Made by a program: the position numbers and the translations under genes
Shown here: positions 1 through 64,000 of the stretch, in pieces
Layout of the letters: each line of letters opens with the position of its first letter
Numbering within the stretch: position 1 is the first letter of the stretch
DNA from: an uncultured bacterium
GTDB lineage: Bacteria; Margulisbacteria; WOR-1; XYC2-FULL-46-14
Assembly: GCA_964421245.1 (NCBI GenBank)
Contig: CAYQVW010000002.1
Span: 280 to 64,279 of the forward strand
Reading direction: 5' to 3'
Length of the DNA stretch: 64,000 bases
Notes under the pieces: model-generated
What the model was told of the DNA's origin: nothing
The model's database searches: none
Seen by the model: the letters and a program-made list of their open reading frames with translations, nothing else

Positions 1-966
1 CTTAATCTCAATTGCAGTTTCATGGTCACCCAAAATAAAATCCACTTCTAATTGTGACGCAGTACGCCAATACGCAATATTAAAATTCTTTGCAGAATAA
101 TGATTATAGGCCATAATTTCTTGCAAAATGAAGTGTTCGAATGCCCGGCCAAAGTTTTCGCTCCCCTGCCTGATATTCTCCCGTTTCAATAAATAATTTG
201 CAACCCCAACATCAAAATAATAGAAACGGGGAGATTGAATAACTCGACGCTTAGGTTTTTTTTGAAAAGCGGGAATAAAGTGTCCAATCAATGTATCGAC
301 TAATATTTGAAAATATCCTTTTGCAGTAACAGGACTAACCCCACACTCAGAAGCAAGATTTTGATAATTAACTATTTGTCCATTGCTAAACGCTGACGCC
401 TCTAAGAACCTTGCAAATGCGGGAATATTACGAGTTACCGCCTCAGCAGCAATCTCTTCTTTAAGATAATCCGCAATATATGATTGTAAAAGCAGTTGGG
501 GTTTTTCGGCCAGGTAATGCCGAGGAATCAAGCCATAATTTATTGCCCGCAGCAGATCAAACTGAGGTATTTCCTTATAAACTAATGGATACAATTCGTA
601 GCGCAAAGCACGTCCACCAAGCAAGTTTGCTCCGGTCCGTTTGATCTTTCGTGCACTTGAACCACATAAGATAAACTGAATTCCGTGATTTACAATCAGC
701 CATTGCACTTCGTCTAGAAGTGCTGGAATTTTTTGTACTTCATCAATTATAACTGGTTTATTTCCTGGAGGACTTGCCAAAAGTTCTTTACGCAGCAAAC
801 TAGGATCAGCTGTCAAACGAGCAAATTCATCAGACAAAAGCAGATCATATCTTGTAGAATCGGGAAAGAGCATTTTAAGCAGAGTACTCTTACCTGTTTG
901 CCTTGCACCCCACAAAAAACAAGATTCTCTTCCTAAATCAGTAAATTTTTGCTCTCTTTTGTACAT
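1..966 (-). CDS. AAA+ ATPase, AAA_14/DUF4143 family (3' end outside window)
   Basis: Manual translation from the ATG at 966 gives MYKREQKFTDLGRESCFLWGARQTGKST (Walker A), then IIDEVQ (Walker B), LCGSS and FYYFDVG motifs. Not in the ORF track because it runs off the window edge. Confidence 0.85.
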   Translation of the reverse strand, partial: MYKREQKFTDLGRESCFLWGARQTGKSTLLKMLFPDSTRYDLLLSDEFARLTADPSLLRKELLASPPGNKPVIIDEVQKIPALLDEVQWLIVNHGIQFILCGSSARKIKRTGANLLGGRALRYELYPLVYKEIPQFDLLRAINYGLIPRHYLAEKPQLLLQSYIADYLKEEIAAEAVTRNIPAFARFLEASAFSNGQIVNYQNLASECGVSPVTAKGYFQILVDTLIGHFIPAFQKKPKRRVIQSPRFYYFDVGVANYLLKRENIRQGSENFGRAFEHFILQEIMAYNHYSAKNFNIAYWRTASQLEVDFILGDHETAIEIK

Positions 967-1031
967 AAGCTTTAATATGATAATCCAAAACTATTATTTA
1001 TTATATCATGATAAGCCAAAATATCAACTCC

Positions 1032-1065
1032 AAAAAAAAGAGCCGCTGAATTTCTTCAGCGGCTC
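1032..1065 (-). terminator. Rho-independent terminator of the 1088..2047 gene
   Basis: GAGCCGCTGAA-loop-TTCAGCGGCTC stem followed by a T-run on the minus strand. Confidence 0.85.
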
Positions 1066-1087
1066 CATGAAAACTCGAGATTAACTA

Positions 1088-2047
1088 TTATATCTCTTCT
1101 TTTACTGCGTCAATGATCGTTGCTAACTTCGCACGCATTGCTGTGTGAGTAGTTCTAATAACTGTATCTTTACCCTGTTCAGTTTCAGTTAAATCTTCCC
1201 AGTTTTTTGCAGCCAAAGGATCACAACCATATGAACCCCAATCATTGTGAGTCATCCACAATTGGTGGAAAGCTGGATCAGCTTGATCTGCTGCAATGTA
1301 GCTAAGATCTTGAGCTGCAATTATAATTGCAGAATCAACTACTGCTTCTTTTTGAAGGTCCATCAACAAGGTTTTCATAGCTGCGTTAGCTTCGCCAGTG
1401 AAAACCACGTCTACCCAAGACAATAATACCCCTGCTTCCATGTAGAGGTTGTTCAATATCTTGGTTCCTTTTCCTTGAGCCTTAAGATCTACCAACTTTG
1501 CAACAGCTTTTGCACTTGTTTTTCCAAAGAAGGCGTAAAAATCTGCTTCTTTTCCATCAAGAATATCTGCAGGTTTTAGGAAAGCTTTGTCTGGTTTAGA
1601 AAGCATTTGTTTAACCATTGCCTTTCCATCTTCTGTCAAACATGCCATCAAAGGTGCAAGGTCTGCTCCAGGAACAATCACGTTAGTTGTCCCTACAACT
1701 TCTCCAGCTTCATTAAACTCTGGCATAACTGGAGCAACATATTCTCCATCTGCCCTCAATTGATCCAAAACTTGAGCATAAAAATAAGACTGGTTATGGG
1801 TAACATCAGCTAATTCAAACTGTGTAGCCATTGGAAGGGCGTTGAATGCTGCAACCCCTGCTGTATAAACTGGTTTCATATCAGCAATTAATGCTTGACG
1901 GGCATCTGCCTCTCCTAAATTAATTCTAGTTGAAATTGCGGCTTTATAATCAACTGCTGCTCCTGCTCCTTCCCCTGTTCCACTTGCTGCAAAATTCATT
2001 CCTTTTAATGCTGTCGGTAACCCTACTCCTGTTAAATTCACTCCCAT
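1088..2047 (-). CDS. Hypothetical protein (319 aa) with C-terminal RyR-domain-like motif
   Basis: Long ORF with AAGGAGG RBS and its own terminator. C-terminal HQLWMTHNDW..PLAAKNWEDLTETEQGKD resembles the RyR-repeat pattern (weak). Confidence 0.7.
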   Translation of the reverse strand: MGVNLTGVGLPTALKGMNFAASGTGEGAGAAVDYKAAISTRINLGEADARQALIADMKPVYTAGVAAFNALPMATQFELADVTHNQSYFYAQVLDQLRADGEYVAPVMPEFNEAGEVVGTTNVIVPGADLAPLMACLTEDGKAMVKQMLSKPDKAFLKPADILDGKEADFYAFFGKTSAKAVAKLVDLKAQGKGTKILNNLYMEAGVLLSWVDVVFTGEANAAMKTLLMDLQKEAVVDSAIIIAAQDLSYIAADQADPAFHQLWMTHNDWGSYGCDPLAAKNWEDLTETEQGKDTVIRTTHTAMRAKLATIIDAVKEEI

Positions 2048-2077
2048 TTAATTTTCCTCCTTTATTTTTAAATGTAC

Positions 2078-2097
2078 GGACAGCTCGCGAGCTGTCC
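2078..2097. repeat. REP-like palindrome, family A
   Basis: GGACAGCTCGCGAGCTGTCC is a perfect palindrome preceded by GTA; relatives at 6012 and 54107. Confidence 0.75.
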
Positions 2098-2161
2098 CTT
2101 CCCTCAAAATCCTTTTCCTACATTCCCACCTCCCGTTTTTATTTTCCTTTTCCCTACATAT

Positions 2162-2190
2162 TTTTCGTATACTATTTGGAAAAATTTCAC
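2162..2190 (-). promoter_or_regulatory. Orphan-regulon promoter motif, type A
   Basis: GTGAAATTT-ttccaaatagtata-CGAAAA upstream of the gene starting at 2047. Confidence 0.7.
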
Positions 2191-2202
2191 ACTATTTTTC
2201 TA

Positions 2203-4167
2203 TTAAACCTCTACTCTTCTTTTCGCCATAGCTGTATAAGCAATATACTGGGCAAGTTTTCTTGGATCACTATTAACAATTAATCCCCGAAAACTTTCTG
2301 GATCCTCTTGAGCTGAGTTAAAGATATGCAGTCCGGCATTTGTTATATTGTCATAAGAAACATCTTTCCCTGCATCATACCACTGTTCGGTCATAACCGG
2401 ATCATCTGTTAAAGGGTGCAAATGTACTGGAACCCCTTCCCTAAAAGCTGCCTTAGCATTAGGCACAACTCCCTTGTTTCCTTCAGCAGCATAACACAAA
2501 TCAAGTCTTAAGCCGATTGATCTCCCAGAATAAGCATCAGCATAAGCCTCGGGATTATTAGCTGTAAAAACATAAGAACCTGACTCTCTCGAGTCAGCTG
2601 AGACCCAAGGATAATATTCTGACCGGGAAACACCAAGTAGGCGAGCTCCTGTTTCGCCAAAAATTCTTATAAGCACCCCATCAACTCCTGTCTCGGAAAA
2701 ACCAAAGATTTGCCCAAGCTCGCTCAAAGGATAGTCAAGAGTTCGTAAGTGAAATTTCAGACTCCTCAAAAAGTCCTCAACAGCATCCATTTCCATAGGC
2801 CCATTCCCTTTATTATCTGTCTGACTCCTTCCTGTAACAGACATAATAAAAGAGGCACCAGCCATTAATTGCTGAACACTATGAATCGGTGAAGTAATAT
2901 CAGTAATCGCACTATGAACAGCTGCAACCTGTTCTGTATTTAAAGTTACTATTCCCTCACCCGGTTCAACAATAATAGGATTATCATAATCATCCTGCAG
3001 GGTTATAACTCTTCTCTCAACCTGACCAATAAATCCTTCGCTAAAAGCAGCCAGCTCCGGAACTTCTTCTGTTAATACACCAAAGGGCTCTTCTCCCTTG
3101 TTGGGAGCATGCGGAGCCAATTCAACATCTCCTTTTTCAGCTAAATGACCAAGAACTGTTTCTGCAACTTCCCCTACGTGTTGAGTCAAACCAGAAAGGG
3201 TCACAGCACCCATTGGATGAAAGGCTTCCTCTTCTATTCTAGTTTTTAAAAGATCGGTTCCTCCACAGAGCTCATAAACCTCCTGGGCTACTTCTTCTGG
3301 AGTTTTAACTATAGTAATTTGACGTTTAATCTTTGCCGGCGTCCATTTACCATCAGGATCTACTTCCTTTAAAAGTTTAATTAGAGTATTGATGGCCTCC
3401 GATTGCTCGTCCTGAAAATAAGTAACACAGTTCTCTAAACGACTAATACCATTAATTTCAGCATTATTACTAACTACAGAACCATAGGTAGGGATCTTAC
3501 GATCCAGGTACATTACTACTTGTCTACCCTGGGCCAAGGCATTAACAACATCAGAACTAAAGGCATAATTACCACCACCAATGCAAATTAAAACATCAGA
3601 GAAAGAAACACTGTCTCTAGAATAATTTTCTACAAAATGGATTCCTGGAATTGTAGCATCATTCCCAGCAATTAATCCCCGTTCTCCCATCATCCAGTCA
3701 TCAGTAAAGGCAATAACGGGGGTCTGCTACCTAAAAGCCACCTCGCGAACCTCTTTATCAACCGCCTGACCGGCAGTAGCGGAAGTCATAAGGGCAATAT
3801 CCTTTCCAGGAATAATCCCAACTCGTCTTAAACGGGAAAAAACATGATTAAAAATTCCATCTACCAAGTCACGAAAATAACGGTTTAGTCCTTCTTGTCT
3901 AAAGTTGGAATTACCAACTACTAATAACCTGGCTTTTACAGGAGCTAAAACTTGCTCAACCTGTTCTCTGGATATTTGTTTATCCGCCAACAATTCTTCG
4001 TTTGTCCTATAAGGAGCTACATCATCAGTTGATAAATTGGGTCGTAAAACACCTGCTTCATCCCAAATAAGCGGCCTAAACCGGCAAAGGGGGGTATACC
4101 TACTAGAATTGGTTCCAAAAACAGATGTTAACCTAGAAAACACTCCTGAACTTAACTGATTCCCCAT
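2203..4167 (-). pseudogene. Tandem SLOG/LOG-like Rossmann-domain protein interrupted by one in-frame TAG at 3727-3729
   Basis: ORFs 3727..4167 and 2203..3693 are in the same frame, joined by AFR*QTPVIAFTDDWMMG. Two similar units are visible (VVGNS..DVLICIGGG..ALAQGRQV and SVTGRS..CYAAEG..AFREGVPV). Confidence 0.6.
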
Positions 4168-4207
4168 TCTTATTCCTCCCTGAAAGTTTTTTTACTCTTC
4201 TACATAG

Positions 4208-4236
4208 TTATCGTCACTTCTTGCAAAAAATTTCAC
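4208..4236 (-). promoter_or_regulatory. Orphan-regulon promoter motif, type A
   Basis: GTGAAATTT-tttgcaagaagtga-CGATAA upstream of 4167. Confidence 0.75.
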
Positions 4237-4252
4237 TTCATTTTATTTTTGG

Positions 4253-4281
4253 GTGAAATTTATCTCTAATTCTATCGATAA
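4253..4281 (+). promoter_or_regulatory. Orphan-regulon promoter motif, type A (divergent partner)
   Basis: GTGAAATTT-atctctaattctat-CGATAA upstream of 4301. Confidence 0.75.
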
Positions 4282-4300
4282 TAATATAGGAGATAACAAG

Positions 4301-5971
4301 TTGAGTAAAATAGATTGTAATTTTAAAGTTAAAACCGCAGCACTTCCCGTACTAAGAAGTGTTGAAAGAACAAGTGCTTCGGATTTTAGAATTGGTTTCT
4401 TCGCAGATCTGCATAGCGGACATGCAAATCTTTTAAAAATCGCAGCACTTCGCCAATCCCTGAAACTCGATCTCTTTGCAAGTATTGGTGACCTGACCGA
4501 AGGGGGACAGTATCCTGCACAATTATTTGCAATGATTAATGTTTTAAATGACCTAGGTCTCGCCTTTAACGTAATTGGAAACCATTTCTTTGATTTTGAA
4601 GACAGAGCAATTCGCTCCGGAACCATGGCACTCCTTGAAGAATTAAAATCTTCAGCAAAAGCCTGCTTAACAAATGACCCATCGTATCGAACTCCGGGAA
4701 TGACTCTTCTTCTAACAATTAAAAGGTTAAAAGAACAGTTAATCCAGGAAGCAATGGTCAGAGCCTTTGGGAAAAATATCGTACTAGATCAGGCAATACG
4801 TATGGCAAACTTCCCTCTCCTAAGCCTGAACCTTGAATTTGAACCGGGAAGTACCCTCGAAAGACAAGTTGGGCAGGGAATCCTTCCTTATTATATACAT
4901 TATATATATGGGAGAAAGATCGCCTTTATAGGGGTAACGACCGAAACTATAAACCATGAGTTTGGTCACCACAAAAAAATGGGATATGAATCTACTGTCT
5001 CGGTAAAAGAAGAGCCGCTTGAAGATCAAGTGCGAACAACTATCCAAGAACTTGATGCCGACAATGTTATCTTGGCATCACACCTTGGATTTCTACAAGA
5101 TATAGAAATGGCGAGCAGCATTCCTGAAATAGATCTGGTTCTAGGAAGCCATACTCATAACATAACTCACAAACAGGTTGTCCATCAAGACGGCAAAGCA
5201 ATTCCAATTATCTATACCGGAATTAAAGGTGCAGCCTTAGGTATCGTCGATGTAAATTTTAATGGTGATGGAAGGATGGAATCAACCCCCTATATAATTG
5301 ATATGGATGCACAACCAAAGGTAAGAGTTCCAAGTGTTTTTAATTACAGGCCAAGGGTTGTCGGAAAATTAGAACATCCTCTTTCATTAAAATATAAATC
5401 TACTCAACCAATCCCATTAATGAATTTTATTAGCGATTCATACAGAGAACATACCGGTACTGATATTGCATTAGCTATCGCAGGAGATGTTAGGGCCGGT
5501 CTCCCTGCAGGAGAAATAACGGAAACAGATATTGAAGAAATGCTCCCCTGGCCTTCAGAATTATCTATTATAAAATCCACCGGTCAAGAAATTATTAATA
5601 TTCTGCAATTTGCAGCAGATGTATCATATTATGGAAGCGGAAGAACTTTACTGTTCCATCCATCTGGATTAAAATACTCTGTAAACAAAGAGGGAAAAAT
5701 AGAAAATGTAAGTATACTAAGAGAGGGAAGCTATATTCCAATTCAACCGGACGAATCATATACTGTCACAATCCCAGAATACCTGGCAAAAGATGGAATT
5801 CCAGGTTTATCATTCCAAGCAATAAGAAAAAATAACACAACTCTTACAAACAAAGAGATAATTTTATACCAATTCAGCAGATCAGGGGTTACAAGGGTTG
5901 ACGAAAAAGTGAGGATAAAAATTGATCCAGAATCAGATCGACTATATAACAATCCGGATATAACCTATTAA
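4301..5971 (+). CDS. Metallophosphoesterase / 5'-nucleotidase family protein, no signal peptide
   Basis: Calcineurin-like motifs DLH, GD, GNH, SHLG and GSHTH plus a 5'-nucleotidase C-terminal domain. Start moved to the TTG at 4301, which follows an AGGAG RBS. Confidence 0.85.
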   Translation: MSKIDCNFKVKTAALPVLRSVERTSASDFRIGFFADLHSGHANLLKIAALRQSLKLDLFASIGDLTEGGQYPAQLFAMINVLNDLGLAFNVIGNHFFDFEDRAIRSGTMALLEELKSSAKACLTNDPSYRTPGMTLLLTIKRLKEQLIQEAMVRAFGKNIVLDQAIRMANFPLLSLNLEFEPGSTLERQVGQGILPYYIHYIYGRKIAFIGVTTETINHEFGHHKKMGYESTVSVKEEPLEDQVRTTIQELDADNVILASHLGFLQDIEMASSIPEIDLVLGSHTHNITHKQVVHQDGKAIPIIYTGIKGAALGIVDVNFNGDGRMESTPYIIDMDAQPKVRVPSVFNYRPRVVGKLEHPLSLKYKSTQPIPLMNFISDSYREHTGTDIALAIAGDVRAGLPAGEITETDIEEMLPWPSELSIIKSTGQEIINILQFAADVSYYGSGRTLLFHPSGLKYSVNKEGKIENVSILREGSYIPIQPDESYTVTIPEYLAKDGIPGLSFQAIRKNNTTLTNKEIILYQFSRSGVTRVDEKVRIKIDPESDRLYNNPDITY

Positions 5972-5975
5972 ATAG

Positions 5976-6004
5976 GTGAAATTTAAATTTTGTTTCGTCG
6001 ATAT
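5976..6004 (+). promoter_or_regulatory. Orphan-regulon promoter motif, type A
   Basis: GTGAAATTT-aaattttgtttcgt-CGATAT upstream of 6073. Confidence 0.75.
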
Positions 6005-6011
6005 ATACGTA

Positions 6012-6047
6012 GGCAGTAGTGACAGGTCGCGACCTGTCACTACTGCC
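6012..6047. repeat. 36-bp perfect palindrome, REP-like family A
   Basis: GGCAGTAGTGACAGGTCGCGACCTGTCACTACTGCC. Confidence 0.85.
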
Positions 6048-6072
6048 CGTACAGAAAATAATAGGAGAATAA

Positions 6073-7440
6073 ATGGGAATACCAGCAACTAACCGAAGAG
6101 CCATTCAAAGAGATCCGATTCGTGTTTTCAACGGATTGGCAGAGAGAGAAATCAGAAGTGCTATTATGCACCTCTTCTCAGTTTTGGTTCAAAGAGGTTG
6201 CTTGCAACGTTGCTGGGGCTGTCACGCAACATCCTACAGAACACCAACCAATGCAGATTGGGATAATACTGAATTACTTATAGATGGTACTGCCTCTGCA
6301 ATGAAAAAATTTGATGTTAAACCCTATCGTCCTTTAATCGAAGTATTTCGAGATAACGATCCTTCCTGGACCAGATTTCCAGATCGACCAGATTATGGCG
6401 TCGGAAATTTAGCACAAAGAATTCATGATAGGTGGGGCTTACCTTCAAAAATAATGACCTCTGGACTTCCATTTGATCAAGTCGATTTTATGCTTGATCA
6501 ATACAGAATCGGTATTCCCTATTTCTTTTCAACCGCAGTATCTGTCTCAATCCAAACTGGAAATTACCTTTTAGATATTGACCAAGATGTTAGGACCAGG
6601 GCAAGGCTAATTGATACCTTTATTGAACACAACCCATCCCACGTCCCAGCCTTTTTAGATATTATGTTTTATACACCAGAAGGAGATGATCCAAAAACAT
6701 TAGAAACAATTGCTCTGTTCAGAAAAATTGCGAAAGCAAGTCACCACCTCCCAAAAGATTTGGCCGATTTTGATTTTAATCAAGTTGACGGAAGCAAAAA
6801 TGATAAATTTATGGACAAAAGTAAGAGAGTCGGTATAAGAACCTCTCCGTTCCTTTCAATATCATCTTGGAGAGGTATTGTAACTGACGGTCAGAAATTA
6901 AACCAGGTACAAATTAGTGACTGGTTATCAATTTTTGAAGGAGAAGACGATATTGCTTTTAAAGTCGGAGATGAATACTATACCAGAAGTGAGCTAAAAG
7001 CAAATTTATATCGTAGATCTCTATTTATTGAGGCGCTAAGAGGACTTGCATCAGATAATGCAAGAGAAGCTGTTAGGAGATCGAAAGAACAAGCAGTACT
7101 ACACATAGAAGAAGCAAAATTAAAGTTGGAATCAGATGAAGAAGATAAAGTTGCAGCTGCACTAAGACAAATGGATAAAGGCATGAGTTTATTGAAAAAT
7201 GGAGACGGGAAAGCAGAAACAAATAGTTGGTTAGTTGGGCACGAAAAAATCCCGAGACTAGATGAAATATTTTGTACAGAATTTGATCTTACCCCTCCTA
7301 TCGTAAGCAACAGCTACAGAAAAGGACTGACTGAATGTGGTCTTCGTCTAGGCCCTGCTATCAACTTTATTGTTAGTAATATTGCTGGTGGAGAGTTGCA
7401 AGAAATTATCCCTTGGGTAAGACTAAATTTTGGAGAATAA
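6073..7440 (+). CDS. Radical-SAM-like hypothetical protein
   Basis: CxxxCxxC motif (GCLQRCWGCH) near the N-terminus; AGGAG RBS; remainder divergent. Confidence 0.55.
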   Translation: MGIPATNRRAIQRDPIRVFNGLAEREIRSAIMHLFSVLVQRGCLQRCWGCHATSYRTPTNADWDNTELLIDGTASAMKKFDVKPYRPLIEVFRDNDPSWTRFPDRPDYGVGNLAQRIHDRWGLPSKIMTSGLPFDQVDFMLDQYRIGIPYFFSTAVSVSIQTGNYLLDIDQDVRTRARLIDTFIEHNPSHVPAFLDIMFYTPEGDDPKTLETIALFRKIAKASHHLPKDLADFDFNQVDGSKNDKFMDKSKRVGIRTSPFLSISSWRGIVTDGQKLNQVQISDWLSIFEGEDDIAFKVGDEYYTRSELKANLYRRSLFIEALRGLASDNAREAVRRSKEQAVLHIEEAKLKLESDEEDKVAAALRQMDKGMSLLKNGDGKAETNSWLVGHEKIPRLDEIFCTEFDLTPPIVSNSYRKGLTECGLRLGPAINFIVSNIAGGELQEIIPWVRLNFGE

Positions 7441-7443
7441 AAG

Positions 7444-8391
7444 ATGCAAACTGCAGCAACAAACACGCGAGGACATCTTCCAGATAGACTCTCTATCCCC
7501 ATAATAAAAAATCCATTTGCTCGTCCTGGATTAGTTCAAAAAGAGCTTAGTAAAAGCACCCATACAAGGGTCCATTTATTAGAAGGCGGATATGTTCTCC
7601 GTTCCTATCTCCCAGAAGTTCGAGGTCCCTTGGTAGCCAATGTTATAGAAGTCTTTGATATGCAGGCGGAGGTCGGAGATCATCCTCGTATTGAAACCCC
7701 CATCTACGCTTATCAAGGAGAAGGGGAAGAACTACTTTTATCTGAATATAGGGAAGTTAGAAGCAATATAGTTTTAAGGCCAACAACATTAAATAAAATT
7801 CTTGGAGCTTTGTTACACATGGATATAAAAGGTGTGATGCACGGGGACCTAGGTGATTTTAATGTTGGAGAGGATCATAATGGAGATCCTTTTATTTATG
7901 ATTTTGACAAAGCCAGAAAGATTAATTGGAATAAACTAGACATTCATCCGGAGGTTATTGCATTTTTCTTTTTAAATCCATCAAGCACTGTTCAATCAGA
8001 ACCTTTTAACATAGATTTATTTCAAAATTTTATCCTCTTTGATCAATTTGTTGTGTTAGAAGAAGAAGGAAAAAGTGATGAAGCAAGAGGGCTTTATAAA
8101 CTCTTCCTACAACATTCAATTGGATATTTTTTAAAGCTAAAAGATACCCTATCGCTCTCACCAATTTACTCTACGGCTATAGACAAAAGAATAGCTGCCA
8201 TTAAAAAACTTCTAAATAACCCACTTCTTCTTCAATCTATTTATGATGACAAAATGCTCTCTACCTTTACAGTAGCACACAGTTGGGCTACCCGAGAAGT
8301 TGGCATAAATGGACGAACAGAATTAGTAGAATATCGTGATCTTGCAAAAAGAAGAATGGAAACGTGGATTTTAAGAAGAAGCCTTCTCTAA
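7444..8391 (+). CDS. Protein-kinase-like fold protein (RIO/Kdo/Ser-Thr-like)
   Basis: HGDLGDFN catalytic loop and YDFD Mg-binding motif. Confidence 0.7.
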   Translation: MQTAATNTRGHLPDRLSIPIIKNPFARPGLVQKELSKSTHTRVHLLEGGYVLRSYLPEVRGPLVANVIEVFDMQAEVGDHPRIETPIYAYQGEGEELLLSEYREVRSNIVLRPTTLNKILGALLHMDIKGVMHGDLGDFNVGEDHNGDPFIYDFDKARKINWNKLDIHPEVIAFFFLNPSSTVQSEPFNIDLFQNFILFDQFVVLEEEGKSDEARGLYKLFLQHSIGYFLKLKDTLSLSPIYSTAIDKRIAAIKKLLNNPLLLQSIYDDKMLSTFTVAHSWATREVGINGRTELVEYRDLAKRRMETWILRRSLL

Positions 8392-9039
8392 CACAATAAC
8401 CGCATTCCCTTTGCCCGTATAATTTTTATAAAAACTTGGGAACGGTCCTTCGGTTTCTGGATAATCTTGAATACCCAATATCCTAACTTCTTGACTCTCT
8501 TTTATTTTTTGAAAAATTCGAGAAGCGATTGCTTCTGGATCCGAATAGTCACCATCAATCTGTAAAACAGCTAATCCACCTGGCTTAATCCAACGCAGCC
8601 ACTCGTGCATCTGAACATCTAGGCCACTATCATCCTTCCAAATTGCTGGATTGGGATTAATAATAAATGCAACATCGTGTATTGGTTGATCTGGTTCAAG
8701 ATGGGAAATGCGTCTAAACTGCCACATCCAAGGAAATCTTACCAAAGCTCCCTCTTTTGCAAATAAATCTTCTAATTTAGCATGCATATCATGTTCTTCA
8801 ACCCCGGAGACAGAATAGCCCATTTGAGTAAGAATAAAAGGAAGAACCAAAATTGTCCCGTAGCCCCATATAATAGCCCTGGTTTCCTGCGGATTAAAAC
8901 CAAGATCATCAAATACTGCTTGTAAATTGTGAGTGTGTAAGAAATTCTCGGGAACTTTAGCATTCTCTCTTAAGCAAGAAGAGCTATAGAGACTAAATGG
9001 TTTGATCCAAAGAGCTCGCGCATTACTATAGGAAATCAT
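8371..9039 (-). CDS. Putative class I SAM-methyltransferase-like protein
   Basis: IIWGYGT motif I, VSGVE, and WIKPGGLAVLQ. Confidence 0.55.
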   Translation of the reverse strand: MISYSNARALWIKPFSLYSSSCLRENAKVPENFLHTHNLQAVFDDLGFNPQETRAIIWGYGTILVLPFILTQMGYSVSGVEEHDMHAKLEDLFAKEGALVRFPWMWQFRRISHLEPDQPIHDVAFIINPNPAIWKDDSGLDVQMHEWLRWIKPGGLAVLQIDGDYSDPEAIASRIFQKIKESQEVRILGIQDYPETEGPFPSFYKNYTGKGNAVIVLEKASS

Positions 9040-11639
9040 TCCCTTCCCTTAATATAATCGAGCTTTGGTTCAACTTCTTGACAATAACCTAAGAGAGTAC
9101 GAACTTTGTAGCCCAGCTCTGTTGCCTCGTCACTATCCGCCTCATTTCCTGTAAGAAGATAACGAAAATAGAACGCTTCAGCAAACATCGGATATATTTC
9201 AAGCAACTCTTCAATTCCGGACAAAAGAATCTGTTTGTCCATATCCTGATCTATTACATACCTGGTTAACAAATGATTTATCTTATAAAAGATATTATAC
9301 TCTTCCCGTTTAATTGCTCTCTCATAAGATTTAAGCGCTTCTTCATATTCACCCCGGGCAAAATGGATATCTCCCAGATTATTGTGTGCTTCAGCAAAAG
9401 AAGGATCAATTGTTCTAACAGCCTCAAAGATTTTTCTTTTTTGCTCCTGATCTTCTGTATGTTCTGTTGCTAAGCGACATAAAAAGAGTGCCAATATTTG
9501 TCGATTAGTTAATCTTCTAGCCTGTCGGCCAGAATCTTTTGCAACCACTCCTTTATCATTCACTTCATAATAGGTTTCAACTATATCATCAGAATAGGCC
9601 AGATCAACTGGGACTTCTTCTTCTGGATTAAATAAAGACAAAAAGGAATGATAAACATCTGTGTAATAATTAACCGGAAGACCAATTGCCCTCGAGAGGA
9701 AAAAATATACCAAACTCAAATTATTGCAATCTCCTACTGGTCCTTGATGTTTTGCAACACGTTTTAAACTCTCAACTAGTGGAAGATATTCTCGTGAAAA
9801 TGCTTCAGCATGGGGCAATGCAATAAACTTTTTGATCTTATAGGCTTTTTCTCTTAGAGATAGGCTGTCAAAATCGTCACCCAAGCTTTCTATAAATGGA
9901 GCTACAATTTGATTCTTTAATGTCTCTAAAGTTTGAGATAACTGATCAGTATCCTTTGAATATATTGCAAGCAGAGCTAAGGCAAGAGCAAAATCCTGTC
10001 CATATTCAATCCTAGTACTTTCAAATAAATTCAAAATCCTATTTGCGTCAGTTGCAATTCCAGCAACCGGTTCGGGGCTAATCTGGTCAGGAAAAACTAA
10101 TCTGCTTGTTCTTGGCTTACCCATTCTATCAAGAGCTAGATCAAAAAATCTGACAATATATTTGAGTGGATGGAATCGATCAATCAGTCGTTGATAAGCC
10201 GCTTCACCAACCTGATCAAGATCATCTCTGTCAGCAATCCTCTGGTAGGCGGCAGCCAACTCATCAGTTGTATCATGTTTTATGTAAAAACCGGAACGTC
10301 CATCTTCAACAGTACCAATCATTCCACTATGAGCATGAAGAAGAGGAACCTTGCGATGTGACATACCATCAAGAATCGCATTCCCCATCCCCTCCATCTT
10401 GGAGACATTAACCTGAACAGTCGCAACATTTTGGAAAGACTCGTTAAAAAGGCGATTACTACCAAAGCCCTCAAGTTTACCTGGAACAAAATAAATATAA
10501 ACATGTTTCTTTGTCTCATCATCAAGAGATTGATAAATAGCAAATAACTCTTCTACAAGAGGACCAATTGATTCTAATTCAACTGTATTGTTTAAGGCCG
10601 ATGGAGATGGCATCAGTAAAACTAAGGAAGTCTGAGTCATACCAGATGAATTCTGTTTCCAGGCCTGTGCATATGCTTTAAGGATAAGGTCCAAATTTTT
10701 TGTCGGATCAATCCGAGCTGCCTGATAGAACATAAGATGATCCTTAGGTGGACAGATCGGGCGTGATCGATCCGAAATCATTAACGGTCCTTCATGAATT
10801 CCCGGACTTGAATTAAAATCTTCAAATCGGTCAGTCGTTCCACCTTGAGCAAGAATTCTATCAATATTACTCCAAGCTTCTTCTACCGTCATCGGGCGAC
10901 AGTGTTCGTCAGCAAAATTATAAAATCCTCCCAGGCTTACTTCTCTTGAAGGATCCGTTATAAAACTAGGATGCAGGTGTTCGATTACATCCAAAGCATC
11001 ATAAATTCCAATTTGTCTTAAAAACTCCATTGCATTTTGATGATTGCGATCTTTCCATGTGTTTCCTATTCTCAAGTCTTCAATCAACATGCTTGGTTGA
11101 AAAGCACCGTGGCGAAGCGCCTTTGCCATGCCAATTACATTAACATCTAGCAATAAGACCTGATCTCCATCCTTCATTTTTGCAGCTTTTAGCAGCTGAC
11201 TAGTCGCTGCATCCATTGTCTGTTCAAAAAACCTTAGCTGCTGCTGAAAAAGAGAGAAATCCCGGTCAAGACCAATATCTTTTCCTCCATAGATTCCAAG
11301 ATAAAGATCAAAACAAATCTGGTGATATGCTCGGCTGGCTGGGTCATCTGCCAATTCCACGGTCCACCACTCAACAGGCATTTCCTGCTCTTGTAAAATC
11401 CCATAAAGGGTTCTAAACAGAAGTGAGCCGCCCAGGTTTTCACCGGCAATCCACGGATCTGAGACCATTACCAACCGGGCTCCTTCCGGCAGCCTAGCTT
11501 TCCAGTCGGTAATTTGTTCTGACATTGTTGACGTTAATCGAGAAAAAGTCCTGGGATCGGTTCGCTCCCCCAGCTTTTGAAGGCACGTCCGGTCATAAAC
11601 TGGAATTACTCTTCTAACAGTAGTACTTAAATTTGTCAT
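9036..11639 (-). CDS. GT-B/GT4 glycosyltransferase (TreT-like) fused to transglutaminase-like and TPR domains
   Basis: ARIDPTKN and EGMGNAILDGM GT4 motifs; GDCNNLS..YH..VD Cys-His-Asp triad; AEAHNNLGDIHFARGEYEEALKSYERAI TPR. Confidence 0.75.
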   Translation of the reverse strand: MTNLSTTVRRVIPVYDRTCLQKLGERTDPRTFSRLTSTMSEQITDWKARLPEGARLVMVSDPWIAGENLGGSLLFRTLYGILQEQEMPVEWWTVELADDPASRAYHQICFDLYLGIYGGKDIGLDRDFSLFQQQLRFFEQTMDAATSQLLKAAKMKDGDQVLLLDVNVIGMAKALRHGAFQPSMLIEDLRIGNTWKDRNHQNAMEFLRQIGIYDALDVIEHLHPSFITDPSREVSLGGFYNFADEHCRPMTVEEAWSNIDRILAQGGTTDRFEDFNSSPGIHEGPLMISDRSRPICPPKDHLMFYQAARIDPTKNLDLILKAYAQAWKQNSSGMTQTSLVLLMPSPSALNNTVELESIGPLVEELFAIYQSLDDETKKHVYIYFVPGKLEGFGSNRLFNESFQNVATVQVNVSKMEGMGNAILDGMSHRKVPLLHAHSGMIGTVEDGRSGFYIKHDTTDELAAAYQRIADRDDLDQVGEAAYQRLIDRFHPLKYIVRFFDLALDRMGKPRTSRLVFPDQISPEPVAGIATDANRILNLFESTRIEYGQDFALALALLAIYSKDTDQLSQTLETLKNQIVAPFIESLGDDFDSLSLREKAYKIKKFIALPHAEAFSREYLPLVESLKRVAKHQGPVGDCNNLSLVYFFLSRAIGLPVNYYTDVYHSFLSLFNPEEEVPVDLAYSDDIVETYYEVNDKGVVAKDSGRQARRLTNRQILALFLCRLATEHTEDQEQKRKIFEAVRTIDPSFAEAHNNLGDIHFARGEYEEALKSYERAIKREEYNIFYKINHLLTRYVIDQDMDKQILLSGIEELLEIYPMFAEAFYFRYLLTGNEADSDEATELGYKVRTLLGYCQEVEPKLDYIKGRE

Positions 11640-11645
11640 TATTTT

Positions 11646-13085
11646 TTATTTAATCTCCAAAGTCGCAACCGCTCCGGTTCCAAAATAGTCCCCATCTGGG
11701 GTCTGTATATCAACATATTCTAAAGAACTCGAAAAATATCTTGCAATAGCTACTCCTCTATCAAGCCCCCCCTCCACATCAGAGTGAACTGTTTCTCGTC
11801 TAGTGCTAAGATGACTTTGCACCTCAGAATGTTCCCATCCCAGAAATCTATTTTTTGACCCATCACTTGGATGATAGGTACTATCTGTTCTATTAATCAC
11901 CCTAACAATTATTGTTTTTGATTGGGGATCGATTTTCCAGTCAAGATAAGCCCTGCGATTATTGCTATTATAATAAGCATTCTTTAATAATTCAAAAACT
12001 CCACAATGAAAAAATAAATCACTTCTCTCGTTCTCACCCAACACTCTCATTGCAAGTCTTGCAAGTTCAATAACAGGTTGATGCTCGTATATCGTTATGC
12101 GGTCATCCTCACAATCATTAAATCTAACCTTGCCCGCAAGCGCAGAAGAAAATAGCCTACTAGAATATTGTATCAATCCCATACTGCTACCTTCCAGAAA
12201 AGTTGCCCTTTGATACTCTTTTGGCCGGATAAGGAGCCTATCTTCTTGCAATGCCTGAATTGCAACTGCAACATCTGGAGCCATTGCAGCAAGAATTACC
12301 TCTCCAAAAAGCAGACTATTTTTCTCTACTATCTTTCTTGTGTTTTCTAGTATTGCCGCAATATCCTCGTACCCTTTGGTTGCGAGCAAAAGAGCAACAT
12401 GATAATTCAAGTCAAATTCTTTCGCAATATCTTCCGCACGTTCGTTCATCATGCTTGGCAATAGATGCTTCATCCTAAGCTCTTTAAAAAATGCAGGAGT
12501 CATAAACCCCTCTGGAATAGCACTAAAGGGAAGAATTACATTCAAATAAGAACGAACTGCTCTAGTAGAAATTTCGCTAGAATTAACTATTTTAATTAAA
12601 TCAGTAAAAGATACTCGAGATTCAGATAAATCCTTAAACATACTATATTCATTTCCAGAATATTTCTGTAAAAACTGATCTATTTCACTCTCTACAACTC
12701 CAAATTCCAGAGCCAGCCAGCTAAGATATCTTTCCGGTCTATCCGAAACAGACAAACCACTTACCCTATTCCAAAAATAATTACAACAGGCTTGATTTTG
12801 AACTTGAGTAAGTTTTACCTCTTCTGGAACAGCTACAGTAACAATTGATCCATTTCTTGTGAATCTTAGCTGCAATTCTAATAGTTCTCGAGTTACCTCT
12901 CCCGTCAGTCCTGTGAATTCGTGAAGTTCCTCCATTTCCCCATCATTATTGGCAACAACAGAAATAGAAGAGCCAACTGGTATAACCGAAATTTTATTTC
13001 CAACAACATTAAGTCTTTGTGCTCTTCCCATTGTCAGGTCGGCACGACCAACTACACTCCATTTATTTGATACTGGTTTACTCAT
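11646..13085 (-). CDS. Hypothetical protein with C-terminal HATPase_c (anti-sigma-kinase-like) domain
   Basis: ELLKNAY N-box and GGLDRGVAIARYF G2-like box. Confidence 0.55.
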   Translation of the reverse strand: MSKPVSNKWSVVGRADLTMGRAQRLNVVGNKISVIPVGSSISVVANNDGEMEELHEFTGLTGEVTRELLELQLRFTRNGSIVTVAVPEEVKLTQVQNQACCNYFWNRVSGLSVSDRPERYLSWLALEFGVVESEIDQFLQKYSGNEYSMFKDLSESRVSFTDLIKIVNSSEISTRAVRSYLNVILPFSAIPEGFMTPAFFKELRMKHLLPSMMNERAEDIAKEFDLNYHVALLLATKGYEDIAAILENTRKIVEKNSLLFGEVILAAMAPDVAVAIQALQEDRLLIRPKEYQRATFLEGSSMGLIQYSSRLFSSALAGKVRFNDCEDDRITIYEHQPVIELARLAMRVLGENERSDLFFHCGVFELLKNAYYNSNNRRAYLDWKIDPQSKTIIVRVINRTDSTYHPSDGSKNRFLGWEHSEVQSHLSTRRETVHSDVEGGLDRGVAIARYFSSSLEYVDIQTPDGDYFGTGAVATLEIK

Positions 13086-13093
13086 ACATATTA

Positions 13094-13122
13094 TTATCGT
13101 ACAAAATGGGGGTAAATTTCAC
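13094..13122 (-). promoter_or_regulatory. Orphan-regulon promoter motif, type A (leaderless spacing)
   Basis: GTGAAATTT-acccccattttgta-CGATAA, with the ATG 8 nt downstream. Confidence 0.75.
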
Positions 13123-13133
13123 TTTTTGGAGGA

Positions 13134-14678
13134 TTATTTTTTCCGAATATAAACTTTTTCTATATTGAGGAAAAGACCGCCTGGACCCGGTTTTGACAAT
13201 CCACCCACCCTATCCCTGACTCCGGATATAACCTTTGGATACCAAAGAAATATATAGGGTTGGTCCTCGGAAATTATTCGATTAAGCTTGGCGTAGACTA
13301 ATTTGCGGGTTTTGCGGTCCATTGTAACCCTACCCTTTTCAATCAGACGATCAACTTCCTTATTATGATAGCCGATAAAATTAAATCCACGTGGATATTG
13401 AGTCGAATGCCAAATGGAAAACTGATCCGGATCAAGTCCAAGCGACCACCCCATCAGCACTGCATCAAAATCCTTCGGCCCTTTTGGTGCATTTACAATT
13501 TTTAACATCGCCGACCACTCCATCACCCGAATATTCATCTTTACACCGACTTTTTTATACTGTTGTTGAAGAATAATGGCAGCTTTCTCTCTGTTTTTAT
13601 TTCCTTGATTAAGCAAAACCGTAAATTCAAAACCTTTTTCATATCCAGCTTTTTTTAGCATCGCTTTTGCCAAAGTTGGATTATATGGGAACTTCTGTAC
13701 ATCCTCTGAATAGGCCCACGAGATTGGAGCCTCTGGAGCATAAGCCGGTGTTCCGTGACCCCGCAAAACTAAACCGACTAACTGTTTTTTGTTGGTTGCA
13801 TAAGCTAGGGCTCGTCTTACATTTCTATTTTTAAAAATTGGATGTTTGATATTAAAACCAAGATAAGTATAAATTAATCCATCATACTCATAGACATTTA
13901 AGCCTTTGGTAGACTTCATGCGAGAATAATCTTTAAACGGAATCCCAGCCTCATCTACCTCCCCCGCTTCCAACGCGATTAGGGAGGCGTTTTCATTCGG
14001 GATTACTTTATATATTATTTCTTTCAATAGCGGCTTGGTGCCAAAATATTTATCGTTGCGAATCAGCCTGGCATAGTGTCCCTTTTTCCACTCGGCAAAC
14101 TTAAAGGGGCCGGTTCCAATCGGTTTTCTATTAAATTCGGCAGTATTTATATCTTTACCCGCTAATAGATGCTTGGGAAGAATCCCTATTCCTATCCGGG
14201 AAAGGAACGGAGCAAATGGTTTTGGAAGAATTGCCTGTATTGTATATTTATTTTTAACTCCAAACCCTATCGGCTTTCCATCAATAATATAGCTACTTCG
14301 ACGGACCGAATTTACCTTTGGATTTAAAATAGTATCAAAAGTAAACTTTACGTCATGGGCAGTAAAGGGCTTCCCGTCATGCCACAGAACATCATCACGC
14401 AAATTAAAGGTCCAAGTCTTCCCATCAGAAGAAACCTTCCAAGATTTTGCAAGGTTGGGGATTATTTCAAGCTTTTCGTTTATTTTTGTAAGGCCATTAA
14501 AGATCGGTCCTTCAACCGAGCTAGAAGAGGTATCGGTTGAGAGGATCGGATTTAAAATCGATACTTCTCCACCAAGGGTAAAGGTGAGTTGCCCATTGGG
14601 ATCAAAATCTGCTGCTGTGGCGGCCGCACACAGCAACAAACTACATATTAGTAAGCTCCAAAATTTTTGTTTTGCCAT
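13134..14678 (-). CDS. ABC transporter peptide/nickel-binding protein (SBP family 5)
   Basis: Signal peptide; LAKSW..DGKTWTFNLRDDVLWHDGKPFTAHDVKFT; PIGTGPF. Confidence 0.92.
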   Translation of the reverse strand: MAKQKFWSLLICSLLLCAAATAADFDPNGQLTFTLGGEVSILNPILSTDTSSSSVEGPIFNGLTKINEKLEIIPNLAKSWKVSSDGKTWTFNLRDDVLWHDGKPFTAHDVKFTFDTILNPKVNSVRRSSYIIDGKPIGFGVKNKYTIQAILPKPFAPFLSRIGIGILPKHLLAGKDINTAEFNRKPIGTGPFKFAEWKKGHYARLIRNDKYFGTKPLLKEIIYKVIPNENASLIALEAGEVDEAGIPFKDYSRMKSTKGLNVYEYDGLIYTYLGFNIKHPIFKNRNVRRALAYATNKKQLVGLVLRGHGTPAYAPEAPISWAYSEDVQKFPYNPTLAKAMLKKAGYEKGFEFTVLLNQGNKNREKAAIILQQQYKKVGVKMNIRVMEWSAMLKIVNAPKGPKDFDAVLMGWSLGLDPDQFSIWHSTQYPRGFNFIGYHNKEVDRLIEKGRVTMDRKTRKLVYAKLNRIISEDQPYIFLWYPKVISGVRDRVGGLSKPGPGGLFLNIEKVYIRKK

Positions 14679-15051
14679 CTCTTTTATAACCAGTTATTGT
14701 ATATGCTCCTGTCATATTATTATAATCGTAAACAATCTTTCCTGCTACATCAGAATCCGTGTATGCTTTTCCCGTAAATGGATTTTGAGGAATTGTTGTC
14801 ATATAATTACCCACTTTTAAGTAATTGTTGACCAAAGATTCTACTCCAATACTGGTTGCAATTGGAAAAGTATTGTTTTCTATATTATAGCCTTCTACCG
14901 AAAGATGAACAGAGTGCATAACCGACTTTATTGCTCCCTCTTTTGCCTTGTCTTGCGATCCAAGCAAATGCGGAACCATAAAATAAGCCAGTAATCCAAT
15001 TATCGCAATTACTACAAGCATCTCAATTAACGTAAATCCTTTTCGTCTCAT
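14641..15051 (-). CDS. Type IV pilin / type II secretion pseudopilin
   Basis: MRRKG-FTLIEMLVVIAIIGLLA prepilin cleavage motif. Start set at the ATG at 15051, after an AGGAGG RBS. Confidence 0.9.
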   Translation of the reverse strand: MRRKGFTLIEMLVVIAIIGLLAYFMVPHLLGSQDKAKEGAIKSVMHSVHLSVEGYNIENNTFPIATSIGVESLVNNYLKVGNYMTTIPQNPFTGKAYTDSDVAGKIVYDYNNMTGAYTITGYKRDGKTKILELTNM

Positions 15052-15072
15052 AGATCTCACCTCCTTTCCTCT

Positions 15073-15103
15073 AAGGTTCAAGTTCCAAGGGGCAAGGGTC
15101 AAG
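15073..15103. repeat. Degenerate heptamer array downstream of four-helix-bundle gene 1
   Basis: AAGGTTC AAGTTCC AAGGGGC AAGGGTC AAG. Confidence 0.7.
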
Positions 15104-15458
15104 AAGAATGCTGAAGAGAATTCATCAATCCCCTCAAAATTTTTCCAACCTCCTGCCTCTTATTATCTATATCATTATACTGATCATTTTGGATATAATT
15201 TAAATCCCTTGATAGCATTAGATAGTTCTCCACTTCCCCCAGGGAACCCTTTGATATTGCTAAAAATCTCAAATATTCTTTTCTATACGATCTTTCATAT
15301 CCCTCAGCTATATTTGCTGAAATTGAAACTGCGGCCCTAGTTATCTGAGAACGCAGACCATAAAATTCTTCTCTAGGAAATTGCCTGCTAATTTTATAAA
15401 TTTCCAAAACCAGGCCATAAGCCTTTTGCCAAACAATTAAATTTCTAAATCCTTTCAT
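15099..15458 (-). CDS. Four helix bundle protein (23S rRNA IVP / Avd-like family)
   Basis: FRNLIVWQKA..FPREEFYGLRSQITRAAVSISANIAEGY..FLAISKGSLGE. Confidence 0.92.
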   Translation of the reverse strand: MKGFRNLIVWQKAYGLVLEIYKISRQFPREEFYGLRSQITRAAVSISANIAEGYERSYRKEYLRFLAISKGSLGEVENYLMLSRDLNYIQNDQYNDIDNKRQEVGKILRGLMNSLQHSS

Positions 15459-15474
15459 AGCTCACTCCTCTCTT

Positions 15475-15503
15475 CCTGCCCCTTGACCCTTACTACTTGG
15501 CAC
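15475..15503. repeat. Degenerate heptamer array, inverted relative to the 15073 array
   Basis: CCTGCCC CTTGACC CTT..CTTGGCA; units are reverse complements of AAGGGGC/AAGGGTC. Confidence 0.7.
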
Positions 15504-16534
15504 TACTGTATCTGCTCCATCATCTGGAATAATGGAAGAACCATCGACAGCGCGATCAGGGCTACAATGCCCCCAACCGCCAAAGTTGATAGCGGCTCAA
15601 CCAAAGTAATCCATTTTTTAATAAAAGATTCTGTCTCCTGTTCATAATAATTAGCTGATTGAATCAAAATATCATCTAATGTCCCAGATTCTTCACCTAT
15701 TTTTATAATTTGAATCAAGGAGATTGGAAAAAGTGCGTTTCCGGCCAAAATGGTAGAAAAACTTTCACCTTGCTCAAGTCCAATATAAAGTTCGTCCAAT
15801 GCCTTTGAATAAATCTTACTATCAACACCTTGTTTAACCGCTTTTATTGCAGTCAAAACAGAAACACTACTTTTTAGCTGGTACCCAAGGCCCCTACAAA
15901 TCTTTGAAATTACTTTATTTTTATAAATTGATCCGATAAGTGGCAATTTTATTCTAATCTCTTCTTTTTTAAAAAAATAACCCAAAACTATTATTAAACC
16001 AATAATTAAAATAAAAATAAAAAACCAATTTTCTGATATTTTTAAAAACAATCTGGTCAGAAAGGGCAAATCAAAATTAAATTCGGAAAAGATCCCCTTA
16101 AAAGTTGGAAGAATAAATATCAACAAAAACAAAATGGAGAGAAAACTAAGCCCCAGCACAATTGAGGGATAGAGCAAGGCTTTCTTAATCTTATTTTTTG
16201 CCGAAAGACTATTTTGACTATATTGAACAATCTTTTCTAGAGAATCTTCTAGTTTCCCGGTTGCTATACCTATTTTAATAAGATTTATATCTTCATCCGG
16301 AAAACTATTGGTTTTAAGTGAAGATGCGAGTGTCTTTCCTTCTGCCAAATCAGTTGTTATCTTTTTTATAATTGATCCAAAATTCTTATCGCTCTGGTTT
16401 TGAATAATTTGAAGTGAGGCAACAATCGGGACCCCAGCCGCAAGCAGCGCCAAAAGCTGTTTATAAAAATCTAGCAATCTAGATTTTGAAAAGCTTTTTT
16501 GCGTTTTGAGTGGTAATCTTGGCAACCTCATCAC
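15503..16534 (-). CDS. Type II secretion F / PilC family inner-membrane platform protein
   Basis: QLLALLAAGVPI, ALLYP and IGEESGTLD duplicated T2SSF domains. Confidence 0.9.
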   Translation of the reverse strand: MMRLPRLPLKTQKSFSKSRLLDFYKQLLALLAAGVPIVASLQIIQNQSDKNFGSIIKKITTDLAEGKTLASSLKTNSFPDEDINLIKIGIATGKLEDSLEKIVQYSQNSLSAKNKIKKALLYPSIVLGLSFLSILFLLIFILPTFKGIFSEFNFDLPFLTRLFLKISENWFFIFILIIGLIIVLGYFFKKEEIRIKLPLIGSIYKNKVISKICRGLGYQLKSSVSVLTAIKAVKQGVDSKIYSKALDELYIGLEQGESFSTILAGNALFPISLIQIIKIGEESGTLDDILIQSANYYEQETESFIKKWITLVEPLSTLAVGGIVALIALSMVLPLFQMMEQIQ

Positions 16535-17243
16535 TACTTACTCCTTTTACCTTTGCAATCCTTTCAGCAATTATTGGGATATAGGCTGGCTCATTACGCT
16601 TACCACGATATGGTTCTGGAGCAAGATAGGGACAATCGGTTTCAAGCAGGAGCATTGATAAAGGAATCTTTTTAACATTCTCTCGCACATTGTCTGCTTT
16701 TTTAAAAGTTACCATTCCAGCAAATGAAATATAAAAACCGATCGTATGCGCATAATCTATTAATTTTTGATCTCCAGCAAAACAATGAAAAACTCCGCGC
16801 AAGTTTCCCTTTTTTTCTTCCTTCATGATATTAATAGTATCTTCTTGCGCATCACGGGCATGAATCACCACCGGCAAATCAAGTTCCTGTGATAAATTTA
16901 AAAATTTTCTAAAAGCTGCTTGTTGAATATCTTTTGGTTGCTTGTTGTGGAAATAATCCAGTCCGGTCTCCCCTATTGCTACCACATTCTTATCACTGGC
17001 CGTCTCTTTTATTTCGGCTATTGCCGTCTCAGTTGCCAACTTTGCATCGTGGGGATGAATTCCCACTGCTGCGTACATATAATTCGGGAAACGTTTGGTT
17101 AGCTCAAGTGCTTGGCGGGAAGAGTCTAAATCAAAAGAAGCATTGATAATAAGATCAATTTTTGCGGTTTTAGCTCGTTCAACAACTTGATCTAAATCAG
17201 AATACTCTGGCATGGTTAAATGCGCATGGGTCTCGATGTACAT
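16479..17243 (-). CDS. tatD: TatD family DNase
   Basis: ETHAHL, GIHPH, IGETGLDY, HCF and LLETDCPYLAP motifs. Confidence 0.95.
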   Translation of the reverse strand: MYIETHAHLTMPEYSDLDQVVERAKTAKIDLIINASFDLDSSRQALELTKRFPNYMYAAVGIHPHDAKLATETAIAEIKETASDKNVVAIGETGLDYFHNKQPKDIQQAAFRKFLNLSQELDLPVVIHARDAQEDTINIMKEEKKGNLRGVFHCFAGDQKLIDYAHTIGFYISFAGMVTFKKADNVRENVKKIPLSMLLLETDCPYLAPEPYRGKRNEPAYIPIIAERIAKVKGVSSDEVAKITTQNAKKLFKI

Positions 17244-17255
17244 GGCTCCTCCTCG

Positions 17256-18782
17256 TTATTTTTCGAGTCTTGGAAAGAGCGGATTGCCCTTCTTAACCTT
17301 TGTACCAGCAATTTTGATGCCCGCATAGGAGATTTGTTGAGGTTCTACTTTTTCAAGTGGTTGTGCGAAATTTAGTTGTTCCCACATCTTGCTTGCTGTC
17401 TCTGGCATAAAGGGGGTGACGAGAATCGCTACAGTTTTGAGTGTTTCGGCTAAGTTGTACATAACAGTTGCCAACTCTTCTTTTTTTGTTTCATCTTTTG
17501 CAAGCTTCCAAGGAGCCTGTTCTTCTATATATTTATTAGCACGTCCAATCAAAGCCCATATTGCAGCTAAGGCCTCCGAAAAAGCCAATTCTTTCATTGC
17601 CTCGTCCACCTTTTGAGGAGTATCCTTTATTAACGTGTCTTCTTGCCCCTTGACCCTTGGCACCTGCCCCTCAAAGTATTTCTCAATCATATTTAATGTT
17701 CGATGCAACAAATTCCCCAAATCATTCGCAAGATCAGAATTATATTTTTTCTTAAATGAATCCATGGAAAAATTGCCATCAGAACCAAATGGAACTTCGC
17801 GCATAAGAAAATAACGGACCGGATCTACTCCAAACTGATCAGACAAAGCAAGTGGATCAACCACGTTGCCAACTGACTTCGACATCTTCTTCCCCTCTAC
17901 CGTCCACCACCCATGACCAAAAATAGTTTTTGGAAGAGGAATCTCCGCCGCCATTAACATACAAGGCCAGGTTACTGCATGAAAGCGAACAATCTCTTTT
18001 CCCATTAGATGATAATCTGCTGGCCAATATTCTTTATACTTTTTACCATCTGGCCAGCCTAGCGCTGAAACATAATTAATCAGGGCATCAAACCAAACAT
18101 AAACAACATGCTTCTCATCTTCTTTTATGTTTATCCCCCAAGTAAAAGAGGTGCGGGTGACCGATAAATCACGCAAGCCCTGTTTTATAAAATTCAAAAC
18201 TTCATTTTTTCGAGAAGTTGGCTGAATAAAACCTGGATTGCCCTCGATATGTTTTAATAATTTATCCTGATATTTTGAAAGTTTGAAAAAATAGGTCTCT
18301 TCTTTTAACTTCTTAGTAGCCCTTCCACACTGTGGACACAATTTTCTGCCTTCCGGATCTTCTTTCAAAGAACTCTCTGTAACAAAATTCTCACAAGTTA
18401 CACAATACCAACCTTCATATTCTCCCTTATAAATATCCCCCTGAGCAATAAGTTTTGAAAAAATCCCCTGAACCACCTTCTTATGTCTATCTTCTGTTGT
18501 CCGTATAAAATCTGTATGTGAAATATTTAATTTTTTCCAGGCAGCTTGAAAACGTTTCACTAATTCATCCAAAAACTCTTGGGGCTTCCTGTCTCTCTCG
18601 CTAGCTGCATCATATACTTTCTGGCCATGCTCATCGGTTCCGGTTAAGAAACAAACATCAAACCCCTGCAACCTCTTATAGCGGGCTAAAACATCTGCTG
18701 CAACCGTAGTATAGGCATGTCCAATATGAGGAATGTCATTTACATAATAAATTGGAGTTGTAACGTAAAATTTATCTTTCAT
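17256..18782 (-). CDS. metG: Methionine--tRNA ligase
   Basis: TTPIYYVN..PHIGH (HIGH), KMSKS and a zinc knuckle. Confidence 0.97.
   Translation of the reverse strand: MKDKFYVTTPIYYVNDIPHIGHAYTTVAADVLARYKRLQGFDVCFLTGTDEHGQKVYDAASERDRKPQEFLDELVKRFQAAWKKLNISHTDFIRTTEDRHKKVVQGIFSKLIAQGDIYKGEYEGWYCVTCENFVTESSLKEDPEGRKLCPQCGRATKKLKEETYFFKLSKYQDKLLKHIEGNPGFIQPTSRKNEVLNFIKQGLRDLSVTRTSFTWGINIKEDEKHVVYVWFDALINYVSALGWPDGKKYKEYWPADYHLMGKEIVRFHAVTWPCMLMAAEIPLPKTIFGHGWWTVEGKKMSKSVGNVVDPLALSDQFGVDPVRYFLMREVPFGSDGNFSMDSFKKKYNSDLANDLGNLLHRTLNMIEKYFEGQVPRVKGQEDTLIKDTPQKVDEAMKELAFSEALAAIWALIGRANKYIEEQAPWKLAKDETKKEELATVMYNLAETLKTVAILVTPFMPETASKMWEQLNFAQPLEKVEPQQISYAGIKIAGTKVKKGNPLFPRLEK
17642..17670. repeat. Heptamer array in frame within metG
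   Basis: CTTGCCC CTTGACC CTTGGCA CCTGCCC encodes GQVPRVKGQE; same units as 15475-15503. Confidence 0.7.
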
Positions 18783-20044
18783 TATTTGTTTCGAGATGAT
18801 TTATCTCGCAATCTAAGAATAAAGTTTTCGAGCTTAGTCTCATCCCTAAATTCTGGAAAGCTAACCCCCAAATCAAGGCTTCTGGCATCTTCCCTAAACT
18901 CGGGGAAAAAAGTATAAAAATCATCCATCGAGATGGTTTGGTTCTGTTTCTTTCTCTTAACAAAAAGCTGTTTAAATAAGTTGAGCCTTGGATCAAACGA
19001 TAAACGCACCTCTCTATATTTATCCACCAGTTTATCTAAAACATCTTTGGCAACCTGTTTTTCCAACACTCTCTTAACCGAAACGTTAATATCATCAGCT
19101 ATAAATGGTTTTGTAAGATAATCGTATGCTCCGGCCTTCATTGCGTGAACAGCAGATTGCACCTCTTGTCTCTCTGTTGCAACAATCACATCTGTGCTCT
19201 GAAACTCGTTTTTTATCTTCTCTAAAACCTTATCTCCCTCCATATCAATCATCATATTAATATCTAAAATAACAAGGTTAATTTTGTTTTCAGTTAATTG
19301 AGCAAAAAGCTCATGCGCAGATGAGGCACTAATAATAGAATAATTGTTGACCAAAATTTTATCAAGTTGGTCGCGGATCTCTCGGTCGGATGATGCAATA
19401 ACAACTTTGGCTCCTTCGCCAACATCTATTTTTGAATCCAAATCTTTTTCTAATTTTTCTTTTAACTTTTCATAATCATAATCTTCTTCGGATAAGACCG
19501 GAAAGTTAAATAGGGCTTTTTCCTCTCCACTGAGCGGTTTTCCCTCTAAACGTCCCTTCATCTGCATCTCTTGAAAAAGAATTTGACGATGCTCTGCCGC
19601 GATCCTCTCATGATCAAGACGATCGGTTAATTCTCTAAGCTTTCTATTATAATCTTTCTTCTCGAGCGCTCGTTTAATTGTTGCAATAAGATCTCCGGCA
19701 AAAAACGGCTTGGTTACGTAATCATAAGCACCGTCCCGCATAGCCTCAACAGCATTCTTAGTATCGTTTAGTGCTGTTACCATAATAATATCGGGATTAA
19801 GATTAATGTTCTTCATTTTTTTCAGGATTTCGATTCCACTCATATCAGGAAGGCGAATATCTAGGAGAACTACATTTAATCTAAATTGTTCATTATAATA
19901 GATACGTAAGGCTTGTTCCCCATTGGAAGCAGTATAAATTTTAAATTCATCACCAAGCAACTCAGCCAAATTCTGGCGCATATCCTCTTCATCTTCAACA
20001 ACTAAAACTGTGGGGGTGAGATTGTGTCTTATATTATCATCCAT
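18782..20044 (-). CDS. Response regulator with two receiver domains, no DNA-binding output recognised
   Basis: Two REC units (VLLDIRLPDMSG..GAYDYVTKPF; VILDINM..GAYDYLTKPF), each followed by a similar helical tail. Confidence 0.85.
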   Translation of the reverse strand: MDDNIRHNLTPTVLVVEDEEDMRQNLAELLGDEFKIYTASNGEQALRIYYNEQFRLNVVLLDIRLPDMSGIEILKKMKNINLNPDIIMVTALNDTKNAVEAMRDGAYDYVTKPFFAGDLIATIKRALEKKDYNRKLRELTDRLDHERIAAEHRQILFQEMQMKGRLEGKPLSGEEKALFNFPVLSEEDYDYEKLKEKLEKDLDSKIDVGEGAKVVIASSDREIRDQLDKILVNNYSIISASSAHELFAQLTENKINLVILDINMMIDMEGDKVLEKIKNEFQSTDVIVATERQEVQSAVHAMKAGAYDYLTKPFIADDINVSVKRVLEKQVAKDVLDKLVDKYREVRLSFDPRLNLFKQLFVKRKKQNQTISMDDFYTFFPEFREDARSLDLGVSFPEFRDETKLENFILRLRDKSSRNK

Positions 20045-20083
20045 ATATAGAAATTATAGGTTTATAAGAGGTAGATGTCAATT

Positions 20084-21076
20084 TTATTCGTATTTTGTAA
20101 AAAGGGTCCTTGCCCTTCTTAATAAGTTCCAATCAGGAGATTTGCTCCTATCGCTTAAAAGCCTAACTTCTCCTTCTAATGCCCCAAGCTCAAGAGTATC
20201 TTCTCCATCTAATGCTTTTGTCCATAGAGCAGCAAGATCTCTTTCTAGTCCAAACAAAACCTCTTCATCAATATTTTTTATATCAAAAACTTCCTCAAGC
20301 TGATATCTTTTCCTAACCCACTGTGCCAGCTCTGTTTGTCCTGAATCTATCACCCTAGCAAACATTGCTTTGACTTCAGGAAGATAATTAATTTTCGGTA
20401 TAGGATTTAAAACCATAATTTGATCGGCCTTGGCCAATCCTCTTTCCTGACATCCCCTTCTTACTAATCGAAGGTGAGTTGCAACACTATTAAATAAAGC
20501 AGGTAAAGATGTAATCGGTTCAAAAGGCCCTTCCACCGATTGTCTTAACATTCTAAGCTCTAATGTTGCCGATCTAAGTCTAACTCTCAAAAGATCAACT
20601 CCGCCTACTCCACGCATTACTCTTCTTGCTGTATTAATTCCTTTTTGCGCCATATCACAAAGGCACAACATTGCTAGTTTATCTGAAGGAAGCTTTGACC
20701 CGTTATCAATCCGTTTTGGAGAAGGGACCGATACTAAACTACTGTGAAAAATTGGATCACGAGAACTGTATATCGCAGTTCCAAGAGAACCACACCAGTA
20801 ACAAATATCATTGTAAAGTTCCACACTAGTATATGTAGAAAATAACTTAAAACTCGGATGGCGTGCTGCCAATTGCAATAGTTGTAATTCTGTTTCAAGA
20901 AGAAGAATTCTAGGACTATCCGTAGCCCTACAAGCAGTTATGCTCCTCCTAAGATCCGCAAGTCTTACACCACCAATCTCTTTTGAAATAAATTGTGGGG
21001 CAATACTCTTATCACTAACCGTTAAGGTTGGTGATAATGCCTGATTTCTTCCAACTGCTCTTGTTGCTACTAACAT
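20084..21076 (-). CDS. Hypothetical protein, paralog of the N-terminal domain of the 21114..23660 protein
   Basis: 330-aa ORF preceded by the regulon motif; shares an FSTYTSVELYND-type motif with its neighbour. Confidence 0.7.
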   Translation of the reverse strand: MLVATRAVGRNQALSPTLTVSDKSIAPQFISKEIGGVRLADLRRSITACRATDSPRILLLETELQLLQLAARHPSFKLFSTYTSVELYNDICYWCGSLGTAIYSSRDPIFHSSLVSVPSPKRIDNGSKLPSDKLAMLCLCDMAQKGINTARRVMRGVGGVDLLRVRLRSATLELRMLRQSVEGPFEPITSLPALFNSVATHLRLVRRGCQERGLAKADQIMVLNPIPKINYLPEVKAMFARVIDSGQTELAQWVRKRYQLEEVFDIKNIDEEVLFGLERDLAALWTKALDGEDTLELGALEGEVRLLSDRSKSPDWNLLRRARTLFTKYE

Positions 21077-21083
21077 CAGTATT

Positions 21084-21112
21084 ATTTCGGATAGTTTTTA
21101 ATAAAATTTCAG
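21084..21112 (-). promoter_or_regulatory. Orphan-regulon promoter motif, type A (leaderless spacing)
   Basis: CTGAAATTT-tattaaaaactatc-CGAAAT, with the ATG 7 nt downstream. Confidence 0.7.
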
Positions 21113-21113
21113 G

Positions 21114-23660
21114 TTAATTTATGTGAGCTCTAATTTGGCGAGCTATTCGAGCAATTTCTTGTGCTTTAGCTTTTGAAAGAGTATTCTTCGTCATTCTGAT
21201 TTCATTTAATTCCCCTCTAAGTCGCCTACTCTCTCTATCCCTTCTCCCTCTCAATAATCCCATCAAGTATTTTTTAATCGCTATTAAATGAACATGTCTA
21301 AGAGCGCTTTTAACATTAGAATATTTTTTTGAACTCTCTTTGTCCAAATCATTCAACGGATTAGGACTCTCAGGATTCTTTTTCAATTCTTGGTGCAACC
21401 ACAACCATGCCCCCCCCTCTTCTTTTCCCCAGTTAGCATCACCATTTTTCTTACCCTTACTCTTTTTCTTCTTCTTTGTTTTACCTGACAACTTATGTAT
21501 TGTTGGTGAAGAGGTGAGGTCCTCGGTATAGTGCAAAACAGTAACCTTGTTTGCTTGATCACCAAATGCTTTTTCAAATTCCCTTAATGCATCGGGGTGG
21601 ATCGCTGGTACGGTCAGACGATATATAACAGCTGGGGTTCTCTTCTCTCTTAATGCTTGAGCATATTTCCTTGCCTGAGACAAGAAAGAAAAAACTTCAT
21701 CTTCTTCTCCGTTTACGACCCCACCATTCTGAAGCCATGCAAGGTTCATTTTTCTTTTTGTCTCAAACCAGGTTCCATCTTTCAAAACCCCATCAATTTC
21801 TATCTCAACTTCTTTCCGTTTTCTGGCTCCCTTACCAGTAACCCTTCCAGAAGAATCTACCTTTAATGGGACATAATCAATTGGACGGGGATGGGCATTT
21901 ACTCTTACCAAAGGATTGCCTCCTGCCCTAAAACGCTCTGCTGCATCAGCCAGGCTGATAATCTCATGCATCCATCCAATAACCACCTTTCCTGGATTTT
22001 CTCCAGAAAATTTATCTTTTTCCATTTGGACAAATTCTTCTGCAGAATCGACGAAACCATTGACTGGAAAAAGTTCGTGGGTCGCTAATTCTAAGGCGGT
22101 CAAACGCACATCATCTTCGTCAACAACCTTTGTTTTAAGAACTGCCTCTTTTACTTCTTCGAAAACCTCTTCTGCTTTGGCTTTTTTGATCTCTCCCCTA
22201 CGACGAGAATTTTCTGAGCGCTTTACTATCTTCGCACCCTCTAAAACCAATACCGGATCAGAATCAAGAACATCTCTATGACAATAAGTTAAAACCGCTG
22301 ATGAATGTTCCCGATTAATGCCAGAAACAAAGAAAAAGTTATGAAGAAATTTGGCAAATTCTGGATTAACTCCATTTTCAGAAAGAATTCTAATTTCAAT
22401 TCCATCAATGCTTGAATTTTTTAACAAATCAAGCTGTAACCACAAAAAGACAAAAAGATCTCCCAACTCCATTACACTCGCCCAACATTCCCCCTCATTA
22501 TTTGTTAACCAAGGCATTCTTTCTTGATCAACTAAGATAATTGATGTCCCATCTCTATCACAAAAAGCTTCAGAAACCACTCTAGCAACTCTCCCACCAC
22601 TTGATTTTGAAACCTCTTTTGCAGTAACAGAATAATTAAAAGCATAAGAACTCCCAAGGATAGTATCAAGTTTAGTTAGACCCTTTTTTCTTGTTTCTGC
22701 AATAGTTGCAATAAAAACTAACTGCATAATTGCTTTTGTGCTTTCCTGGCCAAACATTTTCGAAATTTTATCCAATCTTTCCTGAACCCCCCCAACTCCC
22801 ATTCGATCCAAACTAACCGACGCATTTAACAGGGCCTCTTTTTGTGCCTGATCAGACAGGCCCATTGCTTCAACAGTTCCTCGAATAATAGCTGTTGAAG
22901 CCGATTCAACTTCTACCTTCTGGTCCGCCGAAAGAGGCAGAGTAGCTGGCGCATCAAGAACTTCGGTGGTACATAAATTGAGAGCGGGAATTTTGTCCTT
23001 AACTATATTAGCCCGCCTAGCCAAAAGAGACAAATTAATAACACAATTATTATAAATTGCCTCTAAAACAAAACTTGGGACTGTGTTGGAGGCAACAAAC
23101 ATTCTAAAAAGGGTTGCTTCGGACTGCACAAAATCAAATAAGGCCCGGTCTCTTGGTAAAGTCTTTTCCAAACGAATTGCTGCAATAGCCCCTAAAAGTT
23201 TTAGACTGCTTTCCCCAAGAAAATCATTATTAACATTGGGAAAGGAGACATCGGATTTTTTAGAAATTCTCTTTTTGGAGGGGGTTTTACTTTGTACTCG
23301 TCTTGAACCCATCGCATCTGATTTGGAAACTGTCACCAATCTAGACAAAGCATCGTTAAAAAGCTCTTCACTCGAATAAGTTGCAAAACAATGCATTCCC
23401 TCGTTTCTTTGTGCAATCTCTAAGAGGGCAATTTCGGCAGCAACAATATTCAATGTCATTCGTATTTGTGGTGTCATTGAAGAAGCAGAAAGAGTAGAAA
23501 TCTCTTTGTATAGCTTAGAAAGTTGACGCAAATTTTGAGGACTGACTGCCTTGGCAATTTTTGCCGGAAATTGTGCCCCCTGTGCAAAAGTTTGTTGCGA
23601 AGATACCAAGTATCTTCCGCCCAATCTTATTGGATCAAATTTTATATATGAAGTTCCCAT
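21114..23660 (-). CDS. Hypothetical protein (848 aa) with putative PD-(D/E)xK nuclease domain
   Basis: EIDGVLKDGTWFETK..SQARKYAQ pattern; basic KTKKKKKSKGKK stretch. Confidence 0.6.
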   Translation of the reverse strand: MGTSYIKFDPIRLGGRYLVSSQQTFAQGAQFPAKIAKAVSPQNLRQLSKLYKEISTLSASSMTPQIRMTLNIVAAEIALLEIAQRNEGMHCFATYSSEELFNDALSRLVTVSKSDAMGSRRVQSKTPSKKRISKKSDVSFPNVNNDFLGESSLKLLGAIAAIRLEKTLPRDRALFDFVQSEATLFRMFVASNTVPSFVLEAIYNNCVINLSLLARRANIVKDKIPALNLCTTEVLDAPATLPLSADQKVEVESASTAIIRGTVEAMGLSDQAQKEALLNASVSLDRMGVGGVQERLDKISKMFGQESTKAIMQLVFIATIAETRKKGLTKLDTILGSSYAFNYSVTAKEVSKSSGGRVARVVSEAFCDRDGTSIILVDQERMPWLTNNEGECWASVMELGDLFVFLWLQLDLLKNSSIDGIEIRILSENGVNPEFAKFLHNFFFVSGINREHSSAVLTYCHRDVLDSDPVLVLEGAKIVKRSENSRRRGEIKKAKAEEVFEEVKEAVLKTKVVDEDDVRLTALELATHELFPVNGFVDSAEEFVQMEKDKFSGENPGKVVIGWMHEIISLADAAERFRAGGNPLVRVNAHPRPIDYVPLKVDSSGRVTGKGARKRKEVEIEIDGVLKDGTWFETKRKMNLAWLQNGGVVNGEEDEVFSFLSQARKYAQALREKRTPAVIYRLTVPAIHPDALREFEKAFGDQANKVTVLHYTEDLTSSPTIHKLSGKTKKKKKSKGKKNGDANWGKEEGGAWLWLHQELKKNPESPNPLNDLDKESSKKYSNVKSALRHVHLIAIKKYLMGLLRGRRDRESRRLRGELNEIRMTKNTLSKAKAQEIARIARQIRAHIN

Positions 23661-23674
23661 GACTTTCTATATAT

Positions 23675-23703
23675 ATATCGTCAATTTTGGGCTAAAATTT
23701 CAC
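23675..23703 (-). promoter_or_regulatory. Orphan-regulon promoter motif, type A
   Basis: GTGAAATTT-tagcccaaaattga-CGATAT upstream of 23660. Confidence 0.75.
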
Positions 23704-23724
23704 CTTTTATGCTATAATTTAGCT

Positions 23725-24699
23725 GTGATAAGACTAATAATTGCCCTAATATTCCTGCTTCTTACTGCCTCATCCTCCCTATCTATGGGAACAGTTCCCG
23801 AAACAAAAGTCATTGAAGGACCAATTAAGGTAGAATTTATCGGAATGTTTGGTCAACCAGGATCAAACGACGGACAGTTCTATTTTCCTCGAGCAATTGA
23901 TGTTACTAAAGTCGGAGATATCTCAACTGAGCTTGGCAATGTCTTTGTTTGTGATACAAACAACAATAGAATACAACGACTAGATGCAAACGGAACTCCG
24001 GTTTACCAATTTGGAACCTTTGGCGAAGCCGATATGGAATTTAACGCCCCCAAAGGAATTGCAGTCGACTTCAACCACCTTATTTATGTCAGCGATACAG
24101 AAAACAACCGGATCCAAAAATTAGATATTTATGGAAACTTCCAAGGACAGTGGGGAAGCTTTGGATCAGCCCACGGACAATTTCAAAACCCACACGGTAT
24201 TGCACTAGACTATTGGGGCAACATTTATGTAGCAGACACAGAAAACGACCGAATACAAAAATTTGACAGTAACGGAACTTTTGCTGAGAGTTTTGGTTCT
24301 TTTGGTATAGGCGGTGGATTTTTTAGTAAACCATTTGATGTTGCAGTAGACGATAGCCGCAATATTTATGTTGCAGATACTCATAATCATCGCGTTCAGG
24401 TGTTAGATGAATATGGACAACCAATTTTAAACCTTGGAGAAATGGGAACCAATCCGGGACAATTCGAATTTCCATCTTCAATTGCGGTTGATAAGTATCT
24501 AATGTACGTTGCCGATACCGGAAATAATCGGATTCAGATATTTAATAAACGGGGGGAGCTTCTATTAATTATAGGGCGAGGAGGAGCCAAACCCGGAGAG
24601 TTTATTACTCCGACCGGCATTGCCATCGGAGCAGACAAAGTACTATATATTGCAGATACTGGGAATCAACGGATTCAAAAATTCCGCATTAAATATTAG
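23725..24699 (+). CDS. Exported NHL-repeat beta-propeller protein
   Basis: Six F..P.GIAVD....IYVADT.N.RIQ repeats; signal peptide from the GTG at 23725, just after TGCTATAAT. Confidence 0.9.
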   Translation: MIRLIIALIFLLLTASSSLSMGTVPETKVIEGPIKVEFIGMFGQPGSNDGQFYFPRAIDVTKVGDISTELGNVFVCDTNNNRIQRLDANGTPVYQFGTFGEADMEFNAPKGIAVDFNHLIYVSDTENNRIQKLDIYGNFQGQWGSFGSAHGQFQNPHGIALDYWGNIYVADTENDRIQKFDSNGTFAESFGSFGIGGGFFSKPFDVAVDDSRNIYVADTHNHRVQVLDEYGQPILNLGEMGTNPGQFEFPSSIAVDKYLMYVADTGNNRIQIFNKRGELLLIIGRGGAKPGEFITPTGIAIGADKVLYIADTGNQRIQKFRIKY

Positions 24700-24725
24700 T
24701 CATTAAATGACCTCTTTTAAATATT

Positions 24726-27700
24726 ATGTTGAGAAAATTATTTGTATTATTTTTTATATTCTTGCTGGTTTGTAGTGCAAATGCCACAAACTATTATGAG
24801 GGACAAGATTTCTCCATCAATTTTGGCCCTATCTACCCCCTAATTATTGGACAAGAAACAAATATAAATATAAAAACCGATCTTGCAACGGATCAAGTAA
24901 CAATTGTTTTTGAAAACAAAAACCAAATCAAACTCAAAAAAAGCGGAAGCGGATGGTTAGGCAAATACAAAATAGCTAGCAATTTAAAATCGGGCTGGAA
25001 AAGCTTGGATCTCTATTTTGGCCAAAAGACCAGACTCGAAACAAACTGGTGGGAAAAATTATTAACACTTATAAAACTTGAAGTAAAACCTCGCTACAAG
25101 GAACAACTTATTAAAAGATCGATGAAAATTAGAATTGCAAAAGAGGAGGAGATTGAGCAAATAAGAAAAGAAGAACCCTCTTTTAATCCTCCACCAATGT
25201 TATTTCTTCCACCCTACGCATCGGCTGAGAGAATTGTGATAACGACGGAAGCCAAAAGCATTCCTGTAAAGATACGCCATGGCGTGTCTGCAATAAAAGA
25301 CTTTCCGCTAAAGATAAAGGGAAGCAGAATTTTTGCTTTTACCTCAAAAAGTATGGAAGGAAGTAAAGAAGCCTATCTTCCTGGCACATCACGCGAAGAA
25401 TCGTTACGCTTAAACGTTGCGGGAAATATAGATGGAACAGAAATTGACGCGAATTTTTTCTCAACGTCAAGCATATCGACAACTCAAGTCTCAACCAGGG
25501 AAGAAAACATTTCAATCTTACTAAAACGCGGGTCTTCCGAGGCCTATATGGGAGACTTTACCGCCAACTTTAGTGAAAATGAGTTTACAAAACTAAATCA
25601 GGTTTTATCCGGAATACGGGCCAAGGGAGATTATAAAAAATGGGGCTTTAAAGCAATTGCCTCCACCCCAAAAGGATTCCCAAAATTGAAAAGATTCTAT
25701 GGTGACGGTACTCAAGGACCATATCGGCTAGATTTTACCCCGGTAGTTGTAGATAGCGAGCGGGTTTACATTGATAAGATTATCCAAAAAAGAGGAGATG
25801 ACTATACAGTCGATTATAATGCCGGAACCATTACCTTTCGTAAAATTACCATTACAACTACCCAAATAATTGAAATATATTATGACTATCGAAAATCGGT
25901 CTACCAACACAACCTTTATGCTGCAAGATTCTATATTAAACCGACTCCACGCCTAAAAATCGGAACAACCTATATCAATGATTCGGACTCAACCACCAAT
26001 GCTCAAAGCATTCAATCCCAAACCGGAACCAATCCGGTTGGACATCAGGTCATAGGACTAGATTCTAGCTTGCTTTTAGGGGATGGATTTAAAATAGATA
26101 CAGAGGTAGCCCTATCCGACAAAAACCATAATTTGATATCAATCGGCACAAAAGAGACTGGAGCTGCCTATAAAATCAAAACTAGCGGACAGGTCGGAGC
26201 TTTTGGTTTTAAGACAAAATATAAAAAAATCAATCCAGGATTTGTTCCAATTGCTAAGGCCAATCCAAAAACCGATCTATTGGATTATGGTGCAATTCTT
26301 ACCTTTAAGCCAAATCAAATTCTTTTCTCACAACTTGGCTACGACCATAATCGTTATAGCGAATCTAGCGTTAATTATAAAATTATAAACAGAAACTTTA
26401 AAAGTAGGCTTAATTTAAAAAGACTCCCATCTCTTGAATACACTTTGCTTGAATTTGAAAATAGTAACGACCCCGTTACAGGATCTGAAATCAGAAGGCT
26501 GACCACCACCAACAGATTAAGATCTAATTACAAAAACTTTCGCTTCATTAATCTATCGGCAAAAACAGAGAAAGAGCGCCGCATAAACCGATCACCATCG
26601 GAAGAAGTAACAACCTATGATATTTTAGCTGTCGGGATTGCAACCAAGCCAAACCAAAAAGCAGTTACTGGAGCCTTTAATTTCGAATATAAAAGGACTC
26701 ATGATCGCGACCCTCCCTACAGCACTAAGACCTATGATTTAAAACTCGGCACCAGCCCTAATTCCAAGTTCCTACTTTCTAGTTCCCTGCATTTTGTTGA
26801 TGATAAAAGATTGGGAACATCAAATGTAACCGATTTAATCTACAAAGCACAACCGACAAAAGCTATCGGCTCAAACGGAAAATACACTATTCAATCGATT
26901 AACGAAACCTTTGGCTCTAGTGAGGCTAGAGTTAGCAAACAGACCGCATCAATAAAATTTGATCTTAGGCCGATTAAAACGGTGCGCCTGCGCTATTACT
27001 ACAAACCAAACTTCACCCTGCTTGATAGCACCGGACAAAAGATTTACAACAACGAAAACCAACAGACTGAAATTCATTGGAATTTTTTAAGACAGGCAAC
27101 CGTGGGATACACATTTAAAAATACCGATAATTTTACAATTGATAAGAGTGATTATCCAACTCTTTCAAGAAACCAAAGCACTCTAAATAGCAAAACTAAT
27201 CTCTACACTTTAAAAGCAGCCCCATTAAGCTTCTTATCAACCGAATTTAATATAAACCAAGATAATTCAGTTGGAACCACCTTAACTTCTACAACCGGAG
27301 CACAAGCCGAATACAGAAAAGATAACACCGATATAAAAGAATATTCTGCAATAATAAAAACCTCTTTGACCCGAGCATTTGCGATTGATACCAAATATAC
27401 TCACAAAACAACACTAAAAGGAACAAAAGAATCAATTAATGATCAAACTTCTACAATTGATCAAACCGGATTACTCAAGGGAATTTGGAATTTAAATTCT
27501 TCCTGGCGACTTTCAGCAGGGGGAGCATATACATTAAGCAGAAATTTTTTGAACAACACTAGAACCTATACCCTATCCCCTACTCTTGGCTTTATTTATA
27601 GATACAAAAATATTTGGCGAGTTGATGGAGAATATACTTATTCCCGCTCTTATTCCGCAATTCGCTCGAGCGGACACAAATTTTCTCTAAAGGGTAAATA

Positions 27701-27809
27701 TACTCTTTCTAAATATGTAGATTTAAGCCTGCGTTACGATCGCCAGACCTCAAGTTACCCTTATTATCGAACCACCGATATTGCCGGCATTGTTGAAATT
27801 AGCATGTAA
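24726..27809 (+). CDS. Large exported / outer-membrane beta-strand-rich protein
   Basis: Signal peptide; SERVYID..RGDDYTVDYNAGTITF (SprA-like motif); amphipathic beta-strand C-terminal half. Confidence 0.7.
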   Translation: MLRKLFVLFFIFLLVCSANATNYYEGQDFSINFGPIYPLIIGQETNINIKTDLATDQVTIVFENKNQIKLKKSGSGWLGKYKIASNLKSGWKSLDLYFGQKTRLETNWWEKLLTLIKLEVKPRYKEQLIKRSMKIRIAKEEEIEQIRKEEPSFNPPPMLFLPPYASAERIVITTEAKSIPVKIRHGVSAIKDFPLKIKGSRIFAFTSKSMEGSKEAYLPGTSREESLRLNVAGNIDGTEIDANFFSTSSISTTQVSTREENISILLKRGSSEAYMGDFTANFSENEFTKLNQVLSGIRAKGDYKKWGFKAIASTPKGFPKLKRFYGDGTQGPYRLDFTPVVVDSERVYIDKIIQKRGDDYTVDYNAGTITFRKITITTTQIIEIYYDYRKSVYQHNLYAARFYIKPTPRLKIGTTYINDSDSTTNAQSIQSQTGTNPVGHQVIGLDSSLLLGDGFKIDTEVALSDKNHNLISIGTKETGAAYKIKTSGQVGAFGFKTKYKKINPGFVPIAKANPKTDLLDYGAILTFKPNQILFSQLGYDHNRYSESSVNYKIINRNFKSRLNLKRLPSLEYTLLEFENSNDPVTGSEIRRLTTTNRLRSNYKNFRFINLSAKTEKERRINRSPSEEVTTYDILAVGIATKPNQKAVTGAFNFEYKRTHDRDPPYSTKTYDLKLGTSPNSKFLLSSSLHFVDDKRLGTSNVTDLIYKAQPTKAIGSNGKYTIQSINETFGSSEARVSKQTASIKFDLRPIKTVRLRYYYKPNFTLLDSTGQKIYNNENQQTEIHWNFLRQATVGYTFKNTDNFTIDKSDYPTLSRNQSTLNSKTNLYTLKAAPLSFLSTEFNINQDNSVGTTLTSTTGAQAEYRKDNTDIKEYSAIIKTSLTRAFAIDTKYTHKTTLKGTKESINDQTSTIDQTGLLKGIWNLNSSWRLSAGGAYTLSRNFLNNTRTYTLSPTLGFIYRYKNIWRVDGEYTYSRSYSAIRSSGHKFSLKGKYTLSKYVDLSLRYDRQTSSYPYYRTTDIAGIVEISM

Positions 27810-27826
27810 GCTGATATAATGCTGGA

Positions 27827-28333
27827 ATGTTAGTTTTAGGAATTGATCCAGGAATTGCTTGTACTGGTTTTGGCTTGGTAGAAGAATGTGACAAAGGAAA
27901 CTGTCTACTTGATTATGGATGTATTGTTACCGACAAAAGCCAAAAACCAGAAGAGCGCTTGGCCGCACTATATCAAGAAATGGCTCTATTGGTTAAGAAG
28001 AGCGAGCCAGATCAAATAGCAATTGAGAAGCTATTTTTTGCAAAAAATGTTCGAACCGCTATGAAGGTAAGCCAAGCACGGGGAGTTTTGTTATTGGCGT
28101 CTTCCGAAGCCGCGGTTCCAATTGTAGAATATACCCCACTTGAAATAAAGATAGCCCTAACCGGCTATGGCAGAGCAGATAAGAAACAGATACAACAGAT
28201 GGTAAAAACATTACTTAATTTAAAAGAAGTCCCAAAACCAGATGATGCAGCAGACGCCTTAGCTATTGCCATCTGCCATCTAAATTCTTACAAAATAAAA
28301 TCCCTGGAGAAAGAAAATGATTTTTCACATTGA
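27827..28333 (+). CDS. ruvC: Holliday junction resolvase
   Basis: VLGIDPG, IAIEKLFF and PDDAADALAIAICH. Confidence 0.97.
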   Translation: MLVLGIDPGIACTGFGLVEECDKGNCLLDYGCIVTDKSQKPEERLAALYQEMALLVKKSEPDQIAIEKLFFAKNVRTAMKVSQARGVLLLASSEAAVPIVEYTPLEIKIALTGYGRADKKQIQQMVKTLLNLKEVPKPDDAADALAIAICHLNSYKIKSLEKENDFSH

Positions 28334-28919
28334 TGGTAAATTAAGTAGTATTGAAAAAGGTTTTGTTGTAATTGAGGTTGCTGGAATTGGCTATCAGGTT
28401 AATATTCCAAATAATGTATTTGAACGTTTGCCCTCATTACAATCGGAAATAAAAGTCTTCACCTACCAAGTAATTAAAGAAGACTCTAATTCTATCTATG
28501 GTTTTCTAAGCAAGGACGAAAGACGCCTCTTTGCAATGCTAATTACTGTTTCTGGGGTTGGGCCCAAGGCCGCCCTATCCGTTATGTCTGGTTTACCAAT
28601 TGAGAATATAACTGGAGCAATAGTTAAAGGAAATGCGGAGGTTCTATCCTCTGCTCCTGGGGTTGGGAAAAAGACAGCACAAAAAATCTGTATTGAGCTC
28701 AAAGAGAAAATCGCCAAAACACTGGGAGTTAAGGCATCTGAGATGCAACAATTTCTTCCGGAAGAAAAAGGACTAGTAAATGAGGCAGTTCAAGCACTAA
28801 TGACACTTGGATATTCTCCGAAAGAAGCCCGCGATGCTATTTTTAAATGCGGAGTTGATCTCGACAAAGCTAGAAACATTGAGCAGATTATTAAAGCCTC
28901 GCTTAAAGGTCTAGTGTAA
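28317..28919 (+). CDS. ruvA: Holliday junction DNA helicase subunit A
   Basis: GIGYQV, VSGVGPKAAL, PGVGKKTAQKI and ALMTLGY. Confidence 0.97.
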   Translation: MIFHIDGKLSSIEKGFVVIEVAGIGYQVNIPNNVFERLPSLQSEIKVFTYQVIKEDSNSIYGFLSKDERRLFAMLITVSGVGPKAALSVMSGLPIENITGAIVKGNAEVLSSAPGVGKKTAQKICIELKEKIAKTLGVKASEMQQFLPEEKGLVNEAVQALMTLGYSPKEARDAIFKCGVDLDKARNIEQIIKASLKGLV

Positions 28920-28929
28920 AATCGTCCGG

Positions 28930-28995
28930 ATTCTCGGCACCCCCATGTCCATTCCCTTCATAAAACCCCTTTTTTGAACTGGCATGAAAATTGCT
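28930..28995 (+). promoter_or_regulatory. Shared 14-bp box plus sigma54-type -24/-12 promoter of four-helix-bundle gene 2
   Basis: ATTCTCGGCACCCC (28930-28943) and TGGCATGAAAATTGCT (GG-N10-GC, 28980-28995); both recur at 48343 and 48463. Confidence 0.7.
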
Positions 28996-29088
28996 AGTAA
29001 TTAATTAAAAATTAAAAATTTCCAAATTAAAAATATTGTATCGCCTTCGGCGATCCATTAAATTAATAAAAAAGGTGGTGAAGTAAAC

Positions 29089-29454
29089 ATGAAATACGAT
29101 CTTCGAGATAGAACAAGTAACTTTGGGATAAGAATAGTAAAACTCATAAACAGTTTTCCCAGAAATACTTCGGGCTTCGTATTAGGAAAACAAATGATAC
29201 GAGCTGGAACATCAGTTGGAGCAAACTGTGAAGAGGCAGATGCTGCTCAGAGCCCCAAGGACTTTCTACATAAGTTGTCATTATGTCTAAAAGAAGCAAA
29301 GGAAACAAGATATTGGCTAAACATAACTATCAAAACAAATATATTGCAAAGTGAAATAAGCTTGAAGGAAGCAAAATCCTTACTGCAAGAAGCTCATGAA
29401 TTGGCTAGTATATTTGCATCAATAATAAATAAAAAGAAAGAAATTAAAAATTAA
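29089..29454 (+). CDS. Four helix bundle protein (TIGR02436-like)
   Basis: DLRDRT..F..KQMIRAGTSVGANCEEA..SPKDFLHKL..KEAKETRYWL. Confidence 0.92.
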   Translation: MKYDLRDRTSNFGIRIVKLINSFPRNTSGFVLGKQMIRAGTSVGANCEEADAAQSPKDFLHKLSLCLKEAKETRYWLNITIKTNILQSEISLKEAKSLLQEAHELASIFASIINKKKEIKN

Positions 29455-29488
29455 CAAATTAAAAATTTTGGAGCTATTTATATAATAT

Positions 29489-29512
29489 TGTGCCGAGCGA
29501 AGTCGAGGCACA
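29489..29512. repeat. REP-like element, family B
   Basis: TGTGCCGAGCGAAGTCGAGGCACA; inverted relative at 46264-46285. Confidence 0.65.
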
Positions 29513-29578
29513 CATTGTTTTTAATTGGGATTTTTTAATTTTTTATTCTATTCTGTGCTAGTTTGATAACCCAGTATC

Positions 29579-30082
29579 TTAAACCAATTCTAATTTACCC
29601 AAAACAAATCTTTCAGCTTGTCGCATCAACTTACGATACCATTTTGTTTCTGAAGAAATAGGCTTAACCAGAATAGTGTGCATATACACATTATTTCCAC
29701 CCCAAATATCCATAAAGAGTTGATCCCCTATCGCTGCGATTTGTGCCGGTTTTAGGCTTAGAATCTTCATTGCTTTTTTATAACCAGAAGAGAGCGGTTT
29801 ATAAACCGTAGCTAAATATGGGACCTGTAATTCTTGAGCAATTTTTTGTACCCGTTTTGGATTAAAGTTATTAGAAAGCAAAAGGATGTTAAAGCCCTGG
29901 TCTTTTAGATCTTCAAAAAAATTATAAAGCAAGGGACTTAAGACCCCTTCCCGGCGAGGAAGGATAGTATCGTCAATATCAAATAAAAGTCCGATAATTC
30001 CTTTACATTTTAGCTCATCAAAGTCAATATTTTGGATGGAATCAAGGTATTCATCCGGTCGCAGGGCTTCTAAGTTAAACAT
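29579..30082 (-). CDS. yqeG: YqeG-family HAD-IIIA phosphatase
   Basis: FDIDDT, LSNN, KP and IGDQLFMDIWGGN motifs; start at the internal Met (MFNLEAL). Confidence 0.85.
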   Translation of the reverse strand: MFNLEALRPDEYLDSIQNIDFDELKCKGIIGLLFDIDDTILPRREGVLSPLLYNFFEDLKDQGFNILLLSNNFNPKRVQKIAQELQVPYLATVYKPLSSGYKKAMKILSLKPAQIAAIGDQLFMDIWGGNNVYMHTILVKPISSETKWYRKLMRQAERFVLGKLELV

Positions 30083-30083
30083 A

Positions 30084-30491
30084 TTATTTGGGTAATATCC
30101 CTTTAACCCAAGAAACAAATCTATCGGCATGTAAAACTACTGCCTCTGCATCATGTTTTGGAAAACACTTCCCTTCATATTCGATCAGATTTTTCTTGGC
30201 GATAAGACGACGAAGATGATTTACCGCTTCCTTTAGCCCCTCTTTATTAATTAGAGAAAGAGTAAGTCGAACAGCATCATCATGATTTTTACTAGAACTT
30301 CTAATTCCGTACAAACAAACCAATAATGCATCATTAGCAGAAATCCCTGCATGCACAGCATCAAGTCCAGCCGCATTCCAATTCTCTTTGTCTAAATTTT
30401 CTTGGGCTGACTTTAGGAAATCCAAAGCTTTTTTAAGAAAACTAATGTAAGTTGATTTATCTACATTTGTAGTCTGAAACTTAGGGTTCAT
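30084..30491 (-). CDS. HEPN-domain protein (MNT-HEPN pair)
   Basis: KKALDFL..AVHAGISANDAL..H..KKNLIEY; overlaps the nucleotidyltransferase gene. Confidence 0.8.
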   Translation of the reverse strand: MNPKFQTTNVDKSTYISFLKKALDFLKSAQENLDKENWNAAGLDAVHAGISANDALLVCLYGIRSSSKNHDDAVRLTLSLINKEGLKEAVNHLRRLIAKKNLIEYEGKCFPKHDAEAVVLHADRFVSWVKGILPK

Positions 30492-31098
30492 AAACCAACT
30501 CCAAGATGGTCTTACCATACAAAACCAGAGCATCCTCTGCAATGTTTCTTATAAAATTATTTCCCTTTTTGTAGCGTTTCTTCAAATCGTTTCTTTTTAA
30601 CAAAACAGGAGAAAGTCCATTGCCAAATTTTTTCGATATTTCAAAATTCAGATCGTCCATTCTTTTTTCGGTCTTTTCAATCGAACAACTCTGAGAAAGA
30701 ACTATTAATAAATCTATGTCGCTATCATCCCTCTCTTTTCCTTTTGCCACGCTCCCAAAAAGAATAATACTTAAAACACCAAAAGTTTTTTTCTTAATTT
30801 TACCAACAATTAATTTAAGAAGTGACTTTTCAATAACAAACAGCGGGATCAAGCCTTTTTCAACCAAAATATTATTCCTATTTAACTTATAAAGCTTGGA
30901 TCTCCCGCTTTTACGCATTAAAACAATGCCCGAACTAAAAAGAGAAAGCAGGGAATGGTGCACAATTCGCTGAGCAAGTTTTGTTGATCGGGCAATTTCT
31001 CGGCCCGTAAGCTCAAGTGTGTTGTCAGCCAATACTCTGAGCACTCTTAACTTTGATTTTTGTCCTAATATACTATCTAATGTTTGATGGTATTTCAT
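30481..31098 (-). CDS. HTH-nucleotidyltransferase (MNT antitoxin-like)
   Basis: N-terminal winged HTH (LTGREIAR) and ILFGSVAKG...DSDIDLL. Confidence 0.88.
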   Translation of the reverse strand: MKYHQTLDSILGQKSKLRVLRVLADNTLELTGREIARSTKLAQRIVHHSLLSLFSSGIVLMRKSGRSKLYKLNRNNILVEKGLIPLFVIEKSLLKLIVGKIKKKTFGVLSIILFGSVAKGKERDDSDIDLLIVLSQSCSIEKTEKRMDDLNFEISKKFGNGLSPVLLKRNDLKKRYKKGNNFIRNIAEDALVLYGKTILELVYEP

Positions 31099-31165
31099 TG
31101 GCTACTTTTGTAGCCATATGGCTACTTTTGTAGCCATTATACACACCCAAACAAACCCCTGTCAA
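31099..31165 (-). promoter_or_regulatory. sigma70 promoter with two tandem palindromic operators
   Basis: TTGACA-N18-TATAAT (31165-31136), then two copies of TGGCTACAAAAGTAGCCA directly before the ATG. Confidence 0.85.
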
Positions 31166-31167
31166 GC

Positions 31168-31203
31168 AAAAAAAGGGGTGACGAGCCTGTTAATCGCCAC
31201 CCC
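31168..31203 (-). terminator. Rho-independent terminator of the giant gene
   Basis: GGGGTGGCGA..TCGTCACCCC stem plus a T-run on the minus strand. Confidence 0.75.
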
Positions 31204-31220
31204 ATGATTATCTAATCTAT

Positions 31221-34200
31221 TTACTTGCTGTAAGCCATAGAAGCTAAAGCATTAAATGTATCACGACTCAAAAGCCCACTTGTACGACCTTGAACATATT
31301 GTCTGTCAACCTCTAGTGGTGCACCATCCCACCTCTTCAATCCCCTTACTCTTCTTGCCTCAGTTGCTTTACTCCAATATAGACTCTGTCCATTTTTTCT
31401 TAAATAAGATGCAAACCTCTTAAAGTTAACTCCGCGAGATCTAATACGATTAAAATCAGGAAGTCTATTTACATAAAAGAGTTTACGTGCTCCTACAACT
31501 CTCCCTTCAAAATATGCCCTAACCAAAACTTTGTTTGGATTATCTGGCATTCCAAGTCTCTTCATATGCTTCCAGGTAGAATTAATCTGTTTATGAGCAT
31601 CTAAGAACTTAGCTACTCCTTTATTTTTCTTTCTCTGAATCATCTCCCATCTTGCAGCAGTATAAGCATTTTGGAATTTTGCTCCAGAAAGTCTGCGAGA
31701 AGATCTTGGAATTCTTCGGAGAACCGCTCTCTCGTCTTTAATGCTTTGAGATATATCCTTTATATATTTTTTTGTCTTTGCATAAGAACGTCTTACCGGT
31801 TTAACCAATATCTGAACCACTTTTCTAACAATTTGAGATTGAACTTCATCCATGCTTCCTGGTTCAATTGAAAAAGTTTGTTCAACTCCCGCAATTCTTA
31901 CTGCAACTTTATTTTCCCCTAGCAACTTAACCAATCCTCTTTCACCAGAAAGAGTAAAAACTCCATCTGCTCCTTTAAAATCAAAATAAACTTTTGGATT
32001 TCTTAGCGAAGAAATCAGCTTTCTCATTTTAGCCATTTTTTGTCTTGCTTTTCTCTGTTCAGCACGAAGAGAAACAAGATAGGCCCTAAATCCTCTAGCA
32101 TTATAGATTTTTTGAGATGTCAAAAATCTCTTACATCCTTTTGCGACCCTCGCTTTTTGAGTGGCAACTCGTTTCTGATAAAGATCATAGGCTTTGTTAG
32201 TATCAACATACGCCTTATAAAGAGCCTGCATTTCCTTAGTAAAGTATCCAACTAATTGACTTTCAAACCCTTTTCTATCAAAAACATGTTCTCTTCCCTG
32301 CTCTGGTCTATATTTATAACGAAATTGGAATGCCCCATTAGTTGCAGAATTAAATTCTGGTTTTGCCCATGCTGTATCCTCTAATACCACATGCCCTTGT
32401 CTTCTTAATCTGGCTTTAAATCTTTTCATTCCTGATACCAAGACTCTTCTGAAGAAAGCTCTTCTCTTTTCATCCATCTTTTCCTTCAAACTATTGTCAA
32501 CAAAAACACCAACAACTTTCTGCATTGCTCCTTTTTCTACCTTTCCACAAAGATCTTGCATTGCTTTTGTTGCTCTTTCAATTGCTGTTGGATCCTTAAT
32601 CGAATATAAATGCTTTAATGAGCGAATCCCTGTCCTCTTAACTAAATCTTCAGCAACGGATCCCTTTAGGAGTCCAACATCTTTTAATGCTAATGCGACC
32701 TCCAAAGCAAACCTTGGATTGTTTTTCAATACTGCTCTAAAACTAGAAACCCTGACAACATCGGCTTGAGTCTCTGAACGTGCCCAGTGAACAACTGGCT
32801 TTCCCTGCGCAGCCTGAGCTAAGGATATATCATAATATCTAGTTTCAGTTGAAGCATTCTGTAAAGGAGTTGACTCAAGAACAGATGCTGCTGTTCCAAG
32901 AACCGGAATTGCTTTCAACCCTACTCTTTTCAAAAATGTTTTTCCAAACAATTTTGCTGCCGCAACAATGGAGGTAAGGTCCATTCCAACTTCTAGGGCC
33001 ATTCCTAAAGTTCCCATATCATTCATATCTTTATTAAAACCAAGTTTTAATCCTTTGTTGACCCAATGTGATGGAGAAATCCCCTTAAATATCCATGAGG
33101 CTGGTTTTCCAATTGCATAGAGTGGAATTTGTCCATATGTTCTAATTCCCCAGGTATCATTCTGCCAAACAATTTGAGCAGACTCAGCAGTTAAATGAGA
33201 AACAATAACAGCAGCTGCTAAAGATAAGAGTTTTGCTCTTCCTGGAAGTTTATTTCCATAAGTTTTTGCAAAATGAGCTCCAACCTTATGAGATGTGTAT
33301 AAGAATGGAACCAATCCATAAGCCCCAATAAATAGATTTGCTGGAATATCAGCATCTTTACCATGAACCAAAGGATGGACAACAGAATCATAAGCAATAA
33401 CAAGATTTGCTGCTGTATGAGCATTGATCTTCATCATTTTTGATAAGAAGATTTTCTTCCCTTCAAAAACCCCCCAGTGTAATGAAGTTTGATACCCTTC
33501 TTTTAAAACTGCTCCAAGACTTACCTGGGATCCTTTCGCAACTTGTTTCAATAGTCCCCCCAATAAACCAGCAACTAAACCAGAACCCATACCAGTTACT
33601 GGAGAATAAGAAGAATAAAGTGCTCTGCGGAAACTATAACGAACTTTCTGTCCTGTAGTTAAATTATTCATTGGAAATTCAGCTTTAAAGTTTGAAAGGT
33701 TAAAATCATTAATTGTTCTAGCATTTTGCTCGTGCAATAATCTGTATTGATCGATTGGGCTTTCAATCCCTCGTTCTCTACACAAAGTGTAAAATTCTGC
33801 TTCAGAAATTCCACGGCTTTCAAGTTCTACTTTAACTAAGTGTCCAGCTCTCTCTAAGGTTGCAAGCTCTAATGCTCTTTCTTGTACCTCAAGTTGAACC
33901 TGAGGATCTTCTAATAGCTTTGTTCCAAAAACTGATCTGTGTCGAGCTAAAACTTCTTCAGCAGCACGTTGTTGTAAAGCTTCAAGATTTGTTTCTTGTG
34001 CTACTCCCTGACTCATAATCTTTCTAAGTAATCCTTCTCTTCTTAGGGTATCAATTACTCTTGATGCATCAGGAACCTTACCATCTAATAAGGCAAATAA
34101 TTGTTTGCGTGCTGCAATATAATCTTCATGAGTTGGATCAAGTGTTAACTTCTCTAAAGTAGCCTTATCAGCTTTAACTCCAGGAACAACTTCAACAAAC

Positions 34201-37200
34201 CTGGTATGTTCATACATTCTTTCTTCTAAAGGAACATCTGTTGGAACACTTTCAGGATTAAGTGCTGGATCAATTAAGCTTGATAACACCCTACTTGCTG
34301 CCTTACTTGGATCAAGGGTTGGATTTGCTTTTCCAACTGCCTCTCCAATTCTAACCATTGCTTCTCTTCCTGAATGAGCTTCAAGCACATCAGAAACTCT
34401 AATATCAATTGTTAGCTCACTTTCACCAACCTTAATAGTTCTTTGAATAGTTGATTTACCTGCTTCTTTGGCTTGTCTTGCAGCCTCAAGTAATTCCTTA
34501 CTTTCTATTTCCTTTTGTACTGCTTTTATTTGTTCACCGTTTTCATCCATAGGAACTGGTTTTCCATTTACCTCCATTGTTGCTGTTGCTCCAGAATCAA
34601 CTAAGATTGCCATCTCAGCTTGGTGTCCTCTGCGGAAAGCACGCGCATCTTCAGTAGTAACTCCAGAAAGGCTAACCCTTTCATTTCCTACTATTCTAAC
34701 TCTCTGCCCTTCTTTTAATGATAATCCTTCAAGATGAGTATTCATTTCATACTCTGAATTAAAATCTGCAGTTCTTACTGTAACCGTTGGAGCAGTTGAA
34801 GAGGCCTGAGGAACCATTCTAGTAGGAGCAGTATGCCCATCCACAAGGTTTCTTAAGGTCCAAACTCTAGCTCCTGCTCCAGGTCCTGCAACTGCATCAA
34901 TATGTGCTGGATTTTGTCCGTCATGAGTCGATCCAATTTGTAAACTACCATCTGGAGCTGCAATATAATCTCTAACACAAACCCTACTCTTTGCATCAAT
35001 AAAAAGATATTGATTTCCCTGTCCCTCTACTATCATTCCATTCATTCGTCTTAAATGAATTAATGGAGTTCCATCTGTCCCTCTAGTAATAATAACTGCA
35101 TATCTGGTACCATCATAATTTTCTGGAATCGCTCTAAGCACGGTATCAACATCTGCTGTAGAACCAAAAACAACTCCACGTCTAGCATCGAAAAATCTAA
35201 CTCCACGAGCATGCATCTCTCTTGCAAAAGCATCTATTGGTCCAGATCCCAAAGTAGTGCTTATACGACCAACTTTTATTACTTCTCCCCTTCTTCCTCT
35301 AGGTTTTGTTAAGATAGCTTTTGGATCAACTTTTCTAGCTTCTGGTGGTCTAACTTCTGCTGGTTTAGAAGCAGGAGTAGGTTCTGGAGCCCTAGGAGCT
35401 TTTGGTCTTTCCGGTGTATATTCTTCAGGAAGATCAACATCTAGTGTTAAATCAATATTTAATTTTCTTGGGAATAGCTTAAATTCTCTTTCAAAGGCTT
35501 CGAGTATTCTACGCCCCATACCGGTTCTAAGTCCGGCAAAAAGCCCTTCAACTTCACGATCAACCATAGCTTGAGCATCTACTTTTCTCCCTTTCGGAGT
35601 ATAGATATCACTCATTTCTGCAACTGCATGTCTTGCTCCTGAACGGAAAGCTTCTCTAGCTTCTTCAAACCAAGTTCTAAACTGCTGATGAAAAGCTCCA
35701 CCTGTATTACCAAAAGCTATTCCTGCAAATTTTGCACCATCAAAACGAGAAAAAAGTGCAACAGTGATTCCTCTTGAAATTCTTCTCTGTAAGGCAGCAG
35801 CATCACTTCCTTCTGCTGGCCAATTAATGTTTAACCTTTTTCCGAAAAGCACCTCAAGTTCATGTTCGACAGCAGCTCTTCTCTTTTCATATGTATCATT
35901 TTCTGGATTATTAAATGAGCGAGCAACAACAAAGTTAACATACTCAGAGACTAGTCTTCTAAAAACCTGGATCGGACTAACTCTACCAGAACCATTAACC
36001 ATAAATGATTGTCCAACTGTATCAAACCAATTATAATAATCTCTAAACTGGTTCATACTCCAAAGAGTTTGTTCTGCCTGAGCTAATCCTTGTTGACTTG
36101 CTATTTGTCGTCCTACTTGAAGTTTTGCATCAAGCACCTGTCTCTCTGGCATATTGAAGTCAGGTCTTCTCATTTGAGACTGTAGCTCTTGATCATATTG
36201 AAAAGCTGCTTCATCAAGAGAATATACTGGTCGGAGTTCAGCATTATCAGTATCACGAGCAAAGCGCTCATGTGCCTGTTTAACTGACCAAGATTCTGTT
36301 CCAGCTCCAGCTAAAAATGCAACAACCTTAGTTGCTCCTTGTTGAACACGAATATCATCTGCACGGTTAAATGTTCCAAGAGTAATAGTATTTGGATTAC
36401 CTGCAGTATCCACAACCCTCTGCCTTCGAGCAACACTATCATTCTCGTGGGTTAATAAGGTTACTTGTTTAGCTAGAGTAGGCAAACGTGACTCAATCAT
36501 TCTCCCTAAAGCAGAATCACCAAATAATTGGACTACAATTGGTTCAGTTGACCTTGTTCTTAAAGCAATTATTTCTCTCGCAATATAATCTGCCTTGGCT
36601 TCACGATTTTTATGATAAACAGTTTCATTCATCTCAATCGTACTAATTGATAATTTAACAGATTGTCCTTGGATAGATCTCCTTCTCCCATTGTATGCCT
36701 GAGCTAATGCAACTTGAGCCCTATTGCTTGGATCTACTATTATCTTAATAGGTGAACTTGTTCTTCCACGAATACTAAGCTGAGCATCAAGTTCAGTTAA
36801 TCTTCTCTCTAAATATTGTTGATCAGTTTCTCCCTGAGTTCTTGATTTAGCATCAGTTAGGTCAATACGAGGGACGTTTTCTGTCTGAGTAAAAATCTTA
36901 ATACCTAGTTTTCTACAAAAGTCTAAAACTGTTGGATCATTCATTGTTCCAGAAATAAATACAACATTTCCACCTCTTACATCAAAACGATTCAAAAACT
37001 CAAGAGAAGTATCACTTTGCACTGCAACTGTATCTTTTCTTATCTTAAATCCACATACTGCCTCAAGTGCTTGGTGTTGTCCGTCTTCAAAACGGTTATC
37101 AATCATTAATCGATCGAGTTCTTGATCAATAATAAAAATTCTTTTACCAACATAATCACAATAAACCTGACCATTTTGTATATATCTTAATGCTTCTAAA

Positions 37201-40200
37201 CATCTAATGATCTTTTTACGCATTGCCTCGTTAAGTCCCTTTGTGCGTACAAACTCGAGTCCTTCTTCTGTAAACTGAACTCCTCTACTCCCGAATTCCC
37301 ACATTCCACCTGGAGTTTTCCAAAAACTTTTTGCATAAGCAGCGGCTCTACCCCATCTATTAGCTTCTACTACTCCCTCCAATCCTCCAGCTCCTTCACT
37401 AATAATTAGTGGGGTTCTAGACATTGTAACTAAAAGATAATCACCCTCATCTCCAACAATTGAACGCTTAAAACTAATAGGAATATTCTCATTAAGTGGC
37501 AAAGAACGGTTAGCTAAGTTAACAAACATTAAATCATGCAAAGAGGTATAAACAACATCAGCCTGGAAAGCTCTTCTTAATGAACCAAGGCTTCCACCCT
37601 GTAAGCCTTTATTTGTTCCTGTTGATATACCAAACTGCTTAAAATATATTTCTGCTTCAGCATGATCTCGAAGTGCATAATCTTTATGTGTTCCTAAAAC
37701 ATAAACCTTTTCACCATTTAATACACGTAAAATTGATATTCCAGCAGCAATAACAGTCTTACCGCCACCACACTCTTTTTGAGAAGATCTTCCGTCACGA
37801 CCGGAAATAATTGTATCCAATTGAGGAGGACTTAAATCAATTCCTTTTATTAGTCTTACCTGAACTTTATAATTTGCTAGAGCATTTCCTTCTCTACCAT
37901 TGACTCCAGTCCTTTCAATAAGAGCTACAGCATCTGCCCTTATTTCTGCTTCTAACCCCTTAATTTCTTTGAGCAGTCTTTTCTTTTCTCCCTTTGTAGC
38001 AGAGGCTAATTCTCCTCTGAGGGTTGAAACCTTAGCTCTTTTAGCATCTATTGCTTCTATATCCAACCTATTTGCTCTAAAATAAGCATCAAATTCCCTG
38101 TTAACCTCTACAATTTCAGCTTCTTTAGCTCTTTCATATCTTGCCTCTTCTGCAGGATCAGTAGCAGAAGAACCTGAAGTTGTATTTGTTGTTGGATCCA
38201 TATTTAATCTAGTTGGAACAAACGATCCTGCTTCCGATATGCTCTTTTCAACTGCACCAACCACTGCTTCCGAAGTATATGCAAAGAGATTTTCTCTTCC
38301 GATTCTAACCTCTAGTTTCATTTCACTATCTTCACCACGATAAACAACAGGAGAGAATGCATTCCCATCAACTATTCTTACTCTTCCAACCCTAAGGCTT
38401 TCTACCTTCTCCCCGCCTTTCCCATTATCTAAAGTAACAGCATATCTTGAAGGTAAAAGCTTGACAATTCTTTTTAATCTGCCTTTATAAAGTGCGAAAC
38501 GTTTATCAGCTCTGCGATCCATTCTAACTTTGTTATCAGTATCAATTGTGAAGACAGCCTGTCGGCTTAAGTTTAAATCTGGAAGTGGGTTCTTGTAATC
38601 ACCATAAAAACCTCTTAAAACACTTGCTGGAATTCTTCCTGAAACCCCAAGATCTCTTCTAACCTGATCTGCATATCTCCCTTTTTCATATGCATTGAAT
38701 GGAGACAATGGACGGTTAAGCCCAACTGTTGCAATAGTTCGAACAGCCCCCCAAAATTTACCACTATAATACAAAGTAAATATTTTCTTAGCTGGGGAAA
38801 CAACCCCTCTATGAGCTAGCTCACCGGTTGTACCTACAACTCTGCGTAATACTGGAACACGGTTAATTTTCCTTAATGCAGATGATCCAACAGCTTTTAA
38901 TCTACTTGCAACTGGAGAATTATCCCAATTAGTTAGATGGTGCCAGCCTTTTTCACCAGCTCCGGCTAATCTTTCTAAAACACCCAACCTTCGTTCACAT
39001 TCAGCCTGTAAATCTTTTTCTTGTTTTGCAGCAGCTTTGTTTGCTCTTACTTTCTCAATCTTTCCATCTACTACTTGAAATAGTGGTTTAAAGGCCCAAA
39101 CTAACGGTTTTAAAGTGATTGGAACAGGAAGGTGGCCTGGGGTTTTCCCTCCCATCCATCTAAAAATTCCTTTACCAATAGCGTAATCTGTATATGTAAC
39201 AAGCATTCCCCACATTCCCCAGAACAACATACTTGCAGCATGAGAAGCAGTAGCAAGACTGAAAATATCCTCATCCCCATTCATAATCTTTTGAAAATGT
39301 AGTTTAATGTTTCTATAAGCAATTCTTGGATCTAGCATATATTTAGTAATTCCCCACCACAATCCCGCAACCGTAAAGATCAATCCAGTTTTGCCCTCTT
39401 GTTCTTTACTTCCAAAAAGCTCTTTACTTCCTTTTATAGCACCATCAGTTTTTTGCCACATCTTATGGGCACTAATTTCGCCTAATAATTTATTAACCTT
39501 CGCCTTGTCTCCAGCAGCGTGTGCTGCTCTAAGCTCTCGAGCTAATTTAGGGCCATAGTAAATTTCTTCTGCCCGATCCAAATCACCAGCTTCAACCGCA
39601 GACCTAAATTCATTCATCATCTTATAGGTTTGATAGATAGATTTGCTGAGATGATAAGCAGTCTTACCCCCCCTATGCACTAATTGTGCACCAAGTTGGC
39701 TAATCCATAACGGAACAACGTAGATTGGAGCAGGCCCTTCAAGCAAATCAAGTCCAGGAACTGATGTCTTTAAAGGAATGGATTCATTAAAACTTGAATC
39801 TTCATATGACTTAAAACTTACCTTGTGAGTGGTTGGATAATGTCTTTGTAATGATTTTTGTAAAGCAACCCCTAAAGGACGATCACTTTTTGGGGTGGCC
39901 CTAAAGAGATCCATTAGGCGCCAAGAATCCAATACTAACTGTCCAATATTTTTTCTGTCAGAATCTTCCTCTTTTTCTGGTTGATATAATTCAAAAGGAG
40001 ATGCTGGAGATTTTATTGCTCTTTTTAATACAACTTTTCCATCTTTTATTTTTAATCCTTTTAATTCTCCTGAAGTAATTAATTTTTTTGCCTCAGCTAA
40101 AACATATCCATTGGAATTTACCCTTACCAACAATTTACCAACAAAATTATCTAGTTTAGCTACATCAGAAGGCTTAACCTTATTTGATTTTGCAATAATT

Positions 40201-43028
40201 TGCTTCAAGTTACCACTAAAAACGGAAACATAAGCCTGAGTAGGATCATTGTATTCTTGCAAAATTAGAAAGTGCATAAAAGGAGAGATAACAACACGTG
40301 GCTGATCACCTAAGTTATTATTACTCATCTGAGCCAGTTTATTCAAAAAGACTGATGAGGTTGAAAAAGGATCATTATCTCCATTTATGTTTACTCGTCC
40401 AGTATCAGTTGCTAGAGCTGCTGCTGCAACAAGCAGGGTAACATATCCCGGCAACACCCTACTAACAGCAGCAACTGCATTAACTTCCGCTTTAACACTA
40501 AAATTAACCTCATAAAGTAGTTTTGCTAAAGCCATCTTCGCTACTTGGACCCGAATAGAATCAGATGGTTGCGGGGTTAAAGTGTCCCACCTTTTCCCTG
40601 TAGATAATTTTAAAGTTTTTTCAATAAATGCCAGTGGATCTTCGTTATATTCCTTAATAAGATCATGCCCAACAGAGTCAGCTATCCCTCTTTGAAGACC
40701 GAATGGCATTGCCCATTCCAATACTCCCAAACAATTTGTAGCTGTATTATGTATTTTATGAGCATCTGATTTAAAGTGATTCCAAAACCACCAAGTAATA
40801 GCTCCACCACCATATTGATCAAGTAGTCCTTGAAGTTTCTCTTGATTAGCAGCCAAACGATCCATATAAGTAATTTTATTAGCATTCCCTTTAGCTGATT
40901 TTAATTGATGACGTAAGGTCGCTCTCTCTGCAAAAGCGGCTTTAAAATGAGATTGAATTTTTGGGAATTGCTTTTGAGCATATCGAGCTTTTAAAGTTGC
41001 TATCTGCTGTTGAACCTCACGTCCACCAAAGTTTACAGAAACACGTTCTGTCTGGGCAACTCCACCACCACCAGTTAATGCATCATAAACAACTGCACTT
41101 CTGTCTAATTCTTTTGGAACTGGACGATGAACTGTTAACGAAAATCCAATCCTTCTAAGAATTGCAACAGCAGGTTCATTTCCTGTTAAAGTATAGACAA
41201 CTTCTTTTCCTTGAAGCAACTTATCACCGTAGGCCTCTAGAACTCCTGCTTCCTTAGCAGATATTCTTCCAGCATTATAGGTAACCTTTCTTCTTCCCTT
41301 CGCACTTTTAAGAGCAGCTGTAACTCCAGCCTCTCCCTTACCCCAAAATGTTTTTGGATATAATGCCAAAAGAGCTGCTTTAGCTTTTGGATCAGTTAAC
41401 TTTCCACAAATATCAGGAATCTGTGCATAATCAACTCTAGTTAACTTCTTTCCTCCAACGATCTTTCTTAAAACGGCTAATTCTACCGGATCAAATCTCT
41501 TCGCATTGCTTCCTCGTTGTTCATCAATTAATGCTAAACTTGCACTTGTACTTAGATTAGCAATCTTTATTTCAGAAGGCCCAAGCCTATCAGCAACAGT
41601 CTTAACATCTTGCCCTGTTAAAGTTGCTTCTCCCAAATTAGAAACAGTTCCCCCTAATCCATCAACAACATGCTTAATCCCTTTAATAAAACTCTTTGAA
41701 GGAATTTCTGAGAAAGTACAATCTACCTTATCCCCATCAAGTTCCTTCTGGCCATGAGTATCAATCAATATTTTTGGAGCTGAGCTAATCCCCTCAAGCA
41801 ATACGGCAGCCCGTCTATCATAAGCCTTTGCTGTTTGCGAAACTACAGTTAATACAAACTCTTTCTTATAATCTTTACCAAAACAAAATTTAACAGGAAC
41901 ACCCGCTTTAAGATCAGCCTTAACATTTTTTACTAATATCTGTTGAACAATCTGATATTTGATAGCTTCTTTCCGAGTAAATTTTTGACCTTTTTCTAAA
42001 AGATAATAATATCCTTCAAATTTTGCCCGTAATAATTTGGCTAAGGCTGGCTTGGATGTATCAAGAGATTTAATGGTTTTAACTACTTTATGAGCGACCA
42101 GTACAGCCTTACTCCATCCATCTAGGCTAAAATCTTTATTTTTCCCAAGAGACATAAGCAATTGAAAACTTAAAAACAATGCCCTCAAAAACAAACTACG
42201 GTCGTTAAGATTATCATAAGTATTTAAAGCTCTATTTATATTATTAAGAAGTTCAAGATAGATTCGGTTAGCTTCTTTTGGATCCATAGAAAGTTTCTCT
42301 GAAAGACTCTTAATTAGTTTTTCTCTAGATTGCATTTTTTGACGCTGGCTGGTTAATATCTGTTCAGAATGATCGTCATAGAACTTCTGCATGGAAGTAT
42401 GGAACTCACCAGTGTATCCAGCCATTTGAAGCATATTTTGATTGTAAGTACGTTGGAAACCGGTAGATTCTAGATTAAGACCAGAAATTGAAGCTGGGTT
42501 AATAACTACAGTTGAAACAGCTTTTAGGTCTGGGTTGTATCCAAATTTATTTAAAGTAACAAATAAAGGGTCTCTTTTTGCTGGACGATATACTCGAACT
42601 TTTTCCCCACCCAAAAAGGCTATTTTATTTTCGGTTAAAGTTCCTACTCTATCAGAAGCAAAGGTATAGAACTTAACTATAAGCTTTCCTTCTGCTATAG
42701 CATTAAACCATCTCAAAAATTGAGCTCTATCTGCCGCATTTTTTATTGGGAGAAGTTTTAATAGTCTACTCTTACTTAGTAGAGCAACTGTGTCGGCTGA
42801 GATTTCTGAAATCGGAGGTTTTCCCTGTTTACTTAATTCTGCATTAATAATTTTTAGAAGCGAGGTAAAAGCGGTACGGACTTTTGATTCAAGATAAATG
42901 GTCTTTGATTTTGAATCGGTTGATACAGCAAAAGCATGTCGCCCTTTGCCAAATTTCTGCACGGAGATCTTTTTGGCATCTAGCTTTACCAATCTTGGAA
43001 AGCGGTCATTTAATGACTCAATCCCCAT
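31221..43028 (-). CDS. Giant protein (3935 aa) with internal SecA-like DEAD ATPase and hydrophobic helical regions
   Basis: Uninterrupted 11.8-kb ORF with AAGGAGG RBS; SecA-like motifs GGGKT, YALRDHAE, VGDEGD..SRTPLIISEG, RFEDGQHQALEA, ISGTM and VYSLDE. Confidence 0.85.
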   Translation of the reverse strand: MGIESLNDRFPRLVKLDAKKISVQKFGKGRHAFAVSTDSKSKTIYLESKVRTAFTSLLKIINAELSKQGKPPISEISADTVALLSKSRLLKLLPIKNAADRAQFLRWFNAIAEGKLIVKFYTFASDRVGTLTENKIAFLGGEKVRVYRPAKRDPLFVTLNKFGYNPDLKAVSTVVINPASISGLNLESTGFQRTYNQNMLQMAGYTGEFHTSMQKFYDDHSEQILTSQRQKMQSREKLIKSLSEKLSMDPKEANRIYLELLNNINRALNTYDNLNDRSLFLRALFLSFQLLMSLGKNKDFSLDGWSKAVLVAHKVVKTIKSLDTSKPALAKLLRAKFEGYYYLLEKGQKFTRKEAIKYQIVQQILVKNVKADLKAGVPVKFCFGKDYKKEFVLTVVSQTAKAYDRRAAVLLEGISSAPKILIDTHGQKELDGDKVDCTFSEIPSKSFIKGIKHVVDGLGGTVSNLGEATLTGQDVKTVADRLGPSEIKIANLSTSASLALIDEQRGSNAKRFDPVELAVLRKIVGGKKLTRVDYAQIPDICGKLTDPKAKAALLALYPKTFWGKGEAGVTAALKSAKGRRKVTYNAGRISAKEAGVLEAYGDKLLQGKEVVYTLTGNEPAVAILRRIGFSLTVHRPVPKELDRSAVVYDALTGGGGVAQTERVSVNFGGREVQQQIATLKARYAQKQFPKIQSHFKAAFAERATLRHQLKSAKGNANKITYMDRLAANQEKLQGLLDQYGGGAITWWFWNHFKSDAHKIHNTATNCLGVLEWAMPFGLQRGIADSVGHDLIKEYNEDPLAFIEKTLKLSTGKRWDTLTPQPSDSIRVQVAKMALAKLLYEVNFSVKAEVNAVAAVSRVLPGYVTLLVAAAALATDTGRVNINGDNDPFSTSSVFLNKLAQMSNNNLGDQPRVVISPFMHFLILQEYNDPTQAYVSVFSGNLKQIIAKSNKVKPSDVAKLDNFVGKLLVRVNSNGYVLAEAKKLITSGELKGLKIKDGKVVLKRAIKSPASPFELYQPEKEEDSDRKNIGQLVLDSWRLMDLFRATPKSDRPLGVALQKSLQRHYPTTHKVSFKSYEDSSFNESIPLKTSVPGLDLLEGPAPIYVVPLWISQLGAQLVHRGGKTAYHLSKSIYQTYKMMNEFRSAVEAGDLDRAEEIYYGPKLARELRAAHAAGDKAKVNKLLGEISAHKMWQKTDGAIKGSKELFGSKEQEGKTGLIFTVAGLWWGITKYMLDPRIAYRNIKLHFQKIMNGDEDIFSLATASHAASMLFWGMWGMLVTYTDYAIGKGIFRWMGGKTPGHLPVPITLKPLVWAFKPLFQVVDGKIEKVRANKAAAKQEKDLQAECERRLGVLERLAGAGEKGWHHLTNWDNSPVASRLKAVGSSALRKINRVPVLRRVVGTTGELAHRGVVSPAKKIFTLYYSGKFWGAVRTIATVGLNRPLSPFNAYEKGRYADQVRRDLGVSGRIPASVLRGFYGDYKNPLPDLNLSRQAVFTIDTDNKVRMDRRADKRFALYKGRLKRIVKLLPSRYAVTLDNGKGGEKVESLRVGRVRIVDGNAFSPVVYRGEDSEMKLEVRIGRENLFAYTSEAVVGAVEKSISEAGSFVPTRLNMDPTTNTTSGSSATDPAEEARYERAKEAEIVEVNREFDAYFRANRLDIEAIDAKRAKVSTLRGELASATKGEKKRLLKEIKGLEAEIRADAVALIERTGVNGREGNALANYKVQVRLIKGIDLSPPQLDTIISGRDGRSSQKECGGGKTVIAAGISILRVLNGEKVYVLGTHKDYALRDHAEAEIYFKQFGISTGTNKGLQGGSLGSLRRAFQADVVYTSLHDLMFVNLANRSLPLNENIPISFKRSIVGDEGDYLLVTMSRTPLIISEGAGGLEGVVEANRWGRAAAYAKSFWKTPGGMWEFGSRGVQFTEEGLEFVRTKGLNEAMRKKIIRCLEALRYIQNGQVYCDYVGKRIFIIDQELDRLMIDNRFEDGQHQALEAVCGFKIRKDTVAVQSDTSLEFLNRFDVRGGNVVFISGTMNDPTVLDFCRKLGIKIFTQTENVPRIDLTDAKSRTQGETDQQYLERRLTELDAQLSIRGRTSSPIKIIVDPSNRAQVALAQAYNGRRRSIQGQSVKLSISTIEMNETVYHKNREAKADYIAREIIALRTRSTEPIVVQLFGDSALGRMIESRLPTLAKQVTLLTHENDSVARRQRVVDTAGNPNTITLGTFNRADDIRVQQGATKVVAFLAGAGTESWSVKQAHERFARDTDNAELRPVYSLDEAAFQYDQELQSQMRRPDFNMPERQVLDAKLQVGRQIASQQGLAQAEQTLWSMNQFRDYYNWFDTVGQSFMVNGSGRVSPIQVFRRLVSEYVNFVVARSFNNPENDTYEKRRAAVEHELEVLFGKRLNINWPAEGSDAAALQRRISRGITVALFSRFDGAKFAGIAFGNTGGAFHQQFRTWFEEAREAFRSGARHAVAEMSDIYTPKGRKVDAQAMVDREVEGLFAGLRTGMGRRILEAFEREFKLFPRKLNIDLTLDVDLPEEYTPERPKAPRAPEPTPASKPAEVRPPEARKVDPKAILTKPRGRRGEVIKVGRISTTLGSGPIDAFAREMHARGVRFFDARRGVVFGSTADVDTVLRAIPENYDGTRYAVIITRGTDGTPLIHLRRMNGMIVEGQGNQYLFIDAKSRVCVRDYIAAPDGSLQIGSTHDGQNPAHIDAVAGPGAGARVWTLRNLVDGHTAPTRMVPQASSTAPTVTVRTADFNSEYEMNTHLEGLSLKEGQRVRIVGNERVSLSGVTTEDARAFRRGHQAEMAILVDSGATATMEVNGKPVPMDENGEQIKAVQKEIESKELLEAARQAKEAGKSTIQRTIKVGESELTIDIRVSDVLEAHSGREAMVRIGEAVGKANPTLDPSKAASRVLSSLIDPALNPESVPTDVPLEERMYEHTRFVEVVPGVKADKATLEKLTLDPTHEDYIAARKQLFALLDGKVPDASRVIDTLRREGLLRKIMSQGVAQETNLEALQQRAAEEVLARHRSVFGTKLLEDPQVQLEVQERALELATLERAGHLVKVELESRGISEAEFYTLCRERGIESPIDQYRLLHEQNARTINDFNLSNFKAEFPMNNLTTGQKVRYSFRRALYSSYSPVTGMGSGLVAGLLGGLLKQVAKGSQVSLGAVLKEGYQTSLHWGVFEGKKIFLSKMMKINAHTAANLVIAYDSVVHPLVHGKDADIPANLFIGAYGLVPFLYTSHKVGAHFAKTYGNKLPGRAKLLSLAAAVIVSHLTAESAQIVWQNDTWGIRTYGQIPLYAIGKPASWIFKGISPSHWVNKGLKLGFNKDMNDMGTLGMALEVGMDLTSIVAAAKLFGKTFLKRVGLKAIPVLGTAASVLESTPLQNASTETRYYDISLAQAAQGKPVVHWARSETQADVVRVSSFRAVLKNNPRFALEVALALKDVGLLKGSVAEDLVKRTGIRSLKHLYSIKDPTAIERATKAMQDLCGKVEKGAMQKVVGVFVDNSLKEKMDEKRRAFFRRVLVSGMKRFKARLRRQGHVVLEDTAWAKPEFNSATNGAFQFRYKYRPEQGREHVFDRKGFESQLVGYFTKEMQALYKAYVDTNKAYDLYQKRVATQKARVAKGCKRFLTSQKIYNARGFRAYLVSLRAEQRKARQKMAKMRKLISSLRNPKVYFDFKGADGVFTLSGERGLVKLLGENKVAVRIAGVEQTFSIEPGSMDEVQSQIVRKVVQILVKPVRRSYAKTKKYIKDISQSIKDERAVLRRIPRSSRRLSGAKFQNAYTAARWEMIQRKKNKGVAKFLDAHKQINSTWKHMKRLGMPDNPNKVLVRAYFEGRVVGARKLFYVNRLPDFNRIRSRGVNFKRFASYLRKNGQSLYWSKATEARRVRGLKRWDGAPLEVDRQYVQGRTSGLLSRDTFNALASMAYSK

Positions 43029-43047
43029 TGTTACCTCCTTTAAAATG

Positions 43048-43078
43048 AAAAAAGCACGTACCTGTTACAACGTGCTTT
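43048..43078 (-). promoter_or_regulatory. Terminator-like hairpin in the leader of the giant gene (possible attenuator)
   Basis: AAAGCACGT-N10-ACGTGCTTTTTT between the promoter motif and the RBS. Confidence 0.45.
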
Positions 43079-43130
43079 ATTTAGAATTTCCTAATTTACA
43101 GGCAAAATTAGTTAACTCTTTCTATAATAT

Positions 43131-43159
43131 ATATCGTAATAAAGGATGAATAACTTGCA
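43131..43159 (-). promoter_or_regulatory. Orphan-regulon promoter motif, type B
   Basis: TGCAAGTT-attcatcctttatta-CGATAT. Confidence 0.75.
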
Positions 43160-43218
43160 TGAAAAACAAGAAAAATACTATCAAAATTTAGCCTGTTTAT
43201 AATAAATTTTAATGGTTA

Positions 43219-46200
43219 TTATTTTGTTAATGAGCTAGCAGCAACCACTCCGGTCTCTTTGCCAACAACAATCTCGTACCAGGCGCCTTTTTTCCCAACA
43301 ATCTCAACTACTGTTCCGGATTTCAACTTTCTAATCTTCGCTTTAGTCGTAGCATTCCTTAAAACTGTATCAAATTTAACAGTTGCTTTTCCAGTCAGTG
43401 GACCACCAGAACCACCAGCTCCTCCACCTGCACCAGGTCCTTTTGGCCCCCTAAGACCACTCGGTCGTTTTCCTCCACCCTTTCCCCACTCTGATTTAAA
43501 AGCATCGTATGCTTCTTTATCCGTTCCTTTTAAGTGTAGCTTAATCGCTTTACCAAGCCCCTTCTCTCTAATATTTCCAATAACTCTCTTAAACTGCATA
43601 TACCCCATTGGTCCTAAATCATCTTTATTTTCCTCTAACCACTTATCTAATTTAGCAGCAAGAGCATCTTTTGGAGTTTTAGCCTTAAATCCTGCCTTAA
43701 CTAATTTAACAAATTTATCAATTGCCGCAGCCATCTTTACCAATCTTTCTTTATTTGCTGGATGCCAATCCCTAGTAGGTATGTGGGTAGACATAGATTT
43801 TGGAGTACCCTTCCTATTAATTTCTCCGGTCCATTTTGTCATTAATTCTCTTTGTGCTTTTCCATATGGAACCTCTCCTCTTTGAAAATCGTCCGGAGTA
43901 ATATCCAAGAAACTCCTAACTTCATCAGTAATTCCCTTAGTATCTAAAGGAACAACTTTAAATTTCTTCTCAATAGGATCATACTTTTGACCCTTAACGA
44001 CCCCTTTTCTTAAGGCCGCAAATTTTGTTGCCTCAGATTGAGGAAGCTGTGAAAGAGGGAGTGCTAACAATGCTTCTATTGATTTATCAATTTTTCCAAA
44101 ACCATCATAAACTGCCTTTGCTCCTGCCCTAAGTCCCCTTTTCGGCTCACCAATTGCAAGAGCCAAACGATCACTTGGTCCATCTTTAAAAACTAAAGCA
44201 TCTTTCCTTCTTCTTAAATATGTACCATAATACGCCTTACGTGCTTCTCTTAGAGCTTCTTTATAGGCCACTCTAGCAGCACTCCAATTTTTGCTATCAA
44301 CAGCAACTTTTGCACGAGTTAGCGCTTGATCAACTTTGTTAGAATCATATGGTGTTGATAGTGCCTTTATTTGAGCATCTATACTCCTTTTAATTTCAGG
44401 CCTATAACTTCCTTTCGGACCAAGCATCCTTCTTTCTTCCGGACTTACATTTGTTTTTGCACTTTTAGGATCCCAATTATTCCTTTGCATACGTTCAAGC
44501 GCTGTACCAAAAGCAAACTCCTCTCTCTTTTCTGGAGTTAATCCACCCTCCTCCTCTCCATCCACTACATCTCCCCCCTCTTCAACCTCATCCACTTCCG
44601 GCTCTTCCATCTCTCCACCAGCTAAATACGCCTTAACATTTTTAGCTGTAAAAGCTGCTAGTTTTTCCAACTTCCCCTTAATCCCAAAATAAGTATCCAA
44701 TACACTTGGTGGAAGCTGCGCCAAACGAGATAAACCGACATATATGTCTTTCAAAACTACTAAGTCATAGGCGGTTAAAATAGGTCCTATTCCAGCAAAT
44801 TTAGCATACTGAGCCATAGCGGCATTATGAGCTGGATTTGTTATCTTTCCCAAAAATCCAGAAAGAGTATTAACTCCGGCAAAATTACTATCTGCCCAAG
44901 CCAAGGCCTCTTTGGTCTCACTCTTTGGCACCATTTCATACCCTAGAACCTCTTTATCATTATAAATACTAGCTGCTTTGTGTAAGGCAGCATTTGGATT
45001 TTGATCATTAAGATGTCGTCTGCGAGCAAAATATTCAAGCGTTGCAAGATGATTTCTGATATCAGATATACTCCACTTTCCATCAGACGATCCATTGATA
45101 TCAGAACCTCGATCAATTAAGTCAGTTAAAACTCCGGTAACTTTGCTACCAGCAGCTTTTAAATCACTTACTTTAACCTCTTTAGCATTTGGATCTATTT
45201 TTAATCCATAAAGTTTATTGAATAAACCGACAGTCTCCTGATCAGTCATTCCCTTAACAGAATAATCGTCCCAAATCCTATCTATTTTAGCTCTAGCCTT
45301 TTGATCACTTGCTTTTGCAGCCACTGCTTTCCAATCTACTGCATCAGGAAGAATTTTTCCATCTTTGACAGTATAACGATAGTCTCCAGAAGAGATCGTT
45401 ACCTCTCTTCCTTTTGATGTAGCCTTCAAGTATTCTACCAATTCACCACTTGATACCTTCCCATCTCGAACAACACCAGCGGCCGAAGTATATTTCTCCC
45501 ATGCAACATAAGTAAGGGAATAGTCATTACCATCTGGTCCTTTAACTTTTATTTTTATTGGATCGGTTTTACCAGATCCTGCAATATCTGCTGCCAAAAA
45601 GTTTAACTGATCCCCTGAATATGGAGGAGTCGGTCTTACTTCCTTTGGAACAGAGGCTAAATCTACTGGATCAACATCAGTTGTTACCTTTGCATATTTA
45701 GCCTTTGCTGCAGTAAAATCAGCTTTTAGATCTATTGTTGCCGGAAGCTTGTCAGAAGCTACTCTTGAATACGATTCAAGAATACGCTTTGGGAGATGAT
45801 TGGTCCCACGAGTTTTATGTCCAGATCCTTCCCACCCAAAAACATCAGATAAAACTTTATTTAGTGCAACTGAAGTTGGGCTTCCAGTATTATCATTTAT
45901 AACAACCGTTTTTGCATCAGAACTTAATTCAACAGTATAATCCCCAACTTTAATTTTAAGTTTAGGATTATCTTGTAGAAGTTTTGCAATCTGTTTAGCT
46001 TCAGCCTTATATCCTTTATTTCGATCAATACGAACTTTTACTCTAAGCTTAAGTCCTTTTATTTTACTTCGCTCAAGCATGGAAGCATAAAATCCTCTGG
46101 TATTAACAGACACCCTTCTCTTCCCTGTCCTTCGAAGCTCAGCCTTAGCTCGCCTAATCTCCGCCGGTTCAGCAGGTTTACACTTATTCTTTTTGGCAGG

Positions 46201-46251
46201 AAGACTAAAGCTTCCTCTCTTTGGATCATATTTATAACAACCTATTGCCAT
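43219..46251 (-). CDS. Hypothetical protein (1010 aa) with C-terminal bacterial SH3-like domain
   Basis: Gly/Pro linker followed by GKATVKFDTVLR..KLKSGTVVEIVGKKGAWYEIVVGKETGVV; acidic linker mid-protein. Confidence 0.75.
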   Translation of the reverse strand: MAIGCYKYDPKRGSFSLPAKKNKCKPAEPAEIRRAKAELRRTGKRRVSVNTRGFYASMLERSKIKGLKLRVKVRIDRNKGYKAEAKQIAKLLQDNPKLKIKVGDYTVELSSDAKTVVINDNTGSPTSVALNKVLSDVFGWEGSGHKTRGTNHLPKRILESYSRVASDKLPATIDLKADFTAAKAKYAKVTTDVDPVDLASVPKEVRPTPPYSGDQLNFLAADIAGSGKTDPIKIKVKGPDGNDYSLTYVAWEKYTSAAGVVRDGKVSSGELVEYLKATSKGREVTISSGDYRYTVKDGKILPDAVDWKAVAAKASDQKARAKIDRIWDDYSVKGMTDQETVGLFNKLYGLKIDPNAKEVKVSDLKAAGSKVTGVLTDLIDRGSDINGSSDGKWSISDIRNHLATLEYFARRRHLNDQNPNAALHKAASIYNDKEVLGYEMVPKSETKEALAWADSNFAGVNTLSGFLGKITNPAHNAAMAQYAKFAGIGPILTAYDLVVLKDIYVGLSRLAQLPPSVLDTYFGIKGKLEKLAAFTAKNVKAYLAGGEMEEPEVDEVEEGGDVVDGEEEGGLTPEKREEFAFGTALERMQRNNWDPKSAKTNVSPEERRMLGPKGSYRPEIKRSIDAQIKALSTPYDSNKVDQALTRAKVAVDSKNWSAARVAYKEALREARKAYYGTYLRRRKDALVFKDGPSDRLALAIGEPKRGLRAGAKAVYDGFGKIDKSIEALLALPLSQLPQSEATKFAALRKGVVKGQKYDPIEKKFKVVPLDTKGITDEVRSFLDITPDDFQRGEVPYGKAQRELMTKWTGEINRKGTPKSMSTHIPTRDWHPANKERLVKMAAAIDKFVKLVKAGFKAKTPKDALAAKLDKWLEENKDDLGPMGYMQFKRVIGNIREKGLGKAIKLHLKGTDKEAYDAFKSEWGKGGGKRPSGLRGPKGPGAGGGAGGSGGPLTGKATVKFDTVLRNATTKAKIRKLKSGTVVEIVGKKGAWYEIVVGKETGVVAASSLTK

Positions 46252-46263
46252 CCATTTTCTCCT

Positions 46264-46285
46264 ATGCTTCGACTTCGCTCAGCAT
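46264..46285. repeat. REP-like element, family B
   Basis: ATGCTTCGACTTCGCTCAGCAT, in the leader of the 46251 gene. Confidence 0.65.
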
Positions 46286-46330
46286 TTAAAAAAAATCATA
46301 ATAACCCCTTAACAGGGGTCTACATTATAT

Positions 46331-46359
46331 ATATCGCATTAACTTGCACAAAACTTGCA
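46331..46359 (-). promoter_or_regulatory. Orphan-regulon promoter motif, type B
   Basis: TGCAAGTT-ttgtgcaagttaatg-CGATAT. Confidence 0.75.
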
Positions 46360-46401
46360 CGCCTTCGCCAATTTTTTTGGCTTCGGCGCACAGGCATGGA
46401 A

Positions 46402-48198
46402 TTATACAGTTCCAGCAGTTTGTTCAAAAAATATCAATTGGCTCCTAACCTCTTGATGCTTTCCTTGCTTAAATAGACCTCTAAATATTTGTTCATAAGT
46501 TGCAGCATATTTATTGTAACCTCGGTCTCTTAACCTCACTAACCCATCTCTAACTCTTTTTCTAAGCCCCCTCGCTTCTTTTAGACTTCCTAGAGATTTT
46601 TCTATCAATGGTTTATAAACTGCATATTGAGCAATGTTCCTGTCCTTATTATTATAAACATTAGTCAAAATCGCTAATGCATTTTGAGGTTTACCCTGTT
46701 TTATTCTGATCCTAGCTACTAAATAGGCATACCCTGCATGATATTTTCCATTCAATTCTTTATATCCCTTAGAAGCAATTCTAGCCTGAGTATTTGCTTT
46801 TGTATATTCTTGTACATGATAGTATTGATAGGCATTTGTTGCTGCTATCTCAACATCACACTTTGCAACTAATTCTTTATCACCCAACTTAACTGCTATC
46901 TCTCTGGCTTCAGTAAGATAATGAAAACGATCTCCATATTCAACTGAATAGTGTAGAGTACTAACTTCAATTCCTTTTGCTCGAGCATATAAATCATTAG
47001 CTTTTAATTCAAGATGCATATCCTCGTTCAAGTCAATTGATATTTGTAAACTATTCAAAGCATCAATTGCTGTTTTACCCAACTCAACATCATAAGAGTC
47101 TTTATTGTTTAATGCATAAGCAATAGCTTTTCTAGCAAGAGCGAGATCCTTAAGGGGCATCTCTTTTGATCTAGTTGCTCTTTCAACTATTGCCCCAATC
47201 AGCTTAATTTCAACTGATAAACAATAGTATTCTGAGCCCTCCTTAATCTGCGCACGAAGAGCATATAGCGTTTCTATTAATTCAGGAAGGTTATCTACCT
47301 TATGTGCTCTGTGAGCCCTCTCAAGTAATTCTACGGTTTCTCTTTGTCTAACAACTAATGGTGTATCATTAGCTCTTGCCAAAGCAGCTTTTGCATCTAA
47401 TACTGCTTCAAGCCCATTTTCAAGTTTCGCATCCAAAGCCTTATTATAGAAAATATGTGCTTCAGCCTGAAGAATTAATTCCTGAGCCTGTTCCAATCTC
47501 TCTTTTGCCCCAACCTCCTGACTATAAAGTGCTTCTTCCTTAATTTCTCTTGCAAAATCAATTGCTGCATCATATCTTTCTTCACTAAATTCCGCATAAA
47601 CAATAGAAAAACGATAAATTATAGTAACTTCCAATTTTAACGCTACTACTCCTTTAGCACTTAATCCCTTATAAGAACCATCCTCAATCTTTGCTAAAAT
47701 AGCTTTTGCTGCTATTCCTGCCTTGGCATAATCTTTTGCTTTATAATAAACATAGGCCTGAGCAAGATCCGCCACATCTTCTCTAGTATCAAACTTATCT
47801 GGTTTCGTCTCAACCTTAACAGCTCTTCTTGGAGGAGGAGCCTCTGGTTCAAATTGAAATTCTGGATAAGTAACCGGCTCTTCTTCAGCTTCTGGAGTAT
47901 GAGCCTCTTTATGAACAGTAACTTTAGACATTTGAATAGTTAGGCCATCAGATGTAGTAGCTGTTGGAGTAGCCATAGCTTGTTTGATCACTACTGCTAA
48001 CTGCTCTGCTGGTTTATTTGGAGCTAACCCATTCCCTACAAGTCTCCCTTGTAATACTGAAAGTTTTGCTAAAGCTTCTTTGTGTTTTCCTGCTTTAAAA
48101 AGACGTCGAGCCTCTTTAAGCTCCGCTGGTTCAGCCGCTGCCGGCTTATAAATCGCAACCCCTTTTATCTTGCCTATCTCTCCATATTTTGGAACCAC
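46402..48198 (-). CDS. Hypothetical alpha-helical, TPR-like protein (598 aa)
   Basis: GTG start with AGGAGG RBS; repeated A..YY....Y..A helical pairs. Confidence 0.7.
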   Translation of the reverse strand: MVPKYGEIGKIKGVAIYKPAAAEPAELKEARRLFKAGKHKEALAKLSVLQGRLVGNGLAPNKPAEQLAVVIKQAMATPTATTSDGLTIQMSKVTVHKEAHTPEAEEEPVTYPEFQFEPEAPPPRRAVKVETKPDKFDTREDVADLAQAYVYYKAKDYAKAGIAAKAILAKIEDGSYKGLSAKGVVALKLEVTIIYRFSIVYAEFSEERYDAAIDFAREIKEEALYSQEVGAKERLEQAQELILQAEAHIFYNKALDAKLENGLEAVLDAKAALARANDTPLVVRQRETVELLERAHRAHKVDNLPELIETLYALRAQIKEGSEYYCLSVEIKLIGAIVERATRSKEMPLKDLALARKAIAYALNNKDSYDVELGKTAIDALNSLQISIDLNEDMHLELKANDLYARAKGIEVSTLHYSVEYGDRFHYLTEAREIAVKLGDKELVAKCDVEIAATNAYQYYHVQEYTKANTQARIASKGYKELNGKYHAGYAYLVARIRIKQGKPQNALAILTNVYNNKDRNIAQYAVYKPLIEKSLGSLKEARGLRKRVRDGLVRLRDRGYNKYAATYEQIFRGLFKQGKHQEVRSQLIFFEQTAGTV

Positions 48199-48252
48199 GA
48201 TATTCCTCCTAGCTCAAAGGCTATATATAATGTAGATCTCTCTACACAGATA

Positions 48253-48281
48253 CTATCGGGATGGGGGGGAGAAAACTTGCA
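48253..48281 (-). promoter_or_regulatory. Orphan-regulon promoter motif, type B
   Basis: TGCAAGTT-ttctcccccccatcc-CGATAG. Confidence 0.75.
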
Positions 48282-48342
48282 TGGATTTAGAAAATAGGAA
48301 TTAGGAAATAGGAACTAGTAAAGGGGAAGCAAAATTGTAGGA

Positions 48343-48478
48343 ATTCTCGGCACCCCTCTTGGAAATTAGAAACTAGGAGATAGGAACTAGCTCTGCTAAT
48401 TTTTACTATATTTACTCCATTTTTTTACCATTTTCTAGTTCCTAGTTTCTATTTCCTAACACGGGCATGGAAATTGCT
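48343..48478 (+). promoter_or_regulatory. Shared 14-bp box plus sigma54-type promoter of four-helix-bundle gene 3
   Basis: ATTCTCGGCACCCC (48343-48356) and GGGCATGGAAATTGCT (GG-N10-GC, 48463-48478). Confidence 0.7.
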
Positions 48479-48506
48479 ACATATAACACAAAGGAGGAAG
48501 CAAAAA

Positions 48507-48899
48507 ATGACAAAATACGGACCAATTAACAACTTTACTGACATCGGAGCCTATAAAATAGGAAAAGAAATAATTAAATTAACATATGGTATCACAGATA
48601 AACTTCCATCAGAAGAAAAATATGGATTAAGCTCTCAAATGAGAAGAGCTGCAGTTTCTTTCACTGCAAACATTGCAGAAGGATATGGAAGGTATCATTT
48701 TAAAGAAAATATACAATTTTGTCTTATTGGCAGAGGATCTATGTATGAATTGCAGGATCATATAATTTCATGTAAAGAAATCGGCTTTATAAAAAACGAT
48801 GAGTTTCAAAATATTTTTACCTTAACAGAAAATGCACTAAAAGCCTTAAACGGGTACATAAGATTATTAAAAAGACTAAAATTAAAAATAAAGGAATAA
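48507..48899 (+). CDS. Four helix bundle protein (23S rRNA IVP / Avd-like family)
   Basis: LPSEEKYGLSSQMRRAAVSFTANIAEGYGR..RGSMYEL; ATG at 48507 after AAGGAGG. Confidence 0.92.
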   Translation: MTKYGPINNFTDIGAYKIGKEIIKLTYGITDKLPSEEKYGLSSQMRRAAVSFTANIAEGYGRYHFKENIQFCLIGRGSMYELQDHIISCKEIGFIKNDEFQNIFTLTENALKALNGYIRLLKRLKLKIKE

Positions 48900-48931
48900 C
48901 AAACTAGTTCCTAATTTCTAGTCTCTAGTCC

Positions 48932-49783
48932 CTATTTCACAACCATAGTACCGATTCCGAAGTCAGTGAAAATCTCGAGGAGGAGTGCATGAGGAATTTG
49001 ACCATCAATAATGTGAACTTTTTCGACCCCTCTTTTGAGGGCCATCAAACTGCTTTTTACTTTTGGTATCATTCCACCGCTTAAATCGCCGGATTTAATC
49101 ATTTTATTAATCTTTTTTGTATTAACCTCCGAAATTAATTCTCCCTTCCTATTTAAAACACCCCTAACATCTGTCATAAGAATTAATTTAGAAGCACCAA
49201 GTTCAGCAGCAATTGCTGACGCCGCTCGATCTGCATTTATATTATAAACCTTACCACCTCTTCCAATTCCAATCGGCGCTAGAACCGGAATGTGCCCCTT
49301 TTTCATCCAACGACGTAAAAAACGATAACGAACGCCATCCACTTGGCCAACGAAGCCAAGATCAAGTCCTTTTGGCCAAAGCTTTTTGGCCTTTATTACC
49401 TTCCCCTTCTTCCCCCAAAACCCCCTAGCTTTTCCACCATTCTTTTTGATCAAGGAGACAATCTCCGCATTGACCTTCTTACCTAACACCTGCTGAACCG
49501 CTTGCATAGTGGCCTTATCTGTTACCCGTCTCCCATCGACAAATCTAGTCGGTATCTTCTTGCGTTTCAAATATTTGTTAATCGCCGGTCCCCCACCATG
49601 AACAATTACCGGATGCATTCCAATATATTTTAAAAGCACTGCATCACGCATAACAGATCGCTTGAGCTCTGGATCGGTCATCGCGGCTCCACCATACTTA
49701 ATAACAATAACCTGGTCATGGAACTGAATTATGTATGGCAATGCCTCCATTACTGTCTTTGCTTTTCTAATCCTGTGTTTCAT
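48932..49783 (-). CDS. argB: Acetylglutamate kinase
   Basis: VIKYGGAAM, VHGGGP, YNINAD and GGMIPK. Confidence 0.96.
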   Translation of the reverse strand: MKHRIRKAKTVMEALPYIIQFHDQVIVIKYGGAAMTDPELKRSVMRDAVLLKYIGMHPVIVHGGGPAINKYLKRKKIPTRFVDGRRVTDKATMQAVQQVLGKKVNAEIVSLIKKNGGKARGFWGKKGKVIKAKKLWPKGLDLGFVGQVDGVRYRFLRRWMKKGHIPVLAPIGIGRGGKVYNINADRAASAIAAELGASKLILMTDVRGVLNRKGELISEVNTKKINKMIKSGDLSGGMIPKVKSSLMALKRGVEKVHIIDGQIPHALLLEIFTDFGIGTMVVK

Positions 49784-50964
49784 TAAGTGTGATACCTCGC
49801 ATTAATTTTGACATAATCATATGATAAATCACAACCCCACGCTTCGGCAGAATGTTTACCGGCTTTTAAATTTATTCTAAAAATAATATCTTTTTTCTTA
49901 AAAACCTTACTAATTTGCTTCTTGCTAACATCAAGTCCAATTCCATTACGGGCTATTTGAAGCCCTTCTGCAAACACATCGACTTCGTTTGGATCAAAAT
50001 TTACATCTGCAGCACCAATTGCAGCCACAATTCTACCCCAATTTAAATCTTTGCCAAAAACAGCTGCTTTAAATAAATCAGAATCAACCACCATCTTAGC
50101 AGCAAGACAAGCTTCTTTTGGACTGTGCGCCCCAACCACTTTAACGGTAATTAGTTTCGTGGCTCCTTCTCCATCCCTGGCAATTGCCTTAGCCAAATAA
50201 ACACAAATATGTTCCAATGCCTTTTTGAACTTACTAATCCCTATCCCCTCTACCCTAACCCCTGACATCCCATTAGCCAAAGCAATCACGCAATCATTGG
50301 TGCTCATACAATTATCAACTGAAAGCATATTGAAGGAAAGGTCGGTTACTTGTTTAAGTAATTTTTGAAGAAGCTTTGAACTAATCAGAGCATCTGTAGT
50401 TATAAAGGCGTGCATTGTTGCCATGGTGGGAGCAATCATTCCCGAACCCTTTGCAATTCCAGAAATTGTATATTTCCCAACTTTAAGAGTAATCTCCTTT
50501 TCTACGGTATCGGTTGTTAAAATAGCATGGGCAGCATCGACTCCTCCATCTTTTGAAATGTGTTTTGCAATCTTATTAATTCCTGGAACAATTTTCTCCA
50601 TTGGCAGCAAATTACCAATGGTTCCGGTAGATGTTACCAAAACAGATTTGCGCGGGACATGTAATGCTCTAGCCGCAACATCAATCATCTCCCAAGCATC
50701 GGTTATTCCTTGCTTGCCGGTCGCAGCATTTGCATTTCCAGAGTTTGCAATAATTGCTTGAGCAATCCCGGATTTTATCTGTTTTTGAGAAACAATTATT
50801 GGCGCCGCCTTAAATTTATTTGTTGTGAAGACAGCAGCAACCGAACATGGAACTTCTGAACAAACAACAGCCAGATCTTTTTTGCCAGATTTTTTTAAAC
50901 CGACAGAAATACCCGCTGCCCTAAATCCTTTGGGCGAAGAGATTGATCCTTTTATTTTTTTCAT
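49783..50964 (-). CDS. argJ: Ornithine acetyltransferase
   Basis: ILTTDT, AKGSGMIAPTMATM, STND and DGEGATK. Confidence 0.96.
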   Translation of the reverse strand: MKKIKGSISSPKGFRAAGISVGLKKSGKKDLAVVCSEVPCSVAAVFTTNKFKAAPIIVSQKQIKSGIAQAIIANSGNANAATGKQGITDAWEMIDVAARALHVPRKSVLVTSTGTIGNLLPMEKIVPGINKIAKHISKDGGVDAAHAILTTDTVEKEITLKVGKYTISGIAKGSGMIAPTMATMHAFITTDALISSKLLQKLLKQVTDLSFNMLSVDNCMSTNDCVIALANGMSGVRVEGIGISKFKKALEHICVYLAKAIARDGEGATKLITVKVVGAHSPKEACLAAKMVVDSDLFKAAVFGKDLNWGRIVAAIGAADVNFDPNEVDVFAEGLQIARNGIGLDVSKKQISKVFKKKDIIFRINLKAGKHSAEAWGCDLSYDYVKINARYHT

Positions 50965-52004
50965 GGATAAACAGCGAGCTTGTTCAAGCCATCTGTCTCA
51001 TCAAATCCACACATTAGATTCATGTTTTGAACCGCCTGCCCTGCTGCTCCTTTTATTAGATTATCAATTACCGACATTACAATTACAGTATTAGTCGTTT
51101 CATTGTAAGCAACTGAAATATCACAATAATTTGTATTGCTAACATATTTTGTACAAGGCTCGGAATCTATGACCCTAACAAACGGCGCATCTTTATAGAA
51201 TTTTTTATATAGTTCCATAATTTTTAATTTGTCATTTTTAATTTTTAATTTAGCATATATGGTAGCAAGTATTCCCCTGGTCATCGGCATTAAGTGGGGC
51301 ACAAAAGTAACTTTGGCTCCCTGATCTCCTGATATCCTGATAACCTGATGCCCTATCTCCCCCATATGGCGGTGATTAGTAACCGCGTAAGGCATTACTC
51401 CCTCATTGCGCTCGCAAAATAGGGTGATCTGTTTTGCTCCACGCCCTGCTCCAGAGATTCCAGATTTTGCATCTATCATTATGCTTGTCAAATCAATAAG
51501 CTTGTTTTTAATAAGTGGAGCTAATCCTAAAATACTTGCTGTTGGATAACAGCCCGGGTTGCCAATTAATTGGGCTTTTTTAATTTTCTCTTTATAGAGC
51601 TCTGGAGAACCAAAAACCGCCATTTTAAAGGCCTCTTTGTCTGGATGTTCAAGTTGGTACCATTTTTTAAAAATAGCCTCATCATCAAAACGATAATCGG
51701 CTCCAAGGTCAACAACTTTCTTCCCTGCTTTAATTATCTTTGGAACATAATTTAGGGCTATCCCATGAGGAAGAGCTAAAAAGACCAAATCAATAGAGGA
51801 TAAATTTTTATCCAAATCTTCTAAAACCAAACATTTCAAATTACATAATCCATTTAGCTGTGGGTATAATTCTGAAATACTCTTTCCCTTATGTGCTGGC
51901 TCAGACATCAACCATTTAACTTCAACCTGCACATGCTTCAAAAGAATCGATAATAAATTAACCCCCGCATACCCCCCTGCTCCAATTATTCCTACTTTTA
52001 TCAT
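50961..52004 (-). CDS. argC: N-acetyl-gamma-glutamyl-phosphate reductase
   Basis: [22 protein letters not shown] and [14 protein letters not shown]. Confidence 0.97.
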
Positions 52005-52507
52005 TTGTATCTTTTCACCTCAAATTTAAATAATTCGACCGGATCCATTTCTGATATTCCGGCTTTCTGCCGACAGATTGCAATCTGCTGATCCGGAGTC
52101 TCTACCCCTTCCAAATCCGGCAAAAGCAATCCACGACGCAAACCAGATTTCACTATAATACCAAATTTTTTGGCATTTAGCTCCTTTTTTGATGGTATGG
52201 CAACCGGACTCGATAGCACATCTACCGAAATAACAAGATCGGCTAGTTCATCTTCTAAAACCGGATTAAAACGCGGATCACGAGTTGCCGCCTCTATTCC
52301 ATTTCTTATTATCTCTTCAGCAACATTGCTGGTAGTTGGAGAAAAGGTGCCAATACACCCCCTAAGTTGTCCATGCTTTTTCAAAGAGACAAAAACTCCG
52401 GCTTTGCCTTTCATCTCTTCTGTCTGTTCTGACGGAATTGGAAGTATTTTCCTATTCTTCACATACTCTTCAATTGCTTTTCTTGCTAACTCAACTAATT
52501 TACTCAT
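52001..52507 (-). CDS. AmmeMemoRadiSam system protein A (AMMECR1 domain)
   Basis: GVFVSL...LRGCIGT, RDPRF and GLLLPDL. Confidence 0.92.
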
Positions 52508-53282
52508 AACTGACCACCATATAGCCTACTCCAAATGGACCCTCATAAGATAAAAATTTGGGATTTAAGTTTGTCCCATCCAGGGATCCAAGCATAATTG
52601 CAATTGACCAAAGCGCATCCTGACCAGCCTCATCGGCTAGATCAGCTGGGAATTCAAGAATTCCCTTAATATCATTCTTACCAACTAATTCAACCAACTT
52701 CTTATCAAACTTAGCTCCCTCTGGACTAAATCCAGACGGGGCATTTTTAGTCAAACGATGAGACATGTCAGCCGAGGCAATTATTGCAACTTTTTTATTA
52801 AGTTTTTGTGCCACCCATTTTATCTTCTTACCAAACTCATAAAGTCTTTCTAATGGCAAAAATCCTATTGCGATTGGAAGAATCGGCAAATTTATTTTTT
52901 CTTGCATTGGATAATACAATGGAACGATAACGGCATGATCCAAAACTGTTTCGGGAGAACGCGAAGCCAACGATCCTGCTTCCTTTACTAATTCAATTGC
53001 AAATTCCGGCATTCCTTTTAATTGAAACCGAACTTGCGGTGCCCCAAAGTTCGCCAAGGATCCCTCAAAAACAGGATTAGTATAAACGGGAACACTTGAA
53101 TTAGAAGCTGCCCCGTGGGGGGTAATGACTATAATACAGTCGAGCTCTTTTTCTATTTTTTTTAGTCTTTTTGAAACCAATTTAAGCGCATCTTGGCTTT
53201 TTTGGACTATTTTAATAGACTCTCTACCAACCTCTGGGATTAGTATTGGAGGATGCGGCATAATAGCTGCGTACTTAATCAT
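52500..53282 (-). CDS. AmmeMemoRadiSam system protein B (MEMO/LigB-like)
   Basis: [21 protein letters not shown] and [10 protein letters not shown]. Confidence 0.9.
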
Positions 53283-53301
53283 TTATGCTATAATACCATT
53301 T
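53283..53301. promoter_or_regulatory. Overlapping divergent extended -10 promoters (both leaderless)
   Basis: TGCTATAAT on the plus strand and TGGTATTAT on the minus strand, in the 19-bp gap between divergent start codons. Confidence 0.6.
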
Positions 53302-54645
53302 GTGTTAAAAGTTACAATATCTGGAATACGAGGAATTGTAGACGAAAGCCTTACTGATGAGGTGGTTCAAAACTTTGCGCAGGCCTTTGGAACCTATTTG
53401 AATGGTGGAAAGGTTGTTGTAGGATCCGACACTCGTAAATCCGGTGAAAAAATCAAAAAGATCGTTTTAAAAGCGCTACAATCCTGTGGTTGTGAAGTTA
53501 TCGACCTTGGGATTTCAACAACCCCAACAGTTGGAATATTAACAACACACTTTGGTGCTGCTGGCGGAATGGTTATCACCGCATCTCACAACCCTAATCC
53601 CTGGAACGGTTTAAAATTTATTGCTTCGGATGGTATTTTCTTAACTCCGAAAGAATTTGAAAAATTTGTTAAAATTTATGAGAGCAAAAGATTTATCAAG
53701 AAGAAACAAGGTAAAATATCTGCTTTCGCAGATGCAAACGAAGTTCATATTAAAAGGATCCGGAAGACAATTGACTTAGGCCTTATCCGGGAGCGTAAGT
53801 TTACGGTTGTACTTGATAGCTGCAATGGCGCAGGAAGCATAATAACTCCAAAACTATTGAAAGAGTTAGGAGTAAAGGTTATAGCAATAAACACCAAAAT
53901 TGGCGTCGATTTTCCTCACGGTCCAGAACCAACTCCGGAAAACCTAAAAGAACTCTCAAAAGCAGTAATCAATAATAAAGCCGATATCGGCTTTGCTCAA
54001 GATCCAGACGCTGACCGCTTATCAATTGTGACAAATAAGGGAGAAGCAATTTCCGAAGAATATACCCTGGCAATTGCCGCAAAATATGTTTTATCAAAAA
54101 ATGTAAGGACAGGTCGTGACCTGTCCGTTGTTGCAAATCTCTCAACCAGTAATCTATTAGATGATGTTGCAAAAGAATACGGGGCAAAAATTATAAGAAC
54201 TAAAATCGGAGAAGTTCATGTAGCTTGTAAAATAAAATCATCTGGAGCACAAATTGGTGGCGAGGGAAACGGTGGAGTAATATATCCCAAAATCGGCTTT
54301 AATCGCGATAGCCTAGTCGGAATAGCCCTGATCTTAAGCTATCTTGCAGAAAGCAAAAAGAAGATTGATCAGATATTTACCGAACTACCAAAATACTATC
54401 TATATAAAACCAAAATAAAATGTCTTGATCTTGTAGATGCAAAATCAATATTAGAAAAGGCTGAGAATCTATATAAGAACTCAAAAATAGACAAGACTGA
54501 AGGGGTTAAAATATTACTAGAAGATGCTTGGATTCATCTTAGGGCATCAAACACCGAACCAATTCTTAGGATTTTTTGTGAGGCACGTGATCCATCTTAT
54601 GCAAAAAAACTAGCCGAAGAGATAAAGTCAGCCCTTAAGGCCTAG
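53302..54645 (+). CDS. Alpha-D-phosphohexomutase (PMM/PGM/GlmM family)
   Basis: SGIRG, TASHNP, DPDADR, GGEGNGG and RASNTEP; start at the GTG at 53302. Confidence 0.93.
   Translation: MLKVTISGIRGIVDESLTDEVVQNFAQAFGTYLNGGKVVVGSDTRKSGEKIKKIVLKALQSCGCEVIDLGISTTPTVGILTTHFGAAGGMVITASHNPNPWNGLKFIASDGIFLTPKEFEKFVKIYESKRFIKKKQGKISAFADANEVHIKRIRKTIDLGLIRERKFTVVLDSCNGAGSIITPKLLKELGVKVIAINTKIGVDFPHGPEPTPENLKELSKAVINNKADIGFAQDPDADRLSIVTNKGEAISEEYTLAIAAKYVLSKNVRTGRDLSVVANLSTSNLLDDVAKEYGAKIIRTKIGEVHVACKIKSSGAQIGGEGNGGVIYPKIGFNRDSLVGIALILSYLAESKKKIDQIFTELPKYYLYKTKIKCLDLVDAKSILEKAENLYKNSKIDKTEGVKILLEDAWIHLRASNTEPILRIFCEARDPSYAKKLAEEIKSALKA
54107..54126. repeat. REP-like palindrome (family A) in frame within the phosphohexomutase gene
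   Basis: GGACAGGTCGTGACCTGTCC encodes RTGRDLS. Confidence 0.75.
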
Positions 54646-55866
54646 CTCGCGAATCCTCTCTTCAAAAACCGATCTTGGTATATCCAAAAAACGGGCAGCC
54701 TTAACAATGTTGTTATCAAGATTTTTTAGGGCAAAATCAAAAAAGAAACGCTCAAACTCTGCTCTAATTAATTGAATTTTGTAGTTTTGACTGGAATCAA
54801 TTTCATTAATTTGCATCTTATTAATCATCCCAGTTGTTAAAGGAAGATCTGAAAAAGAGAGATATTCTCTATCACATTTTAAAATCGCGTTTTTGAATAG
54901 CTCTTCCAGCTCAGAAAAGTTGCCAGGAAAATCATAATGAGTAAAAAAACGAATTAGATCATTTCCTAATGCTTTGATCTCCTTATTATATTTGCTGGAA
55001 TATTTTTTTATGTAGGCAGCTAAAATAGTTGGGAGATCTTCTCTGCGAAAGCGCAAAGAAGGAATGTGAACCGTTTTAAAATGTTCTAATTCTTTTAAAG
55101 AGTCGCAAGATGAGAGAACTATTCTAATTCCGCGATCAAGCTTCTTGTCTTCTCTCCAATTGTTTAAAAATCCAAGCAAGGTATGTCGAAAGTGATCGCT
55201 CAAGTTATCATATCCAGCCAAGTATAGTGTTTTTATTCTAAACTCCTTCTTATTATTCTCGGAAGAAGAGAGCAGATCGCGTAAAGTGGTCCAGAAAAAT
55301 CCTTCGTCTTCTTCTCTGACAAAAGAATTAAGATTCAATGTTTTAAAAACTCCTCTACCTGAACTATTATTATGTATTAGCTTAGCAATCCTTTTCTTGT
55401 CGATTCCCACCTCACCCACAACAACCAAATCAGAGAGAGCTGCAATCGATTCCTCCATTTCCTGAAGTAGAACGTTTTGCAAGACACTTCTTCCTTTTAG
55501 CCAGCAAATATCGCCTATCCCAATCAAAGAAACCTTTTTCTCCCCCTTTTTAAAAACCTCTGCAACAGCCTTGGTTAATCTCTTCTTATCAATCGGTTTT
55601 GGAATAAAGTCATAGGCCCCCAATCTGGTTGCAGAGACCGCTTGAGGGATATCTCTATTTTTAGAGATCACAATAACTGGGACTTGTGCATTAACTTGTT
55701 TAACTTCTTTAAAGTCATCCAAATTATAGGTTGAATCCATAATAACCAATCTGGGGGAAGAGGCCTGGAGTCGACTTAGGGCTTGATTAAGATCAAGGAC
55801 CTTGCATTTATAATCTGAATCTAGCATTGATTTTATTTTTGAATCTTTTGAAATTATAAATATCAT
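54628..55866 (-). CDS. NtrC-like response regulator with degenerate AAA+ domain
   Basis: REC domain, GEVGIDK (degenerate Walker A), IPSLRFRREDL, DFPGNFSEL and a Fis-type HTH; no GAFTGA. Confidence 0.85.
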   Translation of the reverse strand: MIFIISKDSKIKSMLDSDYKCKVLDLNQALSRLQASSPRLVIMDSTYNLDDFKEVKQVNAQVPVIVISKNRDIPQAVSATRLGAYDFIPKPIDKKRLTKAVAEVFKKGEKKVSLIGIGDICWLKGRSVLQNVLLQEMEESIAALSDLVVVGEVGIDKKRIAKLIHNNSSGRGVFKTLNLNSFVREEDEGFFWTTLRDLLSSSENNKKEFRIKTLYLAGYDNLSDHFRHTLLGFLNNWREDKKLDRGIRIVLSSCDSLKELEHFKTVHIPSLRFRREDLPTILAAYIKKYSSKYNKEIKALGNDLIRFFTHYDFPGNFSELEELFKNAILKCDREYLSFSDLPLTTGMINKMQINEIDSSQNYKIQLIRAEFERFFFDFALKNLDNNIVKAARFLDIPRSVFEERIRELGLKG

Positions 55867-58334
55867 TGTTGCACCGGTAAGTATATGTGAAAAGCAGTTC
55901 CCTGACCAAGATTGCTTGTAACTTTGATCTCTCCCCTATGGGCCTCTACAATATTGTGAGCAATGGTTAGGCCCAACCCTGTTCCACCATACTTTGTTGT
56001 AAAAAATGGATCAAATAGATGCTTTAGGTTCTCCTCTGATATTCCATGGCCAGTATCAGAGATTTCAACCAACACTCCCTGGATCAAACCCTCCATCTCT
56101 TTTCCTACTTTGGTATTGATTGTCATTGTTCCACCCTCAGGCATAGCTTGGATAGCATTAACAAATAGATTGGAAAAAACCTGTAATAATTGGTCCTTGT
56201 CTAAGGTTACTTCTGGAAGGTTGGCATAGTTTTTTACAATCTTAACTTGTCCCTCTTTTGCCTGACGTAAATAATCCTTTAGGATTTCTTCTAGATAATC
56301 TTTTATATCAACAGTTGAAAACTTCATTTTTGTTGTGCGCGCAAAACGCAGCAAGCTTTCAACTATTCTGTCGATCCTACTAACCTCTTGCGGAACAATA
56401 TCAATAAGTTTTGTTCTAAATTCCGGATCCTCATATTTTATCGGTAAAAGCTGGGATAAAATCCTAAGGGAAGAGAGAGGGTTTTTTATCTCGTGCGCCA
56501 TTCCAGCAGACATGGTTCCAAGCGCCTGCAACTTATCGGCTTGGCGAGCTTTATTCTCAAGCTCTTTGATCTCTGTTAAATCCCTAACCGCCAAGAGCAT
56601 CCCGGTCTTCTTACTTGGAGTCCCAAGCAAAGTGGTATTAATCATGACAGGGATTAATCCCTTCTTTCGACTCAGCAATCCGGCCTCAAAGTTATAAAAG
56701 CATTTATCCTGGAGGGTACTATTAATTGAAATAGAGAGCGGATTTTTTCCTTGAAAAATATCTTTATAAGGCTTTCCGATAATATCTCTTAATTGTTTTT
56801 CAATAATCTTGCACATTGATGGATTACTGCTTCGAATGATTCCATTTTCATCCGTAGTTAAAACACCATAAACCAAAGAATTGAGAACTTCTTCATTATA
56901 ATTTTTCATTTCGAGCACTTCTTGATATAAACGCACATTGTCTAAGGCCAGAGCAGTCTGGCTGGCCAGGGTATTTAAAAGACGCATATCCTCTACTGTG
57001 TAAATATCTCCGGAAAGCTTTTCTCCGACAGCAATGATTCCAAGCAACTGATCCCGAAGCATTATCGGCATCCAAAGCCTAAATCCAATTGGCTTTGTTT
57101 CCCCTAATATATTTTCTAATTTTGATTTATCAAATCTTTCTCGTGCCAGTTCTTCTTCTACTTCTTCAAGAACAAGAATTCTCTCGGTTGATCTCAAATG
57201 TTCAACCAAATATCCATTGGTATTTACCTCTATTTTTTTATAGCGGCCATCAGTAGAAATAGATGAGAGATCCACTGACTTATACTTGTTCCTACCTTTA
57301 TCAAACACTAAAAAAGATATTTCCGATACCTTCATAACCTGAACAAAGGTTGAGACAATGAGTCCCGCAACTTCTTCCAATTGAATTTTACTGGATATTT
57401 CTCGACTTAGTGTGCGCAGCGTTTTTTGATAATCATAGCGGTGTCTTAAAAATATGCGATCAGTTACATTCTGAAAAGTACGCAACATCGGTTGAAAGAG
57501 AATCGCAATTATAAATGCAATTAAGGCTCCACCAATTACAGATGTATATCCAACAATTCCTTGAAAGAGACGCTCAAAAATCAGAACCAAAACCGCATAA
57601 AAACTTATAATGAAACCGGTAAGCAATGTATAAAAAGCACCTTTTTGTAGGACTGTTTCAATGCCCATCAAGCGGTGTTTAACAATGGCATAGGCAACGG
57701 TAATAACGTACGAAACCACAAAGATATTTCCAAAAGGAGGGATTGGAATGTTATACCATAAAAGAAAATTAGTAGAACCACCTAGAAACCCAAGAAATGT
57801 CCCCCAAAAAATATAGACTATTTGGTTTTTGAATGTGCGAGAATAGTCTGGATCATAGATAGTTTTAATCATCAAAAAGAGGCCATAAGCTACTAAACCA
57901 AAAAAATAACAAAAAAGAAAGGGATGGAATAAAATACCAGGATTTGGCCAAAATTGAAAACCAAGTTTAGAACCCACACCTGTTATAAAAAATGGAGTAA
58001 AGTTCGCCAATAAAATAGAGAGACAAATCAAATAAGCAAATCTTACAAAGGTCTTAAGCCTATCGCTAATTCTAAGTAAGACTGTAATAAAGTGAAAGTA
58101 GGTAACCGGAATTAATATGGCTCCAAACATAAAAGCACGAGCAAAGAAAAGAGCCGAATCATAATCTGGGGCCAACAACCACAAAAAATAAAAAAAACTC
58201 CAGATAGCTATACTAAACGAAAAAAGGCAAAAGGTAATATTAAGCAGGCTTCTTCTGTTCTTAAATAAAACGTAAAATCCAAGGAATAGCCCCGTTGTAG
58301 CAATAACCAAAGAACTTATAGAATAGTAGGTCAT
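55863..58334 (-). CDS. Sensor histidine kinase (7TM-GAF-PAS-HisKA-HATPase)
   Basis: Multi-TM N-terminus, AHEIKNPL, NLFVNAIQA, DTGHGI and FFTTKYGGTGLGL. Confidence 0.93.
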   Translation of the reverse strand: MTYYSISSLVIATTGLFLGFYVLFKNRRSLLNITFCLFSFSIAIWSFFYFLWLLAPDYDSALFFARAFMFGAILIPVTYFHFITVLLRISDRLKTFVRFAYLICLSILLANFTPFFITGVGSKLGFQFWPNPGILFHPFLFCYFFGLVAYGLFLMIKTIYDPDYSRTFKNQIVYIFWGTFLGFLGGSTNFLLWYNIPIPPFGNIFVVSYVITVAYAIVKHRLMGIETVLQKGAFYTLLTGFIISFYAVLVLIFERLFQGIVGYTSVIGGALIAFIIAILFQPMLRTFQNVTDRIFLRHRYDYQKTLRTLSREISSKIQLEEVAGLIVSTFVQVMKVSEISFLVFDKGRNKYKSVDLSSISTDGRYKKIEVNTNGYLVEHLRSTERILVLEEVEEELARERFDKSKLENILGETKPIGFRLWMPIMLRDQLLGIIAVGEKLSGDIYTVEDMRLLNTLASQTALALDNVRLYQEVLEMKNYNEEVLNSLVYGVLTTDENGIIRSSNPSMCKIIEKQLRDIIGKPYKDIFQGKNPLSISINSTLQDKCFYNFEAGLLSRKKGLIPVMINTTLLGTPSKKTGMLLAVRDLTEIKELENKARQADKLQALGTMSAGMAHEIKNPLSSLRILSQLLPIKYEDPEFRTKLIDIVPQEVSRIDRIVESLLRFARTTKMKFSTVDIKDYLEEILKDYLRQAKEGQVKIVKNYANLPEVTLDKDQLLQVFSNLFVNAIQAMPEGGTMTINTKVGKEMEGLIQGVLVEISDTGHGISEENLKHLFDPFFTTKYGGTGLGLTIAHNIVEAHRGEIKVTSNLGQGTAFHIYLPVQQ

Positions 58335-58369
58335 TGATGGGATTATTATTGCTCATTAGAGGAGAAAAA

Positions 58370-61300
58370 TCAAGTAGGGGTGCCAGAAACTATAACTGCC
58401 TGTCCACCAAAGGAGATTTTAACTTCAACATCTCGACATCCTCTATCTTCTAACAATTGCCTAAGCTCTTCTGGGGTATAATATTTAAAAAGGCCGCTCT
58501 CTTCAGAATGCTCAATCCAACTTAAGGCATTATTTAAAAGATTTCTACCTTCTTGGAGCCGGCTTTCTCGCTCTGGTCCCGGGTCTGTTGCTGCTATAAC
58601 TCCATTAAGATAATTAGAGAATATCCTTGAAAGATCTGCATCGGGAAGCAAGCTTGAAAGCACAACTCTCCCCCCCTTTCTTGTCATGCGAACCATCTCA
58701 GAAACAACCTCTTCTGGATTATCTAAGTAAGAAAGAAATAAGCTCCCCAAGGTCTTGTCTGCGCTCTCATCAGCAAAATCAAGCCTAGTAGTTCTTCCCA
58801 CCTCACCCAAATCTAATCGCTTAAAGTTTAAATCGGCACAGCTCAAGGTTTTATAATCTAGTCCTTTTTCTCTCCCGCTTTCATTAAGGTCTTCTTCGAT
58901 CAATTCACCTCTTAGAAACCTAGCAGCAAGATCAAGATCTTGAATTGAAGCCGGATCACAAGTTCCATAGACCCATCCTTCTTCAAGTTTAATCTGGCCC
59001 CTTATTAGTTTTTTAATATTCTTTCTCGTTTGGACTTGTGGATTTTCTGGTAATCTAAGATCTGGGAAACGTGCGGAAAAATCTTCATATTCAATTCGTC
59101 CTTCTAAATGATCAAGCATACTACGCAAAGGACTAATATCTAAATCCATTGAGTGTGCTTCTAATTCTGGTAAATGCGGACATTTACTTTCTGCCCTTTC
59201 CCACTTATCTAGAGCCATTCCAAGCGCATCTTCAACCAAATCTAGGGCGACAACTTTTCCTCCAATTGCTTGGATTGGATGTGTGTCAATTAACTTCGCT
59301 GCCAAGCTTAATTCAGAGTTTCCAGTTCCAGCACCAAAATCAACTAATGTTTCTCCGGGTTGAAAACCGACTGCGTGAAATTGATCATCCATCAACTGTC
59401 GATACTCTGCTGTTTCAAGTAAAATATCAAAACCTTCTACTAAATAACTGCGCCAATTCCTAACCGATTGTTCTTTTGTAACAACCTCTTTAATTCTCCC
59501 TCTCTCATATACTGCTTTTTCAACCACCTCTGCTTTAGTCGGAGCAACCACGCTGGCACGTTCCATCCCACACATTTTGCGAACAGATCTGACAATCTCA
59601 GCAAAAACTTCTTGGGCTTTTTCTGCTTCCCGAAATTTATGCCCCAAACCAGGAACAACATGTCTGTCTCTCATCTGTCCTTCCGGCTTTTCTCTAAGAG
59701 CCTCACTAACCTCTTGACGATTAACCCAAGGGTCATCTTCTCCTAAATGCCAAACTATTGGTATCTCAAGTTCAGCCAAATGCTTACACATTAGTTCAAA
59801 GTTAGTAAATTTACCGGAAATGGCATCATTTAAAAATTCATCTCCCCTAATTGGAAACCCGAGAACATTAATCAATCCTTCTCGTCTATGTCCCAGGCGA
59901 TAGGCTTCAACTAAATTTGCCCCCCAAACTCGAGTTAGAAGATCTTCAACATTGGGGGCTCCAACAACAACGTCTAAGAATTGAACTCTTTGGTCTTCTT
60001 TTGCTGCAACAATTGCCGGAGTGGTCGCTAAACTAAAAGGGATAAGACCAATAGATCCTGCCCTACAATTTCTTTCCACATAATCAATTGCTGCATCAAT
60101 ATTTCTTCTAGATTGTGAAAGAGTCAGGTTTTCTATCTCTCCGTCACTCTCTCCTACACTGTTTGAGTCGTCATAGCGAAGAACCCCGATTCCATTTTTT
60201 GTTAAATACTGTGCCAACAAAAAGTAGGTCTCTTTTCTCTTTCCATAAGCGGGTGGAACAATTACCCAGGGAGCCCTCTCCCCCTTTCTAACATTTTCTG
60301 GTGGATCAGCAATTCCCACAATAGTCTGACCCGAAGCATTTTCAAATCTGACCAAAGCAACTCCTTCATCTGGATTACTTCTAGTTATGCCAGCTTTTAT
60401 TGCATAGTATGCAGTCATCGCTTTAAGGGATAAATTACTCCAAGAAAACCATCCTGGACCTTTGCTTTTTGGCTTTTCTGACTCTGTCGGCAGAGGAGTA
60501 ACTGCCGATTGTTCACTGGTAATACGCATTTTCTCTTCAGCCGTACGAACTCTTTGTAAAGCTTGGGCTGCTCTTTCAAATAGCAAATGATATCTAAACT
60601 GTTGTGTCTCAACTGGAAGAGGAGAACCCAAATCTGTCCTCAACGAACATTGTCTATTATGAAATAAAATTATTGCATCTGTATGTGATTTAAAATCTCG
60701 AGCGGTACTAGACATAACAACTACTCCCATCTCTGGTGATCCTTCGAATTGATCAAGATGTGCAACCGCAAAATCACTCTCATAAGCAGGACAATCAGAG
60801 GGATTATTAAGATTTAGATGCTCAACTTGAAATGGAATATCCTTGTCAAAAACTCCACTTGCAACTTCGTGCCCATGTAAAAAACTCCTTAATACTTCGT
60901 CTGGAGGAGCCCCTTCTAAATACGTTTGTCCCCAAGCTGTTGCTAAAAATCTATTTTCAAATGCAGTCCTCATTCCTCTTTCTGGAACATCAATTCTCCA
61001 CTTACCATCACCATCCGGAACTAATATGGTAACCTCAACTGCTGCCAATTGCTCTTTTAATGAAACCAAATCCCTATCCCTATGAAAAATTCGACGAACA
61101 GTTTGAAATATTTCAGTACGATCGGTTAATCCACTAAATACTTCACTCAATTCAACCATTCCACGTAAAATAGTATCGGTTCTTCCTGATGCAGAAAGCC
61201 CCTCCCCAACACCTAGAGGGACAAGCGGCTGAGCTGGTGCAAGTTGAGGTGCTTCTTCTGGCGCTGCTGGCATTGTTGTTTGCTGAGATACTAATGCGCT

Positions 61301-61690
61301 GTGAATCTCGTCACATACATGATCTAAATCAAGAGCATATTGCGTACTGTTAGTAAAACGTGCAGCCCTAACAATTAAACGGGTATGGTCAAGCTTTTGA
61401 AGATCTTCCGCCTCGGCTATCATCTCTCGTAATGCAAAGCGATGCATAAGCCAAGTAGTATTTATTCTAACCGGTTTAGCCGCCACATTTATAAGCTTCT
61501 GATCTTCTGCCTGATCTAGAATCCCTCGAAAGATATCCATCTCTGGATCAGTAAGTAGGGCTAATCTTCTGCAAGAGAGTCCATCTGTATAATAGCGAGG
61601 ACCTAATTTATTGTTTACTTTTCTGTAGTTTAATCCGCTGTATGTATAAGACAAAATTGATTTGAAAAAAGAACCAATTTTAATTGCCAT
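58370..61690 (-). CDS. Orphan N-terminus + LuxD-like alpha/beta hydrolase + SAM methyltransferase fusion
   Basis: AYGKRKETY..LAQYL..NG..VLRYDDSNSVGESDG and IPFSLA nucleophile elbow; VDFGAGTGN and EMVRMTRKGGRVV. Confidence 0.8.
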   Translation of the reverse strand: MAIKIGSFFKSILSYTYSGLNYRKVNNKLGPRYYTDGLSCRRLALLTDPEMDIFRGILDQAEDQKLINVAAKPVRINTTWLMHRFALREMIAEAEDLQKLDHTRLIVRAARFTNSTQYALDLDHVCDEIHSALVSQQTTMPAAPEEAPQLAPAQPLVPLGVGEGLSASGRTDTILRGMVELSEVFSGLTDRTEIFQTVRRIFHRDRDLVSLKEQLAAVEVTILVPDGDGKWRIDVPERGMRTAFENRFLATAWGQTYLEGAPPDEVLRSFLHGHEVASGVFDKDIPFQVEHLNLNNPSDCPAYESDFAVAHLDQFEGSPEMGVVVMSSTARDFKSHTDAIILFHNRQCSLRTDLGSPLPVETQQFRYHLLFERAAQALQRVRTAEEKMRITSEQSAVTPLPTESEKPKSKGPGWFSWSNLSLKAMTAYYAIKAGITRSNPDEGVALVRFENASGQTIVGIADPPENVRKGERAPWVIVPPAYGKRKETYFLLAQYLTKNGIGVLRYDDSNSVGESDGEIENLTLSQSRRNIDAAIDYVERNCRAGSIGLIPFSLATTPAIVAAKEDQRVQFLDVVVGAPNVEDLLTRVWGANLVEAYRLGHRREGLINVLGFPIRGDEFLNDAISGKFTNFELMCKHLAELEIPIVWHLGEDDPWVNRQEVSEALREKPEGQMRDRHVVPGLGHKFREAEKAQEVFAEIVRSVRKMCGMERASVVAPTKAEVVEKAVYERGRIKEVVTKEQSVRNWRSYLVEGFDILLETAEYRQLMDDQFHAVGFQPGETLVDFGAGTGNSELSLAAKLIDTHPIQAIGGKVVALDLVEDALGMALDKWERAESKCPHLPELEAHSMDLDISPLRSMLDHLEGRIEYEDFSARFPDLRLPENPQVQTRKNIKKLIRGQIKLEEGWVYGTCDPASIQDLDLAARFLRGELIEEDLNESGREKGLDYKTLSCADLNFKRLDLGEVGRTTRLDFADESADKTLGSLFLSYLDNPEEVVSEMVRMTRKGGRVVLSSLLPDADLSRIFSNYLNGVIAATDPGPERESRLQEGRNLLNNALSWIEHSEESGLFKYYTPEELRQLLEDRGCRDVEVKISFGGQAVIVSGTPT

Positions 61691-61715
61691 TTTTTATTCC
61701 ACATATTTCCTTGTT

Positions 61716-62090
61716 TTAAGCCGCTGCCCTTTCTTGAACAGGAACAAGACCATCTCCCCTAAGGTGATTCATTCCATTAAGAAAATGAAGTCTTAAGGTT
61801 TTCCCCTCATAACAAGTCTTTAGATCACTTACAGTCAACCTGCTAAAATCTATTTCAGCCAGAGAACTTTTACAAAGGACCTTTGCCTCTGGATCAACTA
61901 ATCCTCTCTCAATTGCATCATTAATTCTAGAACAAAGGAGCCTTAAATCACTAGAATTAAGACTTGCCACACGAGCCTTGGCAAGAAGCCCAAATTGAAG
62001 TCCTCCTAAAGCAGAACCAATAAAGGCTATATTCCCCTCTGGGATATTTCCTATTTTTCCTACTATGCTTATCGCTGTTAGTGTAATCAT
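61716..62090 (-). CDS. Hypothetical protein (124 aa)
   Basis: ORF preceded by two regulon motifs; lies directly upstream of the fusion gene. Confidence 0.55.
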   Translation of the reverse strand: MITLTAISIVGKIGNIPEGNIAFIGSALGGLQFGLLAKARVASLNSSDLRLLCSRINDAIERGLVDPEAKVLCKSSLAEIDFSRLTVSDLKTCYEGKTLRLHFLNGMNHLRGDGLVPVQERAAA

Positions 62091-62108
62091 TTCATTCCAC
62101 CTAATTAT

Positions 62109-62137
62109 ATATCGTCAATTACTATAAAAAATTTCAC
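62109..62137 (-). promoter_or_regulatory. Orphan-regulon promoter motif, type A
   Basis: GTGAAATTT-tttatagtaattga-CGATAT. Confidence 0.75.
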
Positions 62138-62153
62138 CTAACTTTACATTTAT

Positions 62154-62182
62154 TCTTCGGCCTATATTTTCAAAAATTTCAG
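62154..62182 (-). promoter_or_regulatory. Orphan-regulon promoter motif, type A (tandem second copy)
   Basis: CTGAAATTT-ttgaaaatataggc-CGAAGA. Confidence 0.6.
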
Positions 62183-62199
62183 CCTATTTTGGCCTAATT

Positions 62200-62931
62200 C
62201 TACTGAAACAGATCTTCTAACTTAGCAAGATCAAAAGGGGTGTTTACACCGAGAGTCTCTTTATAATCCGCTGCCTTGAAGGCAAAAACCGGATCACCAA
62301 CACCTTTAAGTATCTCGATTGTATCGGTTAGATAATATTCCCCTTGGGCATTATCTGCCCTAACTTGTCTCAAAGCCTCAAAGAGCTTTTTTGAATCAAA
62401 ACAAAAGGTCCCAGTATTTATCTCTTTTATCCCTAATTCTTTAGAGTTTGCATCCTTTTTTTCTACAATCTTTATAATCTTTCCCTTATTATCTCTAATC
62501 ACGCGGCCATAGTTTCCTGCATCAGGAAGGTCAGCAGTTAAATCGGTTGCTGCAGAATTATTTTTAACATGAAAATCGACCAGTGAATTCAATGTCTTAG
62601 ATTTCAACAACGGAACATCCCCAGCTAGAATTAACACGTTTTTATTCATCTTCTTTTTAAATTCTTCCTCACAAACAAGTACTGCATGGCCGGTTCCAAG
62701 CTGCTCTTTTTGGTGAATAAAAGTAACCGGCCAATCCTTGAAATATTTCTCAATAACTTGCTTTTCATGTCCCACAACCACAAAAATATTGGAGACTTCC
62801 ATCTTTTGGAGGGTTAAAAGCACATGTTCTAAGAGGGGTTTTCCAGCTAATTTGTGAAAACACTTGGGCAGGTCAGACTTCATACGAGTCCCCTTGCCAG
62901 CCGCCAAAACTATTGCAGATAAATCATCCAT
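62200..62931 (-). CDS. GlmU-like N-acetylglucosamine-1-phosphate uridyltransferase domain only
   Basis: LAAGKGTRMKS..PK, QLGTGHA, GDVPL, EINTG and EYYLTD; no left-handed beta-helix acetyltransferase domain. Confidence 0.88.
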   Translation of the reverse strand: MDDLSAIVLAAGKGTRMKSDLPKCFHKLAGKPLLEHVLLTLQKMEVSNIFVVVGHEKQVIEKYFKDWPVTFIHQKEQLGTGHAVLVCEEEFKKKMNKNVLILAGDVPLLKSKTLNSLVDFHVKNNSAATDLTADLPDAGNYGRVIRDNKGKIIKIVEKKDANSKELGIKEINTGTFCFDSKKLFEALRQVRADNAQGEYYLTDTIEILKGVGDPVFAFKAADYKETLGVNTPFDLAKLEDLFQ

Positions 62932-63061
62932 AATTAATTATAACACTTTTTCCCAATAGACCAATCTAGTCCTCAAAAACCGATGCCTAATCCAGGCATG
63001 AAATTCCGTACTAGACATAATTAATGTTCTCATAGAATGCGCCGGCATTTTATAAACTATC

Positions 63062-64000
63062 TTATACATACTTATCACCCCCTTGATCTAAAGATCTATA
63101 TTGAGTAGCCTCAGCAATATGTTTGGCCAAAATAATTTTTGACTTATCAAGATCTGCAATTGTACGGGACACTTTTAAAATTCGATCAAATGATCTGCCG
63201 CTTAAATTAAGGTGCAGAATCGCATCCTTCATGACCTTTTCGGCCTCACGATCCATTTGACAAAACTTTTTGACCTGCGATGGAAACATCCGAGCATTTG
63301 AATGAGTTGAAGAATTATTAAATCTTATCTCCTGTACTTTCCTTGCCGCCTTGACTCTTTGCCTTATAGCCTTTGAGTCTTCCCCTTGCGGCTTATTCAT
63401 CAAATCTTCTTTTTTAAGCCGTGGGACTTCTATATGTAAATCAATTCGATCAAGTAACGGACCAGATAATTTACTCCAATATTTTTGAACCCTGGTTGGC
63501 GAGCAGATACATTGTTTTAGGGGATCCGAAAAATTTCCACAAGGACAGGGATTCATAGCTGCAACTAACATAAATTCGGCCGGATAAGTCAGCGACGTTG
63601 CAGCACGAGAAATAGTTACCTTCCCATCTTCCAAGGGCTGGCGCAAGACCTCTAAAACTTTTCGATCAAACTCTGGAAATTCATCTAAAAACAAGACCCC
63701 TAAATGAGATAGGGATACTTCTCCAGGACGAGGAATCCTGCCACCACCAACAATTCCAATGTCTGAGGTCGTATGATGAGGAGAACGAAATGGCCTATTG
63801 GTTACCAGTGCACTCTTTCCTCTTAAAAAACCGGTCACAGAATAGAGCTGTGTAACGTCCAATGCTTCTTCTAAAGACAGGGGAGGCAAGATCGTAGGTA
63901 AGCGGCGGGCTAACATAGTCTTCCCCGAACCGGGAGGACCAACTAATAAAATATTGTGCGAGCCGGCAGCGGCAATCTCTAATGCCCGCTTAACATGCTC
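63062..64000 (-). CDS. comM: YifB/ComM Mg-chelatase-like AAA+ ATPase (5' end outside window)
   Basis: GPPGSGKTMLARRLP, PFRSPHH, LFLDEFPEF and AAMNPCPCG; the frame is open to the window edge. Confidence 0.93.
   Translation of the reverse strand, partial: EHVKRALEIAAAGSHNILLVGPPGSGKTMLARRLPTILPPLSLEEALDVTQLYSVTGFLRGKSALVTNRPFRSPHHTTSDIGIVGGGRIPRPGEVSLSHLGVLFLDEFPEFDRKVLEVLRQPLEDGKVTISRAATSLTYPAEFMLVAAMNPCPCGNFSDPLKQCICSPTRVQKYWSKLSGPLLDRIDLHIEVPRLKKEDLMNKPQGEDSKAIRQRVKAARKVQEIRFNNSSTHSNARMFPSQVKKFCQMDREAEKVMKDAILHLNLSGRSFDRILKVSRTIADLDKSKIILAKHIAEATQYRSLDQGGDKYV

What the first reader, a model, noticed from the sequence alone, without database searches (positions are those of the whole stretch)
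2162..62182. A fixed-spacing promoter-like motif marks every orphan transcription unit: a hidden alternative-sigma regulon of putative effectors
Seen: 12 copies of a bipartite motif, always on the sense strand just upstream of an orphan or chimeric gene unit. The form (G/C)TGAAATTT-N14-CGA occurs at 2162, 4208, 4253, 5976, 13094, 21084, 23675, 62109 and 62154. The form TGCAAGTT-N15-CGATA occurs at 43131, 46331 and 48253. The common core is AA(A/G)TT-N15-CGA, with invariant spacing and unrelated spacers. I saw none before housekeeping genes, several of which carry TATAAT-type -10 boxes instead. Known: sigma28/FliA promoters are TAAAGTTT-N11-GCCGATAA, which is similar but not identical. Inference: a dedicated sigma factor switches on a dispersed set of lineage-specific proteins (kinase, nuclease, nucleotidase, glycosyltransferase, hydrolase-methyltransferase, SecA giant), plausibly host- or prey-directed effectors or a developmental programme.
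Basis: partly seen in the sequence, partly recalled or inferred. Interest (0 to 1): 0.92.

Follow-up and report, generated by a model that had tools for sequence, protein, structure and literature searches.

The report
FliA-type promoters marking orphan genes
A very sharply defined promoter signal, of the kind read by flagellar (sigma-28) sigma factors, sits in front of about 230 mostly lineage-specific genes in an uncultured marine bacterium that keeps a flagellar export machine but no filament or motor, which hints at a large programme of exported proteins.

Summary
Genome-wide the main form (class 1, sTGAAATTT-N14-CGATA) has 230 sites, 220 of them sense-upstream. In 53 of them a start codon lies exactly 10 nt after the CGA, which implies leaderless mRNAs. 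A second form (class 2, CAAGTTT-N14-CGATA) has about 43 sites. Both sit in the register of sigma-28 promoters.

The genome is a Margulisiibacteriota MAG, WOR-1/Saganbacteria-like. The motif occurs across the phylum (57 of 61 genomes).

The orphan link holds. Only 31 of 214 class-1 genes have a homolog in a same-class genome, against 127 of 175 genes behind TGnTATAAT promoters. But "every orphan unit" is an overstatement: 38-52% of orphans are covered, and rpoD also carries the motif.

Two FliA-like sigmas are the candidate readers. These genomes keep flagellar type III export genes, but no flagellin, FliG C-domain or MotB was found. Class-1 proteins lack signal peptides and have polar, acid-poor N-termini. 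Export of these proteins is plausible but unproven. No transcription start or sigma assignment was tested.

The parts
2165..2190 (-). class-1 promoter (GTGAAATTT-N14-CGA), PWM score 39.5; next gene 1088-2047 (319 aa, no Pfam family)
   Evidence: the gene has only 10 relatives among 1.84 billion representatives
4211..4236 (-). class-1 promoter, score 35.5; unit 3727-4167 (146 aa) and probably 2203-3693 (496 aa), both without a Pfam family
4253..4278 (+). class-1 promoter, score 30.7, divergent from the previous one; gene to 5971 (5'-nucleotidase / metallophosphatase)
5976..6001 (+). class-1 promoter, score 25.7; unit 6073-7440 (455 aa) and 7444-8391 (315 aa), no Pfam family
13097..13122 (-). 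class-1 promoter, score 27.5; unit 11646-13085 (479 aa, no Pfam), then 9036-11639 (GT1 + TPR) and 8371-9039
21087..21112 (-). class-1 promoter, score 31.3; gene 20084-21076 (330 aa) starts 1 nt after the predicted +1 (leaderless); no Pfam family
   Evidence: the word-based search found only the protein itself
23678..23703 (-). class-1 promoter, score 38.1; gene 21114-23660 (848 aa, no Pfam family)
62112..62137 (-). class-1 promoter, score 38.9, proximal of a tandem pair; gene 61716-62090 (124 aa, no Pfam family)
62157..62182 (-). class-1 promoter, score 36.3, distal of the tandem pair before 61716-62090
43132..43159 (-). class-2 promoter (TGCAAGTT-N15-CGATA), score 39.7; giant gene 31221-43028 (3935 aa, SecA DEAD-like domain at residues 1657-1989)
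46332..46359 (-). class-2 promoter, score 32.0; gene 43219-46251 (1010 aa, no Pfam family)
48254..48281 (-). class-2 promoter, score 38.6; gene 46402-48198 (598 aa, no Pfam family)

Best explanation
The motif is the promoter of an alternative, FliA/sigma-28-family sigma factor, not of the housekeeping RpoD. In class 1, sTGAAA acts as the -35 element. A 17-nt spacer follows, then CGATAT as the -10 element, and transcription is inferred to start at the conserved purine 10 nt after the A of CGA. This gives leaderless or very short-leader mRNAs in this genome. Class 2 has the same -10 element and the same register but a CAAGTTT -35 element.

Together the two classes head roughly 250 units, at least 13% of the ORFs. 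These units mostly encode fast-evolving, lineage-specific proteins without signal peptides.

The regulon is wired to a flagellum-derived type III export apparatus in which no flagellin, FliG C-domain or MotB was found, and many of the orphan proteins may be its substrates (about 35%). The confidence given here is for the core claim only: an alternative-sigma promoter class of the FliA type that governs a mostly lineage-specific gene set.
For: Promoter behaviour. There are 230 PWM sites with a bimodal score distribution, 220 of 230 sense-upstream, on 33 of 34 contigs. The start codon lies exactly at the predicted +1 in 53 of 230, against 8-13 at each of the next three positions; position +1 is a purine in 215 of 230.

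Distinct from housekeeping promoters. 0 of 38 tRNA/tmRNA genes carry the motif. TGnTATAAT has 256 sites and heads conserved genes, 127 of 175.

Sigma-28 likeness. The P. aeruginosa fliC promoter is (-36)TCTAAAG(-30) and (-15)GCCGATAA(-8), with A-11 flipped out (PMC12784957, passages read). That puts TAAAG 23 nt before the flipped A, exactly as GAAAT (class 1) and CAAGT (class 2) lie before the A of CGA. In flagellated relatives, 4 of 18 flagellin loci examined show TAAAG..(C)CGA(A/T)AA in the same register.

Sigmas. The 198-aa sigma has FliA_WhiG as its best NCBIfam hit and FliA/WhiG as its best PDB hits. It was found in 60 of 61 phylum genomes and lies directly after flhA in 3 of the 5 genomes checked. 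A 245-aa FliA-like sigma lies inside the flagellar cluster.

Phylum-wide motif: 57 of 61 genomes against controls of 0-2.

Orphan link: with Pfam hits in 8 of 28 class-1 genes against 15 of 19 others.

Export link. FlhA, FlhB, FliPQR, FliMN, FlgD/E and FliK are present. No Flagellin_N/C, FliG_C or MotB_plug was found in the in-class genomes tested, while flagellated relatives have them. Class-2 promoters head the flagellar operons in G000 and G023. Class-1 proteins have a hydrophobic N-terminus in 4% against 23% of all ORFs. Their first 25 residues hold 5.1% D+E against 11.0%, and 45.8% small or polar residues against 36.8%.
Against: There is no transcription-start or expression data; no RNA run was listed.

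The 198-aa sigma scores below the FliA_WhiG cut-off (83 against 189.6 bits) and no region 3 is detected. Its gene has no class-1 site upstream in G000. Only 3 of 12 loci have weak sites there (scores 6-13, below threshold). One genome with 18 exact motif hits gave no match to this sigma, and four genomes with zero hits do have it.

The 245-aa FliA was not found in the G000 assembly, nor were FliF, FliH, FliI, FlgI or the FlgB, FlgC and FliE rod proteins, so the apparatus is incomplete as assembled. The conserved GC 'extended -10' of sigma-28 promoters is absent.

31 of 214 class-1 genes are conserved, rpoD among them. About half of the orphans have no such promoter.

Export rests on composition and gene content only. 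The N-terminal bias could partly reflect overall composition (K 0.67x and R 1.28x over the whole proteins).
Confidence: 0.8

Rival explanations
1. The regulon is real, but its products stay inside the cell. It would be a stress, stationary-phase or developmental programme run by a FliA/WhiG-type sigma, as WhiG runs sporulation in Streptomyces and sigma-28 runs late genes in Chlamydia. The flagellar remnant would be unrelated to it.
For: The targets include ordinary cytoplasmic-type enzymes and rpoD: aromatic amino-acid lyase, RNB, histidine phosphatase, a SPASM protein. No signal peptides were seen. Sigma-28-family factors with non-flagellar regulons are known (PMC12871210 and PMC4893696, search listing and abstract starts only).
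Against: 86% of the targets lack a homolog in a same-class genome, a turnover typical of surface or host-interaction genes rather than of a core developmental programme. The N-terminal 25 residues are specifically acid-poor and polar. The sigma gene is physically linked to flhA.
Confidence: 0.4
2. The motif is read by another sigma-like protein of this genome and not by a FliA-type sigma. Candidates are the long proteins with sigma regions 2 and 4 (C6 760 aa, C18 637 aa, C14 662 aa) and the small C32 region-4 protein.
For: Several extra proteins with sigma region 4, and in one case region 2, exist. The C6 protein itself sits behind a leaderless class-1 promoter, as an autoregulated sigma might. 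With two promoter classes, more than one reader is possible.
Against: The motif is phylum-wide. The conservation of the long proteins was not tested. Their domain scores are weak (29.5 and 21.3 bits). The motif's sequence and register match sigma-28 promoters.
Confidence: 0.12
3. It is a variant housekeeping (RpoD) promoter, or simply the genome's main promoter.
For: The geometry is sigma-70-like: a hexamer, 17 nt, a hexamer, then 7 nt to +1. sTGAAA shares 4 of 6 positions with TTGACA. 230 sites is a large number.
Against: RpoD here is a standard group-1 sigma, about 70% identical to Firmicute SigA over regions 2-4. tRNA genes and conserved genes use TGnTATAAT. The -10 element has an invariant CG where sigma-70 needs TA. 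The targets are a sharply different gene set.
Confidence: 0.04
4. It is not a promoter. It could be the operator of a DNA-binding regulator, or a dispersed repeat carried along with mobile or duplicated genes.
For: The information content is very high for a promoter. Some sites occur in tandem (62112 and 62157; C3:3750 and 3786).
Against: The motif is bipartite with unrelated spacers and no conserved flanks beyond an A-rich stretch. Its orientation is strict and its distance to start codons is fixed. The 228 downstream proteins fall into 205 unrelated clusters. The GC content of the target genes is like the rest of the genome (38.9% against 37.7%).
Confidence: 0.04

Closest known systems
Sigma-28 (FliA / SigD / WhiG) promoters, e.g. 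P. aeruginosa fliC: TCTAAAG ... GCCGATAA (PMC12784957, passages read)
   Same: The core -10 element CGATAA is the same. The distance from the -35 A-tract to the flipped A is the same (23 nt), and the start lies about 10-11 nt after that A. The flagellin genes of flagellated members of the same phylum carry the canonical form in this register.
   Different: The -35 element is sTGAAATTT (class 1) or ATgCAAGTTT (class 2) instead of TAAAG. There is no conserved GC extended -10 element. There are about 270 sites instead of a few dozen. The targets are non-flagellar orphans. About a quarter are leaderless in G000.
Sigma-28-dependent non-flagellar proteins exported by the flagellar type III system of Campylobacter jejuni (PMC2764114 and PMC5223770: search listing and abstract starts only)
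   Same: A flagellar sigma and flagellar export gate would be used for proteins that are not flagellar parts, with an N-terminal export signal and no Sec signal peptide.
   Different: C. jejuni has a handful of such substrates and a complete, motile flagellum. Here there are hundreds of candidate genes, no filament or motor genes were found, and export is untested.
Flagellin-less flagellar basal bodies of Buchnera, and the remnant flagellar T3SS of non-flagellated Lysobacter enzymogenes (PMC8109811 and PMC7688988: listing and abstract starts only)
   Same: Export-gate and basal-body genes are retained without flagellin, and a secretion role is proposed.
   Different: Those systems have no known large dedicated sigma regulon of orphan genes. 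Here the state is shared by a whole class (17 of 18 genomes without Flagellin_N), with FliG cut down to about 154 aa in G023.
Origin of the non-flagellar T3SS (injectisome) from the flagellum (Abby and Rocha 2012, PMC3459982: listing and abstract start only)
   Same: Loss of motility parts from a flagellar ancestor while the export core is kept.
   Different: The genes kept here are flagellar in type (FliK, FlgD, FlgE, FlgI, FlgB/C, FliE). Secretin, needle and translocon were not examined, so this is not a member of the injectisome family on present evidence.
Chlamydial sigma-28 late-gene regulon (recalled; PMC4893696 seen only in a listing)
   Same: A FliA-family sigma is kept by a non-motile lineage and used for non-flagellar genes.
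   Different: The chlamydial regulon is small (recalled) and its promoters are close to the canonical consensus.

Membership tests
sigma-28/FliA-type promoter | Core -10 element CGATAA with the A of CGA about 10-11 nt before the start | tested here: met
   CGA was fixed by the seed. The following positions were free and came out T 101/146, A 130/146, T/A, A 116/146. The start is inferred from the start codon at +10 in 53 of 230 sites and a purine there in 215 of 230. No experimental start is available.
sigma-28/FliA-type promoter | -35 element TAAA(G) 23 nt upstream of the flipped A | tested here: inconclusive
   The register is identical, but the sequence is GAAAT (class 1) or CAAGT (class 2), which match TAAAG at 3 and 2 of 5 positions in that register.
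sigma-28/FliA-type promoter | GC extended -10 element (GCCGATAA) | tested here: not met
   The two positions before CGA show no C or G preference (A 66, C 32, G 19, T 29 and A 42, C 13, G 50, T 41 of 146).
sigma-28/FliA-type promoter | Heads late flagellar genes (flagellin, hook-associated, motor) | tested here: not met
   No flagellin, FliG_C or MotB_plug was found in the in-class genomes tested. Class 2, not class 1, heads the fliK-flhA operon.
FliA/WhiG sigma family (198-aa sigma) | Score above the curated cut-off of TIGR02479 | tested here: not met
   83.1 bits against a cut-off of 189.6. It is still the best-scoring family. The 245-aa paralog of G023 also falls short, at 135.1 bits.
FliA/WhiG sigma family (198-aa sigma) | [quoted passage not shown] | tested here: not met
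   Pfam finds regions 2 and 4 only, with 40 residues between them. The PDB profile search matches FliA in two stretches.
FliA/WhiG sigma family (198-aa sigma) | Closest solved relatives are FliA/WhiG | tested here: met
   The top 7 of 11 PDB hits are FliA, sigma-28 or WhiG (9wsf, 9wsm, 6pmi, 6pfv, 6pfj, 7lq4, 1rp3).
FliA/WhiG sigma family (198-aa sigma) | Linked to flagellar genes and to an anti-sigma factor (FlgM) | tested here: inconclusive
   The gene lies directly after flhA in G023, G007 and G001 but not in G000 or G011. A conserved 52-74-aa ORF abuts the sigma gene in 9 of 12 loci, but it matches no FlgM or other family. Binding could not be tested.
Flagellar type III export apparatus | Export gate FlhA, FlhB, FliP, FliQ, FliR | tested here: met
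   All five are on G000 contig C25.
Flagellar type III export apparatus | MS ring, ATPase complex and rod (FliF, FliH, FliI, FlgB/C, FliE) | tested here: inconclusive
   They are present in G023 but not found in the G000 assembly. Contig C7 ends where the cluster begins in G023's gene order. Runs that hold the window contain a contig collinear with the G011 cluster, of 10,271 nt in X3 and 8,185 nt in X1.
Motile flagellum | Flagellin, FliG torque domain, MotB | tested here: not met
   Flagellin_N 0 of 6, Flagellin_C 0 of 5, FliG_C 0 of 6 and MotB_plug 0 of 4 in-class genomes. The positive controls in flagellated relatives and in the named control genomes gave matches.
Non-flagellar T3SS (injectisome) | Secretin SctC, needle, translocon | not tested
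   No search was made for these parts.
ECF sigma promoters | AAC in the -35 element and CGT in the -10 element | tested here: not met
   The consensus is GAAATTT and CGATA. The ECF consensus is recalled, not taken from a call.

The most novel reading that the evidence does not exclude
A whole class of Margulisiibacteria (WOR-1/Saganbacteria-like) has turned the flagellum into a motor-less, filament-less type III secretion machine. This would be independent of the injectisome. The ancestral FliA circuit, now split into two sigma paralogs and two promoter classes, would drive first the machine (class 2) and then hundreds of rapidly turning-over substrate proteins (class 1). These include eukaryote-like kinases, phosphatases, nucleases and EF-hand proteins, which would mark these uncultured bacteria as cell-associated (host- or prey-directed) rather than free-living fermenters.
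Probability: 0.3. Interest if true: 0.92.

Novelty: new variant of a known kind. Interest (0 to 1): 0.8.

Why it matters
Nothing on transcription signals in this candidate phylum was found in the library searched. Here one sequence rule predicts the start, and in G000 often the exact first codon, of about 230 genes. It also splits the genome into a conserved housekeeping part and a fast-evolving part. That gives a ready-made list of candidate secreted or interaction proteins for organisms that cannot be grown. It links that list to a flagellar remnant shared by a whole class. It also makes an open question directly testable: how flagella become secretion systems, and what non-motile lineages do with FliA. 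Searches of the held library found nothing on this. Supplements could not be read and may hold gene lists that bear on it.

Tried and rejected
Complex prediction, to test the 198-aa sigma against the abutting small ORF as a possible anti-sigma, never ran. There is no result either way.

Structure prediction of the 319-aa orphan was not accepted.

No RNA holder was listed for the window, so there is no expression or start data.

Autoregulation of the 198-aa sigma has weak support only: 3 of 12 loci, all below threshold.

A separate canonical TAAAG...CGAWAW regulon was looked for in G000 and G023. It gave only 5-6 scattered, unconvincing sites.

A regex for class-1/2 sites found nothing in the G011 cluster stretch. 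The operon start may lie outside the piece fetched.

The idea that missing sigma region 3 explains the missing GC element was dropped. The arginine that reads GC in P. aeruginosa FliA appears to align with a conserved arginine in the 198-aa sigma.

A sigma-54 reading of class 2 (TGCA as a -12 box) was rejected, because no conserved GG lies 10 nt upstream.

A link to Marinamargulisbacteria, which include the intracellular Trichoplax symbiont (PMC6784892, passages read), was considered. The sigma's close relatives are labelled WOR-1/Saganbacteria, so that paper is context for the phylum only.

The motif literature search returned only unrelated papers.

Full report
**1. The observation**

All 12 copies exist. 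STGAAATTT-N14-CGA has 9 exact matches in the window against 0.03 expected, and 0 of 100 shuffles reached 9. TGCAAGTT-N15-CGATA has 3 matches against 0.00 expected. Each copy lies between ORFs, on the strand of the next ORF downstream. The loose common core AARTT-N15-CGA is weak: 19 matches against 6.07 expected.

**2. The organism and the genome-wide picture**

The window is contig C2:280-64279 of a 1.75-Mb, 34-contig genome, G000, which is 95.4% complete. Its RpoD is closest to Candidatus Margulisiibacteriota MAGs, at 79% and 76%. Close relatives of its small sigma are labelled WOR-1, Saganbacteria or Margulisbacteria. Eight DNA runs from marine or seawater metagenomes, in two studies, hold the window.

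The exact core TGAAATTT-N14-CGA occurs 146 times in the genome, and 140 of these are sense-upstream of an ORF. My gene set is a crude longest-ORF caller with a minimum of 80 aa, giving 1631 ORFs.

A weight matrix iterated from these sites finds 230 sites at score 14 or more, and only 11 sites between scores 10 and 14. Of the 230, 220 are sense-upstream. They lie on 33 of 34 contigs. The extended consensus is aAAATaa..sTGAAATTTTT-(spacer)-CGATAtAaAtaTA, with no information in the spacer. I call this class 1.

Class 2 has the consensus ATgCAAGTTTT...CGATAaAT..gTA. It has 43 sites at score 15 or more, and the three TGCAAGTT copies of the window are among them. The two classes share the -10 element and the register: an 8-mer, 14 nt, then CGA.

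**3. It behaves as a promoter with a fixed start**

I took the first start codon with an ORF of 50 aa or more after each site. That codon begins exactly 10 nt after the A of CGA in 53 of 230 sites (52 ATG, 1 GTG). The next four positions have 8, 9, 13 and 6. A second cluster lies at 11-14 nt (32 sites), preceded by purine-rich Shine-Dalgarno-like sequence. In all, 211 of 228 start within 60 nt. The position 10 nt after the A of CGA is a purine in 215 of 230 sites, and TA occupies that step in 119 of 230.

So the geometry is sTGAAA, 17 nt, CGATAT, 6 nt, then +1. Many mRNAs in G000 would be leaderless. This is inferred from sequence only; no RNA run was available.

In the relative G023 the same motif has longer, Shine-Dalgarno-bearing leaders. 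The leaderless habit is therefore specific to the G000 lineage.

**4. It is not the housekeeping promoter**

None of 38 tRNA/tmRNA genes has a class-1 site within 400 nt. In the 100 nt upstream of these genes, 10 have TATAAT and 6 have TGnTATAAT. TGnTATAAT occurs 256 times in the genome, 182 of them sense-upstream. Only 4 of the 180 genes behind it also have a class-1 site.

RpoD is a standard group-1 sigma with regions 1.2, 2, 3 and 4, and it sits next to dnaG.

**5. The link to orphan genes holds, but not for every orphan**

I fetched the whole single contig of G023, a genome of the same class and a different family, and compared proteomes.

| Gene set in G000 | With a G023 homolog (E <= 1e-5) |
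|---|---|
| Class-1 genes | 31 of 214 |
| All other ORFs | 931 of 1417 (odds ratio 0.088, p 4e-47) |
| Genes behind TGnTATAAT, also first in their units | 127 of 175 (p 2e-32 against class 1) |
| Class-2 genes | 7 of 32 |

The mirror test gives the same bias. G023 has 82 sites and 75 class-1 genes, and 15 of these 75 have a G000 homolog against 996 of 1528 others (p 7e-15). Among 781 reciprocal best pairs, 14 carry the motif in G000 and 8 in G023, and 2 carry it in both.

Pfam results:
- In the window, 1 of 8 class-1 first genes has a family, the 5'-nucleotidase.
- The two class-2 genes of 1010 and 598 aa have none, and the 3935-aa giant has a SecA DEAD-like domain.
- Of 9 other window ORFs scanned, 6 have a family. 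The 3 without one lie downstream inside class-1 units. I did not scan the remaining window ORFs.
- In a random sample outside the window (pool: 80-900 aa), 7 of 20 class-1 genes have a hit: aromatic lyase, weak EF-hand, SPASM, RNB, Pkinase, a carbohydrate-binding domain and histidine phosphatase. Among other ORFs, 9 of 10 have a hit.
- Pooled, 8 of 28 against 15 of 19 (p 0.001).

Two window orphans found only themselves in the word-based search of 5.8 billion proteins. A full HMMER search of 1.84 billion representatives with one of them gave 10 hits, the best non-self at 50%, 40% and 39% identity. These are therefore small, narrow families rather than artefacts.

The 228 class-1 proteins fall into 205 clusters. 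The largest cluster has 8 members of mostly about 295 aa; the one member scanned is a protein kinase.

Limits of the claim:
- Of 351 ORFs of 250 aa or more without a G023 homolog, 117 have their own class-1 site and 17 a class-2 site. 184 lie in units headed by one, by a crude rule.
- Conserved genes, rpoD among them, also carry class-1 sites.

**6. What reads it**

G000 encodes these sigma or sigma-like proteins:
- RpoD.
- A sigma-54.
- A 198-aa sigma with regions 2 and 4, whose best family is FliA_WhiG at 83 bits, below the cut-off of 189.6.
- Several long proteins with weak sigma domains.

A profile of the 198-aa sigma and 11 orthologs has FliA, sigma-28 and WhiG as its best solved relatives. 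This sigma was found in 60 of 61 sampled genomes of the phylum. The exact class-1 pattern was found in 57 of 61, against control counts of 0-2. The highest counts are G000 127, G011 70, G049 52 and G023 45.

In G023, G007 and G001 the gene lies directly after flhA. It is abutted upstream by a conserved ORF of 52-74 aa in 9 of 12 loci. That ORF matches no family and is a candidate partner. The binding test could not be run.

A second, more canonical FliA-like sigma of 245 aa (135 bits, full-length match) lies inside a flagellar cluster of G023. It was found in all 17 other genomes of the class, but not in the G000 assembly. G000's contig C7 ends exactly where that cluster begins in G023's gene order. 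Runs that hold the window contain a contig collinear with the G011 cluster in four patches, one of them inside this sigma gene. The absence therefore looks like an assembly or binning gap. That is an inference.

**7. Register compared with sigma-28**

In the P. aeruginosa fliC open complex the elements are (-36)TCTAAAG(-30) and (-15)GCCGATAA(-8), with A-11 flipped out (PMC12784957, passages read). TAAAG thus starts 23 nt before the flipped A. GAAAT of class 1 and CAAGT of class 2 lie at the same distance from the A of CGA.

I examined 18 flagellin loci from flagellated members of the phylum. Four show TAAAG...(C)CGA(A/T)AA in the same register; the others showed nothing convincing with my pattern.

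The GC extended -10 element is not conserved in class 1 or class 2.

Which of the two FliA-like sigmas reads which class is open. One self-consistent pairing assigns the 245-aa FliA to class 2 and the 198-aa sigma to class 1:
- Class 2 heads both flagellar clusters in G023, including the one that holds the 245-aa sigma, and it heads fliK-flhA in G000.
- A class-1-like site precedes the 198-aa sigma's operon in G023, G027 and G055. These are 3 of 12 loci, with scores of 6-13, below threshold.

Data against a simple story:
- G022 has 18 exact hits but no match to the 198-aa sigma.
- Four genomes with zero hits do have that sigma.

**8. The flagellar remnant**

G000 contig C25 carries fliK, flgD, a short flgE-like gene, fliM, fliN, an unassigned ORF, fliP, fliQ, fliR, flhB and flhA.

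G023 adds a FliK-like protein, FlgF/G-like rods, FlgA, FlgI, FlgB, FlgC, FliE, FliF, FliH, FliI and a 154-aa protein. That protein matches only the N-terminal and middle part of FliG.

Results for the motility parts in genomes of the class:

| Family | Matches in genomes of the class |
|---|---|
| Flagellin_N | none in 17 of 18 (a weak one in G035); also none in G049, outside the class |
| Flagellin_C | 0 of 5 |
| FliG_C | 0 of 6 |
| MotB_plug | 0 of 4 |

Flagellated families of the same phylum, and the tool's named control genomes, gave matches. On this evidence the class keeps a flagellar-type export core and basal body without filament or torque parts. A missing match in incomplete genomes is not proof of absence.

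**9. Do the products look exported?**

A hydrophobic N-terminus is found in 4% of 228 class-1 proteins against 23% of all 1631 ORFs.

For the first 25 residues I compared 209 class-1 proteins with 266 controls. The controls were non-motif ORFs with an ATG start and a Shine-Dalgarno-like motif. Both sets were restricted to non-hydrophobic N-termini. The results:
- Small or polar residues: 45.8% against 36.8% (p 4e-18).
- D+E: 5.1% against 11.0% (p 1.5e-22). Over the whole proteins, D and E are about equal in the two sets.

This resembles type III export signals as I recall them. It is suggestive only. No search for an injectisome-type secretin, needle or translocon was made.

**10. Verdict**

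It is a phylum-wide, sigma-28-like promoter system that splits this genome into a conserved housekeeping part and a fast-evolving part. It is physically and logically tied to a flagellar remnant.

The sigma assignment, the transcription starts and export are inferences.

In the library searched I found nothing on flagellar genes, type III secretion, sigma factors or this motif in Margulisbacteria or Saganbacteria. Supplements were closed and may hold gene inventories.

Noticed in passing
G000 contigs C11 (before tRNA-Arg tcg), C14 (tRNA-Thr ggt), C29 (tRNA-Glu ctc), C1 (tRNA-Thr tgt), C9 (tRNA-Asn); also C32:8786 and window about 51321-51344 (+): Tandem 8-nt repeats CTGATAnn, 3-5 copies, lie directly upstream of five tRNA genes. 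The 3-or-more-copy regex found five places in the genome (three of them before tRNA genes). They may be a tRNA-specific promoter or regulatory array.
   Followed up: partly
window 31221-43028 (-): A 3935-aa protein whose only recognisable part is a SecA DEAD-like plus preprotein-binding segment at residues 1657-1989. It sits behind a class-2 promoter and has only a weak homolog in G023 (8e-13).
   Followed up: partly
G000 C6:1981-4263 (-), C18:5134-7047 (-), C14:23406-25394 (+): Three long proteins (760, 637 and 662 aa) carry sigma-70 region 4 (and region 2 in C18) in their C-terminal half, behind large unknown N-terminal parts. The C6 protein has a leaderless class-1 promoter.
   Followed up: partly
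G000 C27:9152-9198: rpoD has a class-1-like promoter (score 23.4) inside the 3' end of dnaG. The alternative sigma may therefore feed back on the housekeeping sigma.
   Followed up: no
G023 L111:11722-12186 (+): Between fliF and fliH lies a 154-aa protein that matches only the N-terminal and middle part of FliG (positions 36-196 of 316). The torque-generating C-domain is missing.
   Followed up: partly
G000 C3:73142, C4:88488, C4:91532, C5:18580, C11:33145, C21:6540, C21:7534, C32:10881: A family of eight proteins, seven of 290-315 aa and one of 530 aa, all behind class-1 promoters and mostly leaderless. The one member scanned (L243) is a eukaryote-type Ser/Thr protein kinase (Pkinase, 104 bits).
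   Followed up: partly
window 15099-15458 (-): A 23S rRNA intervening-sequence protein / bAvd-like gene sits inside a pilus or type II secretion-like gene row (pilin with N-methyl motif at 14641-15102, GspF/PilC-like at 15503-16534).
   Followed up: no
L095:1282-1494 (+) and orthologs: A conserved small protein of 52-74 aa (motif G-L/I-P-P-x-L-R/Q-x-x-W-x-F) is translationally coupled to the 198-aa sigma gene in 9 of 12 genomes. It matches no known family.
   Followed up: partly

Follow-up and report, generated by a model that had tools for sequence, protein, structure and literature searches.

The window, the whole stretch of DNA analysed (64,000 nucleotides), belongs to a genome of 1.75 Mb and 95.4% completeness (G000) that has nine PF05635 genes in all, every one with an intact ORF. 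PF05635 is a very large family, and we know of no member with a known function. Three of the nine genes, here genes 1, 2 and 3, are present in the window. They matched both Pfam PF05635 (137, 71.3 and 98.6 bits, respectively; cut-off 33.8) and TIGR02436 (131.4, 92.2 and 97.1 bits; cut-off 24), and sequence matches were found to the PDB entries 2GSC (E-value 2e-18) and 2RLD, both with five chains. A Xanthomonas protein of the PF05635 type is a pentamer according to PMC4990558. Each ORF has its own ribosome-binding site, and the inserts measure about 430–660 bases. The initial annotation described the three genes as bracketed by degenerate heptamer arrays of their own, and this was borne out, as arrays of opposite orientation close each ORF. 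The cassettes sit among protein-coding ORFs, outside 23S rRNA and the helices 9, 25 and 45 by which an intervening sequence (IVS) is recognised there, and the Rfam scan of the window at gathering thresholds gave zero RNA families. One cassette copy of the genome is located within a tRNA operon.

Cassette 1 lies on the minus strand, and its ORF (15099–15458) encodes a four-helix-bundle protein of 119 aa, as identified from the profile matches and PDB relatives. The 3' arm at 15073–15100 consists of four heptamer units read in plus-strand sense, two of them degenerate, and the 5' arm at 15475–15502 of their complements, so the reported arrangement of units on one side and complements on the other was confirmed by the arm alignment. 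The predicted fold includes 17 long-range pairs. The final unit of the 3' arm overlaps the stop codon of the ORF, and the arm directly adjoins the next gene's ribosome-binding site; the 5' arm occupies the whole gap up to position 15503, where the upstream gene has its stop.

Cassette 2, on the plus strand, has an enhancer-like 17-mer at 28923–28939, differing by two mismatches from the genome-wide motif TGTCCGGAATCTCGGCA, and a putative sigma-54-type promoter, TGGCAT-N5-TTGCT, at 28980–28995, for which 0.06 matches are expected by chance. These are followed by the AT-rich heptamer array of the 5' arm (29000–29036), a small hairpin (29040–29054) and the ORF of 121 aa (29089–29454; PF05635 and TIGR02436). 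A heptamer array of the same orientation spans the end of the ORF (29430–29467), and a GC hairpin (29490–29511) precedes the 3' arm, which is the inverted array at 29517–29549 detected by arm alignment, with 46 long-range pairs in the predicted fold. Both the AT-rich array and its inverted counterpart downstream thus agree with the first description of the locus.

Also for cassette 3, on the plus strand, the layout described earlier was recovered: two forward-orientation arrays upstream of the ORF, at 48283–48322 and 48363–48390, and reverse-orientation arrays both before and after it. A partial enhancer-like motif (48337–48353) is present between the forward arrays. The first reverse array (48432–48458) lies upstream of a putative sigma-54-type promoter, GGGCAT-N5-TTGCT (48463–48478), and forms a local hairpin with the array at 48363–48390. 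The ORF (48507–48899; PF05635 and TIGR02436) encodes 130 aa counted from the ATG, and the 3' arm (48903–48938) overlaps the 3' end of a convergent gene ending at 48932. Gene 3 is antisense to both of its neighbours and has its own putative promoter.

When the upstream flanks of the nine genes were compared with their reverse-complemented downstream flanks, the scores were 32, 20, 53, 25, 30, 28, 22, 44 and 39, the background of 1515 crude ORFs having a median of 18 and a 99th percentile of 26. Terminal inverted repeats enclosing the ORF in a stem-loop were found, with a weak signal for gene 1, the arms of which are short (score 20, background rank 0.30). In the predicted minimum-energy folds the 5' and 3' flanks pair with each other in 8 of the 9 cassettes, forming 11–58 pairs, while in the ninth either flank makes its own hairpin. 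The z-scores of the arm duplexes were between -3.5 and -9.3. The 95th percentile of 155 displaced controls was exceeded by 7 of the 9 own loci, by 41 of the 61 cassettes of relatives from the same class, and by 68 of the 74 usable loci from other phyla. Direct-repeat scores remained at background (median 17 versus 34 for inverted repeats). The arms matched themselves at 0.59 at lag 7 and at 0.24–0.31 at other lags, and lag 7 was the best lag in 93 of the 134 arms. Inverted arms, mostly of period 7, are a trait of the whole PF05635 family.

Mismatches within the arms did not include the wobble signature of RNA in any of the sets in which it was sought: G·U and A·C mismatches numbered 15 and 15 in the own cassettes, 96 and 92 in those of other phyla, and 100 and 103 in those of relatives, altogether 211 versus 210. 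Neither was a favoured pairing register detected in 25 loci, the complementarity being 19.40 as compared with 19.39 when the order of the units was shuffled (Wilcoxon p-value 0.75). The lack of register preference is also what a periodic stem would predict.

The heptamer repeats of bacteria are a puzzle of long standing. With the strict detector 97 arrays of period 7 were found in G000, as compared with 0–18 for periods 4–6 and 8–12; with a core-column detector the counts were 180 at lag 7, 14–82 at lags 6 and 8–10, and 0 at lag 5. More lenient detectors were dropped because of their poor discrimination. Almost half of the strict arrays (48/97) are inside ORFs, 84 are solitary, and for only 13 is there an inverted partner no more than 700 nt away, seven of these being at PF05635 genes. 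Proximity of arrays to the PF05635 genes held to the extent that 8 of the 97 are located within 300 nt of the nine genes, a span that by our own arithmetic covers 0.5% of the genome, but the arrays are not exclusive to these genes. Their density was 5.5 per 100 kb in G000 and 2.0–4.0 in two gene-rich genomes, while samples of two genomes without a PF05635 match gave similar values of 5.2 and 2.4. The arrays thus form a genome-wide class that is present also without PF05635 genes, and only the inverted pairing around the ORF, not the arrays as such, is specific to the family. The similar densities and the many solitary arrays speak against the earlier suggestion that the protein propagates heptamer arrays. 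The unit does differ between the loci, as first described, but the units belong to a pool of related heptamers shared across the genome: in single-linkage clustering 91 of the 97 arrays ended up in a single chained cluster with no clean unit families, which indicates that the units form a continuum. Other small inserted genes, too, have arrays around or ahead of them, namely PDDEXK_3, ORF6N and, in the related genome G006, DUF1016.

The syntenic sites of genes 1 and 2, a comparison proposed in the initial annotation, were empty in 3–4 related genomes. The junction of gene 1 is tight and repeat-free in G003, G001, G011 and G006; in G002 a different PF05635 gene (38% identity) is present one junction further along with its own arrays. 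At the junction of gene 2, 0–64 nt were found in G003, G011 and G006, versus 659 nt in G000. A target-site duplication was not evident when the gene 1 junction was compared with the empty sites. The window was also compared with contigs of four sequencing runs (Logan), taken by guess to be of DNA type. In two of the four runs, one contig joined 29034 to 29513, omitting 478 bases that approximately correspond to cassette 2, but this joint is not evidence of excision because its shorter side is just 25 bases within AT-rich repeats. Cassettes lying between co-directional neighbours showed a strong bias in orientation, 26 of the 29 having the same direction and three the opposite (binomial p-value 1.5E-5), and the gene upstream of the cassette was co-directional in 47 of 55 cases. 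These results narrow the options, as the arrays are independent of the gene and the arms have no wobble signature, yet the cassettes are strongly co-oriented with their host operons.

The closest counterpart was found in ribosomal RNA. According to PMC4990558, the Coxiella IVS is 428 nt long and closed by a terminal stem of 28 bp, heptamer repeats are present 5' of its S23p ORF, and RNase III cuts the element; the same paper cites ORF-bearing IVSs of the 23S rRNA also from Leptospira and Brucella. As far as that description goes, the cassettes have in common with it a PF05635/S23p ORF in the loop of terminal inverted repeats, the size (about 430 nt in cassette 1), tandem heptamers 5' of the ORF, and the position within a transcribed operon. 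Full-text searches of the literature produced no other paper linking S23p to heptamer repeats. Unlike the 23S rRNA IVSs, the nine copies of G000 are located between protein genes, with one in a tRNA operon, both of their arms are heptamer arrays, all of their ORFs are intact, and five of them have a putative sigma-54-type promoter of their own. The design is known in ribosomal RNA genes, and here it is found between ordinary genes. The earlier proposal of an IVS-like cassette with flanks pairing around the ORF accordingly gained support from the predicted pairing in 8 of the 9 folds, the empty sites in relatives and the match to the Coxiella IVS.

Dispersed heptamer repeats form the second comparison. 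They are described in the available parts of PMC4692102 and PMC4679880 from Xanthomonas, Nostoc, Beggiatoaceae, Microcystis and some Bacteroidetes, with a function that is not known, and those of Xanthomonas include 70–75 convergent inverted pairs. The arrays of G000 resemble them as described there in being tandem degenerate 7-mers between genes, some as convergent inverted pairs, and differ in that the inverted pairs enclose an ORF and half of the solitary arrays are within ORFs. The same parts of the two papers do not tie the repeats to PF05635 genes.

Avd, the accessory protein of diversity-generating retroelements (DGRs), belongs to the same fold superfamily, and gene 1 matched PF22296 (bAvd) with 42.8 bits (cut-off 40). 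With the Avd equivalog model NF033474 gene 1 scored 40.8 bits, below the cut-off of 80, and genes 2 and 3 gave no match. An Avd component of a DGR was rejected because no reverse transcriptase (RVT_1) was found in G000 at its 95.4% completeness. REPIN/RAYT elements and MITEs are short inverted repeat pairs, capable of forming hairpins and dispersed over genomes without a transposase of their own. Also the cassettes pair short inverted repeats without their own transposase, but their arms are periodic and locus-specific, the loop contains an ORF, and no target duplication was seen. In many phyla the PF05635 gene and its inverted arms form a single unit that can be inserted outside rRNA, which ties together the rRNA intervening sequences, the dispersed heptamer repeats and the PF05635 family.

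We tentatively favour the reading that genes 1–3 are the ORFs of self-contained inserts of the IVS type, the arms of which pair and insulate the insert. The cassettes would be transcribed mostly by read-through from the host operon, and the transcribed arms would pair into an imperfect stem closing off the ORF, in any register since the arms are periodic. By analogy with the ORF-bearing IVSs of the 23S rRNA, RNase III, the gene of which is present in G000, may cut this stem, so that the insert could sit harmlessly in mRNA, tRNA or rRNA operons; the cut would also determine the fate of the ORF mRNA. The empty junctions, the inverted arms throughout the family, the predicted pairing, the co-orientation, the copy in the tRNA operon and the Coxiella precedent all support this reading. 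Counted against it are the lack of wobble bias and of a favoured register, the weak arms of gene 1, and the putative promoter within the 5' arm in gene 3 and in the copy C17, whose own transcripts would lack that arm. The arm sequence also modestly tracks protein similarity, which a pure stem does not predict.

In a possible but rather unlikely explanation, each arm is a series of sites bound by the four-helix-bundle protein of the cassette itself, serving self-regulation or marking of the cassette, and the inverted symmetry of the arms reflects protein binding and not pairing. Arms without wobble bias or register fit this explanation, as do the heptamer units, in which a core of 4–5 bases is kept and the other positions are free, and the five chains of each of the related solved structures. 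Among 47 loci from many phyla, protein identity correlated with arm or unit similarity (Mantel r 0.276, reached by 0 of 2000 permutations), and among 48 cassettes of the same class r was 0.16 within genomes (42/2000) and 0.07 between genomes (14/2000). Pairs with similar arms increased from 2–4% at 20–30% protein identity to 44% above 50%, but the correlation is weak, near baseline at 35–45% identity, and confounded by common descent. The same kinds of array moreover occur without a PF05635 gene, whether solitary, within ORFs, or in the genome samples lacking a PF05635 match. An extension that we regard as improbable is that each subfamily of ring-forming proteins reads its own repeat unit, the arms being sequence-specific protein handles and the cassettes spreading hairpin-like among arrays. 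PF05635 would in that case amount to a large collection of nucleic-acid binders that read repeats and have diversified in nature.

Unlikely, too, is that the arms act at the level of DNA, as hairpin-forming or homologous handles that allow the cassette to be copied into heptamer arrays or hairpins already present. Such copying could proceed by array-to-array recombination or through an enzyme specific for hairpins and provided in trans. The strand symmetry of the arm mismatches fits such a mechanism, and orphan arrays with the same units are possible targets. Certain layouts place the ORF within one arm of a larger hairpin, which it divides, as in the G002 locus, array(+)-ORF-array(+)-loop-array(-), and in gene 3, array(-)-promoter-ORF-array(-). 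C17 is flanked by two near-identical hairpins (direct-repeat score 139), and adjacent junctions of one operon have been filled independently in G000, G002 and G006. The sole Y1 transposase-like match in the genome is to the IS200-like Y1_Tnp (23.0 bits, cut-off 23). Neither a target-site duplication nor an excision junction was found, the contig joint skipping cassette 2 being too short on one side, and inverted array pairs away from PF05635 genes number just six. A purely DNA-level mechanism does not predict the strong co-orientation with the host, although selection after insertion could yield it.

That the arrays are generic filler of recently acquired or non-coding DNA of the lineage, accumulating beside any inserted gene, agrees with their abundance in the genome and their presence beside PDDEXK_3, ORF6N and DUF1016, but this very improbable coincidence is largely refuted by the seven of 13 inverted-partner arrays that fall at the nine PF05635 genes and by the inverted arms in other phyla (68/74 loci versus 5% of displaced controls), together with direct repeats at background.

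New here are the putative sigma-54-type promoters on the cassettes and a motif that they appear to share with other small genes; a limited full-text search of the literature on such a module found nothing relevant. Five of the nine cassettes, including those of genes 2 and 3, carry the promoter, which in these two has by sequence GG at -24 and GC at -12 with canonical spacing. The upstream motif is present also on four of the five, gene 2 among them, and is common to the cassettes and to ORF6N, PDDEXK_3, DUF1016 and SSB genes. A loose promoter pattern gave 103 matches, mostly by chance, and outside G000 and G003 the enhancer-like motif occurred 1–2 times per genome, as compared with 0–1 for the reversed-pattern control. 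The genome contains rpoN and four activators, and a response-regulator activator (G000:C3:111313–112707) is encoded immediately downstream of one module. An RtcR-type regulator was considered and rejected, as the N-terminal regions of the four activators read as probable REC or GAF domains. The sharing of the module with ORF6N, PDDEXK_3, DUF1016 and SSB suggests one regulated set of small "selfish-looking" genes in the lineage of G000.

The three PF05635 four-helix-bundle ORFs of the window, gene 1 (15099–15458, minus strand), gene 2 (29089–29454, plus strand) and gene 3 (48507–48899, plus strand), matched both PF05635 and TIGR02436 with scores well above the cut-offs. The nearest solved relatives by sequence were 2GSC (Xanthomonas XCC0516) and 2RLD, for each of which five chains are listed. 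Degenerate heptamer repeats had been reported around all three in the initial annotation, and they were found in place. Four heptamers follow straight after the stop codon of gene 1, the last one overlapping the stop (15073–15100), and their complements lie directly 5' of the ribosome-binding site (15475–15502). Gene 2 has an AT-rich upstream array (29000–29036), an inverted array (29517–29549) and, across the 3' end of its ORF, a same-orientation array. The layout of gene 3 is two forward arrays, a loop, a reverse array, the promoter, the ORF and a further reverse array. At 31099–31137, just 5' of the ORF 30481–31098, a palindromic unit occurs as a perfect tandem duplicate of 20 bases.

The genome assembly of the window (G000, with the window at C2:280–64279; 1.75 Mb, 34 contigs, 95% complete) contains nine PF05635 genes, and by eye all of them showed an array right after the stop codon and a complementary array ahead of the ORF or at its 5' end. 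The inverted-flank scores, obtained by aligning each upstream flank locally with the reverse complement of its downstream counterpart, were 32, 20, 53, 25, 30, 28, 22, 44 and 39, against a median of 18 and a 99th percentile of 26 for 1515 crude background ORFs. A score of at least 28 was reached by nine background ORFs, including the neighbour of gene 3 and one PDDEXK_3 gene of like layout. Inverted short-period arrays occur on both sides of the PDDEXK_3 (GxxExxY-type) gene at C26:7772–8251 of G000 (flank score 31), which also has the sigma-54 module treated below. In predicted sense-RNA folds, 11–58 pairs joined the 5' and 3' flanks in eight of the nine cassettes (ORF plus array arms), and in the ninth, on contig C17, each flank formed a separate hairpin. 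One cassette of G000 (C11:9676–10029) is placed in a tRNA operon in the order Gly-gcc, Lys, Leu-tag, cassette, Gly-tcc, with GC-rich hairpins in both arms; its relative in genome G025 (68% identical) likewise adjoins a tRNA-Gly gene.

From species-representative genomes, 80 PF05635 loci belonging to many phyla were retrieved. Six were dropped, five with an odd ORF length or a position at a contig end and one (L075) without a start codon found, and 74 were used. In 68 of these 74 the inverted-flank score was above the 95th percentile set by 155 displaced controls, and direct-repeat scores were at background level. Among same-class relatives 41 of 61 cassettes were above the same threshold, periods of 8–10 being frequent there. 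For the loci from many phyla, arm self-match was 0.59 at lag 7 versus 0.24–0.31 at other lags, and the best lag among 134 arms was 7 in 93, 8 in 18, 9 in 8 and 10 in 10.

Strict arrays in G000 numbered 97 at period 7 versus 0–18 at periods 4–6 and 8–12, and the units of the 97 were connected through single-base steps. Only eight of them lay within 300 nt of the nine PF05635 genes, still far above the 0.5% of the genome which this span covers. An inverted partner within 700 nt was detected for only 13 arrays, seven of these at PF05635 genes; inverted pairing, not array presence, is the feature specific to these genes. Frames open for at least 60 codons to both sides enclosed 48 of the 97 arrays. 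The genes with such in-ORF arrays are of housekeeping type, with long open frames in which the array encodes a short variable segment (C7:49899, 50575, 22785 and others). The in-ORF array of the window (51218–51251) lies within the minus-strand ORF 50961–52004, which we take to be argC from its sequence, and encodes a variable segment of unchanged length. The same site has arrays with different units in genomes G002 and G003 and none in G011 and G001; as three genera have three different units and two have no array, the position is kept and the unit turns over.

PF05635 matches and strict period-7 arrays per 100 kb were 9 and 5.5 in G000, 11 and 2.0 in G002 (100 kb sampled) and 10 and 4.0 in G013 (100 kb). 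Zero matches were found in G003 (96 kb; 5.2 arrays), G007 (127 kb; 2.4) and G020 (200 kb; 0), genomes 89–93% complete, so that a missed gene is possible. In the six genomes compared, array density does not track PF05635 copy number.

When the flanking proteins were used as probes in related genomes, the gene 1 junction was tight and without repeats in G003, G001, G011 and G006, and the gene 2 junction was 0–64 nt wide in G003, G011 and G006 versus 659 nt in G000. Gene 3 is absent from G002 together with a block of ~19 kb (window ~30.1–48.9 kb), the flanking genes of which are adjacent there. By these comparisons the cassettes are insertions; a small mobile or IVS-like cassette had been suspected in the initial annotation. 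The names of the neighbour genes, pilC, pilin, ruvA and argB, are adopted from that annotation. The block absent from G002 holds ORFs of 3935 and 1010 aa (30084–48198). One junction further along the gene 1 operon, G002 has a different PF05635 gene (38% identity) with its own arrays, the ORF splitting one arm of a larger hairpin. At the same second junction G006 has a ~1.1-kb gene, which we read as DUF1016-like from its sequence, between short-period arrays (L011, G006:C10:42000–48000, positions 3208–4384). In G002, ~2.2 kb are inserted after the presumed ruvA, followed by a duplicate copy of the last 67 codons of that gene (L002, G002:C1:745000–757000, positions 4665–7167).

An intervening-sequence (IVS) type reading of the cassettes is ranked first with moderate confidence on the basis of four tests of the arms. 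Selection on a sense RNA stem would be expected to favour G·U over A·C among arm mismatches, and no such excess was found in three locus sets (15/15, 96/92 and 100/103). In 25 loci with arrays independently findable on both sides, complementarity was 19.40 versus 19.39 for arms with shuffled unit order (p-value 0.75), and thus resides in the shared unit and not in a fixed palindrome. Both results argue against fine tuning of an RNA stem. Some loci from other phyla had extra non-periodic complementary segments in their arms. Of 83 loci analyzed for orientation, 10 were skipped, 36 lacked a resolved neighbour on one or both sides, and 37 had both neighbours resolved. Among the 37, 26 cassettes were co-directional with both neighbours, seven with the upstream one only, three opposite to both and one divergent. 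Between co-directional neighbours 26 of 29 shared the direction (binomial 1.5E-5), which speaks for dependence on host transcription. Protein similarity correlated modestly with arm similarity, hinting at a sequence-specific constraint on the arms. Binding of protein to the arms, or a role of the arms as DNA-level handles, are live rival readings.

For the IVS-type reading, a comparison is offered by the Coxiella IVS, for which passages of PMC4990558 describe a 28-bp terminal stem, excision by RNase III and GACAGAT repeats 5' of the S23p ORF. Heptamer repeats, convergent pairs among them, are described in PMC4692102 and PMC4679880, but the passages concerned state no link to PF05635 genes. No paper describing PF05635 cassettes outside rRNA was found in the literature searched.

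A candidate sigma-54-type promoter, GG-N10-GC (TGGCATGAAAATTGCT and variants), was present 23–93 nt 5' of the start codon in five of the nine cassettes, genes 2 and 3 included. Four of these five also have a conserved enhancer-like 17-mer (TGTCCGGAATCTCGGCA, either orientation), placed 40–118 nt 5' of the promoter; in gene 3 the copy is merely partial and was undetected by the motif search. A further sigma-54-type promoter string in the window (17303–17321, minus strand; two mismatches to the 19-mer of the module) lies 63 nt before a 254-aa ORF (16479–17243), the enhancer motif not being found nearby. The module of 17-mer and promoter was also located 5' of four ORF6N, two PDDEXK_3, one short SSB and one PilT-type ATPase gene, and a DUF1016/YhcG gene had the promoter only, the 17-mer not being found there. 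Some of the modules that belong to other genes have a heptamer hairpin between 17-mer and promoter. Module sites are at 28923–28995 and 48463–48478 in the window and, in G000, at C6:14130–14280, C11:41700–41800, C17:27810–27885, C2:65750–65900, C2:133280–133430, C4:~41900, C13:22820–22895, C23:16050–16195, C26:7660–7740, C3:~113150 and C9:~5680. The literature search joining PF05635, ORF6N, PDDEXK_3, DUF1016 and SSB-type families with sigma-54 found nothing relevant, and the presence of the putative module on the cassettes appears to be a new observation. G000 has rpoN and four activators, and 37 nt after one PDDEXK_3 gene preceded by the module there is a response-regulator-type activator (C3:111313–112707). 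G003, a genome without PF05635 matches, also has the module, there preceding one KilA-N and one DUF1016 gene. In G000 the module is further found 5' of a 177-aa ORF (C10:9071–9604) whose match to IS200-like Y1_Tnp is weak and right at the cut-off (23.0 bits); its product is possibly a hairpin-specific enzyme that could act on the cassettes in trans.

Follow-up and report, generated by a model that had tools for sequence, protein, structure and literature searches.

Two discrete −35 variants of a putative sigma-28-type promoter in Margulisiibacteriota, one of them upstream of each of three large genes in a 31–48 kb island

Results

Three large genes are each preceded by an exact type B site

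The window (the whole 64-kb stretch of DNA analysed) contains, between 31 and 48 kb, an island of three large genes on the minus strand: a 598-aa gene that is the first of the island (46402..48198), a 1010-aa gene (43219..46251), and a 3935-aa giant gene (31221..43028). Each gene is preceded by its own zero-mismatch copy of the motif TGCAAGTT-N15-CGATA (type B), likewise on the minus strand: at 48254..48281, 55 nt upstream of the GTG start of the 598-aa gene (−35 box TGCAAGTT at 48281-48274, −10 box CGATA at 48258-48254); at 46332..46359, 80 nt upstream of the ATG of the 1010-aa gene; and at 43132..43159, 103 nt upstream of the ATG of the giant gene. No further type B site is present in the window, even allowing ≤2 mismatches. 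With 13 fixed bases, about 0.002 exact matches per 64 kb are expected by chance, and a reversed-motif control yields 0 matches in this genome and 1 across all 121 genomes of the phylum; shuffling with ≤2 mismatches allowed does not by itself give significance (mean 1.57; at least 3 sites in 20 of 100 shuffles). The site of the 1010-aa gene carries an extra copy of TGCAAGTT within its spacer, 11 nt downstream of the first box, a double-box layout also present in genomes G079, G023, and G028. The results bear out the proposal of an initial annotation that each of the three genes has its own type B motif. The further proposal that type B is confined to these genes holds inside the window and fails genome-wide, where nine exact sites are found; the observation as a whole is thus partly confirmed.

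Domain searches of the three products support one of the three domain assignments made earlier. The giant protein contains a SecA-like motor module (residues 1657-1989), and this assignment is solid, with SecA_DEAD at 53.6 bits versus a cut-off of 24.6 and SecA_PP_bind at 22.9 bits, slightly below its cut-off of 23.5. Among proteins of 2164-6887 aa it has one relative, P0002 (3823 aa, 40% identity), with domains PF07517, PF21090, and PF01043. The SH3 assignment for the 1010-aa protein, which has a basic N-terminus and no signal peptide, falls under the Pfam cut-off: the sole Pfam match is a C-terminal SH3_3 at 19.4 bits versus 27 (E = 0.0012). This protein has weak partial matches in only 2 of 48 other class genomes and no match in the ESM atlas. 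The TPR assignment for the 598-aa protein, which has no signal peptide, likewise lacks Pfam support: the protein has no Pfam family, and the ESM atlas gives a weak lead to TPR (score 0.85). As for the leaders, the predicted 48-nt leader of the 598-aa gene opens with a 6-bp hairpin; the leader of the 1010-aa gene (folding energy −20.4 kcal/mol) has at its 5′ end a terminator-like GC-rich hairpin followed by a T-run (46303..46320, minus strand); and the 96-nt leader of the giant gene, which folds in its entirety at −20.5 kcal/mol, contains a terminator-like hairpin, GCACGT...ACGTGC, followed by a T-run (approximately 43051..43078, minus strand).

Eight sites in the window match a second pattern, type A, defined as TGAAATTT-N14-CGA[TA]A; the spacer is 14 nt, not 15 nt. 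Two of these candidate promoters are on the plus strand, upstream of a 5′-nucleotidase-like gene (4254..4280, TGAAATTT-N14-CGATA) and of a 455-aa Pfam-less gene (5977..6003). The other six are on the minus strand: two with first downstream ORFs of 124 aa (62110..62136) and 146 aa (4209..4235), and four upstream of Pfam-less genes of 848 aa (23676..23702; start codon 15 nt past CGATA), 479 aa (13095..13121; start codon 9 nt past CGATA), 330 aa (21085..21111; CGAAA variant), and 319 aa (2163..2189; CGAAA variant). The start codon of the 330-aa gene lies 8 nt past the −10 box, and its transcript is therefore probably leaderless.

Types A and B are discrete genome-wide

The 1.75 Mb genome contains 127 exact and 96 one-mismatch type A sites (reversed control, 0 and 14). 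The type B core pattern, [TC][GA]CAAGTT-N15-CGAT[AT], matches 23 sites exactly and 25 at one mismatch (reversed control, 1 and 13), and about 25-35 sites are related to the nine exact type B sites. These counts correspond to a total regulon of about 210 A and 25-35 B sites. An unbiased count of hexamers upstream of CGAT[AT] shows enrichment of two −35 classes only, A and B, and CAAGTT is enriched at a single spacing from CGAT[AT] (26 observed versus 2.1 expected). The −35 type co-varies with spacer length, and hybrids are few (five TGCAATTT-N14, three TGAAATTT-N15, and no TGCAAGTT-N14). The two classes are discrete; the continuum named beforehand as the refuting outcome is not seen. When A and B sites are aligned on the −10 box, AA[A/G]TTT is common to both at the same position.

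The motif is bipartite and strand-specific, has fixed spacing, and always points into the downstream gene. For type A, an ORF start is found within about 200 nt at 126 of 127 sites, and the distance from box to start has a mode of 7 nt and is less than 10 nt in 38 of the 126. Many type A start codons lie 7-9 nt past CGATA, where a TA is conserved 7-8 nt past the box; this geometry suggests that type A transcripts are often leaderless. tRNA genes carry canonical TATAAT boxes instead.

Both classes recur across the phylum

Exact A and B patterns are present in 109 and 94, respectively, of 121 phylum genomes, with reversed controls near zero. The A:B ratios shift independently among families (50:0 in G049, 0:3 in G082, 1:9 in G012). 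Islands in G023 and G079 have four B promoters each, with giant genes of 2620 and 1871 aa, and in these two genomes the conserved type B box is long: cATGCAAGTTTT, about 11-12 nt.

One FliA-like sigma factor is conserved

The genome encodes, on contig 10, a FliA-like sigma factor of 198 aa that occurs once per genome in 114 of the 121 genomes and, among the 71 of high quality, in 70. Its best PDB and NCBIfam matches are all FliA/WhiG, and it comprises region 2 (residues 22-100) and region 4 (residues 137-190); region 3 is largely missing, residues 100-137 standing for about 94 residues of P. aeruginosa FliA. The protein scores 83.1 bits against TIGR02479 (FliA_WhiG), below the cut-off of 189.6, and passes TIGR02937 (72.6 versus 42.9 bits). 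Of 41 sigma loci whose upstream flank extends for 2.5 kb or more, 28 have flhA as the immediately preceding gene in the same orientation, and a conserved 70-aa ORF that matches no family is coupled upstream of the sigma gene in 46 of 49 loci; the gene order in most relatives is flhA, 70-aa ORF, sigma. The present genome has lost this link, with the sigma gene on contig 10 and flhA on contig 25. An A or B box precedes the pair of 70-aa ORF and sigma gene in 0 of 48 loci, and FlgM (Pfam) was not found in this genome. The region 4.2 helix is invariant in eight class orthologs, with no change seen that tracks the A:B ratios.

Searches with Sigma70_r2, r4, and r4_2 gave no additional sigma factors. 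Two extra long sigma-domain proteins were considered as readers of the two classes and rejected: they are nearly private to this genome (of 121 genomes, three match the contig 18 protein, two of these only weakly, and three, G000 included, carry the contig 6 protein at full length), and both motifs are phylum-wide. Since there is one conserved FliA-like sigma factor only, the proposal that two paralogous sigma factors read the two motifs is not supported.

What the two classes front

Over 200 mutually unrelated genes have a type A site in front, and only 7 BLAST pairs are found among 154 A and B proteins, which indicates that the promoter did not spread by gene duplication. Pfam-less genes make up 28 of 39 randomly sampled type A genes and 21 of 28 type B genes, versus 4 of 40 controls. 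Type A genes had been described as enzyme-like, a description contradicted by this share and by the lack of a Pfam family in 5 of the 6 window first genes tested. By annotation, the Pfam-less shares of A and B are equal (Fisher p = 1.0). By position, the classes differ: of 30 class genomes, 27 have a B or B-like box in front of the flagellar-type apparatus operon (11 by the strict pattern, 16 by the loose one only), and none has a type A box there. A partial functional split is thus seen, similar to one between the apparatus and all other genes; a split between structural components and cargo, as originally suggested, is not borne out by annotation. Moreover, 8 of 29 other genomes have a B box ahead of the best homolog of the outer-membrane barrel, and one gene for an Rrf2-family regulator has an exact B promoter of its own. 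Compared with type A proteins, those of type B are more basic and more often reach 700 aa or more.

In 48 of the 49 class genomes searched, no flagellin gene was detected. Among flagellated relatives, 2 of 11 flagellin loci have the classical TAAAG-N16-CGATAA, and one more has a near match; this classical form was encountered solely at such genes, in other families.

Discussion

The −10 core CGATA(A/T) of sigma-28 promoters is common to types A and B, and CGATA is present at all three window sites. According to PMC12784957, sigma-28 elements are −10 GCCGATAA and −35 TCTAAAG; the GC that precedes CGATA in that consensus is not conserved here. The gap from −35 pentamer to CGATA is 16 nt in sigma-28 promoters and equal in type A (GAAAT versus TAAAG), whereas the −35 element of type B differs, with GCAAG/TGCAAG at a 17-nt gap as compared with TGAAAT in type A. 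The predicted transcription start, 7-8 nt past the box, is alike, as is the location of the FliA-family sigma gene downstream of flhA. Unlike a sigma-28 regulon, the regulon here is very large, mostly non-flagellar, and Pfam-less, and neither flagellin nor FlgM was found; unlike FliA/WhiG (group 3) sigmas, the sigma factor here lacks most of region 3 and falls below the family cut-off.

The B. subtilis fla/che operon has sigD at its 3′ end and sigma-A and sigma-D promoters upstream. The arrangement here is similar, with hook and export genes through flhA followed by the sigma gene, and with a sigma-28-like box overlapping a sigma-70-like promoter upstream. It differs in that the upstream box is the type B variant and, in the present genome, in that rod, filament, and chemotaxis genes were not seen in the cluster and the sigma gene sits on a different contig.

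ECF (group 4) promoter families, such as those of B. subtilis sigma-W, -X, and -M, have closely related, partly overlapping −35 variants, and the ECF consensus has an AAC-containing −35 box and a CGT-type −10 box. The sigma factor here shares with ECF sigmas a two-domain build (regions 2 and 4 only) that passes TIGR02937, and the promoters share a bipartite form with a rigid 16-17-nt spacer and sub-classes set apart by 1-2 bases and a 1-nt change of spacer. However, the AAC core and CGT box are absent (the boxes are TGCAAG/TGAAAT and CGATA), the best sequence matches and closest solved relatives of the sigma factor are FliA/WhiG, not ECF, and there is one sigma factor with two box types instead of several paralogous sigmas. 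An ECF identity is accordingly not supported.

We consider it somewhat probable that the three sites are type B promoters, that types A and B are two discrete −35 versions of a promoter of sigma-28 (FliA) type occurring across Margulisiibacteriota/Saganbacteria, and that one conserved FliA-family sigma factor reads both. The original interpretation is partly supported. The sigma factor would read A and B through their common −10 box, and the separate −35 box and 1-nt longer spacer of type B would set a separate expression class, either because the one sigma acts on it with a different affinity or threshold, or through a helper factor. A single sigma factor that reads two sharply different −35 boxes, with hybrids rare, would be unusual.

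A rather doubtful alternative is that the TGCAAGTT box is the target of a separate factor, which takes over or diverts −35 recognition and leaves the −10 box to the FliA-like sigma, on the model of class II activators or phage T4 MotA/AsiA. Such a factor could be an activator, a protein resembling sigma region 4, or a sigma too divergent for the searches to recover. The discrete co-variation of −35 type and spacer, the length of the cATGCAAGTTTT box, the extra box copy that four genomes carry in the spacer at a distance of 11 nt, and the type B promoter of the Rrf2-family regulator gene are all consistent with such a factor, and the independence of A:B ratios across families fits two readers as well as one. 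However, no candidate factor was found; the sigma-domain searches gave no further sigma, and the contig 18 and contig 6 proteins are not conserved. In addition, AA[A/G]TTT at a common position in A and B fits recognition by one region 4.

We regard as improbable a second alternative, in which type B sites are ordinary RpoD promoters with a regulator binding site, CGATA being incidental and the true −10 element being a nearby TATAAT-like hexamer. Several type B sites do overlap a sigma-70-like TATAAT in the spacer: the contig 25 site is readable as TTGCTT-N16-TATAAT across the type B box, the region upstream of the 1010-aa gene as TTGTGC-N16-TATAAT, and many flagellar-operon sites have TATAAT- or TATGAT-like hexamers in the spacer. 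Against this, TATAAT at the proper distance is absent from most type B sites; a sigma-70 scan of 30.9-49.0 kb gives 36 consensus-like sites, fewer than in shuffles (46.7), and none at the three promoters; and an incidental CGATA is hard to reconcile with CGAT[AT] exactly 15 nt from the box at 23 sites versus 1 in the reversed control and with the enrichment of CAAGTT at one spacing. That the motifs are not promoters and instead mark the edges, or the remnants, of a repeated or mobile sequence duplicated along with its genes is very improbable. In its favour, copies of the motif hardly vary, and many of the genes behind it are restricted to a lineage and grouped in islands; but the downstream proteins are mutually unrelated, conservation is limited to the two boxes and does not extend to the spacers, orientation and start-codon distance are fixed, and the boxes are found ahead of conserved operons in many families.

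Returning to two −35 variants of a sigma-28-type promoter read by one sigma factor, the best explanation of the results is that type B is a small, ancient promoter class. Because functions are known for a minority of type B genes, its description as an apparatus or envelope class rests on that minority. On this explanation, the genes under type B are those of the flagellar-type export and hook operon, some outer-membrane barrel genes, a cell-wall transpeptidase gene, and islands encoding giant, basic, fast-evolving proteins that lack signal peptides; the three-gene island of the window would be one of these type B islands, with three separately promoted genes that have long structured leaders.

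Types A and B are discrete promoter classes

In the window, the type B sequence TGCAAGTT-N15-CGATA is present without mismatch at three sites, all on the minus strand (43132–43159, 46332–46359, and 48254–48281), and no further site is found there, even when two mismatches are allowed. The sites lie upstream of the start codons of the three large genes of the 31–48 kb island, at distances of 103 nt (3935-aa ORF, the SecA-like giant), 80 nt (1010-aa ORF), and 55 nt (598-aa ORF), and the leaders of the 1010-aa and giant genes contain terminator-like hairpins. The chance expectation for 13 fixed bases matched exactly in 64 kb is ~0.002, and the reversed type B word, used as a control, has zero occurrences in the host genome; a shuffle test in the window with up to two mismatches allowed (mean 1.57) is by itself non-significant. 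Within the window there are 11 copies of the type A −35 word, TGAAATTT, a number not above chance; eight of the 11 copies have CGA[TA]A exactly 14 nt on, each directed into a gene. This exact gap indicates that the spacer is 14 nt in type A and 15 nt in type B.

The host genome assembly comprises 34 contigs (1.75 Mb), and the window takes up positions 280–64279 of its contig 2. A scan of this assembly with the pattern TGnAAnTT-N13-16-CGA[AT]A yields 158 matches, comprising TGAAATTT-N14-CGATA (94 matches), TGAAATTT-N14-CGAAA (33), TGCAAGTT-N15-CGATA (9), TGCAATTT-N14-CGATA (5), TGAAATTT with CGATA at a spacing of 13 nt (3) or 15 nt (3), and a few other hybrids; TGCAAGTT-N14-CGATA has no match. 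A census of all hexamers, taken at each distance upstream of the 6216 CGAT[AT] words in the genome, identifies two enriched classes only: the type A word at its own spacing (e.g., TGAAAT, 112 observed vs. 3.5 expected) and CAAGTT at 15 nt (26 observed vs. 2.1 expected). The presence of only two enriched −35 classes establishes that types A and B are discrete in −35 word and spacer, with no continuum between them, as the initial annotation had supposed in setting type B apart. Its further claim, that type B is confined to the island, does not survive: the type B core, [TC][GA]CAAGTT-N15-CGAT[AT], has 23 sites and 25 one-mismatch sites genome-wide (reversed control, 1 and 13), with sites also on contigs 1, 2, 3, 4, 8, 12, 16, 18, 19, and 34 and with more type B triplets on contig 1, at ~192–200 kb and ~259–268 kb. 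Type A has 127 sites and 96 one-mismatch sites (reversed control, 0 and 14).

Other elements adjoin the island. A perfect sigma-70 consensus, TTGACA-18-TATAAT, stands at 31165–31136 on the minus strand, upstream of a nucleotidyltransferase/HEPN gene pair (30084–31098), indicating that the housekeeping promoter type is present here too. Arrays of TAGGAAn/TAGAAAC heptamers at 48283–48465 and 48894–48943, which constitute long inverted repeats reaching 39 nt at 79% complementarity, adjoin the type B −35 box at 48281 and bracket a plus-strand ORF (48474–48899, 141 aa) whose product may resemble the four-helix-bundle '23S rRNA intervening-sequence protein'.

Sites precede genes and resemble sigma-28 promoters

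For 126 of the 127 type A sites, an ORF of at least 50 aa begins within ~200 nt on the same strand. The gap between CGATA and the start codon at type A sites has a mode of 7 nt and is <10 nt in 38 of 126 cases, and a conserved TA lies 7–8 nt past the box; the short gaps and conserved TA suggest that many type A transcripts would be leaderless. Type B leaders are mostly longer (box-to-start distance ~24–103 nt for the nine exact sites), and 35% of type B leaders, vs. 9% of type A leaders, fold at ≤ −8 kcal/mol in the first 45 nt. The −10 boxes of tRNA genes are of the ordinary TATAAT type, and no type A box is found at tRNA genes. Runs of three to four CTGATAn heptamers stand directly upstream of several host tRNA genes (tRNA-Thr, -Asn, -Arg, -Thr, and -Glu, on contigs 1, 9, 11, 14, and 29).

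A published account gives sigma-28 (FliA) the −10 element GCCGATAA and the −35 element TCTAAAG, 16 nt upstream of CGATA (PMC12784957). Types A and B share the −10 box CGATA(A/T), which corresponds to the core of that −10 element; type A matches the sigma-28 geometry (TGAAAT, 16 nt to CGATA), whereas type B is one base longer (TGCAAG, 17 nt to CGATA). When sites are aligned on the −10 box, AA[A/G]TTT falls at the identical position in A and B. At 11 flagellin-family loci of flagellated phylum members, which belong to other families, the classical TAAAG-N16-CGATAA is clear in two, with one further near match; the remaining loci have no such sequence within 260 nt.

Of 121 phylum genomes sampled, 94 contain the exact type B word and 109 contain that of type A, with reversed-word controls nearly always at zero. 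Genomes of the same class have ~4–18 exact type B sites and 5–170 exact type A sites each. The A:B ratio differs widely by family (50:0 in G049, 24:0 in G070, 1:9 in G012, and 0:3 in G082, all genomes of the phylum sample), and one family has hardly any sites of either type. Two relatives, G023 and G079, carry mutually homologous islands with four type B promoters each and with giant genes of 2620 and 1871 aa; the genes of these islands are mostly without a Pfam family, and BLASTP of the window's island proteins against them gives no match at E ≤ 1e-3. The 1010-aa protein has weak partial matches in two of 48 other class genomes and nothing more; for the giant, a single relative turned up among proteins of 2164–6887 aa. 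The combination of near-private window proteins and a conserved promoter class indicates that the class is ancient and that many of its member genes are turning over fast. We conclude that A and B are two discrete, conserved, sigma-28-like promoter classes.

Both classes front mainly Pfam-less genes

Pfam-less genes (no Pfam family at E ≤ 0.001) make up 28 of 39 type A first genes (a random 40 of 115 eligible, 39 distinct) and 21 of 28 type B first genes (19 of 25, plus two of the three window genes), vs. four of 40 random control ORFs of at least 150 aa (p about 1e-8 to 6e-8 for each class vs. control). The two classes do not differ from each other (p = 1.0), and the split is therefore not one of 'enzymes versus structural'; the view that type A genes are enzyme-like must be given up, even with phosphofructokinase, starch synthase, 4-alpha-glucanotransferase, and an aminotransferase among them. 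Spread of the promoters by gene duplication is ruled out, since the 154 A and B proteins are nearly all unrelated (seven pairs by BLAST).

Type B proteins are distinctly basic: median net charge per 100 aa is +5.3 for type B, +0.3 for type A, and +1.8 for all proteins, and proteins of at least 700 aa account for 7 of 26 in type B vs. 7 of 125 in type A (p = 0.003). By a crude hydrophobicity rule, an N-terminal signal-like segment is present in 8 of 125 type A proteins vs. 362 of 1570 ORFs overall. Two doubtful type B sites were left out of the charge and length comparison: one on contig 9 (CCCAAGTT...CGATT), which precedes a tRNA and shikimate kinase, and one on contig 14 (TTCAAGTT). The type B members that can be assigned to a family are an SLH-bearing outer-membrane barrel and its paralog, a YkuD transpeptidase, a TPR/YfiO-like protein, a HEAT-repeat protein, an Rrf2 regulator, and the SecA-motor giant; in an atlas look-up, the 598-aa protein gave no more than a weak TPR lead (0.85) and the 1010-aa protein had no match.

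Type B precedes a flagellar-type operon

Contig 25 of the host genome carries a cluster of FliK-, FlgD-, and FlgE-like genes together with genes for FliM, FliN, FliP, FliQ, FliR, FlhB, and FlhA (contig 25:4541–13622 from the fliK-like gene to flhA, locus L145). Flagellin and FlgM were not found in this genome, and a single rod/hook-family protein was. All 49 class genomes searched carry the FlgE-like gene, and 113 of the 121 phylum genomes carry FlhA; Flagellin_N is found in one of the 49 class genomes. Upstream of the first gene of the host cluster stands TGCAAGTT-N15-CGAAT, overlapping TTGCTT-N16-TATAAT.

We analyzed 1.5 kb upstream of the FlgE-like gene in 30 class genomes. Strict type B is present in 11, the host among them, and a looser form alone, nnCAAGnT-N15-nGAnn, in 16 (expected ~0.09 per locus); three have neither form, and for one of these the flank is just 713 nt long. 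No type A site occurs in any of the 30. The best barrel homolog is likewise preceded by type B in eight of 29 other genomes and by type A in none. We conclude that type B, not type A, fronts the flagellar-type operon and some barrel genes. The proposed tie between type B and 'machinery' holds loosely, for this operon and these barrels; most first genes of the class match no Pfam family.

The outer-membrane barrel family is strongly expanded, with 2–24 matches per class genome (11 in the host), and type B promoters stand before some copies only, often with C-rich spacers (loci L147–L176; host contigs 1 and 2).

A single FliA-like sigma is the candidate reader

The host genome encodes RpoD (346 aa), sigma-54, and, on contig 10, a sigma of 198 aa; C-terminal sigma domains are also found in two long proteins, one of 637 aa (contig 18) and one of 760 aa (contig 6). 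The best NCBIfam and PDB matches of the 198-aa sigma are all FliA/WhiG, with a score under the NCBIfam FliA_WhiG cut-off. Region 2 aligns at residues 22–100 and region 4 at residues 137–190, and the protein has 37 residues where P. aeruginosa FliA has ~94, indicating that region 3 is largely missing. The FliA-like sigma is single copy in 114 of 121 phylum genomes and in 70 of 71 high-quality genomes; in several of the genomes where it was missed, flhA is likewise not found or lies at a contig end. Of the 41 public loci whose flank is long enough, 28 have flhA directly upstream on the same strand. Between flhA and the sigma gene lies a 70-aa ORF, conserved in 46 of 49 loci and translationally coupled to the sigma gene (in the host, L042:1282–1494, plus strand, on contig 10, just ahead of the sigma gene); its product is basic, carries the motif G-[IVL]-P-P-x-L-R-R-F-W, matches no described family, and might serve as an anti-sigma or partner.

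The sigma operon has a sigma-70-type promoter (TTGCTT-N17-TAAAAT in the host), and an A or B box, as autoregulation would involve, is found within 150–450 nt upstream in none of 48 loci. The most economical reading is a cascade in which RpoD would drive the FliA-like sigma and the FliA-like sigma would drive both A and B promoters. We infer that the 198-aa sigma reads both classes and that the difference in −35 element and spacer sets a separate expression level or time for each. Two observations stand against one reader: hybrids are rare, and A:B ratios are independent across families. The region 4.2 helix of the sigma (GLSESQVSRICKEAT) is invariant in eight class orthologs, and across 12 genomes of ten families it shows no change that tracks the A:B ratio.

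The initial annotation had offered a second, paralogous sigma as one possible source of the two variants, a reading that finds no support here. No second candidate factor reading type B was found, and one FliA-like sigma is conserved. The contig 18 protein has matches in three of 121 genomes, two of them weak and partial, and the contig 6 protein is full-length elsewhere in genomes G089 and G087 only, its other matches being RpoD; both are thus nearly private to the host, and neither explains phylum-wide motifs. Other region-4 matches (a LuxR-type response regulator, a small HTH protein, and an ABC-transporter fusion) were rejected as sigmas on inspection of their sequences.

Further features of sigma loci were observed. 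The contig 18 and contig 6 proteins (L003:757–2670 and L136, contig 6:1984–4263, both minus strand) are extended at the N-terminus by large segments, and the contig 6 gene is preceded by a type A-like box, TGAAATTT-N14-AGACA. Immediately ahead of the rpoD ribosome-binding site (L001:~1100–1165, contig 27) is another such box, TGAAATTT-N14-AGATA, through which the alternative sigma might feed back on the housekeeping sigma. Outside Saganbacteria, some families (G013, G037, and others) have two flhA genes and, in addition to the sigma of the 198-aa type, another FliA-like sigma of ~260 aa, whose gene follows the other flhA at a distance of a few kb; this suggests two flagellar-type systems, one of them kept by Saganbacteria.

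Discussion

It is conceivable, and in our judgment improbable, that the flagellin-less cluster and the FliA-like sigma together represent a flagellum-derived protein-export system with a two-tier, sigma-28-timed secretion programme throughout Saganbacteria. On such a reading, type B would drive machine and envelope components: the export-hook operon, the barrels, enzymes of the wall, and giant basic proteins acting as fibres or motors, among them the window's SecA-motor giant; type A would drive a set of >200 proteins that are unrelated to one another, evolve fast, and lack signal peptides, and much of this set would be exported cargo. If true, this would constitute a two-tier secretion programme in a free-living candidate phylum.

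A partial literature search found no published description of the A and B motifs or of a sigma of the 198-aa type. The present analysis adds a second class (type B), a candidate sigma linked to flhA, the association of type B with a flagellar-type cluster for which flagellin was not found, and the strong enrichment of Pfam-less genes in both classes. With the organism uncultivated, a direct in vitro test is feasible with E. coli core polymerase, and the motifs can be used to annotate start codons, leaderless genes, and operon boundaries in these metagenome-assembled genomes. A FliA relative with region 3 largely missing, a very large regulon that is mostly non-flagellar, and two discrete −35 specificities would, if true, be an unusual case. 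By means of two short, exact DNA words, several hundred genes of uncharacterised function in an uncultivated phylum can be sorted into two putatively co-regulated sets, which offers a handle on dark-matter genes (72–75% of A and B genes are Pfam-less vs. 10% of controls) and would tie these sets to a single conserved sigma and a flagellar-type apparatus for which flagellin was not found.
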